In this document: positions 1 to 64,000 of the stretch, in pieces
Numbering within the stretch: position 1 is the first letter of the stretch
How the letters are laid out: the number at the start of each line of letters is the position of its first letter
IMG/VR virus record: IMGVR_UViG_3300001199_000005
Coordinates: 88,879-152,878 of that record
DNA length: 64,000 bases
Reading direction: 5' to 3' (one strand)
Source of the DNA: a virus
Program-made: the position numbers and the translations under genes
The notes under the pieces: generated by a model
The model's input: the letters and a program-made list of their open reading frames with translations, nothing else
Told to the model about the DNA's origin: nothing
Database searches by the model: none

Positions 1-2
1 TA

Positions 3-185
3 ACAATTAGGCAAGAGCTACAATTTAAACCTATTATGTATGTTTATAGAGTAGATAAACTAGTGTTAGGGCCCAGTATGGAAAAAACAAAAGGGAATTT
101 AATTGGCATTAGATGCAGATGGTTTTCTGCTGATTTAGTCCTGCAAGAAGCTTCTTTTTCTACAAAAGATTTAGTACACGTATAA
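3..185 (+). CDS. 5'-truncated small protein, YodC/DUF2158-like
   Basis: Not in the ORF track. Frame 3 reads TIRQELQFKPIMYV...IGIRCRWFSADLVLQEASFSTKDLVHV*, with a P-x-M-x-V...C-x-W-F...F-x-x-x-x-L pattern. The stop lies 1 nt before the next ATG. Confidence 0.6.
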   Translation, partial: TIRQELQFKPIMYVYRVDKLVLGPSMEKTKGNLIGIRCRWFSADLVLQEASFSTKDLVHV

Positions 186-186
186 T

Positions 187-756
187 ATGGATTTTTTAGA
201 ATATAGCCTTGATACTGGTATTACCATAAAAGATTCTAATTATTTATTAGTGGCTGAGTTTAATGCTCTAGGCGCTGTTGAACGTAATAAATCTAAAGAT
301 GATAAAACTGGTACTAAGAGATATAGAATGTTGAAAGAACTAACATATATTTATATGCTAGAGCATTATAAATCGCCTTTTAGTAAAAGCCCGTTAAAGG
401 ATAGAGAAGAAGGTGCATTAGCTGCTATTGAGCACTTACCAGGATTTTTTGAACTTGATGAGGCTGTTGAAGCTGCGAGGAAGAAGTTCGTAGAACTTCA
501 GGATACCAAGTCTTTACAACTACTTAAAGCTGCCTATTACGCTGTTGACCAGGTAATAGGCTACTTTACTAAATTAGATTTGTCTAAATTAGATACTTTT
601 AATAAACCTATATACAATGCTAAAGATGTTATAACAAACATTGCTAATTCTAGTAAACTTATTGATGGTTTACAACAACTTGAAGATAGAGTTAAACAAG
701 ACTTATCTGTTAAATCAAGTTTGCGTTCAGATGCAGAAGGAGGATTTTTTGATTGA
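187..756 (+). CDS. Conserved crAss-like protein upstream of TerL (candidate terminase small subunit)
   Basis: 189 aa helical ORF with a TTGA overlap into terL. Function is inferred from position only. Confidence 0.45.
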   Translation: MDFLEYSLDTGITIKDSNYLLVAEFNALGAVERNKSKDDKTGTKRYRMLKELTYIYMLEHYKSPFSKSPLKDREEGALAAIEHLPGFFELDEAVEAARKKFVELQDTKSLQLLKAAYYAVDQVIGYFTKLDLSKLDTFNKPIYNAKDVITNIANSSKLIDGLQQLEDRVKQDLSVKSSLRSDAEGGFFD

Positions 757-2861
757 AGAAGATTAAATGGGATGTTACTGGAAAGAAAATTAAGTACTTT
801 GACCCGGAGTTGTCTTATGAGATAACCGGATACCGTCCTATTGCCCAAGATAAAAAGTTCAACCCGGATTGGTTCAGAGAAGCTGCTATTGAAAAGGATA
901 AGACTGGTAAGTACACTCCACTGATTCGGAATACTGTGTCTTGGGGAAAGTTTTGGATAGAAGAAAGAAGAAGATGTATAGACGGTTACGAGGTTAATGG
1001 TTATAGAATTACTGGACATCATTACTTTTTTCTAAATTATTATCCAATACCTTCTATTATTGAAGTCAATGGCAAGAAAAGAAGAGAAGTAACATTTCCT
1101 AGATTTATTGACGTTCAGTACGAATACTTCCACTATTTAGATTTATGCACTCATTTAAATAAGGACGCTTGCCTATTAAAAGCCCGTGGTCTAGGTTTCT
1201 CGCATATAGCAGCTGCTATTGGTGTAAATATTTATAACCATACAAGGGATTCAAGGTCTATGTTTACTGCCTTTGATGAGGATTACTTAATTAAGGAAGG
1301 CGTGCTATCTAAAGCTTGGGAAGCTTTAGATTACTTAAACCAAGGAACTGATGGCGCATTTAAACATTTACGTCAAAAAATAAATTCTAATTTCCATAAA
1401 AGAGCATCTAAAGTAGATAAATCTGGTGAAGAACTAAACTCTTCTTGGAAATCAGAAATTATAGGTCAAGTTGTGGATGAACCTAGAAAGCTTAGAGGAG
1501 CTCGTTGCGAAGTCGTATTCTTTGAAGAAGGAGGTGTTTATAGAAATTTAATTGATGCTTTTATTAAGGCAGAAGCTTTAGTTGAAGTACTCGGCGATAA
1601 GTTTGGGCTAAGAGTTGTTTGGGGTACTGGTGGTGAAGGTGGTGCTTTTATCGAAGGTTTAGAGAAAATATATCTATCACCCGAAAGTTATAATATATTA
1701 CCTCTAAGACATAACCATACTACAACTAAAGAATATGTTTACACTTCATTCTTTATACCAGCTTATAGAATGGTGGCTGAGTTCATGGATTATAGAGGTA
1801 TAACAGATGAAATAAAAGCCAGAGAATATTATGATGCTAAGAGAATTACATATAAAAATAAACCACTTGACTTGGCTATGCACGTTGCTGAGTATTGTTA
1901 TACGGCGGAAGAAGCTCTTTCACAAAGAGGAAATACAATATTTAATAAAGCTAAGCTGCTAGCTCAAGAAGTAGAAGTAAAAATTAATAAAACTACACCT
2001 GCTCCTGAAGTTGGTAGGCTCGAATGGGAATATATTGATAATACTAAAAAGGTAAAAGGCGTTAAGTTTATACCAGACCCTTCTGGAAAAGTACTCATTG
2101 TAGAACACCCACTCAAAGAAAACGGTGCGTCAGTTGAGAATCTATATGTGTCTGGTATTGACTCTATTGATGCGGGTGCAGAAGCTACTGTTGTAGGTGA
2201 TGACGGTTCTAAGTTTTGTCAAGTAGTTAAAAAAAGAACCTACGGGTTAAGTGGAGATAAGTATGTTTGTCTTTACTTAGATAGACCTGACGACGAAAGG
2301 GACTGTTATGATACATCATTAAAGATACTACATTATTACTCTTGTTTAGCTAACCTAGAAGATACAAAACGCTCAATAATTGGCTATTTTAGAGATAGGG
2401 GGCAATATTGGAGATTGATTAAAAGACCAACTATTGCTACCGCAAGCGCTGAAGCAAAGCAGCGTTCTAATTTAATTGGTACACCAGGCTCAACTAAAAT
2501 TATACATCATCAGAATGACTTAACGAAGGCTTATGTTGAAGATTTCTCTCAAAATATATATTTTGAGATAATGTTACAACAATTACTTAACTATTCCTTT
2601 GAAAATAAGTCAAAATTCGATATAGTTGCAGCTATGGGTATGGCTGAGATATATGATGAAGACATTACCGGTGTTACACCCATACCTTCAACTAAACTTG
2701 ATGATGAATGGGTTGATGTTGGGTACTATACAGATTCTAGTGGAATTAGAAGATACGGACCAATTCCAAAAAATCTTAATATTCATAATTTATCAAAAAG
2801 TCCAGAAGCACCGATTAAATTTGTAGACTTATTAGAAAATAAAATCGAATATGAATGGTAG
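753..2861 (+). CDS. terL: Terminase large subunit
   Basis: Walker A-like KARGLGFS, Walker B VVFFEEGG, coupling motif GTGG, RNase H nuclease GIDSID and C-terminal KFDIVAAMG. No intein or intron visible. Confidence 0.93.
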   Translation: MKKIKWDVTGKKIKYFDPELSYEITGYRPIAQDKKFNPDWFREAAIEKDKTGKYTPLIRNTVSWGKFWIEERRRCIDGYEVNGYRITGHHYFFLNYYPIPSIIEVNGKKRREVTFPRFIDVQYEYFHYLDLCTHLNKDACLLKARGLGFSHIAAAIGVNIYNHTRDSRSMFTAFDEDYLIKEGVLSKAWEALDYLNQGTDGAFKHLRQKINSNFHKRASKVDKSGEELNSSWKSEIIGQVVDEPRKLRGARCEVVFFEEGGVYRNLIDAFIKAEALVEVLGDKFGLRVVWGTGGEGGAFIEGLEKIYLSPESYNILPLRHNHTTTKEYVYTSFFIPAYRMVAEFMDYRGITDEIKAREYYDAKRITYKNKPLDLAMHVAEYCYTAEEALSQRGNTIFNKAKLLAQEVEVKINKTTPAPEVGRLEWEYIDNTKKVKGVKFIPDPSGKVLIVEHPLKENGASVENLYVSGIDSIDAGAEATVVGDDGSKFCQVVKKRTYGLSGDKYVCLYLDRPDDERDCYDTSLKILHYYSCLANLEDTKRSIIGYFRDRGQYWRLIKRPTIATASAEAKQRSNLIGTPGSTKIIHHQNDLTKAYVEDFSQNIYFEIMLQQLLNYSFENKSKFDIVAAMGMAEIYDEDITGVTPIPSTKLDDEWVDVGYYTDSSGIRRYGPIPKNLNIHNLSKSPEAPIKFVDLLENKIEYEW

Positions 2862-3181
2862 AAATTGAAGAAGCTTTAGCAGAACTGTATTTAAAAACAT
2901 TAGGGTATGTACCTGAAATAAAGATTGACCATAAAGAATATGTAGTCGAAGGTTATTCTTATTTCAATACAAAGTTATTTTATACATTGTATACTGATAG
3001 ACCAATTTCATCTGCACAACAAATAGAAGGTACAGATTTAGAAGTTACTAGACCTATTTATATTGAAAGATTATTAGAAGATGTGCAAGAAAGAGCTCTT
3101 CAATTCATAAGGACACTACCAATTCAAAAAATAAATGAACTTACTACCAATATAATTGGTGATACCACAAAATTAAGATGA
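2855..3181 (+). CDS. Hypothetical protein between terL and portal
   Basis: 108 aa ORF overlapping both neighbours. Confidence 0.7.
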   Translation: MVEIEEALAELYLKTLGYVPEIKIDHKEYVVEGYSYFNTKLFYTLYTDRPISSAQQIEGTDLEVTRPIYIERLLEDVQERALQFIRTLPIQKINELTTNIIGDTTKLR

Positions 3182-5445
3182 TTCGTCGAACCATACCAAA
3201 ATTAGAAATATCAGACTTAGTGCCTGAAAAAGATAAAATGAACCCAGACTATTTAATGGCTGTGGCAGATTATCATATTAATAATTATAGAGAGCAAAAA
3301 ACTGATTTAGAAACTACGTATAATTACTATAATGGAATTTTAGATAAAGAACGTTATAAGTATTTAGAAAATAACTACGGTATCGGTAATCCCGCTTCAA
3401 TAGAATTTGTTCCTTTGATTCGAAAACATGTAGACGCTTTAATAGGTGAATTACTGAGGGAACCAATTGACCCGCGTATTACTTGTAGCAATCGTGAGGC
3501 GTTAGATTTCATAGAAAACGAAAAAAAGATTCAAATTCTTGACCAATATATTGAGCTAATTACAAAGCAGTTCAAGGAAAATATGGAGAGCTTGAAGCAT
3601 GGAAAAAAAGCAAAAGAATTACTTACCGTAGAACAACTGGCAAAAATAGGTAAAGATATAGAGACAACCTGGAAGTCTTCTTTAGAAATTTCAGCTCAAT
3701 ACTTACTAGAATATTTTAAACAAAGCAGAGATTTAGGTCTTAGAGATAAACTAAAGACTATGTTCTTTGACCTCCTTGTTTCAGGCTCTTGTTATTATAG
3801 GGTATATGTAGCACATTTAGGCGAAGACCCTATTCTTGAAGTAGTTAACCCCCTCGATATTTTTTATTCTAAGAACACAAATAAGACTTTTTTACGTGAA
3901 TGCTCATCAGTAGTCCATAGAACTTACCTCACTAGACAAGAAATTCTTAATAGGTATGGACATCAAATGACTGAGGAAGAAAAACTATTGCTTTTTGGTA
4001 ATGAGATAGCAGTAACATCAGGCGTAGCTAGATTTACAGTAAATAAAACGTCAAGAGAAGGGAGCTATTTAGTATCAAATCTTGGTACTACTGTTGACGA
4101 TTTTAGACCTGGGTATTTAGGTGATAACGAATATATCGAAGTTAACCATGTTGAATTCATGGCTAACAATAAAGTAATTCTTGAATCGCCAGATGAAGGT
4201 ACAGTTAAATCCAAAACTAAAAATAATAAAGAAAGATATAGATTAGACAGATATGAGGTAACTAAAATAGGTGCATATTACTACGTAAATATGGGTAAAT
4301 CAAATTATATCACAAGGCCTCTTGATAAACCATATATGGCATACTTAAGCTATAATGGTATATCAGTTACTGATAGAAACGGTTTTCCATTCTCTCTTGT
4401 AACATCGTTAATGCATCTACAAGATAAATTTAATTTACTTCATTTTTATAGGGATAACATGATAGCGAATGCTAACATACCAGGCCCAATCATAGACGTG
4501 GCGGCAATGCCGACATTTTTAGGTAAATCAGCTTCAGAGAGATTATTAAAATGGCAAGGATATGCCAAGAATGGTCTATACCTAATCAATTCGGCACAAC
4601 AAGGCCAATCACATATCAATACAATATATGGTGGTATGCAGGCTACAATGGATGCGGAAGCATTAGCTGCTATAAACGGCACAATACAATTAATTGAACA
4701 AACAGCATCATCTATTACAGGAGTTTTCAGAGAAAGACTAGGTGGTATAGAGCAAAAGGATGCAGTCACTAATGTAAAAGTGGGTATTGACCAATCTTAT
4801 ATTGTTACTAAACCTTTATTTATCCTTATGGATGAGATAAAGAGAGAATTATTAACAGATTTACTTAATATTGGTAAAACTACGTATAAGAAAGGCAAGA
4901 AAGGCTCGATTCTTTTAGGCGGGATGCAAAAAATATTCCAAATTGAACCAACATCTTTCCAACTTGCAGATTATGATGTCCATATTGTTGAATCTGGAGA
5001 GTTACTAAAAGAAATGTCTACAATAGAAGCTATTACGATGGAACTTGTAAAAGCACAATCTGTTGATATAGATGTAGTTCTTACAATTCTTGGCTCTAAA
5101 TCACTTACAGAAGTTAAAAACAAACTATCAGATAAACTGAAAGAAGACAAGAATAATAACATTAAGCAACTAATTCAACAAGCGGAACAATTAGAAGCTG
5201 AACTTAAGAAAGCACAATCTGAATTAAATTCAATTGACAATAGTAAAGTAGCTAATGATAAGGCAAGACTAGACCTTGACAGGCAAAGACTCGAAATGGA
5301 GCATAAGTCCAAAACAAGGGAGTTGGAATTAAAAGAAAGAATAGAGAATCAGAAAATAAATGAAATAAGTAAGAGGACAGAAATAGAAAAACTTGAAGCT
5401 CTATATAGTAAAACTGCAACTGAAGTTGAAAATTTAGATATATGA
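3178..5445 (+). CDS. Portal protein
   Basis: 755 aa ORF after TerL with YNYYNG, PLIRKHVDALIGE and SITGVFRERLG motifs and a C-terminal coiled coil, as in crAss/P22-like portals. Confidence 0.9.
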   Translation: MIRRTIPKLEISDLVPEKDKMNPDYLMAVADYHINNYREQKTDLETTYNYYNGILDKERYKYLENNYGIGNPASIEFVPLIRKHVDALIGELLREPIDPRITCSNREALDFIENEKKIQILDQYIELITKQFKENMESLKHGKKAKELLTVEQLAKIGKDIETTWKSSLEISAQYLLEYFKQSRDLGLRDKLKTMFFDLLVSGSCYYRVYVAHLGEDPILEVVNPLDIFYSKNTNKTFLRECSSVVHRTYLTRQEILNRYGHQMTEEEKLLLFGNEIAVTSGVARFTVNKTSREGSYLVSNLGTTVDDFRPGYLGDNEYIEVNHVEFMANNKVILESPDEGTVKSKTKNNKERYRLDRYEVTKIGAYYYVNMGKSNYITRPLDKPYMAYLSYNGISVTDRNGFPFSLVTSLMHLQDKFNLLHFYRDNMIANANIPGPIIDVAAMPTFLGKSASERLLKWQGYAKNGLYLINSAQQGQSHINTIYGGMQATMDAEALAAINGTIQLIEQTASSITGVFRERLGGIEQKDAVTNVKVGIDQSYIVTKPLFILMDEIKRELLTDLLNIGKTTYKKGKKGSILLGGMQKIFQIEPTSFQLADYDVHIVESGELLKEMSTIEAITMELVKAQSVDIDVVLTILGSKSLTEVKNKLSDKLKEDKNNNIKQLIQQAEQLEAELKKAQSELNSIDNSKVANDKARLDLDRQRLEMEHKSKTRELELKERIENQKINEISKRTEIEKLEALYSKTATEVENLDI

Positions 5446-5732
5446 GAGTTGTCAAAGTAGGTGATATAGAAGTTAAAGTACCAAAAAGGTATCAAGATAA
5501 GGTAAAAGCTGAGAAGTTAATATCTAAATTGAGAAAAGGAGAGGAAATCCCTGAAAAACCTAAGACTATAAGGGAAAATAATATGCTAATACCTATACAA
5601 ATTGACAAAAAAACAACGTATTTTGTAAGAGAATCCAAACTATATACAAATAAATGGCTTCAATACTTCGCTAACGAAGAAGAATTAGAAGCCTACATAC
5701 TAAAATATAAAAACGAAAATGGCATTAATTAA
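5442..5732 (+). CDS. Small basic hypothetical protein
   Basis: 96 aa, Lys-rich, ATGA-coupled to portal. Confidence 0.65.
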   Translation: MRVVKVGDIEVKVPKRYQDKVKAEKLISKLRKGEEIPEKPKTIRENNMLIPIQIDKKTTYFVRESKLYTNKWLQYFANEEELEAYILKYKNENGIN

Positions 5733-6465
5733 TATAAGCGAGTTAGAGTGGGAAATTGAAACATGCAGTACTGTAGAAATAGATGATACAGTAGCTTCGG
5801 CAGGATATGTAACTGTATTTGATAACCCAGTAAAAAAACTAGTAGTATTTAGAAACTTCTTCGGAGCATCAGAAGAACTACAACGAGAGGTGTTCTTTGA
5901 ATCAGATTTAACTGAATTAGCTGCTAATACATGGACACAAGCAGTTGAAAAGGATAGTTGGTATTCAGTTTATTTATTTATTCTAGATACAACACCTGAT
6001 GTTGATTCACCAGCAACAATAAATGTTGGAGAAATAGTATACTTTGGCGGGATAATAGGAAATTTCTATGTAGCGTTAACAAAAGATGCTGGAACAAACC
6101 CTCTTACTCCAGAGCAAGAGGATTGGGCTATTGCAACTGCTGAAGATTGGGCTAACTTTTATACTTTATTATTTACAGTAGAAGCAGTTTATGCCTTTAC
6201 TAAAATACCTGATTTTGGTTATGTAGATGAAAAAATTGATTGCCATGCATTAGATTGTGAAAGAGATGCGTTTATTGCAGTACCATGTGATTGTAAATGT
6301 GATAGTAAAGCTGTAAGAACTGGTATTGATTTCTGGATGCAAATATTTCAATATTATGAAGCAGCACAAATAAGATGGGCAGAGAATAATACTTCTGCAT
6401 TCCAAAAACTTATTGAGTCTGCAGAAAGAATTTGTTCATGTGGTACAACTAACTGTAATTGCTAA
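5719..6465 (+). CDS. Cys-rich virion protein, probable tail hub / fibre-attachment protein
   Basis: 248 aa with a Cys-rich C-terminus (PCDCKC...ICSCGTTNCNC), as recalled for crAss-like tail hub proteins. Precedes the fibre-like genes. Confidence 0.5.
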   Translation: MALINISELEWEIETCSTVEIDDTVASAGYVTVFDNPVKKLVVFRNFFGASEELQREVFFESDLTELAANTWTQAVEKDSWYSVYLFILDTTPDVDSPATINVGEIVYFGGIIGNFYVALTKDAGTNPLTPEQEDWAIATAEDWANFYTLLFTVEAVYAFTKIPDFGYVDEKIDCHALDCERDAFIAVPCDCKCDSKAVRTGIDFWMQIFQYYEAAQIRWAENNTSAFQKLIESAERICSCGTTNCNC

Positions 6466-8423
6466 TGGCTAGTACATATCCATATTCACCAATATACACA
6501 TATCTATTACTACTAAAAATACGAGCTGTCCTAGTTTCAGTTACAGAGAAAGCTGCATTATATCAAAGTATAGGCAACACTACTCTAGCAGATAGTTATT
6601 TTTATAAAGCTGCGTATCTAACAGGTGTTATAAGATGTTTTAATACCTATACAGGGCTGACCAGAGAAGATTTAATAAAGATTGTAGATTGTGCTATTAA
6701 TATAACAGGTGTTGAAGAAAGCACATTATGGGTAGATATTAAAGACTATTTAGTAATCAACCCACCACCAATTCCTTTACCAGATGCACCAGTTCTTTCT
6801 ATTAGCCTAGAAATGGTTGGTACTCAACCAGTTAGGAGATTATCTTGGACTCAAAGTATATCAGGTGAGCAGCAACCAATTCAAAACTTTATATTATATA
6901 GAAGTATAGACGGTGCAGCATTTACTACAATAAATCCATCTATATTACCAACTGCGACTGCTTTTGATGACTACTCAATGTCACAAGGGCTTGAATATCA
7001 ATACTATTTAGTTGCAAAAGATATAGCTTTACAGTTATCGCCTGACTCTAATATAGTAAGCTTAACAGTAACATCTCTAAGTTTCGATATTGGCTCGGCT
7101 GCGACAAATTTTAAATTTAATTTTATTGGTCATACAGGCAAACTAATAACAAATGTAGGAGGTTCTATAACATCTTACGCAAGCTACACAGGAGGTTTAA
7201 CAACTCAAGTTATTACTTCAGGAACAGTACCAACAGTTGTTTATTTAACAGGTGCGTCCACTGTAACTTCAGTAAAATTATTAGGTAAAATACCTATCCT
7301 TAATATTCATTATAATGGAGCTACCAAGATATTCCCAGCAGTTACAACTTATGATTATTCAGATAATAGATTAACACAAACAAATTTAGACTTTACTGAT
7401 ACATTTGTTACTGATATAAATTTAGAGAATAATGCGTTTACAGCGGGCAGTCAATATACTATGGTGCAAGCTTCTTATGTTGGTTTAAATCTTAATTTAC
7501 TGCTTCAAACAGACGGGACAAACTTTATCCCAGCAAATATAGATGTTTACGATGATTTTACATCTAAAGTAGACTCGGGTGGAACAGTGTTAGTTAGTCT
7601 TGGTTATACATTAGTTACAACTAAAAATGGAACATTTAATGTTACAATAGTTTCAGAAGCTGCCACCTATAATTATTATAGGCATGTTATTCAATCGACA
7701 TTGATAAGCTCTGATGCAGCTTCTATATCAACTCCATTAACAGGTCTAACTGTATCTTATAAATTATTCTACCCTTCTAATAACACACCTGTTTCGATTA
7801 CTGCTAATAATGCTGGACTTGGAAGCTCAACTCCGTTTACATTTTATGTAAACACACTGCCGCCGCTGTTAAATACATTTACAGGAAATGAAAATAATTA
7901 CCAAGCAATAGATATTAATAATCCAAGGGTAAGTTTGACAAACGTCAATCTAAATAAAAATAAAATCAATAATGCTAATCAAGCAGATTTTATTGGTGAA
8001 ATATTATCTGGAGCAAATACAATAACATATGATATTAGAGGACAATTTAGTAATAATACTTACCATTGGTTCTCATTCGCACTTTATAACTCATTAGTTT
8101 CAGCAAGTCAAGATAACTTAATAATAGGCTCAGTGAGCTATCAACTATTATCACAAAAAGGGGCTGGTGATGGTATTGATATTATATGGAATGTAACTAC
8201 CCCTGACCCAACTTTTACCTACTTTATACTTTCAAATACAGTATCTTTGTTAGATGAACTTATAAATACTGGCACTACCGGAGATATAGATGTTGGTGTT
8301 TACTCAGGAGATAATTTGTACGGGTTACCAGAAACAATATTTAAGTTAATTTATACTTCAAATAATCAGATTACTTCATACACTTTAAATAATGCCGATA
8401 TAACTGGCACAATACCAACATGA
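6465..8423 (+). CDS. Tail fibre/adhesin-like protein: helical attachment domain, FN3 domain and beta-sandwich/LRR repeats
   Basis: Likely start is ATG 6465 (TAATG overlap) rather than TTG 6459. FN3 pattern PDAPVL...LSW...FILYRS...FDD...YQYYLVA at about 6780-7070. LRR-like units YDYSDNRLT, INLENNAFT and VNLNKNKIN. Confidence 0.65.
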   Translation: MASTYPYSPIYTYLLLLKIRAVLVSVTEKAALYQSIGNTTLADSYFYKAAYLTGVIRCFNTYTGLTREDLIKIVDCAINITGVEESTLWVDIKDYLVINPPPIPLPDAPVLSISLEMVGTQPVRRLSWTQSISGEQQPIQNFILYRSIDGAAFTTINPSILPTATAFDDYSMSQGLEYQYYLVAKDIALQLSPDSNIVSLTVTSLSFDIGSAATNFKFNFIGHTGKLITNVGGSITSYASYTGGLTTQVITSGTVPTVVYLTGASTVTSVKLLGKIPILNIHYNGATKIFPAVTTYDYSDNRLTQTNLDFTDTFVTDINLENNAFTAGSQYTMVQASYVGLNLNLLLQTDGTNFIPANIDVYDDFTSKVDSGGTVLVSLGYTLVTTKNGTFNVTIVSEAATYNYYRHVIQSTLISSDAASISTPLTGLTVSYKLFYPSNNTPVSITANNAGLGSSTPFTFYVNTLPPLLNTFTGNENNYQAIDINNPRVSLTNVNLNKNKINNANQADFIGEILSGANTITYDIRGQFSNNTYHWFSFALYNSLVSASQDNLIIGSVSYQLLSQKGAGDGIDIIWNVTTPDPTFTYFILSNTVSLLDELINTGTTGDIDVGVYSGDNLYGLPETIFKLIYTSNNQITSYTLNNADITGTIPT

Positions 8424-9913
8424 TAGATTTAGCAAACCTAAGTGCTTGTACATACATAAACTTATCATCTAATCTAATAACAAGTGTAAGTAATAAGCCT
8501 ACCAATACAGATTTAGACATTTATGAGAATAGACTAAATTTAACACAACAATTAGCATTAATTGCTATTGGTGATGGGTCTACTATAAACTTCTATGACC
8601 AAAAAGATTCGCTAGGTAATTATGTACCACTTAGTATGACGACGTGGGCAACAATGCCTTCAACTAGAGTAGGAACTGTTAGTAATGATTTTATATCTAC
8701 TAAGGATTCAAATACAGTAACTTTTGATTTAAAAGATGGTTCAAATGTTACTATACCGCATAAAAGATTAACAGTTACAGATTTTGGTGGAACTTCTGAG
8801 GAGGTTTTCGATACTACTACAACCACTGTTAATGTTTCTCATAGCGTCCCAACCAGTTGGCAATTTAGAGTTCAATTCCGTTCAAATGATGTAGTAAAAA
8901 CATTTACATTAAATAATGCGCAGATAACTTCAACACCCACATTTACTCATTTTCCAGATTTAAGAACATTAAATTTAAAATCTAATGGGGCTGATTTAGA
9001 GTTAACTCTTTCAGGCTCTTTCAGCACTCCTATTATTATAGGGAACTGGATTAAGAATGCTAACGTTGCAATTGATGTTGCTAATTCATTATTCCTAAGA
9101 CAAGATAGTGATGGTTTTATTTTCCATATTGAAGAAGTTAATGGGGTCGATACTAGTGCCGCAAGAACAGTTAAAATAGATACAGTTTTAGTAGATGTTG
9201 GTGTTTTAGACTCAGTGTTTACATCTATAACTGCTTTAGCAGCTAAGAATGTTATTATTACAACCTCCTCATTCTACTTATTTGAAGTTAAGTTTAGTAC
9301 AAATGCTCAAACAGTGGATTTTAGTTTTGTTGGTGGAGCTGGCGGTAGTCCGTTAATTGTAGAAGAAATAGCTGGAGAGTATTTTAATAGAGGAGATGGA
9401 CAAAACTTTGTAACTAATACTAGTCCAGCTTCAACATTTAGAATCTATCACTCCGATTATGATACAGTAACTCAATTTTTATTTAATGATTGTTATTTAA
9501 AATATATTAGAATAGCAACAGATACTATACTAGGCGATTTTTCTGGAGTACCGACTTTCAAATATATTAGTTTGAAGAATAATGAAATTGAAACACCTTT
9601 AGGACCATCAATAGGTTGGAATACTGTAAGTTTAAGAACTTCGACATCGTTAAAGAAATGGGTTATTAATTTAGAAAATGCTTTTAATTCAGACCCATTA
9701 AGTATTCAAGATACTTTAGAAAACTTCTCTGCTATTACATTAACTTCTGGAGTACATGGATTAAACGAAGTTCACCTTGATTATCCAGTAATGAATTTGA
9801 ACGACTACAAAAACTTAGAGCCAAATACATTAGAAAGGGTAGTTTCATTAGTTGAAACTGCTAACTGGAAAACTGATGCAATATTACTTAATACACAACC
9901 AATATTTATATGA
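8420..9913 (+). CDS. LRR/beta-sandwich repeat fibre-like protein (continues the repeat array of the upstream gene)
   Basis: LRR-like units INLSSNLIT, DIYENRLN, LRTLNLKSN and ISLKNNEIE; T/S/N-rich; ATGA overlap. Confidence 0.6.
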   Translation: MIDLANLSACTYINLSSNLITSVSNKPTNTDLDIYENRLNLTQQLALIAIGDGSTINFYDQKDSLGNYVPLSMTTWATMPSTRVGTVSNDFISTKDSNTVTFDLKDGSNVTIPHKRLTVTDFGGTSEEVFDTTTTTVNVSHSVPTSWQFRVQFRSNDVVKTFTLNNAQITSTPTFTHFPDLRTLNLKSNGADLELTLSGSFSTPIIIGNWIKNANVAIDVANSLFLRQDSDGFIFHIEEVNGVDTSAARTVKIDTVLVDVGVLDSVFTSITALAAKNVIITTSSFYLFEVKFSTNAQTVDFSFVGGAGGSPLIVEEIAGEYFNRGDGQNFVTNTSPASTFRIYHSDYDTVTQFLFNDCYLKYIRIATDTILGDFSGVPTFKYISLKNNEIETPLGPSIGWNTVSLRTSTSLKKWVINLENAFNSDPLSIQDTLENFSAITLTSGVHGLNEVHLDYPVMNLNDYKNLEPNTLERVVSLVETANWKTDAILLNTQPIFI

Positions 9914-12900
9914 GCGTAGAATTTTCAAAAAAGTTCAATAGGGATTTGTTCCAACAACAAACCAATCTAGTTACCAGAAATAATGACGGTGTGAGTAGGT
10001 CTGGCGCTAATATTTTGGTTACGTTCAAGAATGACTCCAATACAACTTTCATTGTTGCAAGCGAGGCAACGGGTGCCATTACAGCGCATCTTCCTGGTCA
10101 AATACTCACATATAGAAGGCAAGGAACAGGTTCGGGAACAGTAACTTTTGATTGTCAAGTTTCAGCTACTTGGAAAGTAATTTGTGGCGTAGCTCCATTT
10201 GCATCAGGTATAGTTTACGATAAAGGGTTTGGTTTGCTTATACCTGCAATTGCAGCTACAATTAGAACAGCAACTGGAAATACTTTTCCAATTACAGCTG
10301 ATAGTGTTACTGGTGTTGCGTCGTCTATTTCTAGTTTGGGTGTGGGAGGATTAGTTGCTTATACCCCAATTACAACAATAGGTGCTGGAATTTTATCAGA
10401 AACTGGGGGTACTGTAACTTCACAAACAGCATTTACCACTCTTATATATAGGAAACAAACAGCGACTGTTATAGGTTTTGACCCAACTAACAATACTGAT
10501 TGGAAAGTAGTTCATGGTACATATACAATCCCATACCATAATGGATTACCTACAACAAGTAATACTTTAGCTGCTGCTCCTTTTGGAAATGATTTATCTA
10601 GTTCAAGAGTTATAGAAAAAAAACCAACATTAATCGTAAAAAACAATTTTGGTAGTTCGTTCTCTGGGATAGATGGTTGGGATATTAGAACATCTGATTT
10701 CGTAACACCAAAAGTAGTAACCACAGGTACTAACAAAATCACTTTTAATTTAACAGGTGGTTGTCAAGCTAGAAAAACAATACCTGAGTTAGCTGCATAT
10801 AACGGCACTGTAAACGTATATATTTGGGCTGGTTCAAATGGTGGTGGTTTATCTAATACACCAACAATATCAATAAATGGAGTTGCTGGTTCTTCACCAG
10901 GTGCGACAGGTGCCAATATTTTTCAAACACTAGGGAGTGCTGTTGTTCTTACGGGGGGCGGTTTGGGTGAGGTCGTATTAACATATCCAACCAGTAGTCC
11001 CGTAACGACTGCTCATTGGTATAATTTTTTCTTTTTTAGTAGAGTAGAATTATCGTCATTACAACAATTCACCCATCCAAGCGGAACTACTGGAACACAT
11101 TTTAGGGATTCCTATTTTAAATCATTAATAGATTCCAAAATATTCAAAAACAAAGTTCCTTTAATCAGTTCGCTGTCTGGGGGAACGTTTATTGTTAACG
11201 ATTGCGTAATACCTTTTTCAGACGATACTGATTATTTTGAATTAGCAAACGATGGTGGTTACGGTGCATCTGGAGGGACAGCGGCAGGAGAGTTTATAGC
11301 TGGTGGAGTATCGGGAGCATGGCAAACTTTATTACCTTATAACCAAGATGGAAGTCCAAGGAATGATTTTTTTCCAAAGAAAACAATTCCTTATGAAATA
11401 AACCCAAAAGTTATTTTTACTGGGAAAGTCCCAGTAACTACTATAAATTTAAACATAACAATAGATTATAGGGGGGACGGTATTGTACTATTACAACAAA
11501 CAGCAACAGGTGCTAGTGCGTGGAATAGTTTGGGGTTAACTAATATTGATTTAACGCCTATCAATACCAATCCATGTTTTAACTTACTTCCTTTAGTCGG
11601 AGGTACTTTTAGGGGATATGTTGGTTTCACCAATACAGCCTCTGGGGTAATTTCTTTAAGCAACTCCACTAGGGAAAAACTAAACGTGTTCATCACTAGA
11701 AACTTCCCTCACAACCTCAATGCTTCCACGGCTATTTGTTCAAATTGCGTGTTTTTGTCAGATTTGAAAGTAATTGGTATCATAGGCAGTCTTGTTAACA
11801 ACGTGGTATATGGTACGTTCAGGTTGACACTTAACACTACAAGTGCAGGCTCTACCCCAACACCTACTCCTTTAACCGACGGTCAAATAACTACTTTGTT
11901 GACTACAACCATACAAAAAAATGTTATTTTGGGAGCGGTGGAGATACATTACGGGGCAACGACAACGCTGTTCACATCATTGACAGACCCAACACTTTTA
12001 ACAGCTTTTGGAGGTCGTGTAGCACCTTTGGTAGCTAATAATTATAGTACGATACCAACATTCAACGACCTTGTAGAAGAAGATTTTACAGTTGATAATA
12101 CTAGTTTTTTATTTAGGTCTGGTACATCTACTTCTAATATAATATCTAGCAAGTTAGGTCTCCCTGTAACTTGGTCACCGTCAGGTGCAAATCCTGATAC
12201 AATATCAGACTCTGCAACATTATATATTTTAGGACATCAATTAAGACAATTTCATTATATCGGAAAAGATGAACTAGAATGCAGCATTGCCCAAGCAAGT
12301 GCAGGAATAAATAGTTCTGGTGTTTTCACTCCAGACGGTGCTTACAACGCACCTACTGATGAAAATTTAAAAACAGGTAGAGTTGGATTTTATATTAAAC
12401 TGACTTTTGATACTAGTATTTACGATAGTGTTTCGTTTCCAGATTGGATTTTTGTAGAGACAAACTCTGATGTTTATCTACAACTTGATTTAACTGACCT
12501 TTTGAATCCTATTGTTATTGGTTCACAATGGATTGATAAAGATGGAAATTTACTTACAAATGGAGTAAATACTGAAAATCTTATACCATTATGGAAAATA
12601 GGTAATGTATTATCTATTGATTACAAACTATATTATCCCTCATTAATACATACTTTCAAAGGTATCACGGCAGTGGCACATCAAAATACAATTACAAATA
12701 TTGATTTGAAAACTATATCAGCAGCTGACGACCAATCAGTTACTAGTGCGTCAAGATATACTAGTTTTATAGTATCACCAAGCAGTAATAACCCTATTGC
12801 AGAAAATACAACATTACCACTTAATTATATTAAATCAGGCTTAGATGTACCTGGAACTGTAGATTTAGTTAATGATGCTGAGAGCACCTCAATATCTTTA

Positions 12901-13077
12901 GTGCCGGGCGTAGCAGTCAATATACCTTACGGCTTTAATAATATTTATACTATTGACGCCAAGGTAAGAAGACCTAACTCTCCAGCAGATAGATTAAAGT
13001 TAAGAAACATAGACGCAAACAGTTATACTGACGACACAGAACATAATACACCACCAACAAACACAGACTTAACATGA
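9910..13077 (+). CDS. Large beta-rich virion protein, putative receptor-binding/tail spike
   Basis: 1055 aa G/T/S/N-rich ORF coupled to the fibre genes; no catalytic motif recognised. Confidence 0.5.
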   Translation: MSVEFSKKFNRDLFQQQTNLVTRNNDGVSRSGANILVTFKNDSNTTFIVASEATGAITAHLPGQILTYRRQGTGSGTVTFDCQVSATWKVICGVAPFASGIVYDKGFGLLIPAIAATIRTATGNTFPITADSVTGVASSISSLGVGGLVAYTPITTIGAGILSETGGTVTSQTAFTTLIYRKQTATVIGFDPTNNTDWKVVHGTYTIPYHNGLPTTSNTLAAAPFGNDLSSSRVIEKKPTLIVKNNFGSSFSGIDGWDIRTSDFVTPKVVTTGTNKITFNLTGGCQARKTIPELAAYNGTVNVYIWAGSNGGGLSNTPTISINGVAGSSPGATGANIFQTLGSAVVLTGGGLGEVVLTYPTSSPVTTAHWYNFFFFSRVELSSLQQFTHPSGTTGTHFRDSYFKSLIDSKIFKNKVPLISSLSGGTFIVNDCVIPFSDDTDYFELANDGGYGASGGTAAGEFIAGGVSGAWQTLLPYNQDGSPRNDFFPKKTIPYEINPKVIFTGKVPVTTINLNITIDYRGDGIVLLQQTATGASAWNSLGLTNIDLTPINTNPCFNLLPLVGGTFRGYVGFTNTASGVISLSNSTREKLNVFITRNFPHNLNASTAICSNCVFLSDLKVIGIIGSLVNNVVYGTFRLTLNTTSAGSTPTPTPLTDGQITTLLTTTIQKNVILGAVEIHYGATTTLFTSLTDPTLLTAFGGRVAPLVANNYSTIPTFNDLVEEDFTVDNTSFLFRSGTSTSNIISSKLGLPVTWSPSGANPDTISDSATLYILGHQLRQFHYIGKDELECSIAQASAGINSSGVFTPDGAYNAPTDENLKTGRVGFYIKLTFDTSIYDSVSFPDWIFVETNSDVYLQLDLTDLLNPIVIGSQWIDKDGNLLTNGVNTENLIPLWKIGNVLSIDYKLYYPSLIHTFKGITAVAHQNTITNIDLKTISAADDQSVTSASRYTSFIVSPSSNNPIAENTTLPLNYIKSGLDVPGTVDLVNDAESTSISLVPGVAVNIPYGFNNIYTIDAKVRRPNSPADRLKLRNIDANSYTDDTEHNTPPTNTDLT

Positions 13078-13403
13078 ACGATGAACAATTAGCAGCGGCG
13101 GCATTAGAGAAAGAACAAGAAGCTAAGAGAATTAGGGATATTCTTTCAGATGAACCAACATTTAATAGCCTTTTAACATTATTTCCAGATATAAATACTG
13201 TAACTAGAATTTATATTGAATTACAGGATGGCAATTTAAAAGTAGTTTTAAACGATAAGACTTCAGTATTTAAAACTATAGATTATACTATGCCCGATAC
13301 AACTGTAGTTCCAATAGTAGGATTACTAACACAAGCACTAGTAGATAAGGCAACTACATTATTTGCAGATAAAAAAGCAGAAATTATTGCTTCTTTAAGT
13401 TAA
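13074..13403 (+). CDS. Hypothetical protein (possible fibre assembly chaperone)
   Basis: 109 aa acidic ORF directly after the fibre genes. Confidence 0.4.
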   Translation: MNDEQLAAAALEKEQEAKRIRDILSDEPTFNSLLTLFPDINTVTRIYIELQDGNLKVVLNDKTSVFKTIDYTMPDTTVVPIVGLLTQALVDKATTLFADKKAEIIASLS

Positions 13404-13409
13404 TTTATT

Positions 13410-13709
13410 ATGAAATATTTTGTTTTAGCTTTTTTAACCTTTATAATTGGTAACATTAGCGGTCTATACCTTTATCCTATTGTTGAACCTGTTGAAACCA
13501 ATAATTATAAAGAAGTTGCTGATTCATTAAAAAATGAAATAGAGCTGCTTATAGTTAAAGCAGACAGCTTAGATAGTTTAATAATTATAGAAACTAATAA
13601 GATTGATATAATAAAGTATAATTATAATGACGAAAAGAATACTGTTGATAGTTTTGATTCTACTGCCATTCTGCAGTTTTTCTCAGAATATCAAACCGAA
13701 GATTACTAA
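13410..13709 (+). CDS. Membrane-anchored coiled-coil protein, i-spanin-like
   Basis: N-terminal TM segment YFVLAFLTFIIGNISGLYLY followed by a coiled coil; overlaps the next gene by 83 nt. Confidence 0.5.
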   Translation: MKYFVLAFLTFIIGNISGLYLYPIVEPVETNNYKEVADSLKNEIELLIVKADSLDSLIIIETNKIDIIKYNYNDEKNTVDSFDSTAILQFFSEYQTEDY

Positions 13710-14025
13710 GGACGGTTATCTTTTTGATACATTACAGACTAAACTATTAGTAAAAGAACTGATAGCTAAAGATTACTACAAATCACTAAGTATATCATAC
13801 GAACAGCAATTAGAACTGTTAAACAAAAGAATAGTAATCAGTGATTCTACAATAAAAAATTGTAAAAAATTAGTGTCCACACAGGATAGTTTAATAGAGA
13901 GTAAAGAACTCGAATTACAACAAACTAAAAGATTATCAGCTAGAGAGAACAAAAAGTTAAAGAAAAGAATATTCTTAACAGAGGCTGGAGCTATAGTATT
14001 GTTTGTTTTAGGAATATTAATATGA
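13627..14025 (+). CDS. Exported coiled-coil protein with C-terminal TM, spanin-partner-like
   Basis: Signal peptide MTKRILLIVLILLPFCSFS|Q, a coiled coil and a hydrophobic C-terminus AGAIVLFVLGILI. Confidence 0.45.
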   Translation: MTKRILLIVLILLPFCSFSQNIKPKITKDGYLFDTLQTKLLVKELIAKDYYKSLSISYEQQLELLNKRIVISDSTIKNCKKLVSTQDSLIESKELELQQTKRLSARENKKLKKRIFLTEAGAIVLFVLGILI

Positions 14026-14029
14026 AATT

Positions 14030-15007
14030 ATGGAGAAAAACGATATTTCGGTATCTGATTTATTTGATTCAGATGTTGATGAAAAAATTGAGAAAGAGGC
14101 AGCAATAGCTGTAGAAAAGCCAGTAGGGGATAAAGAAGAAGTAACAAAAACTGCTTTAGATTTATACCTAGAAAGCTATCATGTTAAAGACAAGATGCTG
14201 TCGTTTGAAGACGAAACAGGTACAATCGTAAATAAAAACTTTGATGAATTACCAGTTGAAGAACAATTTACTATTTTAACTGAATTAGCACAAAGTCAAA
14301 TACCAAACATAGAACCAGCCGATTTAAAGATACTAAACGAATTATACACGCAAGGAATTAGTTTACAAGAGTATCTCTCAACAAATAATCAAGAGGCTGT
14401 AGTATATACAGTAGATGATTTTAATGATGAGGACTTATTTAAGTTCGACTTAAAAGAAAAAGTTCCAGATATTACTGATGAAGATTTAGAAGCTGAGTAT
14501 AAAAGCGCAAAAGATAGTAAGTTTTTTGTAAAAAATATGGAAACTCTTAGGGCTACATATAAAGATATTGAAACTAGACATAACTATCAAAAGGAATTAG
14601 CTGAGGAACAAAAGGCCAAGGAAGAATACGAAAAGGAACGTTTGCTAATAACTAACGTAACTAACAATTTAAAAAATATACATGGCTTTCCTGTTAATGA
14701 CGGCCATAGACAACAAATTAACGAATTATTAACAACCGTTAATAATAAAACAGGTACTTCTTTCTTCATTGAGGAAATCAGTAAACCTGAAAATATGGTA
14801 AATATAGCATGGTATTTATCGTATGGAGACGAAGCTTTCAATCAACTTGCAACTTATTACAAGAAACAAGTTACTGAAGCCTACAATAGGGGTAAAGCAG
14901 AAGCAACCGATAACTTCCCCGGAGCGCCTATTGCTAAAAAAAGCCATCTAATAACTAACAAAGACAAAAAACAATCAACCACAATTCAAGACTTATATAA
15001 CGAGTAA
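14030..15007 (+). CDS. Acidic scaffold-like capsid assembly protein
   Basis: 325 aa, very acidic and helical, immediately upstream of MCP as in the crAss capsid module. Confidence 0.65.
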   Translation: MEKNDISVSDLFDSDVDEKIEKEAAIAVEKPVGDKEEVTKTALDLYLESYHVKDKMLSFEDETGTIVNKNFDELPVEEQFTILTELAQSQIPNIEPADLKILNELYTQGISLQEYLSTNNQEAVVYTVDDFNDEDLFKFDLKEKVPDITDEDLEAEYKSAKDSKFFVKNMETLRATYKDIETRHNYQKELAEEQKAKEEYEKERLLITNVTNNLKNIHGFPVNDGHRQQINELLTTVNNKTGTSFFIEEISKPENMVNIAWYLSYGDEAFNQLATYYKKQVTEAYNRGKAEATDNFPGAPIAKKSHLITNKDKKQSTTIQDLYNE

Positions 15008-15009
15008 TT

Positions 15010-16419
15010 ATGAAAATTATAGACTATACAACCGTAAAAGCCACTATGGGGGATACCAAGACCGTTCAGGACTTTGGTAAGTGGATTGGTAACAAACCCC
15101 ACAAACTAGGCCTAGTAGCTTCAATGTATGAAGATTTGGCTGCTACATATCTTACAGATAGCCTTTTGAACATCTACTACAATGAACGTAGTGCAAACCA
15201 ATTCCAACCTGTCGATTCTACGGTCGTAGAATGGTTCTTGGACCAAAACTTCATTGAGAAGATTTACATTGCTACAGACGTAACAGGCACTACTCCAGGC
15301 CTTAACAAGTTAGAATTTGACATCACATTTACACGTAAATATTATGACAAATACGACACTTTCACTCTTGAGAACCGCCAACAACTATTTGTTGTTCAAA
15401 CACCAACTCGTTTAGCTACCAACCTTTGGAGATATACTGTTCGCTTAGTAGGTAATGACCTAACTAAGAGCGCAGATAAAAACTTTATGAAGAAAGGTAA
15501 CTACACCCGTTTGCGTTCAAACTACCACCCAGAACTTTCTGAAATGGGTTACTCTAAATTCCAGTCAAACACTGAAATGCACCGTAATCATCTTTCATTA
15601 CACAGAGCTTCTGCTACTTTCTCTCAACAATATGCTGTTCTTGAGGATGTATACTTAGCTACTGCTGAAAAAGGTGAAGCTGTTTACTTGAAAATGAACA
15701 AGAAAGAAAAAGAATGTACTGATTCTTTCATGTATGCCCGTAACCAACATATCTTGTTTGGTAAGTCAAACTTTGATATTAATGGTAAATGCTTAGACCA
15801 AGATGCTCAAGGCCGAGATATTCCAATGGGTGATGGTATTGTTCATCAACTAGAACGCTATTGCGATAAAATGGTTTACTCTCGTCTTTCTGTCAACGTA
15901 TTTGACGAAATGCTTGATACCATGGTGTCTAAAGCTGCTAAAGCAACTGGTAACAAATTTGTGTTTATCGTTAACGAAAAACTATGGTCACGTATCAACC
16001 GTGTTCTACGTGATTTCTTGAAAGGATATGCACAAGATGGTACATACTTCTTCTCTAAAGCGAAAAATGGTGAAGTTAAAGTAGGTGCTACTTTCTCTAG
16101 CTATGAAATTGGCGGAAACGTTATTAGCTTCACAGTTGACCGTTGTTTATCACATGAGTATGATAGCTTCGAATATGGTATCATGGTTGACGTTACTCCT
16201 GATACTTCTACTGGTCGTCCAGGTATCGCAATGTTCTCACTTAAAGGTTCTGATATGTTATCAGGTAACTTGAAAGGTATGGGTGGATTGTCTGGTACTG
16301 AAAGTGGTGATGTGGCTACTCCTGTAGCCGGTTCAAGCTACCACTTAATGGGCTACTCTGGAGTTGCAGTATTCAATCCTTACCGTTCATTTATTTTGCA
16401 ACAATCTGTAATTGCGTAA
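15010..16419 (+). CDS. Major capsid protein
   Basis: 469 aa; codon bias of a highly expressed gene (CGT, AAC, TTC, TAC); crAss-type motifs (IPMGDGIVHQLE, VGATFSSYEIGGNVISF, GVAVFNPYRS); followed by a strong terminator. Confidence 0.9.
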   Translation: MKIIDYTTVKATMGDTKTVQDFGKWIGNKPHKLGLVASMYEDLAATYLTDSLLNIYYNERSANQFQPVDSTVVEWFLDQNFIEKIYIATDVTGTTPGLNKLEFDITFTRKYYDKYDTFTLENRQQLFVVQTPTRLATNLWRYTVRLVGNDLTKSADKNFMKKGNYTRLRSNYHPELSEMGYSKFQSNTEMHRNHLSLHRASATFSQQYAVLEDVYLATAEKGEAVYLKMNKKEKECTDSFMYARNQHILFGKSNFDINGKCLDQDAQGRDIPMGDGIVHQLERYCDKMVYSRLSVNVFDEMLDTMVSKAAKATGNKFVFIVNEKLWSRINRVLRDFLKGYAQDGTYFFSKAKNGEVKVGATFSSYEIGGNVISFTVDRCLSHEYDSFEYGIMVDVTPDTSTGRPGIAMFSLKGSDMLSGNLKGMGGLSGTESGDVATPVAGSSYHLMGYSGVAVFNPYRSFILQQSVIA

Positions 16420-16446
16420 GCAATAAACAGGTTTAAATTAACATTT

Positions 16447-16490
16447 AAGAAAGGTTCTGTGACTAAAAATACAGAACCTTTCTTTATTTA
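16447..16490 (+). terminator. Intrinsic terminator after MCP
   Basis: Perfect 14-bp inverted repeat AAGAAAGGTTCTGT-(10 nt)-ACAGAACCTTTCTT followed by TATTTA. Confidence 0.8.
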
Positions 16491-16521
16491 TAGTAAAAAG
16501 GTGAAATTTTTCCCCTTTTTA

Positions 16522-16551
16522 TTTGTTAAAAGTATTTTAGTAGTATATTTA
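16522..16551 (+). promoter_or_regulatory. Possible Bacteroidota sigma-A-type promoter
   Basis: TTTG (16522) then 18 nt then TATATTTA (16544), against a consensus of TTTG...TAnnTTTG. One mismatch and short spacing. Confidence 0.35.
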
Positions 16552-16556
16552 TAAGC

Positions 16557-16721
16557 ATGAAACCAACACATATTGAAAATATAACAACTAAAGATACAAT
16601 AGTAGCAACATCACTAACAAGGGCAGCCAAGTTTTTTGGATTGAATCCTAAGTCAGTGAAGAAGTATGTAGATACAGATAATATCTACTTACGTCAGTTT
16701 AAGATTCAATATTTAAAATGA
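16557..16721 (+). CDS. 54-aa stand-alone NUMOD1/IENR1-like helix-turn-helix protein
   Basis: Below the ORF-track cutoff. MKPTHIENITTKDTIVATSLTRAAKFFGLNPKSVKKYVDTDNIYLRQFKIQYLK matches the NUMOD1-type S-l-x-x-A-A-x-x-x-g pattern and fills the gap neatly. Confidence 0.6.
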   Translation: MKPTHIENITTKDTIVATSLTRAAKFFGLNPKSVKKYVDTDNIYLRQFKIQYLK

Positions 16722-16725
16722 AATT

Positions 16726-17508
16726 ATGGAATTAGCAACAGTTACAGATTCAATGCTGTCAGACAATATTATTGTCTTAAAATCTTTACACAAAGTAAGG
16801 AAATTTAAAATTCAAGCTACTCAAGATAGAAATGGCAGATGGCTTGGCGGAGTTAAAAATGTAGACTCAAATGGTGATATGATACTAAGTGATAAAGATG
16901 ACAAGTCACTCTTTTATTTAAGTATAGATGACATCATTGAAGTTTATGATGGTATGGAACTTAACCTTTCAGACCAAAGAGATAAAACAATTTGGGAAAT
17001 GATTCAACATAGTCCAGTTATAGCTAGCTCAAGAGAAGAGGCGGACAGGTCAGAATTTAAAGAATTCTTTGTATTCAAACCTGGTTTCGAAGCTAAGAAA
17101 AGAGTTAGTACTGCAAAGACTAAACACGAAGCAGAATCATTCATATTTGCAGAATCGCCTGAAGGTCTTTATAAGATATGTAGAATTCTTGGTCACGATA
17201 TGACTAGTGCAGGTTTTTCAGAAGTGCAGGAATACTTATTAAGTATAGCGCATGAAACACCAGAAGTTATTATCAATGCTTTCAAGAACCCGGCTATGAA
17301 AACTAAGTTATTCTTGCTGGACGCAATAGAGAAAAAAGTAATTAGTTATAAGAATGGAGTTTATACCTATGAAGGTGGAGAAACAATTCAAATACTAGGT
17401 ATTTCAGAAAATGCAGTAATCGAGTATTTGAATGCTGTTGAAAATAAAAAAATAACCGATTTAATAAAGGCAGAAGTTTATCCAAACTATGCAAAAAAAT
17501 CTAAATGA
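16726..17508 (+). CDS. Conserved crAss capsid-module protein downstream of MCP
   Basis: 260 aa in the usual position, with a C-terminal AIEKKVI...GVYTY...LG motif. Confidence 0.6.
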   Translation: MELATVTDSMLSDNIIVLKSLHKVRKFKIQATQDRNGRWLGGVKNVDSNGDMILSDKDDKSLFYLSIDDIIEVYDGMELNLSDQRDKTIWEMIQHSPVIASSREEADRSEFKEFFVFKPGFEAKKRVSTAKTKHEAESFIFAESPEGLYKICRILGHDMTSAGFSEVQEYLLSIAHETPEVIINAFKNPAMKTKLFLLDAIEKKVISYKNGVYTYEGGETIQILGISENAVIEYLNAVENKKITDLIKAEVYPNYAKKSK

Positions 17509-18926
17509 CAGATAAACAAGCTTACCAATCATATTTAATTGAAGCAAATAAAGTAGAATCACCAACAATCTTATTAGAAGATTTTAACTATTTTCTAACT
17601 AAGGCTATTAATAATTTTGCTAATAAGCAGTATAATCAATACGCTTTAACTCAGCAAATTGATGATAATACTGCTGTGTTAACACAAACAATTGAATATG
17701 ATTTAGTAGCTAACAGAATGAAAACTAGTAGCCCTTTATCAGACAATAAGTTTACATTACAACCTGTTATCCCTATTACAGTAAATAATAGAAGTTTTAC
17801 AATAGAATTAATTACTGCTGGTATTCTAGCAAATTCACCTATAACTTTAACCTGTGTAGGGCTACCAGCTTTACCTGTTACTATTTTAAATGGAGATGTT
17901 GTTTATATTGATATTACACTTGGTTCTAATTTATATAAAGGGTATTTTACAGCTTTAAATGCTACTGGTACAACATTTGATATTCAAGGCAATGGTTTTA
18001 GCGCCGTGCCCGCAGGTACTTACATAGGAGTAGGGCACACTGTTTCTACCTTTACTGGTTTTCATATTGACTCTATTAATGTTACACCTAATCTTGTCAC
18101 TATAGTAACTGCTGAAAAAGTAACTGAGCCGCGTAATATTTACTACCATATCGCAAAAGAACATCTTACTAAAGATGTTATGGTTTATGTAGGAAATATT
18201 ACTGGAAACTATATACCAGATGGTATTTATAAAGTAGCCAGAATAATTGACGAAGTGACTATTCAAATAGAGGGAACTTTTAACACTATAAATATTCCAA
18301 GTAGTTTCTTAGAAAATAATGGAGTAATATTTAAGTATGATGGTCCAACAACTGAAACTAGCTCAGCTAATAGCTTACCCTATTCTAAGTTTAAACCTGT
18401 TAAAACTGCTAAATCAGTAACAATACCTTTACCTAATAATTACTACCACTTAACTGGATGTACAATTAGTTATGAAGCAACCAAAGACTATAAGTGTTAT
18501 GATAAAGGCGAAGTATTCGAAGAAACTGTCAAAAGACTTACAACAGATGCGAAAGCATTTATAAAAAATAATTATTACCTAAAACCTGCAATTAACAGGC
18601 CTTATTTCTCTGTTAAAAACAGACTTGGTAACGTAGTACCAGACCTAGAAATAGAAACAGGCGTATTACCAGATAGTGTAAAAATTAAAGCAATAACAGT
18701 AGACTGTTTAAGAACTCCATCAAAAGTGGAACTCTTAGACTCTGTTTTAAATGACCCAAACCATCCAGGAATACCTATGGAATTCCCTGAATATATATGT
18801 TTGGAGATAATTAATGAATTGGTTCTTCTAGCTTTAGAGAATCAATCAGACCCACGGGCTGGGCAGGTTTATCAAATAAACCAAAGTATAGCCCCAACTA
18901 ATCAACAACAAAATAAAACAAAATAA
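17505..18926 (+). CDS. Tail ring (head-tail connector) protein with an internal beta-domain insertion
   Basis: N-terminus LEDFNYFLTKAINNF and C-terminus EFPEYICLEIINELVLLALEN are ring-protein-like; the middle ~230 aa is beta-rich. Confidence 0.65.
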   Translation: MTDKQAYQSYLIEANKVESPTILLEDFNYFLTKAINNFANKQYNQYALTQQIDDNTAVLTQTIEYDLVANRMKTSSPLSDNKFTLQPVIPITVNNRSFTIELITAGILANSPITLTCVGLPALPVTILNGDVVYIDITLGSNLYKGYFTALNATGTTFDIQGNGFSAVPAGTYIGVGHTVSTFTGFHIDSINVTPNLVTIVTAEKVTEPRNIYYHIAKEHLTKDVMVYVGNITGNYIPDGIYKVARIIDEVTIQIEGTFNTINIPSSFLENNGVIFKYDGPTTETSSANSLPYSKFKPVKTAKSVTIPLPNNYYHLTGCTISYEATKDYKCYDKGEVFEETVKRLTTDAKAFIKNNYYLKPAINRPYFSVKNRLGNVVPDLEIETGVLPDSVKIKAITVDCLRTPSKVELLDSVLNDPNHPGIPMEFPEYICLEIINELVLLALENQSDPRAGQVYQINQSIAPTNQQQNKTK

Positions 18927-18949
18927 TCAAACTTTAACCAAAATAAAAT

Positions 18950-20044
18950 ATGTTTAGTTTAAATAAAATTCACATAATAAATAGTTCTACTGATTTCCCA
19001 GTGGACTTCTTTAATGCTAATAATGCAAGTGTCGGACCATCTGTTGCCGGCACTGTGTCAATGAACCTAATAGGTGTCGGGCTAATAGACAAAAGAAAAG
19101 TAACCATTACTAATGTTCGTGGCGCAAGAGCAACTGCACCTGTTAAACAGGTTGTTACAATTGCTCATAGTGATTTAACCTTAGTTATACCGTCTGTGAC
19201 TACAGAGGCTACCTTTGTGTTCGATACTTTTACTACTAATAATGAAGTACAATGGGGTCGTGACCGTCTACGTGCGGGTAGTGAAGTTGCTTTTCAAGTA
19301 CTAATAGGAACTATTGGCACCAACGCACAAATTAGGTCAAAATCTATTATAGACTTGCATAATGGTATAGTTCAACATAATGAACTTACTGAAGGACCTT
19401 TTACAAGTACATTGACTACAACTGGCGGCACAAGCCCGGTTACAGGAGCGACAGGTATTGTACCTTCTGATGGTTCGACTACTGCAAGTATTGTTCTTAC
19501 ACTACGTAATGAGCATCTATTTATCAAAACATTAAACATTGTAAATGATAATCAAGAAACTTCAGAAACATTAGTACCATCTGTTACAGCAATTCCCGGC
19601 TCTGCACTAGAAACTACTGCTCGTAAAGAAGGTCGTAACACTGGAGCATTGTTACAAGAAAATGAAAGATTACTTACTGATGTTTCAGTTCGTCCTTTCG
19701 GAGATGGTCAACAAGAATTACCTATTAAAAGCGCTCTATATGCTGAGTTATCATTTGATACCCTAGCTGTTAGAACAGACATGAATATTGGTACTCAAAG
19801 TATTGCTGGCAGCACTAATTTGACTTCAAAAACAAATTATGTTCTTTATATAAATGAAACTTTGGCAGGACCTGACGTTTATTTATCTGAAATTGCTCAA
19901 TTCCTGTTTGGTAACGGTATTGACCCTGCTACAGGGATAGCTTATGATGCTACCGACTTTGGTGATTACTTGTTAGATACAAACGATGTCGCTACTGTAG
20001 ATGCTGGTACTTATGATACAACAACAGACCTTTGGGCAGCTTAA
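18950..20044 (+). CDS. Auxiliary capsid (decoration) protein, putative
   Basis: 364 aa, T/S/G-rich, in the position of the crAss auxiliary capsid gene; motif KEGRNTG..L.EN.RL.T. Confidence 0.55.
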   Translation: MFSLNKIHIINSSTDFPVDFFNANNASVGPSVAGTVSMNLIGVGLIDKRKVTITNVRGARATAPVKQVVTIAHSDLTLVIPSVTTEATFVFDTFTTNNEVQWGRDRLRAGSEVAFQVLIGTIGTNAQIRSKSIIDLHNGIVQHNELTEGPFTSTLTTTGGTSPVTGATGIVPSDGSTTASIVLTLRNEHLFIKTLNIVNDNQETSETLVPSVTAIPGSALETTARKEGRNTGALLQENERLLTDVSVRPFGDGQQELPIKSALYAELSFDTLAVRTDMNIGTQSIAGSTNLTSKTNYVLYINETLAGPDVYLSEIAQFLFGNGIDPATGIAYDATDFGDYLLDTNDVATVDAGTYDTTTDLWAA

Positions 20045-20047
20045 TAT

Positions 20048-20707
20048 ATGACGCTTGACCAACTGGCTTCAGCTGTTCAAAATGACATCCATACTGGATT
20101 ACAAGGAGTAGGGAATATCCCTTACTCCTTAGACCAGTTAAAGGATGACCTACTCTTACAAAGGGCTTCTTTTCTTGTAAATCTATACAAGAAGGGAGCC
20201 CTAAAGGAGTTTGAGATTTATCAAAAAATACCTTGTATAACAACAGATTGCCAAGATTTGGCAAAATGCTGTAAAGGACCAAAAGGAATAGCACCAACAG
20301 TGCATTTTGAAATTCCTAAATTAGTCTTGGCCCTTGGAGAAAAAACCGTTAAATTTATTGGAGCGGCGGATTATAGTATAGAATATAAAGTATATTTGGA
20401 CACTACATTCAGATACTCTAATTATCGTAGATATGGTAACAATTTACCATTTGTTTTTGTAGATACAACTTTAAACGGCAATGGTAAGTTTGATTGCTTC
20501 CTATTCAACGCTACACCAAAAGTACTTACAGTAGAAATTATTCCTTTCAATCCAGAAGAGTTATCTGAATACTCTTGCTGTGCTAATCCTGAATTTGACC
20601 CAACAGGTTTTATATCTTCAGAAATAAAAACAGCAGTAACTGAAAAATACATTAGACATTACAGACAATTAAACTTTGGCCCAACAACTAATACACAAAC
20701 AGCATGA
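20048..20707 (+). CDS. Tail ring protein
   Basis: 219 aa starting MTLDQLASAVQND; Cys-rich; ring-protein size and position. Confidence 0.55.
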   Translation: MTLDQLASAVQNDIHTGLQGVGNIPYSLDQLKDDLLLQRASFLVNLYKKGALKEFEIYQKIPCITTDCQDLAKCCKGPKGIAPTVHFEIPKLVLALGEKTVKFIGAADYSIEYKVYLDTTFRYSNYRRYGNNLPFVFVDTTLNGNGKFDCFLFNATPKVLTVEIIPFNPEELSEYSCCANPEFDPTGFISSEIKTAVTEKYIRHYRQLNFGPTTNTQTA

Positions 20708-21399
20708 GAATAGACCGTCCTAGGATGAATAAGGTTTCATTTAAAGCAGTCCTTGAAAGACTAGATTTAATTCATGGAATACATGTAAATGAAAATTATG
20801 CAATAAATCTAGGGATGATTGCTTGGGACAAAATCGGCAATAAAGAAACTGACATTTACAGATTAGCTACAACAATAGTAGACTGTAAAGCAACATTGCC
20901 TTGTAATGCTGAATTTATTGAATGTGTAACTACTGGTATTGAAACACCAGCAAATGCAACTGTTGACAGACTATATGAAAACTTCTTACAAGATGAAGAT
21001 TTTCAAAAACCATTTAGACATGATTTAATATTACCTGATAATAGATTTTTGAAATTTAGACATTTTGGAGAATACCTTCAATTTGATGTTGATAGTTTAG
21101 ACATTCAAATAATATATAGAGGTGTTATCTGTGATGATGATGGTTTACCACTACTAACAGAGAAAGAAGTAGAAGCTATTTCTTATTATATAGCATATAT
21201 AGAAAGTTATAAAAGCGCTAAGAATAATATGGCAGGTGCTGGAGAAATGATGCAATTTCAATATAGTCAATGGGATAGGCTATGTGCTGATGCTAGAGTG
21301 CCTGAAGAGTTTACTCAAAATGAAATAGATAGAATACTAGATGTCAAATTCAGCTGGGACAGAAAAATGTACGGAAAAGCCTATAAAACTTTCCGCTAA
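20704..21399 (+). CDS. Tail ring / tubular protein
   Basis: 231 aa with LPCNAEFIE and DDDGLPLL motifs typical of crAss ring proteins. Confidence 0.6.
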   Translation: MRIDRPRMNKVSFKAVLERLDLIHGIHVNENYAINLGMIAWDKIGNKETDIYRLATTIVDCKATLPCNAEFIECVTTGIETPANATVDRLYENFLQDEDFQKPFRHDLILPDNRFLKFRHFGEYLQFDVDSLDIQIIYRGVICDDDGLPLLTEKEVEAISYYIAYIESYKSAKNNMAGAGEMMQFQYSQWDRLCADARVPEEFTQNEIDRILDVKFSWDRKMYGKAYKTFR

Positions 21400-21856
21400 G
21401 CACTACGATACTTCGCTAAATAAGAATATTGAACATATTTTTCCTAAGACTTTAAAACTAAGTTGGTTAAAAGGTAAAGGAAATATCAATAAGATTTATA
21501 AGGCTAGAACTAAACGAGATTTAGCAAAGAAGATTTTTCATATGTTTATGGCAAATCTCTTAGACCATTTAATTGAAACAGGCGATATTTTTATTCTTCC
21601 AATACCAGGACATAATTATATTCAGATTGAAGAGATGCCAGATGCAGAAGTAAGACACAGAATGCAGATAGGAACTTACCAATTTGTAGATATAATACAA
21701 TCTGATTTTAAAATATATTACTTTGTGCTTAGATTTGCCTCAAGTTCAAGAACAAGTACTAGAGTAATTAGGATAGATTACAACAGATATAAGTATCTTT
21801 GTGATAAAGTTAATAAAGGTAAAAGATATTGCAGCAAATACGTGTACAGGACTTAA
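21341..21856 (+). CDS. Basic protein, IHF/HU-like (start uncertain)
   Basis: Lys/Arg-rich, with LIETGDIFILPIPG resembling the IHF turn; crAss-like genomes carry IHF-like genes before the muzzle gene. Confidence 0.45.
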   Translation: MSNSAGTEKCTEKPIKLSAKHYDTSLNKNIEHIFPKTLKLSWLKGKGNINKIYKARTKRDLAKKIFHMFMANLLDHLIETGDIFILPIPGHNYIQIEEMPDAEVRHRMQIGTYQFVDIIQSDFKIYYFVLRFASSSRTSTRVIRIDYNRYKYLCDKVNKGKRYCSKYVYRT

Positions 21857-22089
21857 TAGAAAAAGTCCAAAAAGAGTTTCCAGAAGTGGATAAGAAAGCT
21901 GTACTAGATACAGTGTATATAGGACTAAAAAATATGTGTCAACTTTTAAGAAAAAGTCAAGATGTTTTTATTGACAACTCTAAAGGTAAGACACCTTATA
22001 TTTTTAGATGCTTTAGGTACAGATACTTAGATTACCATAATAGAAGAGTAAAACGAATTCAAAGACTAAGAGATGCAAAAAATAAATAA
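21829..22089 (+). CDS. Small IHF/HU-like protein
   Basis: 86 aa with a helical start DLIEKVQKEFPEVDKKAVLDTV and a basic C-terminus. Confidence 0.5.
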   Translation: MQQIRVQDLIEKVQKEFPEVDKKAVLDTVYIGLKNMCQLLRKSQDVFIDNSKGKTPYIFRCFRYRYLDYHNRRVKRIQRLRDAKNK

Positions 22090-25000
22090 TTCATTTTCAA
22101 AAGGCATGGTTGCTGATTCATTTGAATCACTAACACAAAAAGATGTTTATACATTTGCTGCAAATGGTAAACAAATAACCTATGCTGGAAATGAATTTAT
22201 TATGCAAGCAGAGGATGGTAATGTTAGTACTGGTACAGGGCTTCCAGCTGAGCATTATCCATGTGCTGTTAAAGTTTATAATGATATTGCATATATAATA
22301 TCAACTGGTGATGGGCAAGTAGCTGTAGGTTCTTTTCCAAGTGCTGACTTAGGCGGTGTAACAAGTTCTAGTGCTGGTACTTATTTAAATAACACCATAA
22401 CTTTAGTAACATCTTATAATTTTATAATAGGAAGACCTATAGAAATATTTGTAGCCAATATTCAATCAAACTTTATACCAGCGTTTGAAGAACTTATTTC
22501 AGTTACTTATTTAAAAGGCCAATCACCTGGAACAGCAACTGTACTAGGTTCTGGAATCTCTGTTAAATATACACCAGATAGTACAGAAATGTCTAATTTA
22601 TATATAATAGTTGAATTCTATACAGGACCTTCTATTGATATAACGACTAGTATTATTTCTTTTGAGCCTCAACCGTTGCAGAATATTTATAGACCCTTCT
22701 TGAACTTAACGGAATTTGTACCAGTTTACCCAACAACATTTGTTCAAGATAATTTTTCAATATTAGACCCATCTGGGTCATTCACTTTTTATAATTATTT
22801 AGGGGTAGCAACTGGCACATTAAGTATAGGTGACCAAATAACAGTTAATCTACTTGGTGGGTATAGTAATTTAAGTACTGTATTATATCTTAAACGGCAT
22901 GCTGGACTTGGTCCTGATAATATTGGATATGCCCCTGGAAGTATAATACAATTTGGAACTTCTAAATTCGGCACAAGAACTACATTCCCACTTACAGATA
23001 CAATCAATTTATCAAGTACAACAGTTGGTTTAGTTTTAGCTGATATAGATTATAACCCATCTACAAAGACATTTAACCCGAATAAATTACACCTATTATC
23101 TGGCGGTTATACTAATTTAGTTCCTTTTATTGGCGAAAACTTAGCACCAAGCGGTTCTAATGTTAAACGCTCATGGGATATTGAATTGCAAGAGTCTTTC
23201 GATAATTCTATAAATGTTATTTGGGCAGATGGGGTTAATCCAACTAGATTAGTTAATTCTAGATTTAAAGTAAAAAATAATTTAATTGAAGTTGCTGATA
23301 GAACAGGAACTAGTGATTCAAATATTTATCAACCATTAAATCTTGACAAACAAATTGAACTTACTAAAACATATTCAGGAATTCCTGAAATAACAGATTT
23401 TAGTGTCATAGATGGTGGTCAATTACCTTCAGGATTTTATACAGTTTACTTCAAGTATGCAACTCAAGACTTAGATACAACTAATGTTATAGAAGTTACT
23501 TCTCAAATAGCTGTATTTAAAGGTTCAGGTTACACAATGACAGGTGAACCTAAAAGTGCTGGAAAAAGTATTACTGTTTCTTTAGCAAACTTAGATACTA
23601 ATTACAGATTTTTAAAAGTTTTTTATAGCTATAACGCAGCTGCAACTGGGGCAGTGGCAACACCGCAACTTTTTGAATTAACAAATCTATTTAGTTTCTC
23701 TGGTACAACTTCTACAATCACAATTAATGGGTTTGAACCTACTTTAGTGGCTGATAACTCATTGGTTAATATAGAGTCTTATTCATTAGTACCAAAGACT
23801 ATTACTCAAGTAAAGAATAGATTATTTGAAGCTAATATTAATAACTCGTTTAATAATAATGAAACTTTAGCTCTTTTAGCTAGAGAGATTACAATTAACT
23901 TAGAAACAACAAGAATTGGACAAGCACCAAATGTCACAGATTGGGAAGGAAATATAAAAGCTAATCCAAATGCATATGAATTGCACAGAAGTGTTAACGG
24001 TCTCTATTACAAAACAGGACTTCATGGCGGAGAAACTTACAGATTTGAAATTGTTTTTATAAAGACCAATAAAGAACTTACTCCTGCTTTTCCAATATCT
24101 GGTAGAGATGATGCTGACCCATTATATTTTGGACAATTATACTCAGCATTACCGTTGCCGACAGAGGCTAATGATTATTTTAATACAACAGGGGGATACA
24201 ATTATCACGGTATATATAGACCGCCGTTAGTTACAGGGCTAAACGATGATGAGTTGTATACTGTGAAATTTAACATTCCAACAACAACAGTAGATAAATT
24301 ACCGTCTGATATAGAAGGTTTCTTTTTCGTTATGGCAGATAGAATTCCTAATAAAATTCTACAAGGAAGAACATTTCCAACATTACGAATACCGACAGTT
24401 TCACCAACAGATTACTTTCTTACAGATAATCCAAATGAAATGGCTATATCACCTCTTGCTGGTATAGCTGATGCTGATTCGCAGGCTTCTTTTTATCCGC
24501 TTGTCAATTTATATATTCCGACAGAAGGTTCTGATAGTACTGGAGATAGTATTAAACAACAAAATGGTGGCTCAACTGTGGTTGAAACAGCGCAAGGAAT
24601 ATTTTTAGGTTATGATGAAGCTCTTCTTCCTAGAAGTACTGAATGGACATCATTTAAGAAGCTAGCCCTATATTCACCAGATTTAGTTTGTAACCCAGGT
24701 TATTTTAGTGATTTATTAAAAAATACAGAAATAGTAGCAAAAAGATTACATTACTATAACGATTTAGGTATAAATATTAACGGTGATAAACTATATGGAC
24801 AAACTCCTGATGGTAATGGTACTGTGCCTGGACCGACAAATGAACGTCATGCTTTCTTTTCTAAACTTAACTCAAGTACTAACTATGGAGTGTTAGCTGG
24901 ATATTACTTCTATGATACTATGTTAGGAATAGTAGAAAGTTTTACAACTCCTTTAGTATTAGGGAATAGAGCGAATTCAATTAGTTCTAATTCTCAATCA

Positions 25001-26947
25001 ACATCTACAAGTTTACAAAATACTAGTTTTACTGCTAAAGCTGCTTACGTTACAAGAGAAGCAACTGCACCTAACCTGGGAAGATTTAGTTCTAGTATGT
25101 ACAGACCAGATAATGAGGGCTCTTTACTAGTAGTCAACTCAACTTGGAAATCAGTGGCTAGAGCTAGTTTTGATAACTATATTGGATTAACAAGTACAAC
25201 TAATCTGACAGATTTTTTATTTCCTTTTGCAGCAAAATTACATAATTTCTCTACAACAGTTAATTTATATCCAGAAGGTGGTCATTGGTCAACAGCAATT
25301 GTCAAAAGTATTCACTTAAATTTAAGTAATCTTGCTTTTACAGCTATAACACCTAGAATTTCTGTAGCTAAATGGAAAGCAAAAGCACCTGCTTTATCTA
25401 ATATGTTAAGACATTATGGTGGAGATTGCTATAAAATGATTAGTGCAAGTAGAGTATTTGCAGGAACTCAATCACACCCAGAAGATAGCACAGCTACTTT
25501 AACAGTGCCATCTAACAATACAGCCCTTGGTTACTATCCTAATAATGCAGCATTAGTTTATATGCTATGTGAATCAGATAGACACCCAGGATTTATGTAC
25601 GAAGAGGAAAGGTTTATTGAAGAAACTATAATTTACGGTAATAAAAGACCTGTGTTTCCAGCTACAACTGAAAATCCACAACAAAGGTCATTACTATTAG
25701 CTCAATCAGAGGCTTATAATGACGGTGCAACTAACCCTAAATCGGTTAAATTTCAAACAGGATACGATTCTACTATTCCAGCCCTTAGCGATAACTACAG
25801 AAATAGAGTACATTTTTCAGAATTAAATGTTCCAGGACAGTTTAATAACGGTTATAGAGTATTTAATACATTAAATTTCTTTGATTATCCATCGGATATT
25901 GGCCCAATTACAGCTATAAGAAATATAAATGGTTATTTAGCTATTGTTTGTACTAGCGGCATTATTATGACAGGTGTAAATGAACAAAGTGCTATTAGTA
26001 ATAACTCTGGAGGTTCTGTTTATATTGGTTCACCTGATATACTTGGACAAAACTTTAGTTATTTATCAAGACATCTAGGCTCTAAATGGATAGGTTCAGT
26101 GATACCATCAAGGAATTATATCTATTTTGTAGATACTATTACTAGTAAGGTAGTAAGATTCTCTTCTCAAGGTGTTCAAGTTCTTAGTGATTTCAAAGTT
26201 GCTAAGTATATTACTGAAATGTCATCTAAGTATAGTAATGATACTAATAACAAAGAAGTATTATCATTCTTTGATAATGTTAATAATAGAGTTTATTTTA
26301 TATTTACTGACAAAACAGTGGGTACTCAACAATATAGCACCATCATAGATGGTCAAACTTTCACAACTGCATTTTTACCGAATAGTCCTGACCAATTATC
26401 TATAAGTTATAATGAATCTACAGAACAATGGGGCACAGCTCACGAGTTTATAGCAGCTGCATTGTTTTATCTTAATGGTAAAACTTATACTTTCCCTGTA
26501 GATGGAACTTCTATCTATGAACATAATAAACAAGCACTTTTTGAATACTATGAACAACCAGCAGCCTTTGAAATAGAGTTTGTGGCTGCCGATAATCCTA
26601 CTCTTCATAAGATATTCAACAATCTAATACTTGTTGGCAATGATAAGTTGCCAGAATTTATAGTTTTTCATAATGATGAAGAACCAACAGTCTTACTTCA
26701 GACTATAAGCGATATGAAAACTAATGGAAGACTTTATGGAAATACACATAGAAAAGAAGGAAGTACATACATAGTACTTCAGAAAGAAGGAAACCTACGA
26801 ATTATAGATACTTATGCTAATCAACCTTTTACAAAGCAATTTATTAAGAGAATTCGTGATAAATATACTAAAATTCGTGTTATTTATAAACGTGGTGAGA
26901 AACCAACACTTCTTGCTGCTATTACAGACTATACACCAAGTTACTAA
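22073..26947 (+). CDS. Tail muzzle / stabilization protein
   Basis: 1624 aa; starts NSFSKGMVAD; contains WADGVNPTRLVN, GETYRFEIVF, GGDCY, NRVHFSE and KRIRDKYTKIRV, characteristic of the crAss muzzle (P22 gp10-like) protein. Confidence 0.8.
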   Translation: MQKINNSFSKGMVADSFESLTQKDVYTFAANGKQITYAGNEFIMQAEDGNVSTGTGLPAEHYPCAVKVYNDIAYIISTGDGQVAVGSFPSADLGGVTSSSAGTYLNNTITLVTSYNFIIGRPIEIFVANIQSNFIPAFEELISVTYLKGQSPGTATVLGSGISVKYTPDSTEMSNLYIIVEFYTGPSIDITTSIISFEPQPLQNIYRPFLNLTEFVPVYPTTFVQDNFSILDPSGSFTFYNYLGVATGTLSIGDQITVNLLGGYSNLSTVLYLKRHAGLGPDNIGYAPGSIIQFGTSKFGTRTTFPLTDTINLSSTTVGLVLADIDYNPSTKTFNPNKLHLLSGGYTNLVPFIGENLAPSGSNVKRSWDIELQESFDNSINVIWADGVNPTRLVNSRFKVKNNLIEVADRTGTSDSNIYQPLNLDKQIELTKTYSGIPEITDFSVIDGGQLPSGFYTVYFKYATQDLDTTNVIEVTSQIAVFKGSGYTMTGEPKSAGKSITVSLANLDTNYRFLKVFYSYNAAATGAVATPQLFELTNLFSFSGTTSTITINGFEPTLVADNSLVNIESYSLVPKTITQVKNRLFEANINNSFNNNETLALLAREITINLETTRIGQAPNVTDWEGNIKANPNAYELHRSVNGLYYKTGLHGGETYRFEIVFIKTNKELTPAFPISGRDDADPLYFGQLYSALPLPTEANDYFNTTGGYNYHGIYRPPLVTGLNDDELYTVKFNIPTTTVDKLPSDIEGFFFVMADRIPNKILQGRTFPTLRIPTVSPTDYFLTDNPNEMAISPLAGIADADSQASFYPLVNLYIPTEGSDSTGDSIKQQNGGSTVVETAQGIFLGYDEALLPRSTEWTSFKKLALYSPDLVCNPGYFSDLLKNTEIVAKRLHYYNDLGININGDKLYGQTPDGNGTVPGPTNERHAFFSKLNSSTNYGVLAGYYFYDTMLGIVESFTTPLVLGNRANSISSNSQSTSTSLQNTSFTAKAAYVTREATAPNLGRFSSSMYRPDNEGSLLVVNSTWKSVARASFDNYIGLTSTTNLTDFLFPFAAKLHNFSTTVNLYPEGGHWSTAIVKSIHLNLSNLAFTAITPRISVAKWKAKAPALSNMLRHYGGDCYKMISASRVFAGTQSHPEDSTATLTVPSNNTALGYYPNNAALVYMLCESDRHPGFMYEEERFIEETIIYGNKRPVFPATTENPQQRSLLLAQSEAYNDGATNPKSVKFQTGYDSTIPALSDNYRNRVHFSELNVPGQFNNGYRVFNTLNFFDYPSDIGPITAIRNINGYLAIVCTSGIIMTGVNEQSAISNNSGGSVYIGSPDILGQNFSYLSRHLGSKWIGSVIPSRNYIYFVDTITSKVVRFSSQGVQVLSDFKVAKYITEMSSKYSNDTNNKEVLSFFDNVNNRVYFIFTDKTVGTQQYSTIIDGQTFTTAFLPNSPDQLSISYNESTEQWGTAHEFIAAALFYLNGKTYTFPVDGTSIYEHNKQALFEYYEQPAAFEIEFVAADNPTLHKIFNNLILVGNDKLPEFIVFHNDEEPTVLLQTISDMKTNGRLYGNTHRKEGSTYIVLQKEGNLRIIDTYANQPFTKQFIKRIRDKYTKIRVIYKRGEKPTLLAAITDYTPSY

Positions 26948-28146
26948 TGGATAAATATAATAAATTAAGAGAAATAACAAAACTACAAGGAGGAGCACCA
27001 ATAGCAAGTTCAGCAGACTCAGCAGCCTCATCACGAGGCGCAATGACAACTGATGCTGGTAAACAACAAAGTAAAGCTGCAAGTAATTTTGGCGGCGGAA
27101 TATGGGGTGCTATGATAGCTAGTTCTGTAAAAAGTCTTGAGGGTCGTAAAAATGAACTGGATGAAGCAACAACACAAAAAGAAAAAAGTGATGTAGCTTA
27201 CAGAACACTGTTTGGAGGCCCAATTGCTGATAAAATAACTAAGTTTACTCAAAAAAAGTCAACAGGAGCTTTCGGCGTAGAGAAAGTAGATAATAGTAAA
27301 TTTGGGGCCTGGTATTCAGGAAAAAGAGCTAATCAGAAACTTAAAGATACTTATTCAGCAGGCGTAGATAGAGCAAAACAAACCAGATTAGATGACATAA
27401 ATGCTCAAACCGCTGCTATGTATGCAAAGAAAGGTATAAAACTTAAGAAAACTAAAGATAAAGAACCAGAATTAAGAATAGTCAATCCTGGGATAAAAAT
27501 TCATAACATTGGTTATATGACTAAGTCCTGGAAACCAGGTGCAACACTTGCTAAACATGGAACTAAACTTGAACATAAATCTTGTGGTTGCGGCAGTCAC
27601 GGTGATATGTTAGAAAAATTAGATGGCGGAACTATTAATCTTATCAGAAAGACAATAGGTATGGGTGAAGGTCCAGTGACTAAACGATTTGCAGATACTA
27701 TTCTAAAGGATGCTGGTTCTGAAAAAGGAATATATGATTTTCTACAAAAATTACTAAAAGACTATCCAAAGAATCAAGAAATAGTAATTAAAGTTGCCAA
27801 AGAAGGTGGTAACATACAACCTATTTTTAAATCAGGTGGTAAGATAAAAGACCATAGAGTACTTACAGGTGTATACCATTCACAAAAAAACAATCTTGAC
27901 TTAGAAGTTACCAAAAAAGGTATTCCAGTAGTCAGTTTTGAAGATGGTGGAGAAGTCACTCAACATGCTGAAGTTGAAAAAAATGAATTAGTTCTTAATA
28001 AAGAAGCTAGTGAAACAATCGAGAAAACAGCAGAACTCATTGAAGAGTTACCAGAGGAAAAAGAAGATGAAATGCTTCTTAGATTTGGTAAATGGTTAGT
28101 AGTGCAGCTACTTAAAAATACTGAAAATTTAAAAGCAGTTAGTTAA
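26947..28146 (+). CDS. Putative cargo/internal virion protein with multiple xxGG motifs and a C-terminal H...ExExxE domain
   Basis: Motifs KLQGG, AKKG, AKHG, LDGG, AKEGG, FKSGG and FEDGG; Gly/Ala-rich hydrophobic segment near the N-terminus. Confidence 0.55.
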   Translation: MDKYNKLREITKLQGGAPIASSADSAASSRGAMTTDAGKQQSKAASNFGGGIWGAMIASSVKSLEGRKNELDEATTQKEKSDVAYRTLFGGPIADKITKFTQKKSTGAFGVEKVDNSKFGAWYSGKRANQKLKDTYSAGVDRAKQTRLDDINAQTAAMYAKKGIKLKKTKDKEPELRIVNPGIKIHNIGYMTKSWKPGATLAKHGTKLEHKSCGCGSHGDMLEKLDGGTINLIRKTIGMGEGPVTKRFADTILKDAGSEKGIYDFLQKLLKDYPKNQEIVIKVAKEGGNIQPIFKSGGKIKDHRVLTGVYHSQKNNLDLEVTKKGIPVVSFEDGGEVTQHAEVEKNELVLNKEASETIEKTAELIEELPEEKEDEMLLRFGKWLVVQLLKNTENLKAVS

Positions 28147-28147
28147 T

Positions 28148-28849
28148 ATGGAATTAAGTAAAAGAGAACTAGTGAGGTTAGAAGCTTTAAAAATAGCTAA
28201 ATTGCAAAAAGGCGGAAAAGTAAGAGGTAATACTATGCAGAAAGCGCCTAAGAAGGCTAACAAAGATAATTTCTTTGAACATACTTATAATGGTAAATCA
28301 TATAAAGTTATGGAAGAATTAGGTATAGATGGAAATTATCAAACAGTAGCTATTGATTCAGAAGGTAAACGCGCTGATGCCGAAACTTCTAAAATGATTG
28401 AAACAGATTACTATAAAGACTCAGGTCTTGGTGACCCGGCGGTAGTAGAAAGAACTGCTTTTTATCTAGGTCAAGAAAGATTAGGTAAAAAACTAGAAGC
28501 AATGATGGCAGCAGTAGAAAAGAAAGCGGAAAAGAAAGCTGAAACTAAAAAAGCAGAAGAACTTCCAGTGAGTCCAGAAGAGATAGGTTTTCAAGCTCCG
28601 ACTAAACCAGAAAAGAAAGAAGCGCTTATAGAGCTTCCAGGTGATAAAACTTGGATTTATAAAGTAGTACAAGATGGTGATGATGTTCAAGCCCTAACTG
28701 CTCGCAGAACAAATCCAAATCAATGGGCTGATATTACTAATAACGAGATTGCTATGGAAATAATTAATTTTGCAGCTAAACAGCAAACTTCTTCTAACCC
28801 TGGACAATTATCCAATAAAGCACAAACATACATAAACTCAGTTAAATAA
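28148..28849 (+). CDS. Putative cargo protein (N-terminal KLQKGG)
   Basis: 233 aa; basic leader ending in KLQKGG; K/E/A-rich linker. Confidence 0.5.
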   Translation: MELSKRELVRLEALKIAKLQKGGKVRGNTMQKAPKKANKDNFFEHTYNGKSYKVMEELGIDGNYQTVAIDSEGKRADAETSKMIETDYYKDSGLGDPAVVERTAFYLGQERLGKKLEAMMAAVEKKAEKKAETKKAEELPVSPEEIGFQAPTKPEKKEALIELPGDKTWIYKVVQDGDDVQALTARRTNPNQWADITNNEIAMEIINFAAKQQTSSNPGQLSNKAQTYINSVK

Positions 28850-29128
28850 GTGGAAGAATTAACATTAATACACGGGATAACAAGTCTTGGACCAACTAGT
28901 ATACTTGGATTTATAACTTATACTCTTTGGAAAGCGTATAGAAGTGAATTAGAGTATAATAGGGCACAGGATAAAGCAAATTTAGAATCATTAAATGATA
29001 TGTCTAAGGTTCTTGACAAGTTAGCAGTTAGAGATTCTTCCGTAGTAAGTAGTATAGACAGTTTAAAAGTTTTAATAGATGAGCGTACTAAAGTTATTCT
29101 GGAGCATCTTCGTGGTAAAACCAATTAA
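28850..29128 (+). CDS. Small single-TM protein, BhlA/UviB-like holin candidate
   Basis: 92 aa, GTG start, N-terminal TM (GPTSILGFITYTLW) followed by a coiled coil. Confidence 0.4.
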   Translation: MEELTLIHGITSLGPTSILGFITYTLWKAYRSELEYNRAQDKANLESLNDMSKVLDKLAVRDSSVVSSIDSLKVLIDERTKVILEHLRGKTN

Positions 29129-29208
29129 GAAAGAAACTGATATATCAGAAGCTAGAAAGAAGGTAAAAGACAAGTATAGAGTAGTCTTAGACATATTACA
29201 TAATTCAA

Positions 29209-30243
29209 ATGAAAGTAATACTGAACGGTGTTGAGTTATCACCAGTAATTAAAAATACAGAAGAAGGTAGAGTAGAAACCTTTGCTAATATTGATACTAC
29301 TAAACTAGCAAATGATTATTCAAAACTTCTAGTTTGGGATAAAGAAGATTATTATTGTATTTGGATGAAAGAAACTCCTATTAAATTATTTATTATATTT
29401 GTAAATAATAAAAATATAGTTACAGATGTGATAGAAGGAGTTCCAAATAATACTCAGTGTTTATACCCATCTGAACCAGTTAATAAAGTATTAGAAATAA
29501 GACCTGAATTAGGTCTAAACGTTAAACCAGGAGATATATTGCAAATGGCAGAAAAGAAACAAGAAGGTGGCATTATAATTAAGCTTACTGCTGGTACTGA
29601 ACCAACAATGAATTATAATATAAGTAGTGAATTACTTGAAGAAGTAAAAAAACTACTTACTAATCCAAAATTAGAAAAACAAGAAACAACTGTTACTATT
29701 CAATCAGAAGAAGGCAAGATTACATCTAGTCCAGAAGGAAAACATCTATCAACAGAATTAGAAGAAAAAAAGATATTTGATTACTTAGGTAGGGCTGAAA
29801 TTCCAGGAGTAACCCATACATTAGACGGGTATTCTCTTGATGAAAACAATTTCCTAGTAGAGAACAAATCAGACTCTGTTAAAGGTAAGCTTATAACACT
29901 TACTGAGAAATTTGAAGAACTAGCAGAAACTCAAGTAGGTAAAAATCTTTGGACTTATGGAATTAAGACTGAAGCTGCTAAAGAAGCAGAAGTTGAGAAG
30001 AAACAAGAAGGCGGTGTTGTGACAGAAACTGCTATGACAATACTTGATGAGAAAGGAAAACCACAGATGGAATTGGAAGGTGGTGAGAGAATATTTTCTA
30101 TTAAGGATACTAAATATTTAATCAAACTTGCTCAAAAAGCGAAAGCATCTAAAGCTGATAGTGACTACATCAAGTTGGCTGAGGCTGCATTATTAATGAT
30201 TAAAAATCAAGACGAAAGAGAACCAGAATTTACAACTATTTAA
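29209..30243 (+). CDS. DUF192-domain protein with KKQEGG repeats and a C-terminal ExExxE domain
   Basis: N-terminal WMKETPIKLFIIF...VLEI...VKPGD is the DUF192 signature; EKKQEGG occurs twice; C-terminal QMELEGGERIFS. Confidence 0.7.
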   Translation: MKVILNGVELSPVIKNTEEGRVETFANIDTTKLANDYSKLLVWDKEDYYCIWMKETPIKLFIIFVNNKNIVTDVIEGVPNNTQCLYPSEPVNKVLEIRPELGLNVKPGDILQMAEKKQEGGIIIKLTAGTEPTMNYNISSELLEEVKKLLTNPKLEKQETTVTIQSEEGKITSSPEGKHLSTELEEKKIFDYLGRAEIPGVTHTLDGYSLDENNFLVENKSDSVKGKLITLTEKFEELAETQVGKNLWTYGIKTEAAKEAEVEKKQEGGVVTETAMTILDEKGKPQMELEGGERIFSIKDTKYLIKLAQKAKASKADSDYIKLAEAALLMIKNQDEREPEFTTI

Positions 30244-30255
30244 TTTTAAACAACA

Positions 30256-30648
30256 ATGAAACAATTATTCAAATCTAAATTTTTACAAGAGGGCGGCCCT
30301 ATTGATACTACAACTGAAACTATGCCTGTTGAAGCTACACCAGCTCCTTCACCAGCTCCGCAAGAAGGTGGCCAAGGCGGCGGAATCGAAGAGGTAGTAA
30401 TGCAAATTGTACAAATGGCACAACAAGACCCACAAGCTGCTGCTCAAGCTTCTTTAGAGTTTGTTATGGTACTTGCACAACAAATGGGTTTAGCTGGACA
30501 ACCAGCTGGAGCTCCAGCTGCCCCTGAAGGACAACCCGTGTTCAAAAAAGGTGGTAAACTAAAAGGCTATATGAAGGGTGGCAAATCTGCAAAAAAAGAA
30601 GATATGCCAGAAATAGATGCCAAAAAAGCAAAAAATTACAAAAAGTAA
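30256..30648 (+). CDS. Low-complexity Q/A/P-rich protein with xxGG motifs (putative cargo/scaffold)
   Basis: Motifs FLQEGG, PQEGG, FKKGG and MKGG; followed by a terminator. Confidence 0.55.
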   Translation: MKQLFKSKFLQEGGPIDTTTETMPVEATPAPSPAPQEGGQGGGIEEVVMQIVQMAQQDPQAAAQASLEFVMVLAQQMGLAGQPAGAPAAPEGQPVFKKGGKLKGYMKGGKSAKKEDMPEIDAKKAKNYKK

Positions 30649-30652
30649 TAAT

Positions 30653-30692
30653 TAAAGGGGGCAACCCTTTTAGCCCCTTTTATCTACTTTTT
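30653..30692 (+). terminator. Intrinsic terminator (two alternative stems)
   Basis: TAAAGGGG-GCAA-CCCTTTTA, or GGGGC pairing with the downstream GCCCC; both are followed by T runs. Confidence 0.65.
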
Positions 30693-30713
30693 AAACTTTA
30701 ACAAGAACTAAAA

Positions 30714-31820
30714 ATGACTAAAGAAACTTGGTTAAAAAATATTAAAAGCGTACCAAAGCATAATAGAGGTGCAGTCCTACTAGATATAGGACAGGCCACT
30801 TTACCTGCTATTGCTGGTTATGCAACAAAGAGGTTAACAGATAAGAATGTTGTTCCTGCAGCAAGATTACAAGCTACACAATATTATAATCCTACTGTAA
30901 CCAATTATGGTGCAGACTTACTAAGAGCGGATAACAGATTAATGGGACAGCTAAGATTAGCCACTCCTAAAACTGCTAACGCTGCTATTAATACTGCTCA
31001 AGCTTTAGCCATTCAAGATAAAGTAAATGAGCAGCATTCAACTACTGGAGCGCAGTTAGCTGCAAACTACGCACAAAATTTAGCACAGCAAACTAATATT
31101 ATGAATCAACAAGCCAGAGAAAGAACAGGTATTGCTAATCAAAATATTATTAATGCTGTAGAAGCTGAGAAACAAGAAACATTAGCTAGACAACAGGCTG
31201 ATGCTGCTGCAATTAGTGGTTATTTACAAACAGCTTCTAATCTTATGACAACTACTGGTAAATACAGAGACCAGTACGAACAAGCAGCGTTAGACGAAAA
31301 TAATAGAGCTGTTCTTAATAATATTGAACTTAAAACTGCTGAATTAAATAACCTATTTAACTCTCAATTAAGTGCAACACCAGAACAAAATAAAGTAATA
31401 GAAGAACAAATAAGGATAAAAAGAGGAGAAATATTAGCAGAGAAAGCGAAACTTAAACACTATGACCCAAGAGTACGATTTAAGTCTGGGCAGGCAAATG
31501 AAACAGGTAGTGAAGAACAGCCTAACACAGGACAACAAATTAATATAGGTTTAACAGACCTCACCACGCGGCCCTGGGCTACAGGTCGAACAGCATTTAA
31601 TCAACGCCCTGTTTATAACTTAAATACTATTTTTAATAATGCAGATAGTGTAGATAATAATAATCAGCAAACAATTTATGATATGAACGCCTTACGCGAT
31701 TATTTAACTAATTTATTGCAACCAAAATATAAAACAGGCGGTTCAATAGCAGCAAAAAATAAAGCATCTATTGCAGACTATAAAGCAAAATTGAAATGGA
31801 TGAGTATAAAGCTATGCTAA
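30714..31820 (+). CDS. Putative cargo/ejection protein (A/Q/N-rich coiled coil); 3' end uncertain
   Basis: 368 aa, helical, with YKTGG near the C-terminus; a possible -1 frame extension runs to 31885. Confidence 0.6.
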   Translation: MTKETWLKNIKSVPKHNRGAVLLDIGQATLPAIAGYATKRLTDKNVVPAARLQATQYYNPTVTNYGADLLRADNRLMGQLRLATPKTANAAINTAQALAIQDKVNEQHSTTGAQLAANYAQNLAQQTNIMNQQARERTGIANQNIINAVEAEKQETLARQQADAAAISGYLQTASNLMTTTGKYRDQYEQAALDENNRAVLNNIELKTAELNNLFNSQLSATPEQNKVIEEQIRIKRGEILAEKAKLKHYDPRVRFKSGQANETGSEEQPNTGQQINIGLTDLTTRPWATGRTAFNQRPVYNLNTIFNNADSVDNNNQQTIYDMNALRDYLTNLLQPKYKTGGSIAAKNKASIADYKAKLKWMSIKLC

Positions 31821-31850
31821 AAACACAGCAAGAAACAGCTAAACGAATAA

Positions 31851-33875
31851 ATGACTATGCTTTTTCCAGCACTAAAAAAAGGTAAAATAAGATTAGGTCA
31901 ATCTGGCTTTAGATTTTATACTCCAGTCACAGCTCCTGCACAATTACCAAAAGAACCACTTCTCTTACCAGAAGAAAAAGAAGAAAAGAAAGGTAGTAAG
32001 AAGGATGATGATGGTATAAAACCTTCTGACTTTCAAAATCCGTTTAAGGATGTAAAAGGCTTCTCTATTGATGTCCAAAAATTACAAGATAGGTATTTCA
32101 AGCTATACAAAGAGTTATCTCTTATGCCAGCAGACCAGCTTGCAGCAGTTAAACCTTATTATGTTACTGAAATGAACAATATACTATCTGAAGCTATTGT
32201 GTTAGGAAATTATCAGCAGGAAGGAGATAAGGCTATGGAGTTCCTTAAAAATACTTCTGGAGGCTCTGAATTAGCAAATGATGCTAGTGGTAATGTCTAT
32301 GTTAAAGAGGTAGAAAGAGATACAGAAGGTAAAATTACAAAAGAACTAGGCGTTAGATTAATATCTAAAAAGGAACTATTGACCACAGAGGGCAAATTAA
32401 AATATGTTGGTTTAACGGCTAATCAGCTTTATCCGATAAGAGATAGGGAGATTCATTTAGGAAATGAGTTATTTGATGGTATGTATAATACTGTTGGTGA
32501 GAAAGAATATACAGAAGTAATAAAGAGTATGGGCGAAAGGAATAAGGCAAATGTAACTAAAAGATTCTTCCTACCCTATATAGATAACAATTTAATAGGC
32601 GGTACTTATGCTTTGGGATTACCCCGCGATGAGCAAGTAACGTCAAATTTAAATAAATTTATAGAAAGTTCGAAGACTTTAATGACTCATTTACCAGTAC
32701 CAGTAGTGCATTATTTAAGAACTAAAGCTACTGAAATATTATCTAGTGGCCAATTAACTGATTTCCTTAGTGATAAAGAATTACAAAGATATGGAGTTGC
32801 AGAAGTTTCAGACGAAACTGATAAGAATATACTAAAAAACTCCTTACTATTCAAAAAAGGAAATTCTACATTTTTTATAAAGAATGACTCCTTAGACAGT
32901 CTTATTGATTATACAGCTTATAAAATAGCAAGACAAGACTATATGAATATGGCTGAACACAGCACATCAGAAAGTATAATGAACTATAATGATTTTAAAG
33001 GATATTTTGGAAATAAAGATGAGATTACTGCTTTAAATAAAACGGATTCGTTTATAGCTGGTCTTCAACCTGGAGGTATATATAGAGAGAGTGATGGTGA
33101 ATTAGTAGATGTTACTGGAGTTGATATGGAAAAAACATCCTTGAAAATACCTGGAGTTACAGGAACAGAGGATAAAAGTGCAGTAAAATATACTCCAACA
33201 ATAGAGGAGCAATATAAACCATATATGAAAACACCATTCACCCCTATTAATAAACCAATTATAATCAACGGTGTAGAGTTCAAATCTGACGCCAGTAAGA
33301 CAGGTGATTTTTTTACACAGTTAGGTGCTATACATTATCAAACAAATCCTGTCTTTTATGAAGTAGGCGTACCTGATGGGTACGAATTAGACAAGGACGG
33401 TAATAAGGTAGTGAAGATGAAACGTGAAGTTTACCAAGAAGGTTATATGCTTGTCGGCGAAGAGAATGCAAGCTTACTATCTGCCTCTGGCTTCTTTGAT
33501 AAGAATGGTAAAAAAATAGATACTGTCAGTAAAGATAATGTTGTGGATAGAGATGATTGGTGGTCTTTTAGTAACAATTTTTCAAACTTAAGTATGCTTA
33601 CCACTAGCCAGACAGAAGCCGTTGAAAGAGAAAAAATGGTACAAGCAATTAATAAGGCGTGGGGTGATGCTGTTTATCTAGTAAAATACTATTATAAAAT
33701 AGACCCAACAACTGTTGCAGACATAAACAAATCTAGCGTAACAGCCACTCAAAATATTATGGAAGCTGATTATAAAAATCAAAAAGAAACAGTTGAGAAA
33801 AGTAAACAAGCTGAGGATAAGTTAGGTAGTATTGGTAATTCTTCGAGAAAAGGTGCGGATAAAGAACAAGAATAA
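31851..33875 (+). CDS. Putative cargo/ejection protein
   Basis: 674 aa, no cysteines, located between the cargo cluster and the giant genes. Confidence 0.55.
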   Translation: MTMLFPALKKGKIRLGQSGFRFYTPVTAPAQLPKEPLLLPEEKEEKKGSKKDDDGIKPSDFQNPFKDVKGFSIDVQKLQDRYFKLYKELSLMPADQLAAVKPYYVTEMNNILSEAIVLGNYQQEGDKAMEFLKNTSGGSELANDASGNVYVKEVERDTEGKITKELGVRLISKKELLTTEGKLKYVGLTANQLYPIRDREIHLGNELFDGMYNTVGEKEYTEVIKSMGERNKANVTKRFFLPYIDNNLIGGTYALGLPRDEQVTSNLNKFIESSKTLMTHLPVPVVHYLRTKATEILSSGQLTDFLSDKELQRYGVAEVSDETDKNILKNSLLFKKGNSTFFIKNDSLDSLIDYTAYKIARQDYMNMAEHSTSESIMNYNDFKGYFGNKDEITALNKTDSFIAGLQPGGIYRESDGELVDVTGVDMEKTSLKIPGVTGTEDKSAVKYTPTIEEQYKPYMKTPFTPINKPIIINGVEFKSDASKTGDFFTQLGAIHYQTNPVFYEVGVPDGYELDKDGNKVVKMKREVYQEGYMLVGEENASLLSASGFFDKNGKKIDTVSKDNVVDRDDWWSFSNNFSNLSMLTTSQTEAVEREKMVQAINKAWGDAVYLVKYYYKIDPTTVADINKSSVTATQNIMEADYKNQKETVEKSKQAEDKLGSIGNSSRKGADKEQE

Positions 33876-33913
33876 GTATTGCATGTATATTAAAAATTAA
33901 AAAAGTGTAAACA

Positions 33914-36900
33914 ATGAATGAAGATTTAGATTTCGGGTTACTATATACGAATATGGCTCAAGCAGGACTTGAGCCATCTCCGCTTAATGTGGTTGGTATG
34001 CTTAATTTCCAAAAAGAGAAAGATAAGAATAATGCTTTAAAAATTGTCTTTGATGAGGAAAGTAAAGAGAATGTTAGAAAAAAACATGGGGAAGAGTACC
34101 TAAAGACTGTTCAAGAAAGCTATAATAATTATATAGCTAATGCCGACGCTTTGAAACATAAACAAGTATTTGCAACTTATGGCTATTTGGATAATAGAAT
34201 ATCTAAACACTTTAGACCTGAAAGTAATATACCATACAAGACAAATGATGTGCCTATTTATATGTCTTGGAACGGCACTACTAATCCTATTTATATTGAG
34301 CACCCAGAAAAGATTGCTTCATTGCATAATACTCAGTATATAAAAGGCAATTCTCTTGTCGATTTTGGTACTAGGACAATAAATGATGTAGCTAGCACTG
34401 CGCTAAATCACAATGAAGGTCTAGCTGCTTTAGCTACTTATGAAGATAGGTCATTGATAGATGATGAAATTGGTAACACATTAAAAAAGGCAATTAAACA
34501 AAAAGAAGTAGATAAGAATACAATCTATACTGATAAAGATGATAAGTTTATTTGGAAAATATACCCTGTAGGCAGCACAGAAGCAATTAAAGGACAAATA
34601 AGAGGTATTTGGGGTGATAGGACAATACAACAAGATAATGTTCTATCTGAAATGGGGCAATCTTTATGGGATTTGGCATTAAATTTTGCTGATGCGGGGA
34701 TGTTAACCGCCAAGGCGCTTCACACAGTAACTAAATTTCCAGACATTTTAACAGGCGGCTATTCTGATTTTATTGCGTCTATGACACAAACTAAACCAAA
34801 AAACATCATAGATGGTACATTTAATGCATATTTTAATTACAGTCAAGCACTAAAGTCGGCGTCTTCAAAAGAAGATGAAGGTGATTGGGCTACCCCTACC
34901 AACATCACTAAAATGGTTGTAGATGGTACTGGTCAAATAGCTGCTACAATACTTACAGGAGGTCTTGCAGGCGGTGGAACAAAATTTGTACAAGGTACAA
35001 GATGGTTTGGAACAAAAGCTTTACCTAAGTTCGGTACTGATACTTTAGGAAAACAAGCATCTAAGCATTTTAGTACTGAATTCGCTGGTAAAACATTAGC
35101 AGAACTAAATGCAAGAAGGGCAGGTTATGGTCTTAACATGGCGTTAGCGTCAAGCACAGGATATAAAGAAGCAAGAAGTCAGGGAATGAACGAAGCAAGT
35201 TCACTAGGGCTAGCAGCATTATATGGTGCTGCTCTGTTTGCAACTGAGAGATTTACTGGTAGCCAATGGATACAAAAAATAGGTAATAAAAACTTCAGAG
35301 AACAGACTGCAAAATATGTTATAAATGCAGTAAAGAATGAGGCAGATGTTCTAGGCATATCACTTAAACAAGCTGAAGCTAGATTTGCTAATAATACGAA
35401 TGGTAAGTTTATGGGGCTAGTTACTGGTTTAGCTTCTACTATTTATAAAACTAGTAAATGGATGGGAAGAAGACCAGAATCTTGGATGGTAGCTATCACC
35501 AAACCAGGAGTTGCCGAGTCAATTCAAGATGGTTCTGAAGGAGCCCTAAACTACTGGTCGAAACATTTAATTAATCAGGTACAGGACGATGCTAAATTTC
35601 ATTTAGGAGATATAACAGATTCAGTATTTCCTGGTATGGTTGGCGGTGGTTTAGTTGGTAATATTGCTGGTGGATTTAGATATGGATATTCTAGAAGAGA
35701 TATTAAAGAATCTTTAGAGAAACTTCCAGACGATATTAGAAAAAAAGAACTTATTAATCTTATTGTTTTTGATAATACAGAACATGAAAGATTTAATACA
35801 ATGATTGATGTAGTTCGTGAGTTGGGTCAAGAAGGTGCATTTGGATACGAGCATTTTGATTCTACATTAAGCTCTTCTGCGTCCAAAGAAACAGAAAGTC
35901 ATAATAAGTTCGTAGAAGAAATGCTTATTCAGGAAATATATCATATAAAGGGTATTTACGAAATATCAAAATCTAAGTTTCCACAATTTTCTAAGCAAGA
36001 ATTAGTAAAGACTGTTAGTAATATGCTGGGGAAAGAAACCAGCAGTAAAATTGCTAACTTAATAGGCTCTGACGGTTTGAGTACATCTATTGAAGCTAAT
36101 GCAAACTATTTATTTGGTGAAGCTATGATGGCAGCTGTAAAAAAAGATAGCTTAGTAAAAGAAATGGTTACCGAAAATCTATTAAAAGCTGCGCCATCTA
36201 TGATGATAGATGTTGACGATATAGTGGCTTTTAATGGTAAATTTTATGGTGTAAAAAAGAATGACGTAGTAGTAAATCTAAAAGATGAAGAAAGACTTAG
36301 GTTGGAACAAGCTTTTAACAATTCATATCAAAACTATCAGAAACTTGTTGATTCTAATAGCCATGCTATCACAGCTTATACAGATAAATTAGTTTTAAGG
36401 AATGAGGTCAAGAAGAAACTTGATTTATTACAAGGAGATAGTAAATTAAGAAAAGAATTAATAGCTGAATTAAATAATATAAATAAAGATATAGACACTA
36501 ACAGAGATGAACTAATACAAATATTTGGCTCTGAGTCAATTCTAAATAAAGCTATTGATTACAATACTGCTACAAAACTAGAATCTGAGTTAAAAGATGT
36601 TGAAAACGGTAGAGTTAGATTCTATGATAATTTAACCAAATTATTGCTATTTAAAAATGACAATAAAGACTTAAATATTCCTACTAATCCATTTGTAGTA
36701 TCTTCATACAGAAGAGATAAACAATTAGAACTGGAAGTACATAACAAATTGATAGAGGAACTTAACCAAAAAAACTTAGATTTGACTAAAGAAAAGAAAT
36801 TAGAATTTGAAAAGCTGCTAAAGGGTGACCTTAATTTATCTACAATAAAACAATTCTTTGATACATTTTCATTGTTGAAATTAAATCAATCAATTAATAA

Positions 36901-39900
36901 AGAACTAGAGGCTGAGTTTACCTCTTTATTTGAAGCTCTTAAAATGAAATTAGAAGCTTCTAAGCAAATTATACCAGATGCTGATTATAATAATAAGTCT
37001 ATACTAGAGAGTGCTTTAAAATTAACTGAAACTTTTAACACCGAACGAAAAAAATTAAATAAAAACCGTAAAAAGAGTACAAAAGAATTTCAATATGAAA
37101 GGATGTTACTATTAGATTCTGTTTATATACAGCTTGAGGAATTATTAAAGAAACAAATTCTGCAAAATTCTGATTTTTCTACATTAACTCTACTATTTGA
37201 TGATGATACAAGTAGAATGGTGGACTTATTGAATAAGTTTCAAACTTATAGGAACAACAAAAACTTAGACGGTATCAATAAGGATGAATTCGAAGCATTA
37301 AAAGAATTTTATAATAGCCTAGAATATAAACTATCTGATTTCTTTACACAATTAACTGTTGATTATGGCAATGGTCCAGAGCTTGATATAATATTCATTA
37401 AATATTTAATAGATAAATTACCAGTTTCTACTTATAATAGAAGTATTGATAAAACTATTGCTAATCTTAATCAAAAAGATGATAAAGGTAACTTATTACC
37501 AAGCTTTGTACTATATAGTGAGTATGAACAACAAAAGCCTAATGTAAGTTTAGGTTTAGCTCTGTATAATATTAATGAGGATGGATTATACACAACTTCG
37601 TTATTTAATGAAGTTACTAAATTAATTGATTCCACCTTTAATGAAATAATAAATGCTGATGGGACTACGACACTAGTACCTAAAGAAAATGTAGATAAAT
37701 TAGACGAAGCTGATATTCTTTTACATAAAATAAATACAAAGCTAGCAATGGCACACGCTTTGGCAATTGATAGTAGATACCAAAAAGATATTGTAGCTAA
37801 TGATAGTCAATACACCCCTTTCAGCCCTAGTAAAGAAACAGATATATCTGGAGTAATAATCAATCTAACAAAATTAAAACTGTACTTGGAAGGTAAAATG
37901 ACAGCAATGGCTGGAGAAAGAACTAAAAGAGAAACTCACGATATACGTGTAGGAGCCAGGTTTATACAAAGTAGAACCAAATTTATACTAGAACTACAGG
38001 AAATACTTGGTGAGAATAAAGAAAGAGATATATTGATTGAAGAATTAATAAGTAGTGATAAATTAAACGTAGCAGATTTAATAGCAGACCCTCGCTATGA
38101 TAAAGGCGGTCCAACATTCTCGGATAGAATTTACAAAGCGTTAGCCATTGTCTTAAAGCTAGAAACATTATTAGCCGATGAATTAAAAACTAAAACTAGT
38201 AATTCAGCAGATTTTGATACTTTCTTTGGTAGCGATAATTTCAAGGGTTATTTCTCTTTCAACTTAAATAAAAATATTGGTCTAACCGCGGGAGTGGATG
38301 ATTCCTATTTATATATGCAGGATTCTGTAACTTCAAAAGGCCTAGCAGGGCCAACAGACCCTAGAACTAATGAAGAAAGATTTAACTTTTATTTACACCT
38401 ATTAAGAGGTGGTAATAGAAATTTACCAAATCATTTCTTAGATATAGTAAATAAAATAAATAAAACAAATGCAAAAAGTCTTAATGATTTGAACAGTCCT
38501 ATTACTAGTATAGAACAATTCTTAGTGGTAAGACAAGGTATGAGCTTTTTGACAATGGATGCTACAGAGCTTCGTAATACAGAAGCTTTAAAAACTAAAT
38601 TTTACACTAATACAGATATAACTTCAAACTTTAAGGTAGGCGCACACCAAACATTAAATAACTTAGAAGAATTTGCTCCAGCTGGTCACTTAGGTATTGT
38701 GCCGCAATCATTATACATACCTGGTATGCCAAGTGCTGGTAAGACTACTTTCATAGTTACATACTTGACAACCTTCTTTACGGAGTACTATAAAGGAAAA
38801 AAAATAGCAATATTTACTCAAGGCGAGAATGAGGATATACTTAGTACTCTGCACGAAACGTTGCAAAATAATGGGTTAGATTTTACGTTTATTAAATCTA
38901 CGGATAATATATCATTAGATAGTTTTGATAATATTTTAATATTAACTGATGAATTTACATTAGTTAATGAAGTTGCTGATTATATATTCAAAGTTAGTGA
39001 AGATAACCGCGATGATGCTTCTTTTGTTAATTCTTTACAAAAAAATGTAGATAAGGTAAGAAGAGTATTTATAGGCGACCATTTACAAAAAACTAATGTA
39101 GACTCAGTTTCAAACACTGATAACTTGAACGTACAACTATTAAATACTTATCCTTTTTTAAACTTTATACAAGAAAGAACTGCTCCGCTTAATATGGCTT
39201 ATAGGTCTGGAGATATTAGTCACTATAATTTTGTAAATCAAATCAGAACAACCACTGTTGAAGCACAAAAAGCTCAAATCGTCAGTAAACAGATGAAATC
39301 TATAGCTAAAAACTTAATAGATGGTCTTTTAGTGAATACACAGTATGTAGAAAAAGATGGTCTAATAGAAGAAGGCGTTAAATTCACAAATAAAGCTGAT
39401 ATAATTAAATTAGCAGAAATCAGAGCTAGAAATCTTAAACCTGATGAAACAATGGTGGTAGTATCGGATTACGATAAAGATATACCAACTAGTTTACAAA
39501 GCTATGTAAAGAGTTCAGAGCAAGTTCAAGGTAAATCTTTTACTCATGTTTTTTCACTTATCTCTATTTCGGATAGCTTAGTGCAGATGAGTGCAGGCGA
39601 TTTTTACCCAGTTTTAGAACTATTAGCTACTAAGGATATAATTCACGAATCAAGTATTGTTGGAACACTTATTGAATTTATGAAAACTTATATGATGGTT
39701 TCTGGAAGAAAAACAAAATCATTGGTAATGTTAGGAATTAATGATAACTTTGTAAGTAACGCTGTCCCAGCAATCGCTAATTTCACTCAAATTAAAACTA
39801 AAGAAGGTGTATTGAATGATAAGCAAAAGAAACACAATAGCAAAATGCAAAGTGTGCTCAATAATCTTAATGACTCAACAGTACCTGAACTAGAAAATAT

Positions 39901-40186
39901 ACTTTCAACATTTAAAACCAAAATTGGTAAGCTTAGTACGGAACAGGAAATGAATGATTTACAAAAAGAAACTGAACCAATCATTACTGGTATGCTAGCA
40001 AATAAAGATATGCAGAAAAAATATCCTAATTTAAAGAATCAAGTTATGCTTGCTACCAATGAGCTGAACAACCTATTAAAGAGTAATGTTCTATCTTTAA
40101 CTCCAGTAGAAACTGGGGTGGCGATAGTCCCTAAAAAAACAAAATTAGCGGATGACGGTAAGAGTACCGAAAATAAACTGTGTTAA
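33914..40186 (+). CDS. Giant ejection protein with Gly-rich membrane segments and a C-terminal SF1 (RecD-like) helicase domain
   Basis: Hydrophobic Gly-rich helices at about aa 340-590; Walker A GMPSAGKTT (38723-38749), Walker B ILTDEF, FIGDHLQ, AYRS, VQGKSF and YMMVSGRK. Confidence 0.7.
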   Translation: MNEDLDFGLLYTNMAQAGLEPSPLNVVGMLNFQKEKDKNNALKIVFDEESKENVRKKHGEEYLKTVQESYNNYIANADALKHKQVFATYGYLDNRISKHFRPESNIPYKTNDVPIYMSWNGTTNPIYIEHPEKIASLHNTQYIKGNSLVDFGTRTINDVASTALNHNEGLAALATYEDRSLIDDEIGNTLKKAIKQKEVDKNTIYTDKDDKFIWKIYPVGSTEAIKGQIRGIWGDRTIQQDNVLSEMGQSLWDLALNFADAGMLTAKALHTVTKFPDILTGGYSDFIASMTQTKPKNIIDGTFNAYFNYSQALKSASSKEDEGDWATPTNITKMVVDGTGQIAATILTGGLAGGGTKFVQGTRWFGTKALPKFGTDTLGKQASKHFSTEFAGKTLAELNARRAGYGLNMALASSTGYKEARSQGMNEASSLGLAALYGAALFATERFTGSQWIQKIGNKNFREQTAKYVINAVKNEADVLGISLKQAEARFANNTNGKFMGLVTGLASTIYKTSKWMGRRPESWMVAITKPGVAESIQDGSEGALNYWSKHLINQVQDDAKFHLGDITDSVFPGMVGGGLVGNIAGGFRYGYSRRDIKESLEKLPDDIRKKELINLIVFDNTEHERFNTMIDVVRELGQEGAFGYEHFDSTLSSSASKETESHNKFVEEMLIQEIYHIKGIYEISKSKFPQFSKQELVKTVSNMLGKETSSKIANLIGSDGLSTSIEANANYLFGEAMMAAVKKDSLVKEMVTENLLKAAPSMMIDVDDIVAFNGKFYGVKKNDVVVNLKDEERLRLEQAFNNSYQNYQKLVDSNSHAITAYTDKLVLRNEVKKKLDLLQGDSKLRKELIAELNNINKDIDTNRDELIQIFGSESILNKAIDYNTATKLESELKDVENGRVRFYDNLTKLLLFKNDNKDLNIPTNPFVVSSYRRDKQLELEVHNKLIEELNQKNLDLTKEKKLEFEKLLKGDLNLSTIKQFFDTFSLLKLNQSINKELEAEFTSLFEALKMKLEASKQIIPDADYNNKSILESALKLTETFNTERKKLNKNRKKSTKEFQYERMLLLDSVYIQLEELLKKQILQNSDFSTLTLLFDDDTSRMVDLLNKFQTYRNNKNLDGINKDEFEALKEFYNSLEYKLSDFFTQLTVDYGNGPELDIIFIKYLIDKLPVSTYNRSIDKTIANLNQKDDKGNLLPSFVLYSEYEQQKPNVSLGLALYNINEDGLYTTSLFNEVTKLIDSTFNEIINADGTTTLVPKENVDKLDEADILLHKINTKLAMAHALAIDSRYQKDIVANDSQYTPFSPSKETDISGVIINLTKLKLYLEGKMTAMAGERTKRETHDIRVGARFIQSRTKFILELQEILGENKERDILIEELISSDKLNVADLIADPRYDKGGPTFSDRIYKALAIVLKLETLLADELKTKTSNSADFDTFFGSDNFKGYFSFNLNKNIGLTAGVDDSYLYMQDSVTSKGLAGPTDPRTNEERFNFYLHLLRGGNRNLPNHFLDIVNKINKTNAKSLNDLNSPITSIEQFLVVRQGMSFLTMDATELRNTEALKTKFYTNTDITSNFKVGAHQTLNNLEEFAPAGHLGIVPQSLYIPGMPSAGKTTFIVTYLTTFFTEYYKGKKIAIFTQGENEDILSTLHETLQNNGLDFTFIKSTDNISLDSFDNILILTDEFTLVNEVADYIFKVSEDNRDDASFVNSLQKNVDKVRRVFIGDHLQKTNVDSVSNTDNLNVQLLNTYPFLNFIQERTAPLNMAYRSGDISHYNFVNQIRTTTVEAQKAQIVSKQMKSIAKNLIDGLLVNTQYVEKDGLIEEGVKFTNKADIIKLAEIRARNLKPDETMVVVSDYDKDIPTSLQSYVKSSEQVQGKSFTHVFSLISISDSLVQMSAGDFYPVLELLATKDIIHESSIVGTLIEFMKTYMMVSGRKTKSLVMLGINDNFVSNAVPAIANFTQIKTKEGVLNDKQKKHNSKMQSVLNNLNDSTVPELENILSTFKTKIGKLSTEQEMNDLQKETEPIITGMLANKDMQKKYPNLKNQVMLATNELNNLLKSNVLSLTPVETGVAIVPKKTKLADDGKSTENKLC

Positions 40187-40199
40187 TAATACTTAAAAT

Positions 40200-43100
40200 A
40201 TGACAAAAAATAGCTTACTAAAATACAAAGCCCTTGAAGAAAAGTTTTTAACTCCTTGTGAGATTAACTATAGCTATAAAGACGACATAGAGATTATGAA
40301 GGCTTATAGGGAAAAAATTGCTAACGCTCATAAAAAAGCCGAATTAACTGAACATAAGCTAGTTAGGGATATGGTGGCATCATATTTATTAAATTATGTA
40401 AAAGATATGGTTAATTTTTTCTATACTTATGAAACAAGTAAATATATTGAATTAAGAAAATTTCTTGAAACAAGTTTTGGACAAATTACTGGAAAAGAAA
40501 CTCTTGTTGATAAGTTTAGAAGTGATATTATTACAGCTGTTTATTATGGTTTATATATACCAATAACTTATGATGTAGTACATAGAGCAGAAGATGGTAT
40601 TGAAATATCTGTTTTTACTAGCGATGAGGAGTTATATTTAAAACATTTATTTAATAATTTCTCAAGATATATAAAAGATAATGATGGTAGTGATTTATAC
40701 CGTCTTCTACTACTAAAAGAAGATGAGTTCACTATGGACAAGATTTATGAACTATTCGACATAACTCCTTATAATGAAAAACAAGAATATTCTTTCCAAG
40801 CTGTATCAGTACATTTAGTACCTGTTGATGAAGTGCCTACTTATAAACATAAAGTAGCAGACTCTTTTGATGAAGCAACTTCATCTGTTTTAAATACTAT
40901 TGCCAAAAAACTGATGAAAGAGGGGTTGAGCGAAGCAATAAAATTTATTCCTTGGGATGCAACAGTTACAATTAAACATAAATATCTTAATTTTATTTAT
41001 GGGTTAGCACAAAATATTAGAAAAGCTAGACAAATAAGATTTAATAAGGTTGGAAAATACACAAATATCTTTGGTAACTATTTACCACCAGAACTTAGGA
41101 ATGTAGAGTTCGCTTCAGATGAATATCAAGACTACAATAGTAGGAAAAATAGTGTTTATACTGCATTGTGGAGAAAACAACACTTACCTGGAAAATTTGC
41201 TTTTGAAATTATAGAGGACAGTACTCTGTCTTATGATGCTTATGTGCCTGGGCGTGGCTATCTGCATTACAGCCCGCTTGTCCTTACTTATACAGACGGT
41301 AACGAAAAACTAACACTTGCAAACTTCTTACCAATATATGAAGAAGCATTAAGATATTACCCAGACACTGAACGAGCAGAATATAGACAGAATTTTATAG
41401 ATTTATATAACGCTGTACGTGATTATCCTCAAAACTATATAATGTCTGAAGATGAGTTTCGTAAAAGGTATATGGATACTATATTCTTACCAAGACTTAG
41501 TTCATACTCAAGTCCATTTTTCATTACTGATTATGAACGATATAATACAAATTTTTTAATAGATACAGAAGACACTAATACAGGTGGTATGACTTGGACA
41601 CCAACTCTTACTGAATTTAGGAAAAGTTTTGGTAAAAGTTATGGCATTTCACAAGTGTATGTAGATACTAACCCAGAATCATCAGTGTCTGGTAATGAAT
41701 TTATACTATACTCCCCTTTCTTTACCTCTGCCCAAATAGATGAAATGATGACAGTTCCAGGGAAATTGGAATCTATTACGGACAATAAGGTGTCACTAGT
41801 GATAGAAGGTGTGCGCTCTGATAAATTTGAAAAAATACCAGGGTATGAACCACCAGTCGACACATTCTATCGTAGAATGTCTTCTTATGGCATAGGAATA
41901 ATATTTTTAAATAGAAGTACTGAACTTAGCAAGATTCAGCTCACCGACTATTTTGAAGTTACTAAAGGAATTACTAGTATTTTTGCTTCTGATGATGCTG
42001 AAGCAACTGACCACGGATTACGAAAAAGGACATTATTCAATCATGCACAATCAGCTTATATAGTACATAACCTATTAGAAACCTTTGTAAAATACGACCC
42101 ATCTAACTTATCATTTTTTAATAAGAAGGTATATGAATTTAAAAAGGATAATATCTATTTACCAACATTACTTAGCTTAGAACCTGGGTATACTGCTAAT
42201 GCAATAACTATAGATGGAAAAAATAAAATTATAGCAGCAGCCAAAGAAATGTACGGAGCTGGGAATTATATTTTAGCTGAACGAGAAACAGCAAATGCAG
42301 GTATCTTTAACCAGATTATACCTTATTTATATGTAAAACTATTTCAAAAAGACGCCCCTGGTTATGAAATTCAATTAAAGCGGCCAAATTTATCTTACTC
42401 TACAGCAGGACTTGTTAGTCTAAAAGATAAAAGCTTTTTAAGAAGAGTGTCTGATAAACATGTTTTAAATGTTATAAATAACAGACTTAATACTGAACCA
42501 AATTTAACTATATTTATAGGTAGGACAAATACAGAGGATGGTGTTAGTAAAGAATGGGTTACTATGGACGTACCATCCGATACTGAACTGGTTGTTTATT
42601 CCAAATACACTACTGGTTTTAAAGACCATATTAGGAAAGAACTAGAAAAATTTAACACTTTATATCAATACTCATCTCTTGAATATGCTAAAGAGATTGC
42701 TCATAGGTTGTATGGTTATCTAGGTTCTGTAGATTATAAAGAAAAAAATGAGATTGTTCGTTTAAATAATAAACTTAATCATGCAAAACTATTTAAAGAC
42801 GAAGATGGTAAAACACTTAAAGTGTTAAGTGCTGGTGTGCTAGAAGCTTCTTTTAATAAATTTTATCAGTTCTTCGCAACTGATGGTGGTATTTTTTCAA
42901 GACAGATTCTTGAAATGTTCCATTATTTAGGTAAAATATATCAAATTGATTCAAGAATAGTAGAGCCTTGGGCTTTAAGTAAGGTAAAGGTTACTCCAAA
43001 CATAGTTGCAATTTCTCAAAAAGTCCAATCAACAATATTCGGTGATAATATAAAAATCGCAGATAAAACATATCTTGATATAGAGAATAAATTAACTGTA

Positions 43101-46100
43101 TTACATCTACCTATGTCACCACAAATTGGTATTGGTTTTAATAAGGCAGCAGACGTTAAAATAGAGGAAGAAAATGATATTTCAGACATATTAAATGATG
43201 AATCTCTTTGGAAACAAGTACCTATAATTGATATAGTCGGTCTAGATGATTCGGTTGAAGAAGTAGAAAATGTAGTTAAAGATATTCTCGGAACTCTTCC
43301 TGAAGGCTTCACCTTTAGTGAATCTATAAAAGATAGATATACCGGCTTTAACACATTCGGCAGAGTAGCTAAAGGTATTTTCGAACTTGCATCTGTAGAT
43401 GGCAAATCTTCCATAAAAATAGCTAGACATGAAGCTATGCACAAAATAGTGATGGAAATACTAGATGAAAGGTCATATCAAAAATTGATGAATGATTTAA
43501 AAGCGCATTACCTGACAAAATTTAATAAACATGGTAGTTTTACACAACTAAACGAAATGCTTGCTGAATATTTTGAAGATTATACCAGTCCAAGAATATT
43601 TAAGAGTGTGCCTGACTCATTAAAGTCATTTGTACAGTATTTATATGAATTATTTTTAAGAGTTAAATCGTTTTTCAATAATGAAGCTGGTTTAACACTT
43701 ATTATGGAAAGAGCTAATAGAGGCTTCTTTGCCAATCAAGATATGTCCTTCAATAGATACCAAGAAGACTTATTTAAGCATAGTGAACTTAATATTCAAG
43801 ATGATATATTGAGCAGATTAGGGTTGCCTGATTTGGATATATTGCAGCCAAGCTATAAAATAGCTTTGGTTACTAATACAATACAAAATCTAAGAACAAC
43901 TGCCTATGAATTGGTGTATGGTGCAGAATTGGGTAAAAGCATAAACTGGAATGAAGCTTTTAATGTTATTATAGAGCAGGCTAGAGAAGAAATAAATTCT
44001 GAACTCGGTAAATCTATTTCGGATTATTTATTGTCAAATGTAAAGATAAATTTAACTACAGCAGAACAAACAAATTTAGTAAACGATACTAAATTGTTTT
44101 CTAAATATTTGCTGGCTAGGGCTGGAGAAGTTTTAAAAAGAATAGCTATTCCATATTATGATTTTGATAGAAAGTCCACCAAAGAAGTATTAACTGATAC
44201 AGAAGACTTATCTGAAGAGGATATAGAAACCATCGAAGAAAATATTGATGAAACTTTATTACTAGGAGAATCACCAAGATTAGTAAGTTATAATAGGGAT
44301 AAAATAAGCTTCAAGGGGACACTTACTAAGAAGTATAAAGACCATATTACGACAACAACTTATATTAATCATCTTGGAATGACTGTTAATGTTAGTCTTG
44401 AGGCTGGTTTAGAAATAATGTCGGAACTATTATCTATGTCTAACAAAGTATCTAAATACGTTAATAATAAGGATACTAAACTAACTAATGATACATTCAT
44501 TAAAGCCTTTGAAGCACTAATAATCAAACATGCTGAAAGATATAGGACAAAAAGTAATCAAGAGGTTAGTTTAAAAGATGCTATACTGATATTAAAATCG
44601 AAGTCTTCAAATAAAGATAAACAATTACTTAGTTTATATACAAAGTTTGCGGATATTACTAATAAAAAGTCATGGGCTTACGCCTTTACCAAAGAAGCTT
44701 CAGCACTTACTACTAGTGCCGAAGTAGCAGATAGAATTAAAAAACAAGATGCTTTGACAGCAATTGTAAACCAATTAAGTTCTATGGATAATAAGGTTTA
44801 TAATGTACAAAGAGTTGTAGAAAAATCACAAACAAGTAAAAATACTAGTAGAGAAACTAATATAAATAATTATAGGATTTCTAGGGCAACGGTAATAAAA
44901 AGATTCTTCTCTGTTATTAAGCTTCCCGATGAAACACAAAAAGTAGTACCTAATCCAAAAATTACCGAACTACATGATAATGAGTTTTCTAAACTTACCA
45001 TCGGACCTAACAATTCATCGCTAAATCTATCATTCACAGCGCCTTCTTTTTTTGGTATTTCATTCGCTAACCATGTAGAACCGTTAAAGTTAGTAAGTAA
45101 CCTTATTAGTCTAAAAATGGTTATTTCTTATGAAGCTGATTTGAAAGAAGATGCTCGTTCAATGGTACCTTCAGTATTTGTATTTGCTAAAGGGGTAGAT
45201 TCAAACGGTAAAGAGGTGTCGGAAAGATTAGTGTTTAAAGAAACTATAAACACTAAAGCAGATACAAGCATAAGATTAACTAAAAGCCATAGTTTATTTG
45301 TACCAATAACTACTTATATATTAAATAACTTTTTAGGTCTTTCATTGACCAACAATACTGTCAATAGATATTTAATGACTAATGCTGAATCGACATTAAT
45401 GGGCCCTATAAATGCTTCAATATTTCTAGCAGCTTATTATCAGCAATCAAAGGATAAAGATGTTTCTAAATTTAGAAACTTTCCTATGGTTAAAGCTATC
45501 GCAGAGGCTAATTTAGATATTACTTCTGAATTTTATCCTGGAATAGATAATCTTATTTCAGAAGAATTACCAAGCCCAAGTGGACGTTCTTTTGGTACAT
45601 TCTATGATACTATAACATCAATGGAGTTTGATAAATCAACTGCAAAGAGGAATTCTGTTCTACGAGCTTATGACGGTAGTAAACACCCTAGCGCAGGGCT
45701 ACACACCAACTTCAGTAAAAACATCAATGCAGGAGAAAACTTCATTCAAAAAATTGATGAAGCTTCTAGTGAAGCTGGAGTTAGTTTAACAGAAGTTACT
45801 GCCGATGAACTGCAAGATGAAATTAAGTTAAGCTCTGAAGAATTAGCAGAACTAACTAAAACAAAAAAAATAGCTTCGAGAAAAGATAATATATATAATA
45901 TTGCACACACAGAAAGACCTTTTGAATTTAATCCTTTCTTTAGAAGTCCTTTTTATCTTGATAAGCTAGATATTCATAATAAAGTATCTATTAAATTTAT
46001 TGAAAACCCTATTACTAGAGCATCAAGGTCAGTACACGAAATGACCAAACAAGATAAATATTATAACTTCCTAAGAACTTTCTTTGAATCTAGTCAAGGT

Positions 46101-49100
46101 GCTATATCACAATTACATGAAAATTATACTCATATAGTTGAAGTTCAAGCAGATAGGGAAGAGTTTTACGGAGTCAGTATTAATAAGAAATACTTACGGG
46201 CTAGTGGAAAAGGTTTGATTAATGAAAACTTAGAAGCTACACAAATGATTAGTCAGATTTTTCATCAATCTAGTTTTGAAGGCTATTATGTAGTACAAGA
46301 ACTATTAAAAGCCCTTAATTCATTAGAATTAATTAAGAAAGAAGGAGCTAAAAAACGGACTCAAGGGGAAATAAAAATAGATAACTTTAATAAAGCCTTT
46401 GAACAAATTCAAAGAAAGTTCAAAATATTAGAAAATCTAGATAAACAACTATACTCAAGAAATACTAATGTAGCAAAAAATAACAGAGAGCTCAGAAGAA
46501 ATAATCTTAGATTAATGATTCAAAGACTGTTTAATAACATAGATTCAGAATTAGATGGCCTACTCAAAGCTTCAACAAATTCTAGAGATGTACTCAATAG
46601 AGTAGAAACACCAAGAATTATTACTAACGTATCTGTAACTAAGAACGGTATAACAACAAAAAGATTAGGTGTAAGCCCTCTGCTCAAGTACGATTTAAAC
46701 TTGACAGAAGAAGAATTTAACAATAGCATTAATGATAAAATTTTGCGATTTGTTGTAGATATGCATAATACAATGGGTTTTATACCATTATATGATAAAA
46801 GAGTGTCTGTATTAGCAAATTACCCTAGTGCCGAATTTACCACTAAGTTTAGTAAAAGTGTCAAAGAGCCATTTAAAAAAGCTGTGGTAGAGCAGACATT
46901 TTTCTCAGATGATATTCTAACAAAGGCAAAAGAAGATATAGAAAATTACCTTAATGTTCTCACTAATGAAGAAAAAGCTAAACTTGTTAAGGAAGAAATA
47001 CATCCAGCAATATATGATATGTATATCACTTATCTAATTAATGATAATGCTTTAAATTTCTTACAAATAGGTTCAAAATACGGTTATAAACAACAAAGTA
47101 GTTATACAGAAGTTGATGTACAAGTAGGTAATGAGTTAGTAACCAAAATAATGCCAATAAGTGAGCATGAAACAATGGTAGATTTAACCAAACGTTTAAA
47201 TGGTAACACTTCTCCATTTATCTCTGGTCAGCATTTTGCAGTACATAGATATAAAGTTAGAGGTGTTGAAGTTGTTGAGGTAGTAAATGATAGGGCAATT
47301 GAGGATGAAAATAAAACTGTTATAATCACAGACCCGTTGTTCGATTTTGAAAAGGAAGCTTTGGACACTTTACCATTCTTAATAGAAGCGCATTTAGATG
47401 ATTACTTAGAAATTGTGAACAAGAATCCAGATATGGGTGTTCTAGCACAATATCTTGTATCGGGGTTTGCTAATAACTGGGAAACTATACCTGCTGATAT
47501 AAAAGCTAGACTAATACTAATAGCTCAAGAACTTCATAAAATCAAACCTTGGGATGGTATGGTTTTTAAAACATTTCTAGGAGCCAATTTAGGTAGAAAT
47601 AGTTATGGGGCTCAAGAAGGTATTAATCAAGGACCGTTCGAAAAAAATTCATATTATGACCAAAACCGTAAAAAGAACACTGTTTTTTATCTAAAAGCAT
47701 TGACACAAATTTTAGGTGTACAACAGTTCTTGAATGGTTCTGAAACACTGAGAAACTGGTATAAGCTATCAATAGGTGCAGGTAAATTAACTGATATTGT
47801 AGACTATGACTGGAATTTAACTACGCTAAGCCAAACTAAAGTAGCCCCAAGAAATAAAACAATGTTTGATGTCTTTATGTTAAGGCTTACTGAAGCATTA
47901 AATAATAACCCAGACATAGCAGTAGATGACTTGAAGAAAATAGAAGATTACGTTACTGAAGTTTATATTGATATAAGAAGGAAAACTGTTGCTATACTAG
48001 CAAACAATGGAACTATACCGCTTGATTTAAATGGATATTTACTGCCAGATGAAAAAAGTCCTTATGGTTATTCACAACCTATACATACAATAGACCCATT
48101 AAGTAGTGTTAAACTAGGTAATATAATAAGAAATGATTATGACCAACTCGCTGACCCAACAAAACATGATAGTTTAAATACTTTTGTGTATAAGATGAGT
48201 AGTGGGGGTTATATATTAGATTTAACAAAAGATTTATCAGAACATGAAACAGATATTGCTCTTTCCACCCAATTATTACAGGTGGTAGGTTTGATGGATG
48301 AATCCAATGTCTTTGATACACTAGAAGTTTATGAGCTTATCGCTGAAATTGCTAGAACTACAAGAGAAAAGGTAATTAAAGATATAGATGATTATGCTGT
48401 TGAACACGGTTTGAATGAAAAAGAAGGGTTACGCTCTTTCCTTAAAGCCACTTTAAGCGAGAGCTTGGAGCATAGAGGGGAACTAACACAAAGTTATGCA
48501 ACTGCTTCAGACAAAAACTCTTCAGCAAGTTTACCTTTATTATCTAGGGATTTATTGAATAATCTAACAACTGCAATAAATTCAGGCATCCGTCTTAGAG
48601 TAAAAGGATTTAAAGGTATTCAATTATCTGGACACAATTTAATACCAGTGTACGAAGATGCTAACGGTCTGATATACACCGGACTAGATTTGATAAGAGC
48701 ACAAAAAAGACTAGAGAAAGTTGGAAAAAGTTTTGATTTTGGCGTTGTTAAAGCACGAAATCTTAAATACTCTTATATTAAAGATGGAGTTAAAGTGCCT
48801 ACTGAAGTATTAACACCAAGACCATATTTAGTCTCAGGGCATTATAAATTAAATAAGGAATCTTTTAGAGATATTTATACTATTAATGTTAATATTAATG
48901 GTCAATTGTCTGGATTTGAATATGCAAAATTTTCAGAAGAACATATGATGGTGTTCTTGACTACTTTTGCGGAAAGTATAAACTGGGAAAAATCTCCAAT
49001 ACTAAAAGCATTAATACAAGTAGAAGTTGAAAACTTAAAACAGCATACTCAAGAAGAACTTTCTAATCAATTGCATAAAGCTAAGAAAAAATTAGATAAT

Positions 49101-52100
49101 GCTATTAAGGATAATGATAATAATAAAGTCAATAGACTTATTAGAGAAATTGATAATTTAGAAAGAGCTTTGCTTGGCAAATTTTCAGATATAGGAATGC
49201 TAGCAACAGCTTTATATACGGGTGCAGCAGATAATAGTACAATGACTCCTGAATTAGAAGATGCAATATTAGAAGTAATGTCTGATTTAGCAAAAGCTTC
49301 AAAGGGTATATTCTCTCGTATTCCTGGTACAGGTAAGAACTCATCGGAAATATTCCAGATAGTCGGATATATTGACAGTAATGCCAACGGAGTTTATGTT
49401 CCCGCATTATGGTTAGGTATATCAGGCTCAGATAGCGATGGTGACTCGTTACAGATGTGGCAGTATGATGTTAATAAAGATGTCAATAACTTAGAGAATA
49501 GTGTATTTAACTTTGTTTATAAAATTCTAAGTAAGGGAGTAAATGCAATAGAATTTTATTCATCTATTTCAACTGAGTCTACTGAAAAACGGGCTAAACT
49601 TGAAGCTAGTAAAATTAGTAATAACTTTTTCAAAACTTCTACTTTGTTCTTATCGGATATTTTCAGTAGAGTTTCTGCCTCAATAAACAACGGTACTGGT
49701 ACTTTAACTACTGGTGCAGTAGCTCTCCAATTAGCGGCTTTTAGTAGTGCCTATCAAACTCGTGTTTTAATTGAGAAGCATATAAAAGAGTTGGATTCTC
49801 TTAGTAATCCTTCAAAAGAAGATATTGAATTATCTTCACAATTAACTAGCATTCTACATTCAACCTTAACTTTACTTAGAAATGAAGAAACTGGAAATAT
49901 AGCTCCTAAATATGATAGAGTAGGAAAACCTAACCATAAATGGATAGAAACTTTCCTAAACTCTTCTATTGATAATCCAAAAATCTTGGCGCTTGGGGCA
50001 TTAGGCATCAATATCGAAAACGTAGATATTGAAGCTATCATGTCTTTCAACGGTATTTCAGAGAACGATATTATGGATTTCTTCACAAATCCACTTGTTA
50101 AAGAAATATTCAGTAAATACTCAAAAAAATCAGGAATAGAAAAAAGAAGTAACTTCGGTTTAATGGCTTATTTAAGAAGAGATTCCTTAATTAATGCTGG
50201 ATTTGGCGCAAGTAAAGTTATTAACGGTATGAATATATCTACTAACGCTGAATTAGATACAGAAGCCACTGAATATTATAGTGCAATAATATCAAAACTT
50301 AGAGAATCTAATATCGACCCAGGTACATACTTAGAAAGTGATGTCCCTAAACAAGATAAATTAAAGTTAATTAGCGCTATTATTTTAACAATGGTAAAAC
50401 AAAGAGCTAACTACAGGTCAATATTAAATGTAAGAAAGTCTACTTATGGTATTACTGGAGACATTACTATGCAGCCTTTTCAACTAAACACAATAATGAT
50501 GGGTTACGGCTTTAGTGATAAAGCAAAACTTTATGATGTGCTAACTCAAGTTTCTGAAGTACATAGATTTAATACTAAATTAAGAAGATTAAAAAATCTT
50601 AGTATAAATAAAAAAGAAGATTATAAAAAATCATTTAGCCGTTTTAATGAAGAGCTACAACAAATAGCCAATCAATATATAAACGATTTAATAAGCAAAA
50701 GAGATGTGGAAGTCCCAATTGTTAGTCCGTTGTCTATCAGCTCTATATCCGATATTTTATTACAAAACGATAAGGGATTTGATGGGTTTTTAGTTGCTAT
50801 ACATAGCCCACATTTAATTGAAACAGCATTGACACATTTAATATTTGATAATTATCGCGATGCTATATTACTTTATTCTTCACCAATTCTAGCTATTAAA
50901 GATTTCTTGTTGCATAAGGTATTCTCTAAGTACGGTGACAAAATATTTAAATATAAAAATGTTGATTCTATATTAGAAGCATTTTTAGCTTCCGAATATT
51001 TGAACAAAGGAGGAATTGATGATAGTCCTATAACTATAAATTTACTTGGTAAGTCTTATAATTTAAGTAAAGCAGCAGATGTAGATAGTTTTAAAAAACA
51101 ATTACTTATTGAACTGGTTAAGATAAGAAATCTAAAAAATACTAATCTTGCTTTCTTAGAGCATTTGATTGTAGCTGATAACATAAAATTCTTGAATGTT
51201 TCAGAAATAGATGTTGATATGTTTATAATGCAAGAGTTCAATAACTTGGCCAATTTTAGAATATCATCAAAAGACTCTCATAATCTAGCTGAATTATTGT
51301 TTTATTATACTCTACTAGAGTACGGACCAACATTTAAGGAGGGTAGCTTTATTAAATTTATAGGTCCTAGATTTACACAAGAGTTTTCAGCCTTTATCAC
51401 TAAACTAAATAATCTTACAGATGATGGTAATTTACCATTTACTTTAGAACGTATTGAGCAACTAATGGACAAGTTGGCTTATACACAAGCTAGTTACTTA
51501 TCTACAATTAATAAAAAGCTAACCGAAAAAATACCTATAACCTCTGAACTTTCTGAAAGGAAAAGCAGGTCTATGTATTCTGATATGTTTGGTGGCGTAA
51601 CTGAATACTTTGATACTTATACTGTAAGTAGAGTTGTAACAAGCGGCAAAGGAAAATCAGAAAAAAAGAAACCTGTTATCCTACATGAGTTTGAACCTGT
51701 AAATAAGTTTAGTGTTATTATAACCCGTATTAGAAATAAACTAAAAGACGATGAACTTACTATTAAGAGAATTAAGCAAAATAATAGAGCAATTGATAAA
51801 TTAATTAGAGAGGAAGGTCTGGAAAGGGTTATAGAGTCTAGTATAAAAGAATTGGAGAAATTAACCACTAAAAAGGAAAAATTAGCAGCTTCTAAGGCGA
51901 AGGAGGCAACAATAATCAGAAAAACCAGAGAATATGATATTAAAGAAACAACATTAAAAAATGCTTATGAAAACGCTAATAAAAGATTATTAGATTTAAG
52001 TACACGTAAAGAGTTCATAGATATTAGTAATTATGATAAAGCTAAGATTACCCTAAGAAGTATTAGTACTAAAGTAATGTCTGGAACATACACTAATGAA

Positions 52101-52892
52101 GCTTTAATTTACCTACTTGAGAACAAACTAATTAATCAAACTGAGTTTAATTCCTTAGCAGAAACTGTCTATTCAGAAGATGTTGAGGTTGATGGGCCAA
52201 AGATTACTATAAGTAAATACTTTAAAGTTGTTAGTTCTGATAAGGACTATGCAGCTATACCATTTAAATTTATAGGGTATAACAAAAAAGGTGATTATAT
52301 ATTTAAACCGCTAGTCAAGTCATATGCACATCCACTTGATTTTGGTTCAGACTCGAATTTAATTAATAGAAGAAATAATTTAACAAACTCTGAAATTATT
52401 GATACCATCAAAAAAATAGAGGATTTAATCGGCACAATAGATTATACTTTAAATGAAGCTAACAAATCCTTCTCATCTTTTAGTAGTGGAAGGCTTGTAA
52501 TAAATACTGCGTCGGCAACTATTAATACACCTATTACTGAATATGCCCCACTTGTGATTGAGTTAATTTCTAAAGATTCAGAAATATTTAATTCTTTCTA
52601 TATGACAAAAGAACAGCTTTTGGAAAGTATATTTAAAGGAGATAACCAAATAAAGTTGATGAACTCATTACAAAAACTGTTATTTAAAAGTATAAAAGAA
52701 AAAAATAATAAACTGACAGGATTAAGCTTATTAGCCCCAGAAATTAGGTTATCAACACTTATTGAAATAATACACTCATTATCAAATTCTATACCAACCC
52801 ACGTAGAAATGAACAGCACTCCAGTTATAATGCTCGTTGAGAAACTTACTGATGAAGATAAGCTAGACAATTCTTGCGCTAAACCTAATTAA
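40200..52892 (+). CDS. Virion-packaged two-barrel RNA polymerase (single 4230-aa polypeptide) with a zincin domain
   Basis: RIP...GSDSDGD catalytic loop (49431-49445), upstream WDG motif, DNPK motif and zincin RHEAMH...NEMLAE (43428). Confidence 0.85.
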   Translation: MTKNSLLKYKALEEKFLTPCEINYSYKDDIEIMKAYREKIANAHKKAELTEHKLVRDMVASYLLNYVKDMVNFFYTYETSKYIELRKFLETSFGQITGKETLVDKFRSDIITAVYYGLYIPITYDVVHRAEDGIEISVFTSDEELYLKHLFNNFSRYIKDNDGSDLYRLLLLKEDEFTMDKIYELFDITPYNEKQEYSFQAVSVHLVPVDEVPTYKHKVADSFDEATSSVLNTIAKKLMKEGLSEAIKFIPWDATVTIKHKYLNFIYGLAQNIRKARQIRFNKVGKYTNIFGNYLPPELRNVEFASDEYQDYNSRKNSVYTALWRKQHLPGKFAFEIIEDSTLSYDAYVPGRGYLHYSPLVLTYTDGNEKLTLANFLPIYEEALRYYPDTERAEYRQNFIDLYNAVRDYPQNYIMSEDEFRKRYMDTIFLPRLSSYSSPFFITDYERYNTNFLIDTEDTNTGGMTWTPTLTEFRKSFGKSYGISQVYVDTNPESSVSGNEFILYSPFFTSAQIDEMMTVPGKLESITDNKVSLVIEGVRSDKFEKIPGYEPPVDTFYRRMSSYGIGIIFLNRSTELSKIQLTDYFEVTKGITSIFASDDAEATDHGLRKRTLFNHAQSAYIVHNLLETFVKYDPSNLSFFNKKVYEFKKDNIYLPTLLSLEPGYTANAITIDGKNKIIAAAKEMYGAGNYILAERETANAGIFNQIIPYLYVKLFQKDAPGYEIQLKRPNLSYSTAGLVSLKDKSFLRRVSDKHVLNVINNRLNTEPNLTIFIGRTNTEDGVSKEWVTMDVPSDTELVVYSKYTTGFKDHIRKELEKFNTLYQYSSLEYAKEIAHRLYGYLGSVDYKEKNEIVRLNNKLNHAKLFKDEDGKTLKVLSAGVLEASFNKFYQFFATDGGIFSRQILEMFHYLGKIYQIDSRIVEPWALSKVKVTPNIVAISQKVQSTIFGDNIKIADKTYLDIENKLTVLHLPMSPQIGIGFNKAADVKIEEENDISDILNDESLWKQVPIIDIVGLDDSVEEVENVVKDILGTLPEGFTFSESIKDRYTGFNTFGRVAKGIFELASVDGKSSIKIARHEAMHKIVMEILDERSYQKLMNDLKAHYLTKFNKHGSFTQLNEMLAEYFEDYTSPRIFKSVPDSLKSFVQYLYELFLRVKSFFNNEAGLTLIMERANRGFFANQDMSFNRYQEDLFKHSELNIQDDILSRLGLPDLDILQPSYKIALVTNTIQNLRTTAYELVYGAELGKSINWNEAFNVIIEQAREEINSELGKSISDYLLSNVKINLTTAEQTNLVNDTKLFSKYLLARAGEVLKRIAIPYYDFDRKSTKEVLTDTEDLSEEDIETIEENIDETLLLGESPRLVSYNRDKISFKGTLTKKYKDHITTTTYINHLGMTVNVSLEAGLEIMSELLSMSNKVSKYVNNKDTKLTNDTFIKAFEALIIKHAERYRTKSNQEVSLKDAILILKSKSSNKDKQLLSLYTKFADITNKKSWAYAFTKEASALTTSAEVADRIKKQDALTAIVNQLSSMDNKVYNVQRVVEKSQTSKNTSRETNINNYRISRATVIKRFFSVIKLPDETQKVVPNPKITELHDNEFSKLTIGPNNSSLNLSFTAPSFFGISFANHVEPLKLVSNLISLKMVISYEADLKEDARSMVPSVFVFAKGVDSNGKEVSERLVFKETINTKADTSIRLTKSHSLFVPITTYILNNFLGLSLTNNTVNRYLMTNAESTLMGPINASIFLAAYYQQSKDKDVSKFRNFPMVKAIAEANLDITSEFYPGIDNLISEELPSPSGRSFGTFYDTITSMEFDKSTAKRNSVLRAYDGSKHPSAGLHTNFSKNINAGENFIQKIDEASSEAGVSLTEVTADELQDEIKLSSEELAELTKTKKIASRKDNIYNIAHTERPFEFNPFFRSPFYLDKLDIHNKVSIKFIENPITRASRSVHEMTKQDKYYNFLRTFFESSQGAISQLHENYTHIVEVQADREEFYGVSINKKYLRASGKGLINENLEATQMISQIFHQSSFEGYYVVQELLKALNSLELIKKEGAKKRTQGEIKIDNFNKAFEQIQRKFKILENLDKQLYSRNTNVAKNNRELRRNNLRLMIQRLFNNIDSELDGLLKASTNSRDVLNRVETPRIITNVSVTKNGITTKRLGVSPLLKYDLNLTEEEFNNSINDKILRFVVDMHNTMGFIPLYDKRVSVLANYPSAEFTTKFSKSVKEPFKKAVVEQTFFSDDILTKAKEDIENYLNVLTNEEKAKLVKEEIHPAIYDMYITYLINDNALNFLQIGSKYGYKQQSSYTEVDVQVGNELVTKIMPISEHETMVDLTKRLNGNTSPFISGQHFAVHRYKVRGVEVVEVVNDRAIEDENKTVIITDPLFDFEKEALDTLPFLIEAHLDDYLEIVNKNPDMGVLAQYLVSGFANNWETIPADIKARLILIAQELHKIKPWDGMVFKTFLGANLGRNSYGAQEGINQGPFEKNSYYDQNRKKNTVFYLKALTQILGVQQFLNGSETLRNWYKLSIGAGKLTDIVDYDWNLTTLSQTKVAPRNKTMFDVFMLRLTEALNNNPDIAVDDLKKIEDYVTEVYIDIRRKTVAILANNGTIPLDLNGYLLPDEKSPYGYSQPIHTIDPLSSVKLGNIIRNDYDQLADPTKHDSLNTFVYKMSSGGYILDLTKDLSEHETDIALSTQLLQVVGLMDESNVFDTLEVYELIAEIARTTREKVIKDIDDYAVEHGLNEKEGLRSFLKATLSESLEHRGELTQSYATASDKNSSASLPLLSRDLLNNLTTAINSGIRLRVKGFKGIQLSGHNLIPVYEDANGLIYTGLDLIRAQKRLEKVGKSFDFGVVKARNLKYSYIKDGVKVPTEVLTPRPYLVSGHYKLNKESFRDIYTINVNINGQLSGFEYAKFSEEHMMVFLTTFAESINWEKSPILKALIQVEVENLKQHTQEELSNQLHKAKKKLDNAIKDNDNNKVNRLIREIDNLERALLGKFSDIGMLATALYTGAADNSTMTPELEDAILEVMSDLAKASKGIFSRIPGTGKNSSEIFQIVGYIDSNANGVYVPALWLGISGSDSDGDSLQMWQYDVNKDVNNLENSVFNFVYKILSKGVNAIEFYSSISTESTEKRAKLEASKISNNFFKTSTLFLSDIFSRVSASINNGTGTLTTGAVALQLAAFSSAYQTRVLIEKHIKELDSLSNPSKEDIELSSQLTSILHSTLTLLRNEETGNIAPKYDRVGKPNHKWIETFLNSSIDNPKILALGALGINIENVDIEAIMSFNGISENDIMDFFTNPLVKEIFSKYSKKSGIEKRSNFGLMAYLRRDSLINAGFGASKVINGMNISTNAELDTEATEYYSAIISKLRESNIDPGTYLESDVPKQDKLKLISAIILTMVKQRANYRSILNVRKSTYGITGDITMQPFQLNTIMMGYGFSDKAKLYDVLTQVSEVHRFNTKLRRLKNLSINKKEDYKKSFSRFNEELQQIANQYINDLISKRDVEVPIVSPLSISSISDILLQNDKGFDGFLVAIHSPHLIETALTHLIFDNYRDAILLYSSPILAIKDFLLHKVFSKYGDKIFKYKNVDSILEAFLASEYLNKGGIDDSPITINLLGKSYNLSKAADVDSFKKQLLIELVKIRNLKNTNLAFLEHLIVADNIKFLNVSEIDVDMFIMQEFNNLANFRISSKDSHNLAELLFYYTLLEYGPTFKEGSFIKFIGPRFTQEFSAFITKLNNLTDDGNLPFTLERIEQLMDKLAYTQASYLSTINKKLTEKIPITSELSERKSRSMYSDMFGGVTEYFDTYTVSRVVTSGKGKSEKKKPVILHEFEPVNKFSVIITRIRNKLKDDELTIKRIKQNNRAIDKLIREEGLERVIESSIKELEKLTTKKEKLAASKAKEATIIRKTREYDIKETTLKNAYENANKRLLDLSTRKEFIDISNYDKAKITLRSISTKVMSGTYTNEALIYLLENKLINQTEFNSLAETVYSEDVEVDGPKITISKYFKVVSSDKDYAAIPFKFIGYNKKGDYIFKPLVKSYAHPLDFGSDSNLINRRNNLTNSEIIDTIKKIEDLIGTIDYTLNEANKSFSSFSSGRLVINTASATINTPITEYAPLVIELISKDSEIFNSFYMTKEQLLESIFKGDNQIKLMNSLQKLLFKSIKEKNNKLTGLSLLAPEIRLSTLIEIIHSLSNSIPTHVEMNSTPVIMLVEKLTDEDKLDNSCAKPN

Positions 52893-52897
52893 AAAAA

Positions 52898-55800
52898 ATG
52901 AACTGTTTAACACAAAAAAACTTTACCGCACCATCTGAAGAATCAGGCTATAAAAGATATGGGTCATTTGATATGTTTGAGGAATTAAAAACCTTATTCC
53001 CTTTAAACCAAGCACTACATTACTTTGATACTATAAGTTCAAAGAAATTTACTGATTGGGCCATCTCTACTGACGCTTTAATTCAACTTGAAGCAAACTT
53101 AGATAACGCCTTAGAAATTAAATTCAAAACAAGAAACGGACAAGAAGGAAAGTTTAATTCTTTTGAAACTCCTTATATTATCAGTGACCTAGTAGAAGAA
53201 TTTGAGAGTATTGGGCAACCAGAATTAGACCTTTTAGTTAAGCAATTTAGCTCTAAATTAGGCGTAGATGTAAAAATTATTGATGACCCTAAAAAGGAAG
53301 CAGGTTGGTTTTTAGGCAATACAGTATTTTTAAATAAGAACAAACTTAATGCTAGTATTTTATTCCATGAGTTTTCACACCCACTAGTTGCAGCAATTTA
53401 TAAGCATAAAAACGAATTATTTACCACTTTATACAAAGAAGCAACCAAAACCACTTGGGGTAGAAAGATAGAGCAAGAAGTTAAAGAAGACTCTTATTAC
53501 ACCAATCAAACAAAGCCTTCACAAGAGCAAGAAGTTTTAGTTAGAATATTAGGTGAATTAAGTAAACGAGATAAATATTCTAATAAATTCTTAAACGCTA
53601 TTGCAGAATTTGTAGAATATATAAGAAGTTTATTTATCAGTGAAAATACTAATATAGGCACATTAGGACTTGATGCTAGTTTATATGACATTTTAAGGAT
53701 TCTGAAACACTCTAAAAAAATATACACACACCCAACTGGCAATTTTGCAACTTTTGTTAAAATTCAAGAAATCCCTTATCTATCAGAAGTCTATCCGAAC
53801 TCACAACCCGATGATTATATATACCGCTCAGAAGGAACTATAATAGTAGCTAGAAAAAATAAGAAAGATAGGTTAGAAGTTACATATTGGAACAAAATAG
53901 AGGATGGTATAACTGATTTAGTTTTTAATAAATCTATAATACTAAATAAAGATTTAGAAAAAGCATTAGAAACAGTCAATCAGTTATCAGTATTTGTTGA
54001 TGATTCTATGTTTTGGGCCCCCTTCCGTACAAAATTTACACAAGCAGTAGTACTAAGCAACAAAGCTACAAGTATTGAGGACTTTGCTAATATGTTATTT
54101 CCTCCAAAAGACAGTATTACTGATGAAGTAATAGATTCTCTTGGTATATTAACACTGGTAAAAAGAGTTGGTAATTCATTAGTAGTGCCAGTTTACACAC
54201 TAGAAAATAATATTTTAAGTAAAGAAGAAGTAACCTATTCAATTAATTTAACACCCACAGTAGAACAATCTATCAGGAATATCATTAAACAAAATGAGGT
54301 TGTTAAAAAACAGTATTTTGAATATTTAACTTCTCTAGCTAAAAGTGATATAACACAAATATCAGACAAAGGAAGATTAGAGGGCGCTCTACATAAATAT
54401 TTTGAAGATATTACAGAACCATTAGAATCCATATCTCCTGAGTTTGATAGTCTTGGTATAAAAACTACTAAAGTAGGTAAAAATACTATGATTATGGTGG
54501 AAGAATACCAAAGTGATATTATTGTCAATTCAGGAAGTAGTCAAACAAATTTAGCTAAGTCGTTATTAAATATGGATAAAGATGACCAAACATTTTATAA
54601 CTACTACTTCAAAAATAATCAAGCATCTAGGCGTGACTTTTTTATTGCATTGGCTATATTACAATTACAGCAACGTAATCCTGACATTCAAATTGATGGT
54701 ATAAGGGTTTTAAGCAGCGAGGGTGCAGTTTACAGACCATTGGTATTTGAAGTTGTTTCATCTATTAAAATGTTCCAAGATGAAAGATTAGAAGAATATG
54801 TTCCAGACGATTTAAAGAACTTACTAAATACAACAAACTTTAAAAAAGCTTTTGACCAAACAGCAGTTAATAGTCTGGAGTACTTTTTAGAAGTAAAAGA
54901 TACTGAGCATACAGAAAGTAATTCTGCGTTGTTAGATATTATTAAAACTAGTAATTTAGAAGAAATAAGAGAAGCTATTAAAAATAAGCTTAAGTCACTC
55001 TATAAGGTGTTAGCTGTTGATGGTATCAACCCTTCAACCTTTTATTGGGAAGCGCCAGACCATCCCTTATATCCTTTACTTATGGTTTTAACACGAGCTT
55101 ACCATGAAATAGAAAGAATGGAAGAGGGTGTGGACTTGCGCCATTTGAATAATAGAATGCACTTAACGACTATTGAAAGCTATACTAAAGATGCAGGAAG
55201 TTATATTGACCCAAAAATTAATTGGGTTTTAGGTAATATTAGGTCAATTCTAAATAGTGTACGTGAATATATTTTAACAGATTATAAAAATAGAAGAGAA
55301 GCTATTTTTAAAAAATTCTTTGATACTGTTAACACCAGAACATTAGGGGAAACTATTATTAGAGTGGATTCACAAATTTACTCCAATCTATTCCAAACAA
55401 TGGATATGTTGATAGCAGAGAACAACGTGCACCCAGATAAATGGAAAACTAAAAAAACACCAATAATGGCGCTAAAAGAAGTTGATGATAAAACATTAAG
55501 TTCTACAGAAAGGGAATTTTTAATATCTTTTTATGAGCTTATGGATAAAGAAGTCGAAAGATTAGTAACAGCTCACTTTAACAATATTGGTAACCCTGGA
55601 TTAATTTCTGATTTTATGAACAATAAATACCGACCAAATAGGCATTTATTGCCAGTACTAAAAGGTGGTAGAATTGAAAATCTATTAAAAAATGGACTAG
55701 GCGCTGCATTAGACCAATTATTATTAGAAGATTTAGAGTTTGAAACTACAGGTTATTTAAAAGGTAATTACGGCTTAGAGGCATTAGATTTACTTATGCC

Positions 55801-57406
55801 TCAAATACCGCAAAACGACACTAATATTAGTAGATTATTTGGTTCTGAACAACGTATGAGAGCGCTTGGTATTAGCCAATTAAATGGAAAATATATCATT
55901 GAAAATCTTGCAGATAATAATAGATTAACATTTGACTTACAGTTTATTATAGATTACTTTGCTTATCAAAGTGCAAAATCTTCAACAAGACCGGAAATGC
56001 TTACAGCTTATCTTTCTGGAAGACTACTAATGCTAGCAGCTGAGGCAGAAAAAAGAAATTATAGTAAAGCCGATATTTCAGCGGGAAGAGACGCGCTAGA
56101 TAGTATGGTTGCACGATTATTAAATAATGAACGTACATCAATAATAGCTGGACATGATACAGATATTGGAAAATTAGCAGACTTTGTTAGACGTACAACA
56201 ACTGCAATGGCGCTTAGTTTTAATATAGCCTCACCATTATTAGCTCTTTCTAGTGGTTTTTTTGGATTACTAACTAATACTTCAGTAAATAGATTTGGTG
56301 ATGCTTTCTTTGGATTCAATGATTTAGGTTCAGCAGTTAGCTTTCTTGCTTCCAGTCCAAAAAAATTCTTTAACTTAATTGATAAGTTTTTTGCTATTAA
56401 TGAAGGTGATGATACATCAATTATGTTTGATGATTTTCATAAAACCAAATCAACTGGAGAGTATGAAACTAGGTTTGCTACAAAGACACCTATGATGTTG
56501 TTGAGAATGGCTGATAGAATCTCTAAAGGAGTGGTTTTAGTAGCTCAATTATATAAAGATAATTTATTCGCAAACATAGTATTTGAAGATGATGGGCAAA
56601 TATGGTATGATTGGTCTAAGGATAACAGACCTACTCCAATAATACAACATTTAAAAAAGCAAGCTAAGAAATGGAACAGATTAACTAATGATGAAGGCTT
56701 TCCAAGAATTCCTTATGATGATAGGACATTAATGGCTTTAGAATTGATTAGTACCAAACTGTTTGGTACAATTAGTGATAATACTAAAAATAGAGGTTTT
56801 AACAATCCTATTTTTCAAGCAGTTTTATCAATGAGGACTTGGGTTTTAGGAAAGTTTGATGATGTTTTTAGTAGAAAGTATGTTAATGAAAATATAGCAA
56901 CTAATAGTGTAGATGAGGATAATAATTTTACTTTAAATATGATGACAGTAAGTGGTGTAGGGCTATCTTCTTTAAAAGCTGTAAAAGCTTTTTTCTATGC
57001 AATGCAGGTATACAGCCAAACAAGTAAATGGGAATTTAGTAAATATAGTAACTTAGATAAAACAGAAGTAACTAATTTAAAAAAATTAGGTGTAGATATA
57101 ATAACTTGGGGAATAATGACTATCATGTATTCAGGACTAATTAGTTTACTTACAGATGAAAAAGATGAAAGAAGAAACCGCAAATTAATGTATTTAAAGT
57201 TTATGATACTAGATATTGTTGCTGCTTATAATATGCATGATTATCTTGACGCAATAACGCCAATATTTGTTACAAAGATATTAAAAGTTGGTGATGCAAC
57301 TATTGATTTAATAACATTACAAGAAGGTTCTATAACAAAAGCTATTAAGACAACTAGTTTTGGTAATACATCTATTAGTATATATGAAGCATTAAACGAA
57401 AAATAA
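52898..57406 (+). CDS. Giant ejection protein with an N-terminal zincin metalloprotease and C-terminal hydrophobic helices
   Basis: FHEFSHP...QEVLVR zincin; hydrophobic segments ASPLLALSSGFFGLL and IITWGIMTIMYSGLISLL. Confidence 0.7.
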   Translation: MNCLTQKNFTAPSEESGYKRYGSFDMFEELKTLFPLNQALHYFDTISSKKFTDWAISTDALIQLEANLDNALEIKFKTRNGQEGKFNSFETPYIISDLVEEFESIGQPELDLLVKQFSSKLGVDVKIIDDPKKEAGWFLGNTVFLNKNKLNASILFHEFSHPLVAAIYKHKNELFTTLYKEATKTTWGRKIEQEVKEDSYYTNQTKPSQEQEVLVRILGELSKRDKYSNKFLNAIAEFVEYIRSLFISENTNIGTLGLDASLYDILRILKHSKKIYTHPTGNFATFVKIQEIPYLSEVYPNSQPDDYIYRSEGTIIVARKNKKDRLEVTYWNKIEDGITDLVFNKSIILNKDLEKALETVNQLSVFVDDSMFWAPFRTKFTQAVVLSNKATSIEDFANMLFPPKDSITDEVIDSLGILTLVKRVGNSLVVPVYTLENNILSKEEVTYSINLTPTVEQSIRNIIKQNEVVKKQYFEYLTSLAKSDITQISDKGRLEGALHKYFEDITEPLESISPEFDSLGIKTTKVGKNTMIMVEEYQSDIIVNSGSSQTNLAKSLLNMDKDDQTFYNYYFKNNQASRRDFFIALAILQLQQRNPDIQIDGIRVLSSEGAVYRPLVFEVVSSIKMFQDERLEEYVPDDLKNLLNTTNFKKAFDQTAVNSLEYFLEVKDTEHTESNSALLDIIKTSNLEEIREAIKNKLKSLYKVLAVDGINPSTFYWEAPDHPLYPLLMVLTRAYHEIERMEEGVDLRHLNNRMHLTTIESYTKDAGSYIDPKINWVLGNIRSILNSVREYILTDYKNRREAIFKKFFDTVNTRTLGETIIRVDSQIYSNLFQTMDMLIAENNVHPDKWKTKKTPIMALKEVDDKTLSSTEREFLISFYELMDKEVERLVTAHFNNIGNPGLISDFMNNKYRPNRHLLPVLKGGRIENLLKNGLGAALDQLLLEDLEFETTGYLKGNYGLEALDLLMPQIPQNDTNISRLFGSEQRMRALGISQLNGKYIIENLADNNRLTFDLQFIIDYFAYQSAKSSTRPEMLTAYLSGRLLMLAAEAEKRNYSKADISAGRDALDSMVARLLNNERTSIIAGHDTDIGKLADFVRRTTTAMALSFNIASPLLALSSGFFGLLTNTSVNRFGDAFFGFNDLGSAVSFLASSPKKFFNLIDKFFAINEGDDTSIMFDDFHKTKSTGEYETRFATKTPMMLLRMADRISKGVVLVAQLYKDNLFANIVFEDDGQIWYDWSKDNRPTPIIQHLKKQAKKWNRLTNDEGFPRIPYDDRTLMALELISTKLFGTISDNTKNRGFNNPIFQAVLSMRTWVLGKFDDVFSRKYVNENIATNSVDEDNNFTLNMMTVSGVGLSSLKAVKAFFYAMQVYSQTSKWEFSKYSNLDKTEVTNLKKLGVDIITWGIMTIMYSGLISLLTDEKDERRNRKLMYLKFMILDIVAAYNMHDYLDAITPIFVTKILKVGDATIDLITLQEGSITKAIKTTSFGNTSISIYEALNEK

Positions 57407-57408
57407 CG

Positions 57409-57447
57409 AAAAAAAGAAGGGGGAACTTGTATGCTCCCCCTTTTTAA
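57409..57447. terminator. Bidirectional intrinsic terminator between convergent gene blocks
   Basis: A-run, AAGGGGGA-(10 nt)-TCCCCCTT, T-run, lying between the stops at 57406 (+) and 57448 (-). Confidence 0.8.
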
Positions 57448-57924
57448 TTACTTACCAGTAGAACCAAATCCACCGCCTCTATCGTCCTTATCTAATTTTT
57501 CTTTAAATTCCCAATTAACATCAATTCTTGGCATTAATATTACTTGAAAATACCTTTCACCCGCCTTTAATATTAATTCATCTAAAGACATATTAATAAC
57601 AACTGCTTTTAATGCGCCTCTATATCTTGGGTCAATAACACCTATTGAGTTACAGAGCATTAAGCCTGTATTAGCTCCTGTTGAACTACGTTCAACCAGC
57701 ATAATCCAATAATCTTTAGGTATTTCCATTTTAATCTCTAAATCAATGACCTTTTTTTCAAAAGGCTGTATTCTGATTTCTTCTGGAAGTATTACATCAT
57801 AACCTACATCAGTAGGGTCTTTTTTGTTAGGAGAGACTGGGGTATTATTATAGTAAATTGTCAGCATTTTTGATTGGGGTGTAAATTTGTCTTTCCACTC
57901 TTTAAATAAATTCTTTTTTTCCAT
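57448..57924 (-). CDS. dut: Trimeric dUTPase
   Basis: Motifs GYDV, ERSS, GVIDPRYRG, RYFQ and RGGGFGSTG. Confidence 0.95.
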   Translation of the reverse strand: MEKKNLFKEWKDKFTPQSKMLTIYYNNTPVSPNKKDPTDVGYDVILPEEIRIQPFEKKVIDLEIKMEIPKDYWIMLVERSSTGANTGLMLCNSIGVIDPRYRGALKAVVINMSLDELILKAGERYFQVILMPRIDVNWEFKEKLDKDDRGGGFGSTGK

Positions 57925-58673
57925 TAGTTTAAATAAGGAGTTATTAAGTCATAAATCATACAAGTAGTTTCATACTTACCCATTACATTTTTGTTATTAG
58001 TAAGGTTTTGAGTAATAGCGTTAAAGAAAGTAAAGAAATTAGTTTCCTTATTTGCTACAAAGTAAGGTGATGCCTGATTATGATACATTGATTCATAAGC
58101 TTTTATTAACCATGATGGATTAATAGTATATTCTATGTTGCCTACGTTAATAACACTAGACAAAGATTTGTCTACCATTTCACCTAAGATTCTTTTCCTA
58201 TCTACTGTCTTTATTACTGAATCTTTTAACTTAGTAATTTTATCGTCATAGCCTATTGTTAAATCTTTAAGCTCATCAACAGCTTTATAATCTAAGGCTG
58301 CTATTGATTGTACTATAAGATAATCATACTCAAATACTGTTAAGTTGGTACAAGCCTTATTAATCAGACCTTTATAAAATTTAACAATAGGGTGCTGAAT
58401 ATCAAGACCGTATAACATTGAAATAACTTCTTCGTGCCCTTCTACCTGGTTTCCAGGCAACACAGCTTCAATCAGTACTCTATTAAATACTCTATCTCGT
58501 CCTTCAGTAATACTCAACTGATTGGGCATTACGGCTCTAATCCTAAAATCATTAGTTAAACCTTTCATCTTATTGACAAAAGGTTCTACTAATTCTTTTG
58601 AAGATGGAAACTCTTTAGTTTTTATTACAGTTTTTTTACCTTCGTAAAGGTCTTCAAGTTTTATTTTTTCCAT
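57924..58673 (-). CDS. DUF932/DUF945-like protein
   Basis: 249 aa with ...KFYKGLINKACTNL and a C-terminal FFNAITQ helix, recalled as DUF932-like. Confidence 0.45.
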   Translation of the reverse strand: MEKIKLEDLYEGKKTVIKTKEFPSSKELVEPFVNKMKGLTNDFRIRAVMPNQLSITEGRDRVFNRVLIEAVLPGNQVEGHEEVISMLYGLDIQHPIVKFYKGLINKACTNLTVFEYDYLIVQSIAALDYKAVDELKDLTIGYDDKITKLKDSVIKTVDRKRILGEMVDKSLSSVINVGNIEYTINPSWLIKAYESMYHNQASPYFVANKETNFFTFFNAITQNLTNNKNVMGKYETTCMIYDLITPYLN

Positions 58674-58690
58674 TATTTATGTTTTTATTA

Positions 58691-61600
58691 TTAACGAATT
58701 GGACAAGCACCACCTATACAATCATCCACTAATTCTGCTTCAGAGCCTTCAGAATATTCATTAATAGCTGACAGCTCTTTTATATACTCATTATATGTTT
58801 CTTCAGTAACAACTTCTTGTGGTAAATATTGATAACCTAAGTCTTTAGCTGTTTTGGCGGCGTCATTACGATATATGAAAGACACTCCAATATAACTCTC
58901 CCAATTAAGTAATAACCAGTCAACTATATCATTGATTTCTGATATATCATAGGATATGGTAATAGAGCAATTTTGCTCTACATAGTTCTCCATAAGTGTC
59001 TTATACCTATTTAACTGACTTAAAGCTGACTCAATGTTTATTTCTTTGCCATTGATTTTATCAAACACCACTCCATCATATTTAATAGGGAATGTAACTA
59101 GAGCGCTAAACTCGTCAACTGGATGGTCAAATGTTCTATACCCAGCATCTTTTAATTGACCTAATAACGGGTCGTGTTTAGAGAAGATAACATTATTGAA
59201 TATATATTTACCTAATGGTTTATGAGCCCCTTCGGTACAAGACATTAGCTTAGATACTGACCCACTAGGTTTAATAGTTGTTACATTCTTAGGTCTTGGT
59301 GTACCGAGTTCATCAGCCATAGAATAAGCGCCGACAATTGCTTGATTCTTTAATTGTTTAAAATCATAAGGTTTCAAATCAGGTCGCATAGCTATTCCTG
59401 TTAAGCCTACTCCACATAGCCTTAAATATTCATTATTCTCATGCCAAGTATCTTGTAAAATACCATCTTTTAAATTAACACAAGTTTGTCTATAGTTAGC
59501 TCTTGCCATTATATATATAGCCCGTAGTAATTCACTAAATGAATCAAAAGCATTAATATTACAATCTACAAGATTACAAAAACCATTTGATGGTAATAGT
59601 ATCTCAGAACAAGGATTGACCCCGGCTACCCAAGGTGCTCTCTTCCTAGCTGCTTCCATATTAATGAAGCCAGGTTCAGAACCACCAGAATTAGTAATTA
59701 TGTAAAATAAATCTTCTAAAGCTGCTTTGCTGGGCTTTGATTCAAAGAATACCGAATTATTTGATTGACTCCTTTGCGGATTATCAATCCAGAACTCTTT
59801 TTTAGCTTCTGCAAATTCCTCCCATTCCTCTTTACCATATTCAAATAGAGCTATTTCGGCTGAATTATGCACTAACAACCCAGAACCAGCAATAAATTCA
59901 TGGACATTTTCTACTTCTAAATCATACGTTTGTACGATTTCTGCTTCTTCAATTGTAACTACTTCAATGGGTATCAACTTATCGAAAATGTTTCCTGCTT
60001 TTATAAAACGCCCAACAGTCATTTGTTTAGAGTTTATAGCCCACCCTTTAGTTTTATAATCAACCAACCACTCCGCTGGAAAACCAAAGCTGTTTTGACT
60101 CTCAAATCTGTACTCTGTACTTTGTAATTTAAAAGAATATGGTATTAACAAATTATACCAATTTTCTTTTGTATAATCCCCCACAACATTAAGAGTATAA
60201 ATATCTTGCCAACCAGGTTCTATACGTTGTTTTTTATTTGTACGTACATGAATACCTAAAGATACATAAACCTCAATACAATCTTTATATAGTTGTTCAG
60301 ATACGGTATTAACACTGTTTGTGGGTTTTCCTAAACTCCCATCACTATCTAAAAGCCCCGCCATAAAAGCTGCTCGAATTTCAGCAGTATTATTTTTTAT
60401 AAAGTCAGGGATATAAGCTCCTTCAGAACCAAATGGTTTTATGTGCTTTTTAAACCAATTAGCAATATTTGTATTATTTAAAGATATTTTATAACAATTA
60501 TTATCTTCTCTCGGTGAAGAAATACTTAAGTGGCTGCTAAAGCGGTTCATTTGCTCAACTACACGACTTACTAAACTTTCTATGTTTGGAATAGCAACAT
60601 TAATTGCACGAATTCCTTGTTTTTTAGTTATAGGAACACTCCCATTACCTATAAAATAACCAATAAACCATGCAAAAGAGGTGTCTAAAATAGGCATCTT
60701 ATATTTAATTGCGCGGGCATCCTCTGTTATATTAATAATATCAGGAAGGGGATTATACTTCCAATTCATAACTATGTGAGGAGCAACCAATCTATCACCA
60801 ACATTTAATTCACCTGCATTCTTCCAAATATATTCCCCAAGCTTAACCATTACAGCTACTTTATGGTTTTTAGTGCATTGAAAATCACCTATTTGTGATT
60901 TAATTATAATAGTTTTTTGTTTACCTTGGTCAAAGGTATTAGTAACTTTATTCAAATTGCCTTTTGAATCATAAACAAAATCTCCTATTTTAATATTCTC
61001 AATTGGTTTAATACCCTTATCAGTATAAATTGCTGTGTTTTCTGGTAAACAACGACGACTTGATAGTACAGTACCAACCCAATTGGCAATGTCCATAATA
61101 TCCATTTTGGTAAGAAGCTGACCAACTCTTGAATTTAGAATTTTAACAATTGCTTCATAGGCTTTTGCTAAAGGTTTCCAGCCAGATGAAATCCAACCAT
61201 AACCCTTTAGTCTAATACCATCTGGTCTAATTTCACTAAAATCTAATATTAGAGTATCTATCTTTTTCTTATTGGCAAGCAATTTACCTAAACTTTTCGC
61301 CCAAGCTTTAGCAGAGTCACCTATTTTTAATCTCCAAGTAGTTTTACCATCTTCAGTGATGTAAAATTCTTTATTATTTTCCTCACCACCTTTAGTAATT
61401 CTTTCAGAACCAATAATAATGACTGTTTTAATATAGTTAGTAAAACCATTTAAACTACCCACTACTGGCTTAAATCCTACTCCACAACCATTTAGTAGCA
61501 ACCAAAAAGCGTCGACAAAATCATATACATTGGTAAGTTCTAGAAAGGCACAATTAAACTGGCAGCATTGTACAGTTTTAGCAATATCGGTATTACCCAG

Positions 61601-61837
61601 CCATAATGTTCTTCCAGCGGGAAGACATTTTTTAGATAGGGTTAATTCTCTAAATTCCTCTAATTCAGCAAGTTCTACTGAATTAAGGTTTCTATCAACA
61701 GCTTTTTCCCAAAGCCATTTCTGATGTTCTACTACTCGATTGATTGTCTGGTCCCAAGTTTCAAATATAGTACCTTCATCGTTTAAAGGTCTATTATAAG
61801 TTCTTCTAGTTATTGCATAAGCTCTTGCATCGCGCAT
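58691..61837 (-). CDS. nrdJ: Class II (B12-dependent, monomeric-type) ribonucleotide reductase containing an intein
   Basis: PAGRTLW, QFNC, RR/SA, NPCSEI, TTIKPSGS and C-terminal CIGGACPIR. The likely start is ATG 61837, since the 61879 start lies inside a hairpin. Confidence 0.92.
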   Translation of the reverse strand: MRDARAYAITRRTYNRPLNDEGTIFETWDQTINRVVEHQKWLWEKAVDRNLNSVELAELEEFRELTLSKKCLPAGRTLWLGNTDIAKTVQCCQFNCAFLELTNVYDFVDAFWLLLNGCGVGFKPVVGSLNGFTNYIKTVIIIGSERITKGGEENNKEFYITEDGKTTWRLKIGDSAKAWAKSLGKLLANKKKIDTLILDFSEIRPDGIRLKGYGWISSGWKPLAKAYEAIVKILNSRVGQLLTKMDIMDIANWVGTVLSSRRCLPENTAIYTDKGIKPIENIKIGDFVYDSKGNLNKVTNTFDQGKQKTIIIKSQIGDFQCTKNHKVAVMVKLGEYIWKNAGELNVGDRLVAPHIVMNWKYNPLPDIINITEDARAIKYKMPILDTSFAWFIGYFIGNGSVPITKKQGIRAINVAIPNIESLVSRVVEQMNRFSSHLSISSPREDNNCYKISLNNTNIANWFKKHIKPFGSEGAYIPDFIKNNTAEIRAAFMAGLLDSDGSLGKPTNSVNTVSEQLYKDCIEVYVSLGIHVRTNKKQRIEPGWQDIYTLNVVGDYTKENWYNLLIPYSFKLQSTEYRFESQNSFGFPAEWLVDYKTKGWAINSKQMTVGRFIKAGNIFDKLIPIEVVTIEEAEIVQTYDLEVENVHEFIAGSGLLVHNSAEIALFEYGKEEWEEFAEAKKEFWIDNPQRSQSNNSVFFESKPSKAALEDLFYIITNSGGSEPGFINMEAARKRAPWVAGVNPCSEILLPSNGFCNLVDCNINAFDSFSELLRAIYIMARANYRQTCVNLKDGILQDTWHENNEYLRLCGVGLTGIAMRPDLKPYDFKQLKNQAIVGAYSMADELGTPRPKNVTTIKPSGSVSKLMSCTEGAHKPLGKYIFNNVIFSKHDPLLGQLKDAGYRTFDHPVDEFSALVTFPIKYDGVVFDKINGKEINIESALSQLNRYKTLMENYVEQNCSITISYDISEINDIVDWLLLNWESYIGVSFIYRNDAAKTAKDLGYQYLPQEVVTEETYNEYIKELSAINEYSEGSEAELVDDCIGGACPIR
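59864..61051 (-). mobile_element. Intein (396 aa) with a LAGLIDADG homing endonuclease, in nrdJ
   Basis: Starts CLPENT after SSRR; block B CTKNHK; LAGLIDADG-like IGYFIGNG and MAGLLDSDG; ends TYDLEV...LVHN followed by S. Confidence 0.93.
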
Positions 61838-61864
61838 AATAAATTTGTTTTTTAGATGTAAAAT

Positions 61865-61894
61865 ATAAAAGGGGTTCAAAAATACCCCTTTTAT
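61865..61894. terminator. Terminator-like hairpin upstream of nrdJ
   Basis: ATAAAAGGGGT-(8 nt)-ACCCCTTTTAT, a perfect 11-bp inverted repeat. Confidence 0.6.
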
Positions 61895-61943
61895 GTTTAA
61901 GATTCAATATTGATTTTTATCTATTTTTTCATTATATTAAATC

Positions 61944-62291
61944 TTATTTTTTACAGAAATTCTGTAATTCTTCTTGAATTTCTTTATCAGCTTGCTCAGT
62001 TAAGTATAGATAACCTATTATACCTGAATGATACTCATTAGTTATAAATAAGAACCCATTACTATCTACTAATAACCAGCGTACTTTGTGCTTAGGAGGT
62101 ATATGGTCAACACTATATAAACAAGCATCTAGAGTGCTTTGATTTGGTATTTTCTTATGAAAGTAGTCAAGCAGCCAATGAAATAAGTCTGAATTTAAAC
62201 TAATTGAATTTGCCAGTATATACCTACAAAGTAGTATATCATAATGTACTATAGTTCCTAAGAATTCAAAGCTCTTTGTTTTCATCTCCAC
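61944..62291 (-). CDS. Hypothetical protein
   Basis: 115 aa ORF in a tightly packed - strand block. Confidence 0.6.
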   Translation of the reverse strand: MEMKTKSFEFLGTIVHYDILLCRYILANSISLNSDLFHWLLDYFHKKIPNQSTLDACLYSVDHIPPKHKVRWLLVDSNGFLFITNEYHSGIIGYLYLTEQADKEIQEELQNFCKK

Positions 62292-62941
62292 ATAGTTAAT
62301 CCAATATGCTCTCCAAATTCATTATAAAAAGGTCTAGCATCAAAGCAGCCTTTAATTCTATATTTAGTTGTTATTCTATTCCACTGATTATATTGTATTC
62401 CCCATTCCCTTTTTGCAGGCTCAGCAAAATATAAACCAACATGATTGATTCCAGCAGAGTGTAATAATTCATTGATTTCAGCCTTCTTACTAGAGTCTTG
62501 ACTTGAGTATATTACACAATCAGAATGAGCTAAATCCTTATACAACTTGAATCCTTTACCATAGTTTAAGTCTGAACCTTCTAATAGTAATATACTCTCA
62601 AGATGGAAAGCATAAACTTGTAATGGTGATAACATAACTAAAGGCGCTGCCTGTTGAAACAAACCAAACTCAAACTTTTCTCTTATTTCCAAGTAGGCTT
62701 GTTGTTTCTTATAGTCATTTGTTCTTTTGTTAGCAGCAGGTATTGAAATGATATTATACAAATCAATAAACTCTACATTCTCTTTGTACACAGTATCCCT
62801 AACCTCCATTAACCTCTCTAAACTCCAATCAAACGCTTCTAAAACAGGGTCATTTGATACAATGAGGCTTAGATACTGTGAGTAGAGGTCCCTATCAAAA
62901 GGACCGCCGTGTACTAGGTAGGTTATTTTATTATATGTCAT
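62282..62941 (-). CDS. Hypothetical protein
   Basis: 219 aa ORF coupled to its neighbours. Confidence 0.7.
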   Translation of the reverse strand: MTYNKITYLVHGGPFDRDLYSQYLSLIVSNDPVLEAFDWSLERLMEVRDTVYKENVEFIDLYNIISIPAANKRTNDYKKQQAYLEIREKFEFGLFQQAAPLVMLSPLQVYAFHLESILLLEGSDLNYGKGFKLYKDLAHSDCVIYSSQDSSKKAEINELLHSAGINHVGLYFAEPAKREWGIQYNQWNRITTKYRIKGCFDARPFYNEFGEHIGLTMWR

Positions 62942-62942
62942 A

Positions 62943-63278
62943 CTATTTTGACCAAAAAGTAATGTACTTAGACATTAGGTAGAATAATCTTGTATTATGT
63001 TTCTTGTCTTCATTAATATCGTTAACTCTATCTACCCCTAAAGTTAATGCTAATTCAGAAGCCTCTGAAAGTTGTTGTATCGACTTAGCAACTGTAGGGT
63101 CATTAGTACTTTCAAGATATTCTTTCATGTTGTCTAGTTTAAAGGCTAATACAAAATAAATTGATTTATAATCATCATCCTTATCATTCTTTAATACAAT
63201 TTTCCATTTCTTTATATTTCTATAAAGAATTACCCAAGACATAATTTTGTCTTTAACTAATTTAATTATAATCTTCAT
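62943..63278 (-). CDS. Hypothetical protein
   Basis: 111 aa ORF coupled to its neighbours. Confidence 0.6.
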   Translation of the reverse strand: MKIIIKLVKDKIMSWVILYRNIKKWKIVLKNDKDDDYKSIYFVLAFKLDNMKEYLESTNDPTVAKSIQQLSEASELALTLGVDRVNDINEDKKHNTRLFYLMSKYITFWSK

Positions 63279-63906
63279 CTGTTAATATGTAAGTTTCTAA
63301 TTCTGCTAAACACTTGAATTTAGTGTTTTTTATTGTTAATTCTATTGATTTATGGTGATGCCCGAAAAGCCAAAGTTCAGGTTGATGGATAGTGTGCAAT
63401 ACATTAAATCCGTTAGATGTTATAGACTTATCTTCATGGCCCCACAGCATATTACTAATATACTTAGGACAATCGTGGCCGATTATTACTCTAGGTTTTA
63501 ATTCTGCAGCTTTATCTATAACTTCTTGCATTTCACTATAAGTTAATTCTTCATCTCTGAACCAGTCTAATCCTTCAGTTCTACGATATTGGTCTATTGA
63601 TTTAGCACCCCTAATTGTCATAATACCAAGCTTAGGAAACCATGACCAGTTTCCCAAGCTATGTGGCATTTTTAAATATCCCGTATGGTCATGGTTACCA
63701 AAGCATATTCTATGGCTATTGACATCCATATTTTCTAAAAACCAAGTATGTTCAGGGTGAAATCCAAAATCGCCAAGCTGAATACTAGGTAGTTTATAAC
63801 GTTCTAGTAATTCTTTAAAGTTTGATAATTTACCATGAACATCCCCAATTACTAAATATTTGTCTTGATTAAAGTAATCTAATCCATTTGATAATACATC
63901 TCCCAA
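63262..63906 (-). CDS. Calcineurin-like metallophosphoesterase (start uncertain)
   Basis: Motifs GDVHG, GDFG, GNHD, GHDCP and FGHHH. Confidence 0.9.
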   Translation of the reverse strand: MGDVLSNGLDYFNQDKYLVIGDVHGKLSNFKELLERYKLPSIQLGDFGFHPEHTWFLENMDVNSHRICFGNHDHTGYLKMPHSLGNWSWFPKLGIMTIRGAKSIDQYRRTEGLDWFRDEELTYSEMQEVIDKAAELKPRVIIGHDCPKYISNMLWGHEDKSITSNGFNVLHTIHQPELWLFGHHHKSIELTIKNTKFKCLAELETYILTDEDYN

Positions 63907-63998
63907 AGCTTTCTGTGGTTAGTTAAACTTAATTCCGCCCCTTTTCTGGTTTTAAATAAAAATGGACTATATAAAGTAGCTTCAATAGGAATCAAGTC
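63879..63998 (-). CDS. 3' end of a truncated upstream hypothetical gene
   Basis: Open frame from the window edge: DLIPIEATLYSPFLFKTRKGAELSLTNHRKLWEMYYQMD*. Confidence 0.45.
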   Translation of the reverse strand, partial: DLIPIEATLYSPFLFKTRKGAELSLTNHRKLWEMYYQMD

Positions 63999-64000
63999 TG

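Follow-up and report, generated by a model that had tools for sequence, protein, structure and literature searches.

The three giant proteins A, B, and C encoded one after another in the window, the whole 64,000-nucleotide stretch of viral DNA that was analyzed, are depleted of cysteine, and the cysteines that remain are placed at the termini that face one another (Table 1). In crAss-like phages these terminal cysteines are conserved as pairs, are lost where the proteins are fused, are present where the proteins are split, and do not depend on the adjacency of the genes. By sequence, the phage is a divergent crAss-like one, and A, B, and C are its RNA-polymerase-associated cargo block, equivalent to gp67-gp66-gp65 of phi14:2 and gp47-gp50-gp49 of crAss001. 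We consider it rather probable that internal cysteine has been purged from this block and that the facing pairs serve as inter-chain disulfides, which would join the three chains into one thread.

Table 1. Positions in the window of the cargo proteins, their motifs, and two upstream proteins
Feature	Position	Strand	Description
368-aa protein	30714..31820	+	only Cys is the last residue (...IKLC-stop, codon 31815-31817)
674-aa protein	31851..33875	+	Cys-free; directly 5' of A; candidate extra cargo, outside the Cys chain
Protein A	33914..40186	+	2090 aa; first in chain; sole Cys C2090 is the last residue (...NKLC-stop, codon 40181-40183)
Protein B	40200..52892	+	4230 aa; giant, with the virion RNA polymerase core inside; Cys only C20 (40257-40259) and C4226 (52875-52877)
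HEAMH	43428..43442	+	B 1077-1081; zincin-like HExxH, motif level only; RHEIxH at this place in relatives
DSDGD	49431..49445	+	B 3078-3082; metal-binding motif of two-barrel RNA polymerase (DxDxD)
Protein C	52898..57406	+	1502 aa; last in chain; sole Cys C3 (52904-52906)
HEFSH	53366..53380	+	C 157-161; zincin motif like that of phi14:2 gp65 (motif level)

An earlier note on this DNA had counted by hand four cysteines in 7822 residues, and a recount of the translated genes reproduced every number, including C4226 as the fifth residue from the C-terminal end of B. The translations also agree with that note in having no cysteine at the outer ends, which are the N-terminus of A and the C-terminus of C. 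Proteins A and C share one reading frame and B is in another, with spacers of 13 nt between A and B and 5 nt between B and C, and thus the trio does not arise by read-through, as had been argued from the difference in frames. Elsewhere in the 152,878-bp genome, cysteine is scattered in the ordinary manner described earlier (6 in the 533 residues of TerL, 4 in 469 of the MCP, and 18 in 1048 of RNR), and its level outside the trio was determined to be 1.16% (429 of 36,932 residues). At this rate approximately 91 cysteines would be expected in the trio, versus the 4 observed (Poisson P ~1e-33). The other two frames of the trio DNA are rich in TGT and TGC (28-173 per gene), and therefore the selection on cysteine acts at the protein level. 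Had the four cysteines been placed uniformly, all of them would lie 20 residues or less from the four facing ends with P ~1e-8.

Searches of A, B, and C against PHROG and Pfam, and by tblastn against known phages, gave no match. In profile comparison, residues 2600-3400 of B match g066 (E 1e-16), the virion RNA polymerase of Cellulophaga phage phi14:2 for which a crystal structure has been solved, and crAss001 gp50 (E 2.8e-15). The core of B is homologous to both proteins and shares their DxDxD motif. D3078, D3080, and D3082 are invariant in the alignment of B with its relatives (A1), and the profile segment at this position aligns with g066 residues 1314-1375, which contain DFDID at 1361-1365. 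No Pfam match was found for the HEAMH region of B. Protein C carries a candidate zincin motif, and a zincin domain has been described for phi14:2 gp65 (10.1101/2020.03.07.982082). The Pfam search of C gave no significant match, and the consensus HEFxHP is conserved among three C orthologues (A2), which are 22-25% identical and in which M1 and C3 are invariant. Homologues of C were found as proteins of 1554 aa (L001) and 1170 aa (L008) and as residues 5084-6351 of a fusion protein, P0010. Protein A is homologous (E 5e-19) to a 1918-aa protein (L007) that has its sole cysteine at position -2 and is followed by a B homologue with C7. The membrane segments that the earlier note had placed at both ends of the chain were found weakly in C, where a Kyte-Doolittle scan gave one or two weak segments, and not at all in A.

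The trio sits where the structural module of a crAss-like genome ends, as the equivalent block does in phi14:2 and crAss001, with crAss-type TerL (phrog_6681), portal (phrog_6547), and MCP (phrog_11589) encoded upstream on the same strand. The best tblastn matches of the portal are from Crassvirales and two unclassified human fecal phage records, and a protein of muzzle size (22073-26947) has a homologue in MT835470. The block proteins are packed in the virions of phi14:2 and crAss001, and phi14:2 gp66 enters the host along with the DNA; the phage described here is uncultured. The arrangement of cysteines is shared with both phages. In phi14:2 they are the last residue of g067 (C1797), C3 and C2179 of g066, and C3 of g065, and in crAss001 they are at position -2 of gp47 (C2339), C5 and position -8 (C2404) of gp50, and C5 of gp49. 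The chain differs from these in its total length (7822 aa, versus 5398 in phi14:2 and 6102 in crAss001) and in approximately 1600 additional N-terminal residues in B.

An unbiased search of 1.84 billion proteins with phmmer identified twelve relatives of B, with 27-33% identity in the best matched stretch and approximately 20% across alignment A1. The six full-length relatives have exactly two cysteines each, one at residues 5-8 and one no more than 2 residues from the C-terminal end. In three further relatives the sole cysteine is at or next to the C-terminal end; one of these is truncated at the N-terminal end and the other two (4237 and 5176 aa) have no N-terminal cysteine. A survey covered 20 chains, taken from cultured crassviruses, from three Crassvirales families, from Flavobacterium phage Fpv1, and from metagenomic lineages, some of them TGA-recoded. 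The chains comprise 53 proteins and 120,132 residues, in which 67 cysteines face a junction versus 65 that are internal (0.054%). Cysteine was found on both facing ends at 33 of the 34 junctions and at none of the complete outer ends. As a control, junctions were scored for a cysteine no more than 10 residues from each of the two facing ends. Of the junctions between open reading frames of at least 800 aa, 30 of 37 have both; of the remaining ones, 4 of 246 do (Fisher P 1.6e-29). The purging of cysteine is not absolute, since as many as 8 internal cysteines are tolerated in the TGA-recoded relatives. The N-terminal cysteine of B, at residue 20, differs from those of all 30 other junction heads (phi14:2 and crAss001 included), which are found at residues 3-8, and it falls in a different alignment column from the N-terminal cysteines of the relatives.

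The fusions and splits follow the same rule. The natural B+C fusion P0010 (6386 aa), with B-like and C-like parts, has zero cysteines, and the fused protein of Fpv1 (4401 aa) has a C-terminal cysteine only. In L001 the polymerase core is divided over two open reading frames, and the new junction has cysteines at positions -3 and 8. L009, which is 89% identical to L010, divides a protein that is intact in L010; the split reads ...KKHCS-stop and MLC..., and the whole form has no cysteine at that place. The lone junction without cysteine (L004) contains a LAGLIDADG endonuclease with weak group I intron matches on both flanks, and thus it is probably a group I intron that is spliced and not a protein end. 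In crAss001, the gene for gp47 lies on the other strand from those for gp50 and gp49, and gp47 still has its sole cysteine at -2; the rule is therefore a property of the proteins and not of the DNA at the gene junction. The comparison proposed in the earlier note, in which paired terminal cysteines were expected in orthologous trios and their loss at fusions, has now been made, and the outcome was as predicted. For this reason the pairing at A-B and B-C is well supported as a selected feature, and this much of the joining claimed in that note stands; the bonds themselves are predicted.

It could be argued that the depletion alone has a function, as it does in the ejection proteins of N4-like phages, and that the terminal cysteines are tolerated leftovers at ends that do not hinder unfolding or transit. 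In the Schitoviridae, cysteine is suppressed in the ejection operon (N4 gp50, the virion RNA polymerase, with gp51 and gp52; DEV gp71-gp73), amounting to 0.00075% in gp71 homologues versus 0.865% in proteomes, and the rationale given is the oxidizing periplasm that the ejected proteins cross (PMC11445570). There, too, a giant virion RNA polymerase and its partners, which are ejected in that family, are nearly cysteine-free. The two polymerases are fundamentally different at the global structural level: that of N4 is mitochondrial-RNAP-like, and phi14:2 gp66 is related to RNA-interference RNA polymerases, with domains like those of multisubunit RNA polymerases (PMC13434306). Suppression in the Schitoviridae works without any terminal cysteine, and 7-8% of the ordinary proteins of the present genome have one. 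However, A, B, and C do not follow the total absence of the N4-type proteins, since they have zero internal and four conserved terminal cysteines, and the N4 polymerase is a single polypeptide. Tolerance predicts sporadic, unpaired terminal cysteines at any end, outer ends included, whereas the ends are paired at nearly every junction and at the two natural splits, and the outer ends and the all-in-one fusion have none. Cysteine is also retained although its exact position drifts (3, 4, 5, 7, 8, and 20). We strongly disfavor this reading and assign it a very small probability.

From the sequences we infer the disulfide chemistry, the timing of bond formation, the role in ejection, and release by reduction, as follows. 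Internal cysteine would have been purged for the reason published for N4-like ejected proteins, the transit of an oxidizing periplasm, to which we add that a loop closed by an internal cross-link could not be threaded through the channel of the tail. One pair is left for each junction, A C2090 with B C20 at the first and B C4226 with C C3 at the second, and these pairs most likely would form inter-chain disulfides in the assembled virion. Three separately made polypeptides would in this way be rejoined head to tail in one thread of uniform N-to-C polarity and approximately 0.9 MDa, the covalent counterpart of the single fused polyprotein encoded by some relatives. With the cysteines a few residues from the ends, each link would leave short side stubs, and the links would open in the reducing cytoplasm of the host to free the polymerase. 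It counts against a disulfide chain that the cytoplasm in which the virion is assembled is reducing and that the habitat of gut phages is anoxic.

The terminal cysteines could also be functional but not paired with a neighbor, in A-A or C-C homodimers, in a B C20-C4226 ring with an A-C link, or in bonds to the portal or capsid interior that anchor the cargo during packaging. Partners are not assignable from the letters, which cannot tell the A-B-C order from any different pairing of these four thiols, and this counts against the chain. Disulfide bonds are present in crAss001 virions, in which gp57 forms disulfide-linked homodimers (PMC10172136). Because orphan terminal cysteines are found on the 368-aa protein and, in a Carjivirus genome, on a protein of 1304 aa, some terminal cysteines have another partner or none. 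We nevertheless regard such pairings as unlikely for the trio, since facing cysteines come and go together, and the first protein of a chain has no N-terminal cysteine and the last no C-terminal one, which neither anchoring nor homodimers predict. Moreover, the equivalent pair is bonded to one another in the pre-ejectosome of cyanophage A4 (Anabaena phage A-4L, PNAS 2025), where cryo-EM revealed a disulfide between gp27 Cys1715 and gp26 Cys5 and the C-terminal helix of gp27 docks into gp26 (PMC12002296). These are the sole cysteines of gp27 (1717 aa; position -2) and gp26 (1114 aa). As in gp27-gp26, both junctions of A-B-C bring together adjacent giant proteins with a cysteine at the upstream C-terminal end and the downstream N-terminal end. 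Unlike A-B-C, A4 belongs to the Saffermanviridae; it has one link and no chain, and an RNA polymerase is not involved. A phmmer comparison of A, B, C, and the upstream proteins with A-4L gp26-gp29 found no match at E 0.01, and thus the resemblance is one of mechanism and not of descent.

A junction that is not a disulfide seems to us quite improbable. It could be a metal site shared by the facing ends or a cysteine switch, with a terminal thiol capping the zinc held by a zincin (HEFSH of C or HEAMH of B) so that a protease stays latent until ejection. The conserved HExxH of C is approximately 150 residues from C3, and the relatives of B have TPIHExGH approximately 115 residues from the C-terminal cysteine, as such a switch might have it. 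Two thiols alone are insufficient for a metal site, however, and no conserved His or Cys was seen beside them. The rule also holds at junctions far from zincin motifs, such as phi14:2 gp67 to gp66, and in B the C-terminal motif (TPITEYA) no longer has its His, yet C4226 is retained.

The disulfide-joined thread can be extended, tentatively and with some doubt, to crAss-like phages in general. Their RNA polymerase cargo would functionally be one thread, in which every evolutionary break is mended after translation by a clasp of terminal cysteines; a single covalent thread of ~0.6-0.9 MDa and uniform polarity would be ejected, and reduction of the clasps in the host cytoplasm would act as a switch, releasing the virion RNA polymerase and activating it for early transcription. 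The cyanopodophage A4 would have arrived at this solution independently, and for that reason it may be common among podophages whose internal proteins are large. The earlier note knew of no description of such a chain. This holds for the rule in crAss-like phages, of which our literature search found no account, but the suppression in the Schitoviridae (PMC11445570) and the A4 disulfide (PMC12002296) had been published, the latter as a detail stabilizing the pentameric pre-ejectosome, with no general rule for splits and fusions. The crAss001 and phi14:2 papers examined describe neither the terminal cysteines nor any inter-protein link, and according to Bayfield et al. 2023 it is not known in which order the cargo is ejected or how the cargo proteins interact.

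Among the phages of the human gut, crassviruses are the most abundant, and the question touched here is how protein in megadalton amounts, including the polymerase that starts the infection, passes through their narrow tail. If correct, a covalent thread would account for 1:1:1 packaging and ordered N-to-C ejection, would explain how function survives when the genes are fused, split, or placed on the opposite strand, and would provide a redox trigger for early transcription. For annotation, cysteine-free giant proteins with cysteine-tipped facing ends would mark ejected cargo chains, and the same rule helps to separate genuine protein ends from intron-split genes.

Upstream of the trio, the terminal cysteine of the 368-aa protein is unexplained by a chain, as the protein that follows offers no partner, and no homologue was found among the loci examined. 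In the Carjivirus genome the protein next to the 1304-aa protein is likewise cysteine-free. Cysteine-free proteins occupy the place equivalent to that of the 674-aa protein in other crAss-like phages, among them crAss001 (gp46) and the loci L018, L020, L021, and L025.

Three co-directional giant genes, A, B, and C, close the structural module, and the same strand carries crAss-type TerL (phrog_6681), portal (phrog_6547), and major capsid (phrog_11589) genes upstream of them. The window makes up the right-hand 64 kb of a 152,878-bp virus record (G+C, 32.7%; CheckV completeness, 85%). Scans against PHROG and Pfam assigned no significant family to A, B, C, or the upstream proteins scanned with them. 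A and C had no tblastn match among 50,697 phage records, a word-indexed protein search at similar lengths returned B alone when B was the query, and no loci related to the head of C were found in IMG/VR. The best matches of the portal among the same 50,697 records were two unclassified human faecal phage records (34–35% identity), followed by Crassvirales. Judged from the lack of PHROG, Pfam, or tblastn matches to A, B, and C, the phage is a divergent lineage.

A HMMER search of 1.84 billion representative proteins with residues 3031–4230 of B returned 12 relatives. Relatives of B are 27–33% identical to it in the best matched stretch and ~20% identical over the whole alignment, in which a D-x-D-x-D motif is invariant at B residues 3078–3082 (DSDGD in B). 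A profile made from residues 2600–3400 of B matched g066 of phage phi14:2 and gp50 of crAss001 with E values of 1e-16 and 2.8e-15, respectively. One segment was aligned to residues 1314–1375 of g066, a solved virion RNA polymerase (RNAP) whose DFDID motif falls within these residues (10.1101/2020.03.07.982082). Residues 157–161 of C are HEFSH, which is kept as HEFxHP in the orthologues of C and agrees with the zincin domain that has been described in phi14:2 gp65 (10.1101/2020.03.07.982082). The matches of the B core to g066 and gp50, the zincin-like motif of C, and the crAss-type genes upstream together identify A, B, and C as an RNAP-associated cargo block. The corresponding proteins are virion components in phi14:2 and crAss001 (10.1101/2020.03.07.982082; PMC10172136). 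The polymerase gp66 of phi14:2 enters the host together with the DNA (10.1101/2020.03.07.982082), and partly unfolded passage of the cargo proteins through the tail is expected by the authors of the crAss001 study (PMC10172136). A zincin-like TPIHExGH sequence is nearly invariant in the relatives of B, ~115 residues from the C-terminus; B itself reads TPITEYA at this site (residues 4110–4116, window 52527–52547), with the His and Gly lost, and retains a second HExxH, HEAMH, at residues 1077–1081.

Coordinates in the window of the giant proteins and of other structural-module proteins discussed in the text; the four Cys-free proteins are 233–674 aa in length
Feature	Coordinates	Strand	Length	Basis
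A	33914–40186	+	2090 aa	translation
B	40200–52892	+	4230 aa	translation
C	52898–57406	+	1502 aa	translation
Cys-free protein	14030–15007			translation
Cys-free protein	18950–20044			translation
Cys-free protein	28148–28849			translation
Cys-free protein	31851–33875		674 aa	translation
Protein with terminal Cys only	30714–31820	+	368 aa	

The earlier note had claimed that A, B, and C contain just four cysteines, and re-translation matched this claim exactly, codon coordinates included. The 7822 residues hold C2090 of A, which is the last residue, C20 and C4226 of B, the latter being fifth from the end, and C3 of C. At the cysteine content of all other ORFs in the genome (1.16%), ~91 would be expected in the trio (Poisson P ~1e-33). 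Even if the trio had the 0.31% cysteine of whichever other large virion protein is poorest in it, zero internal cysteines would have a probability of ~3e-11, and if four cysteines were placed at random, the chance that all lie no more than 20 residues from the four facing ends would be ~1e-8. The pattern is real and not due to chance. TGT and TGC are frequent in both unused frames of the same DNA, and the depletion thus acts on protein. Read-through or frameshifting across the three genes was rejected because of the differing frames and the stop codons, and a lipoprotein signal was rejected because no signal peptide precedes the N-terminal cysteine.

C20 of B lies outside the alignment column that holds the N-terminal cysteine of the relatives. 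A wrongly assigned start codon was rejected as the cause, since no ATG, GTG, or TTG occurs in frame from codon 2 to codon 20. The N-terminal cysteine of B appears to have changed position without being lost, a pattern that would suit selection to keep "a thiol near the end" better than selection to keep a fixed structural site.

The six full-length relatives of B (3614–3933 aa) contain exactly two cysteines each, one at residues 5–8 and the other within 2 residues of the C-terminus. The sole cysteine of one N-truncated relative is its last residue; in two more (4237 and 5176 aa), cysteine is confined to the C-terminus or the position beside it, and the N-terminus is free of it. In phi14:2, the sole cysteine of g067 (1797 aa) is the last residue, g066 (2180 aa) has C3 and C2179 alone, and the sole cysteine of g065 (1421 aa) is C3. 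In crAss001, gp47 (2341 aa) has a sole cysteine at –2, counted from the C-terminus, gp50 (2412 aa) has C5, a cysteine at –8, and one internal cysteine, and gp49 (1349 aa) has C5 only. The gp47 gene is on the strand opposite to the gp50 and gp49 genes; the rule therefore belongs to the proteins, and a DNA-level signal at the gene junction was rejected. A homologue of A in a related locus, L007, has its sole cysteine at –2, and its gene precedes that of a B homologue with C7. The sole cysteine of the C homologues in two further loci, L001 and L008, is C3, and both M1 and C3 are invariant in the alignment of C with three orthologues.

Chains of giant cargo proteins were collected from IMG/VR, metagenomes, and GenBank, with gene neighborhoods taken from the related-locus search. 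The 20 chains represent Steigviridae, Intestiviridae, Suoliviridae, Flavobacterium phage Fpv1, unclassified lineages, and three TGA-recoded contigs; their 53 proteins total 120,132 residues and contain 67 junction-facing and 65 internal cysteines (0.054%). Cysteine was found on both sides of 33 of the 34 junctions, and this result, together with the orthologues of A and C, upholds the earlier note's prediction of paired terminal cysteines in orthologous proteins. The outer ends are bare: an N-terminal cysteine is absent from every complete first protein, as is a C-terminal cysteine from every complete last protein. In a blind control, junctions were scored for cysteine no more than 10 residues from each facing end. 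Such a pair was present at 30 of 37 junctions at which both ORFs were at least 800 aa, compared with 4 of the 246 remaining junctions in the same DNA (Fisher P 1.6e-29). Four of the seven that failed are upstream of the RNAP block and have no cysteine on either side. The remaining three are the A-to-B junction of the window, where the cysteine of B is at residue 20, an orphan terminal cysteine in a Carjivirus genome, and an IAS virus record containing unresolved bases. The pairing of facing cysteines is strongly supported by these sequence comparisons, and the statistics contradict the view that terminal cysteines are "tolerated leftovers". In six crAss-like loci (L011, L013–L017), the giant genes are open when TGA is read as Trp, with 4–26 recoded codons per protein; the chain proteins of these loci have more internal cysteines (up to 8), yet every terminal pair is kept.

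Terminal cysteines were predicted in the earlier note to be lost where a junction is fused, and this was found in two proteins. The B core is matched by residues 3782–4515 of P0010, a 6386-aa database relative of B, and C is homologous to its residues 5084–6351. Being homologous to both, P0010 is, on this alignment, a B + C fusion, and it is probably the whole chain in one protein; it has no cysteine at all. A single 4401-aa RNAP-core protein in Fpv1 takes the place of phi14:2 gp67 and gp66, and its only cysteine is at –1. Conversely, the polymerase core is divided in L001, with profile positions 11–534 in one ORF and 564–706 in the next, and the new junction reads ...KYCMNN (stop) / MAKLGFKC.... 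The loci L009 and L010, from two metagenomic phages, are 89% identical, and the 3667-aa protein of L010 corresponds to 3177 + 879 aa in L009. The split ends in L009 are ...KKHCS (stop) / MLC..., whereas the whole form in L010 has no cysteine at the corresponding place. The protein is broken in L009 by an insert of ~313 aa (region 14114–15245) that brings the Cys-tipped ends along; a Pfam search of this insert gave neither a nuclease nor any other domain.

The single exception among the junctions is in L004 (MT835470), where ORFs of 2275 and 983 aa have no facing cysteines. An ORF for a LAGLIDADG endonuclease (Pfam E 2e-26; L004, region 5941–7002, minus strand) lies between them, and two sub-threshold group I intron matches flank it in the right order and on the right strand. 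The insert is probably an intron, so that no protein junction would exist there, and the missing cysteines are what would be expected of spliced exons. By portal, MT835470.1 is the closest GenBank relative of the phage, and its RNA polymerase gene is interrupted.

The data show that cysteine is under selection at both facing ends of a protein junction and at no other site, and a bond between the two is the most economical reading. A bonded pair of this kind has been seen by cryo-EM in the Anabaena cyanopodophage A-4L, where a Cys1715–Cys5 disulfide fixes gp27 in gp26 by its C-terminal helix (PMC12002296). The sole cysteine of gp27 (1717 aa) is Cys1715 and that of gp26 (1114 aa) is Cys5, the same signature as at the junctions of the window, although no homology was found between A, B, or C and gp26–gp29 of A-4L. 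Several disulfides are present in the crAss001 virion, where they are located in the tail and gp57 (PMC10172136). Selection on facing ends, the A-4L pair, and the crAss001 disulfides together favor inter-chain disulfides, and by analogy a disulfide between facing cysteines is probable.

Alternatively, the cysteines may be paired with other partners, as in homodimers, a ring of B with an A–C link, or anchoring to capsid or portal. These arrangements predict neither that facing cysteines are present or absent together nor that outer ends are bare. A metal bridge could account for some junctions, as could a cysteine switch at the zincin motifs; neither fits junctions far from any HExxH, and C4226 is retained in B although the His of the C-terminal motif is lost.

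With inter-chain disulfides, A C2090 would be bonded to B C20 and B C4226 to C C3, and A–B–C would form one thread of uniform N-to-C polarity, the post-translational equivalent of a fused polyprotein. We consider this explanation of the A, B, and C cysteines somewhat better than an even bet. The interpretation in the earlier note is supported in part; its redox release, order of ejection, and membrane segments at both ends stand as proposals. Internal cysteines would be excluded since any other cross-link would create a loop unable to pass the channel, an argument that would stand beside the published one based on the periplasm (PMC11445570). Cysteines within 0–8 residues of the ends would leave short side stubs at each link, and opening of the disulfides by reduction in the cytoplasm is plausible. 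A complex prediction for the tail of B (3930–4230) and the head of C (1–330), made with the alignments of each protein with its relatives, gave a score of 0.02, with the partner fold uncertain, and weighs neither for nor against a link. No match to thioredoxin (PF00085) was found in the genome of the window. One or two depositor-annotated thioredoxin genes are present in the Intestiviridae loci L019 (27090–28357) and L022 (26780–27055), 2–3 kb past the end of the RNAP cargo block and on the opposite strand.

The crAss RNAP block, its location in the virion, and its occasional fusion to one polyprotein were already known (PMC10172136; 10.1101/2020.03.07.982082), as were the suppression of cysteine in ejected proteins of N4-like phages (PMC11445570) and, in A-4L, one terminal disulfide linking two ejection proteins (PMC12002296). 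In the literature searched, the terminal cysteines of crAss cargo proteins went unmentioned, and we found no report of their order-wide conservation or of their coupling to gene splits and fusions.

The only cysteine of a 368-aa protein encoded upstream of the trio is its last residue (...IKLC, stop), and its last three residues are those of A (...NKLC, stop). The next protein has no cysteine, and this thiol is thus without a neighboring partner. A similar orphan is found in a Carjivirus genome, on a protein of 1304 aa (L019, 213–4127). The four Cys-free proteins of the structural module are candidates, by composition, for additional ejected cargo. The 674-aa member of this group is directly upstream of the chain, the place of the Cys-free cargo protein gp46 in crAss001.
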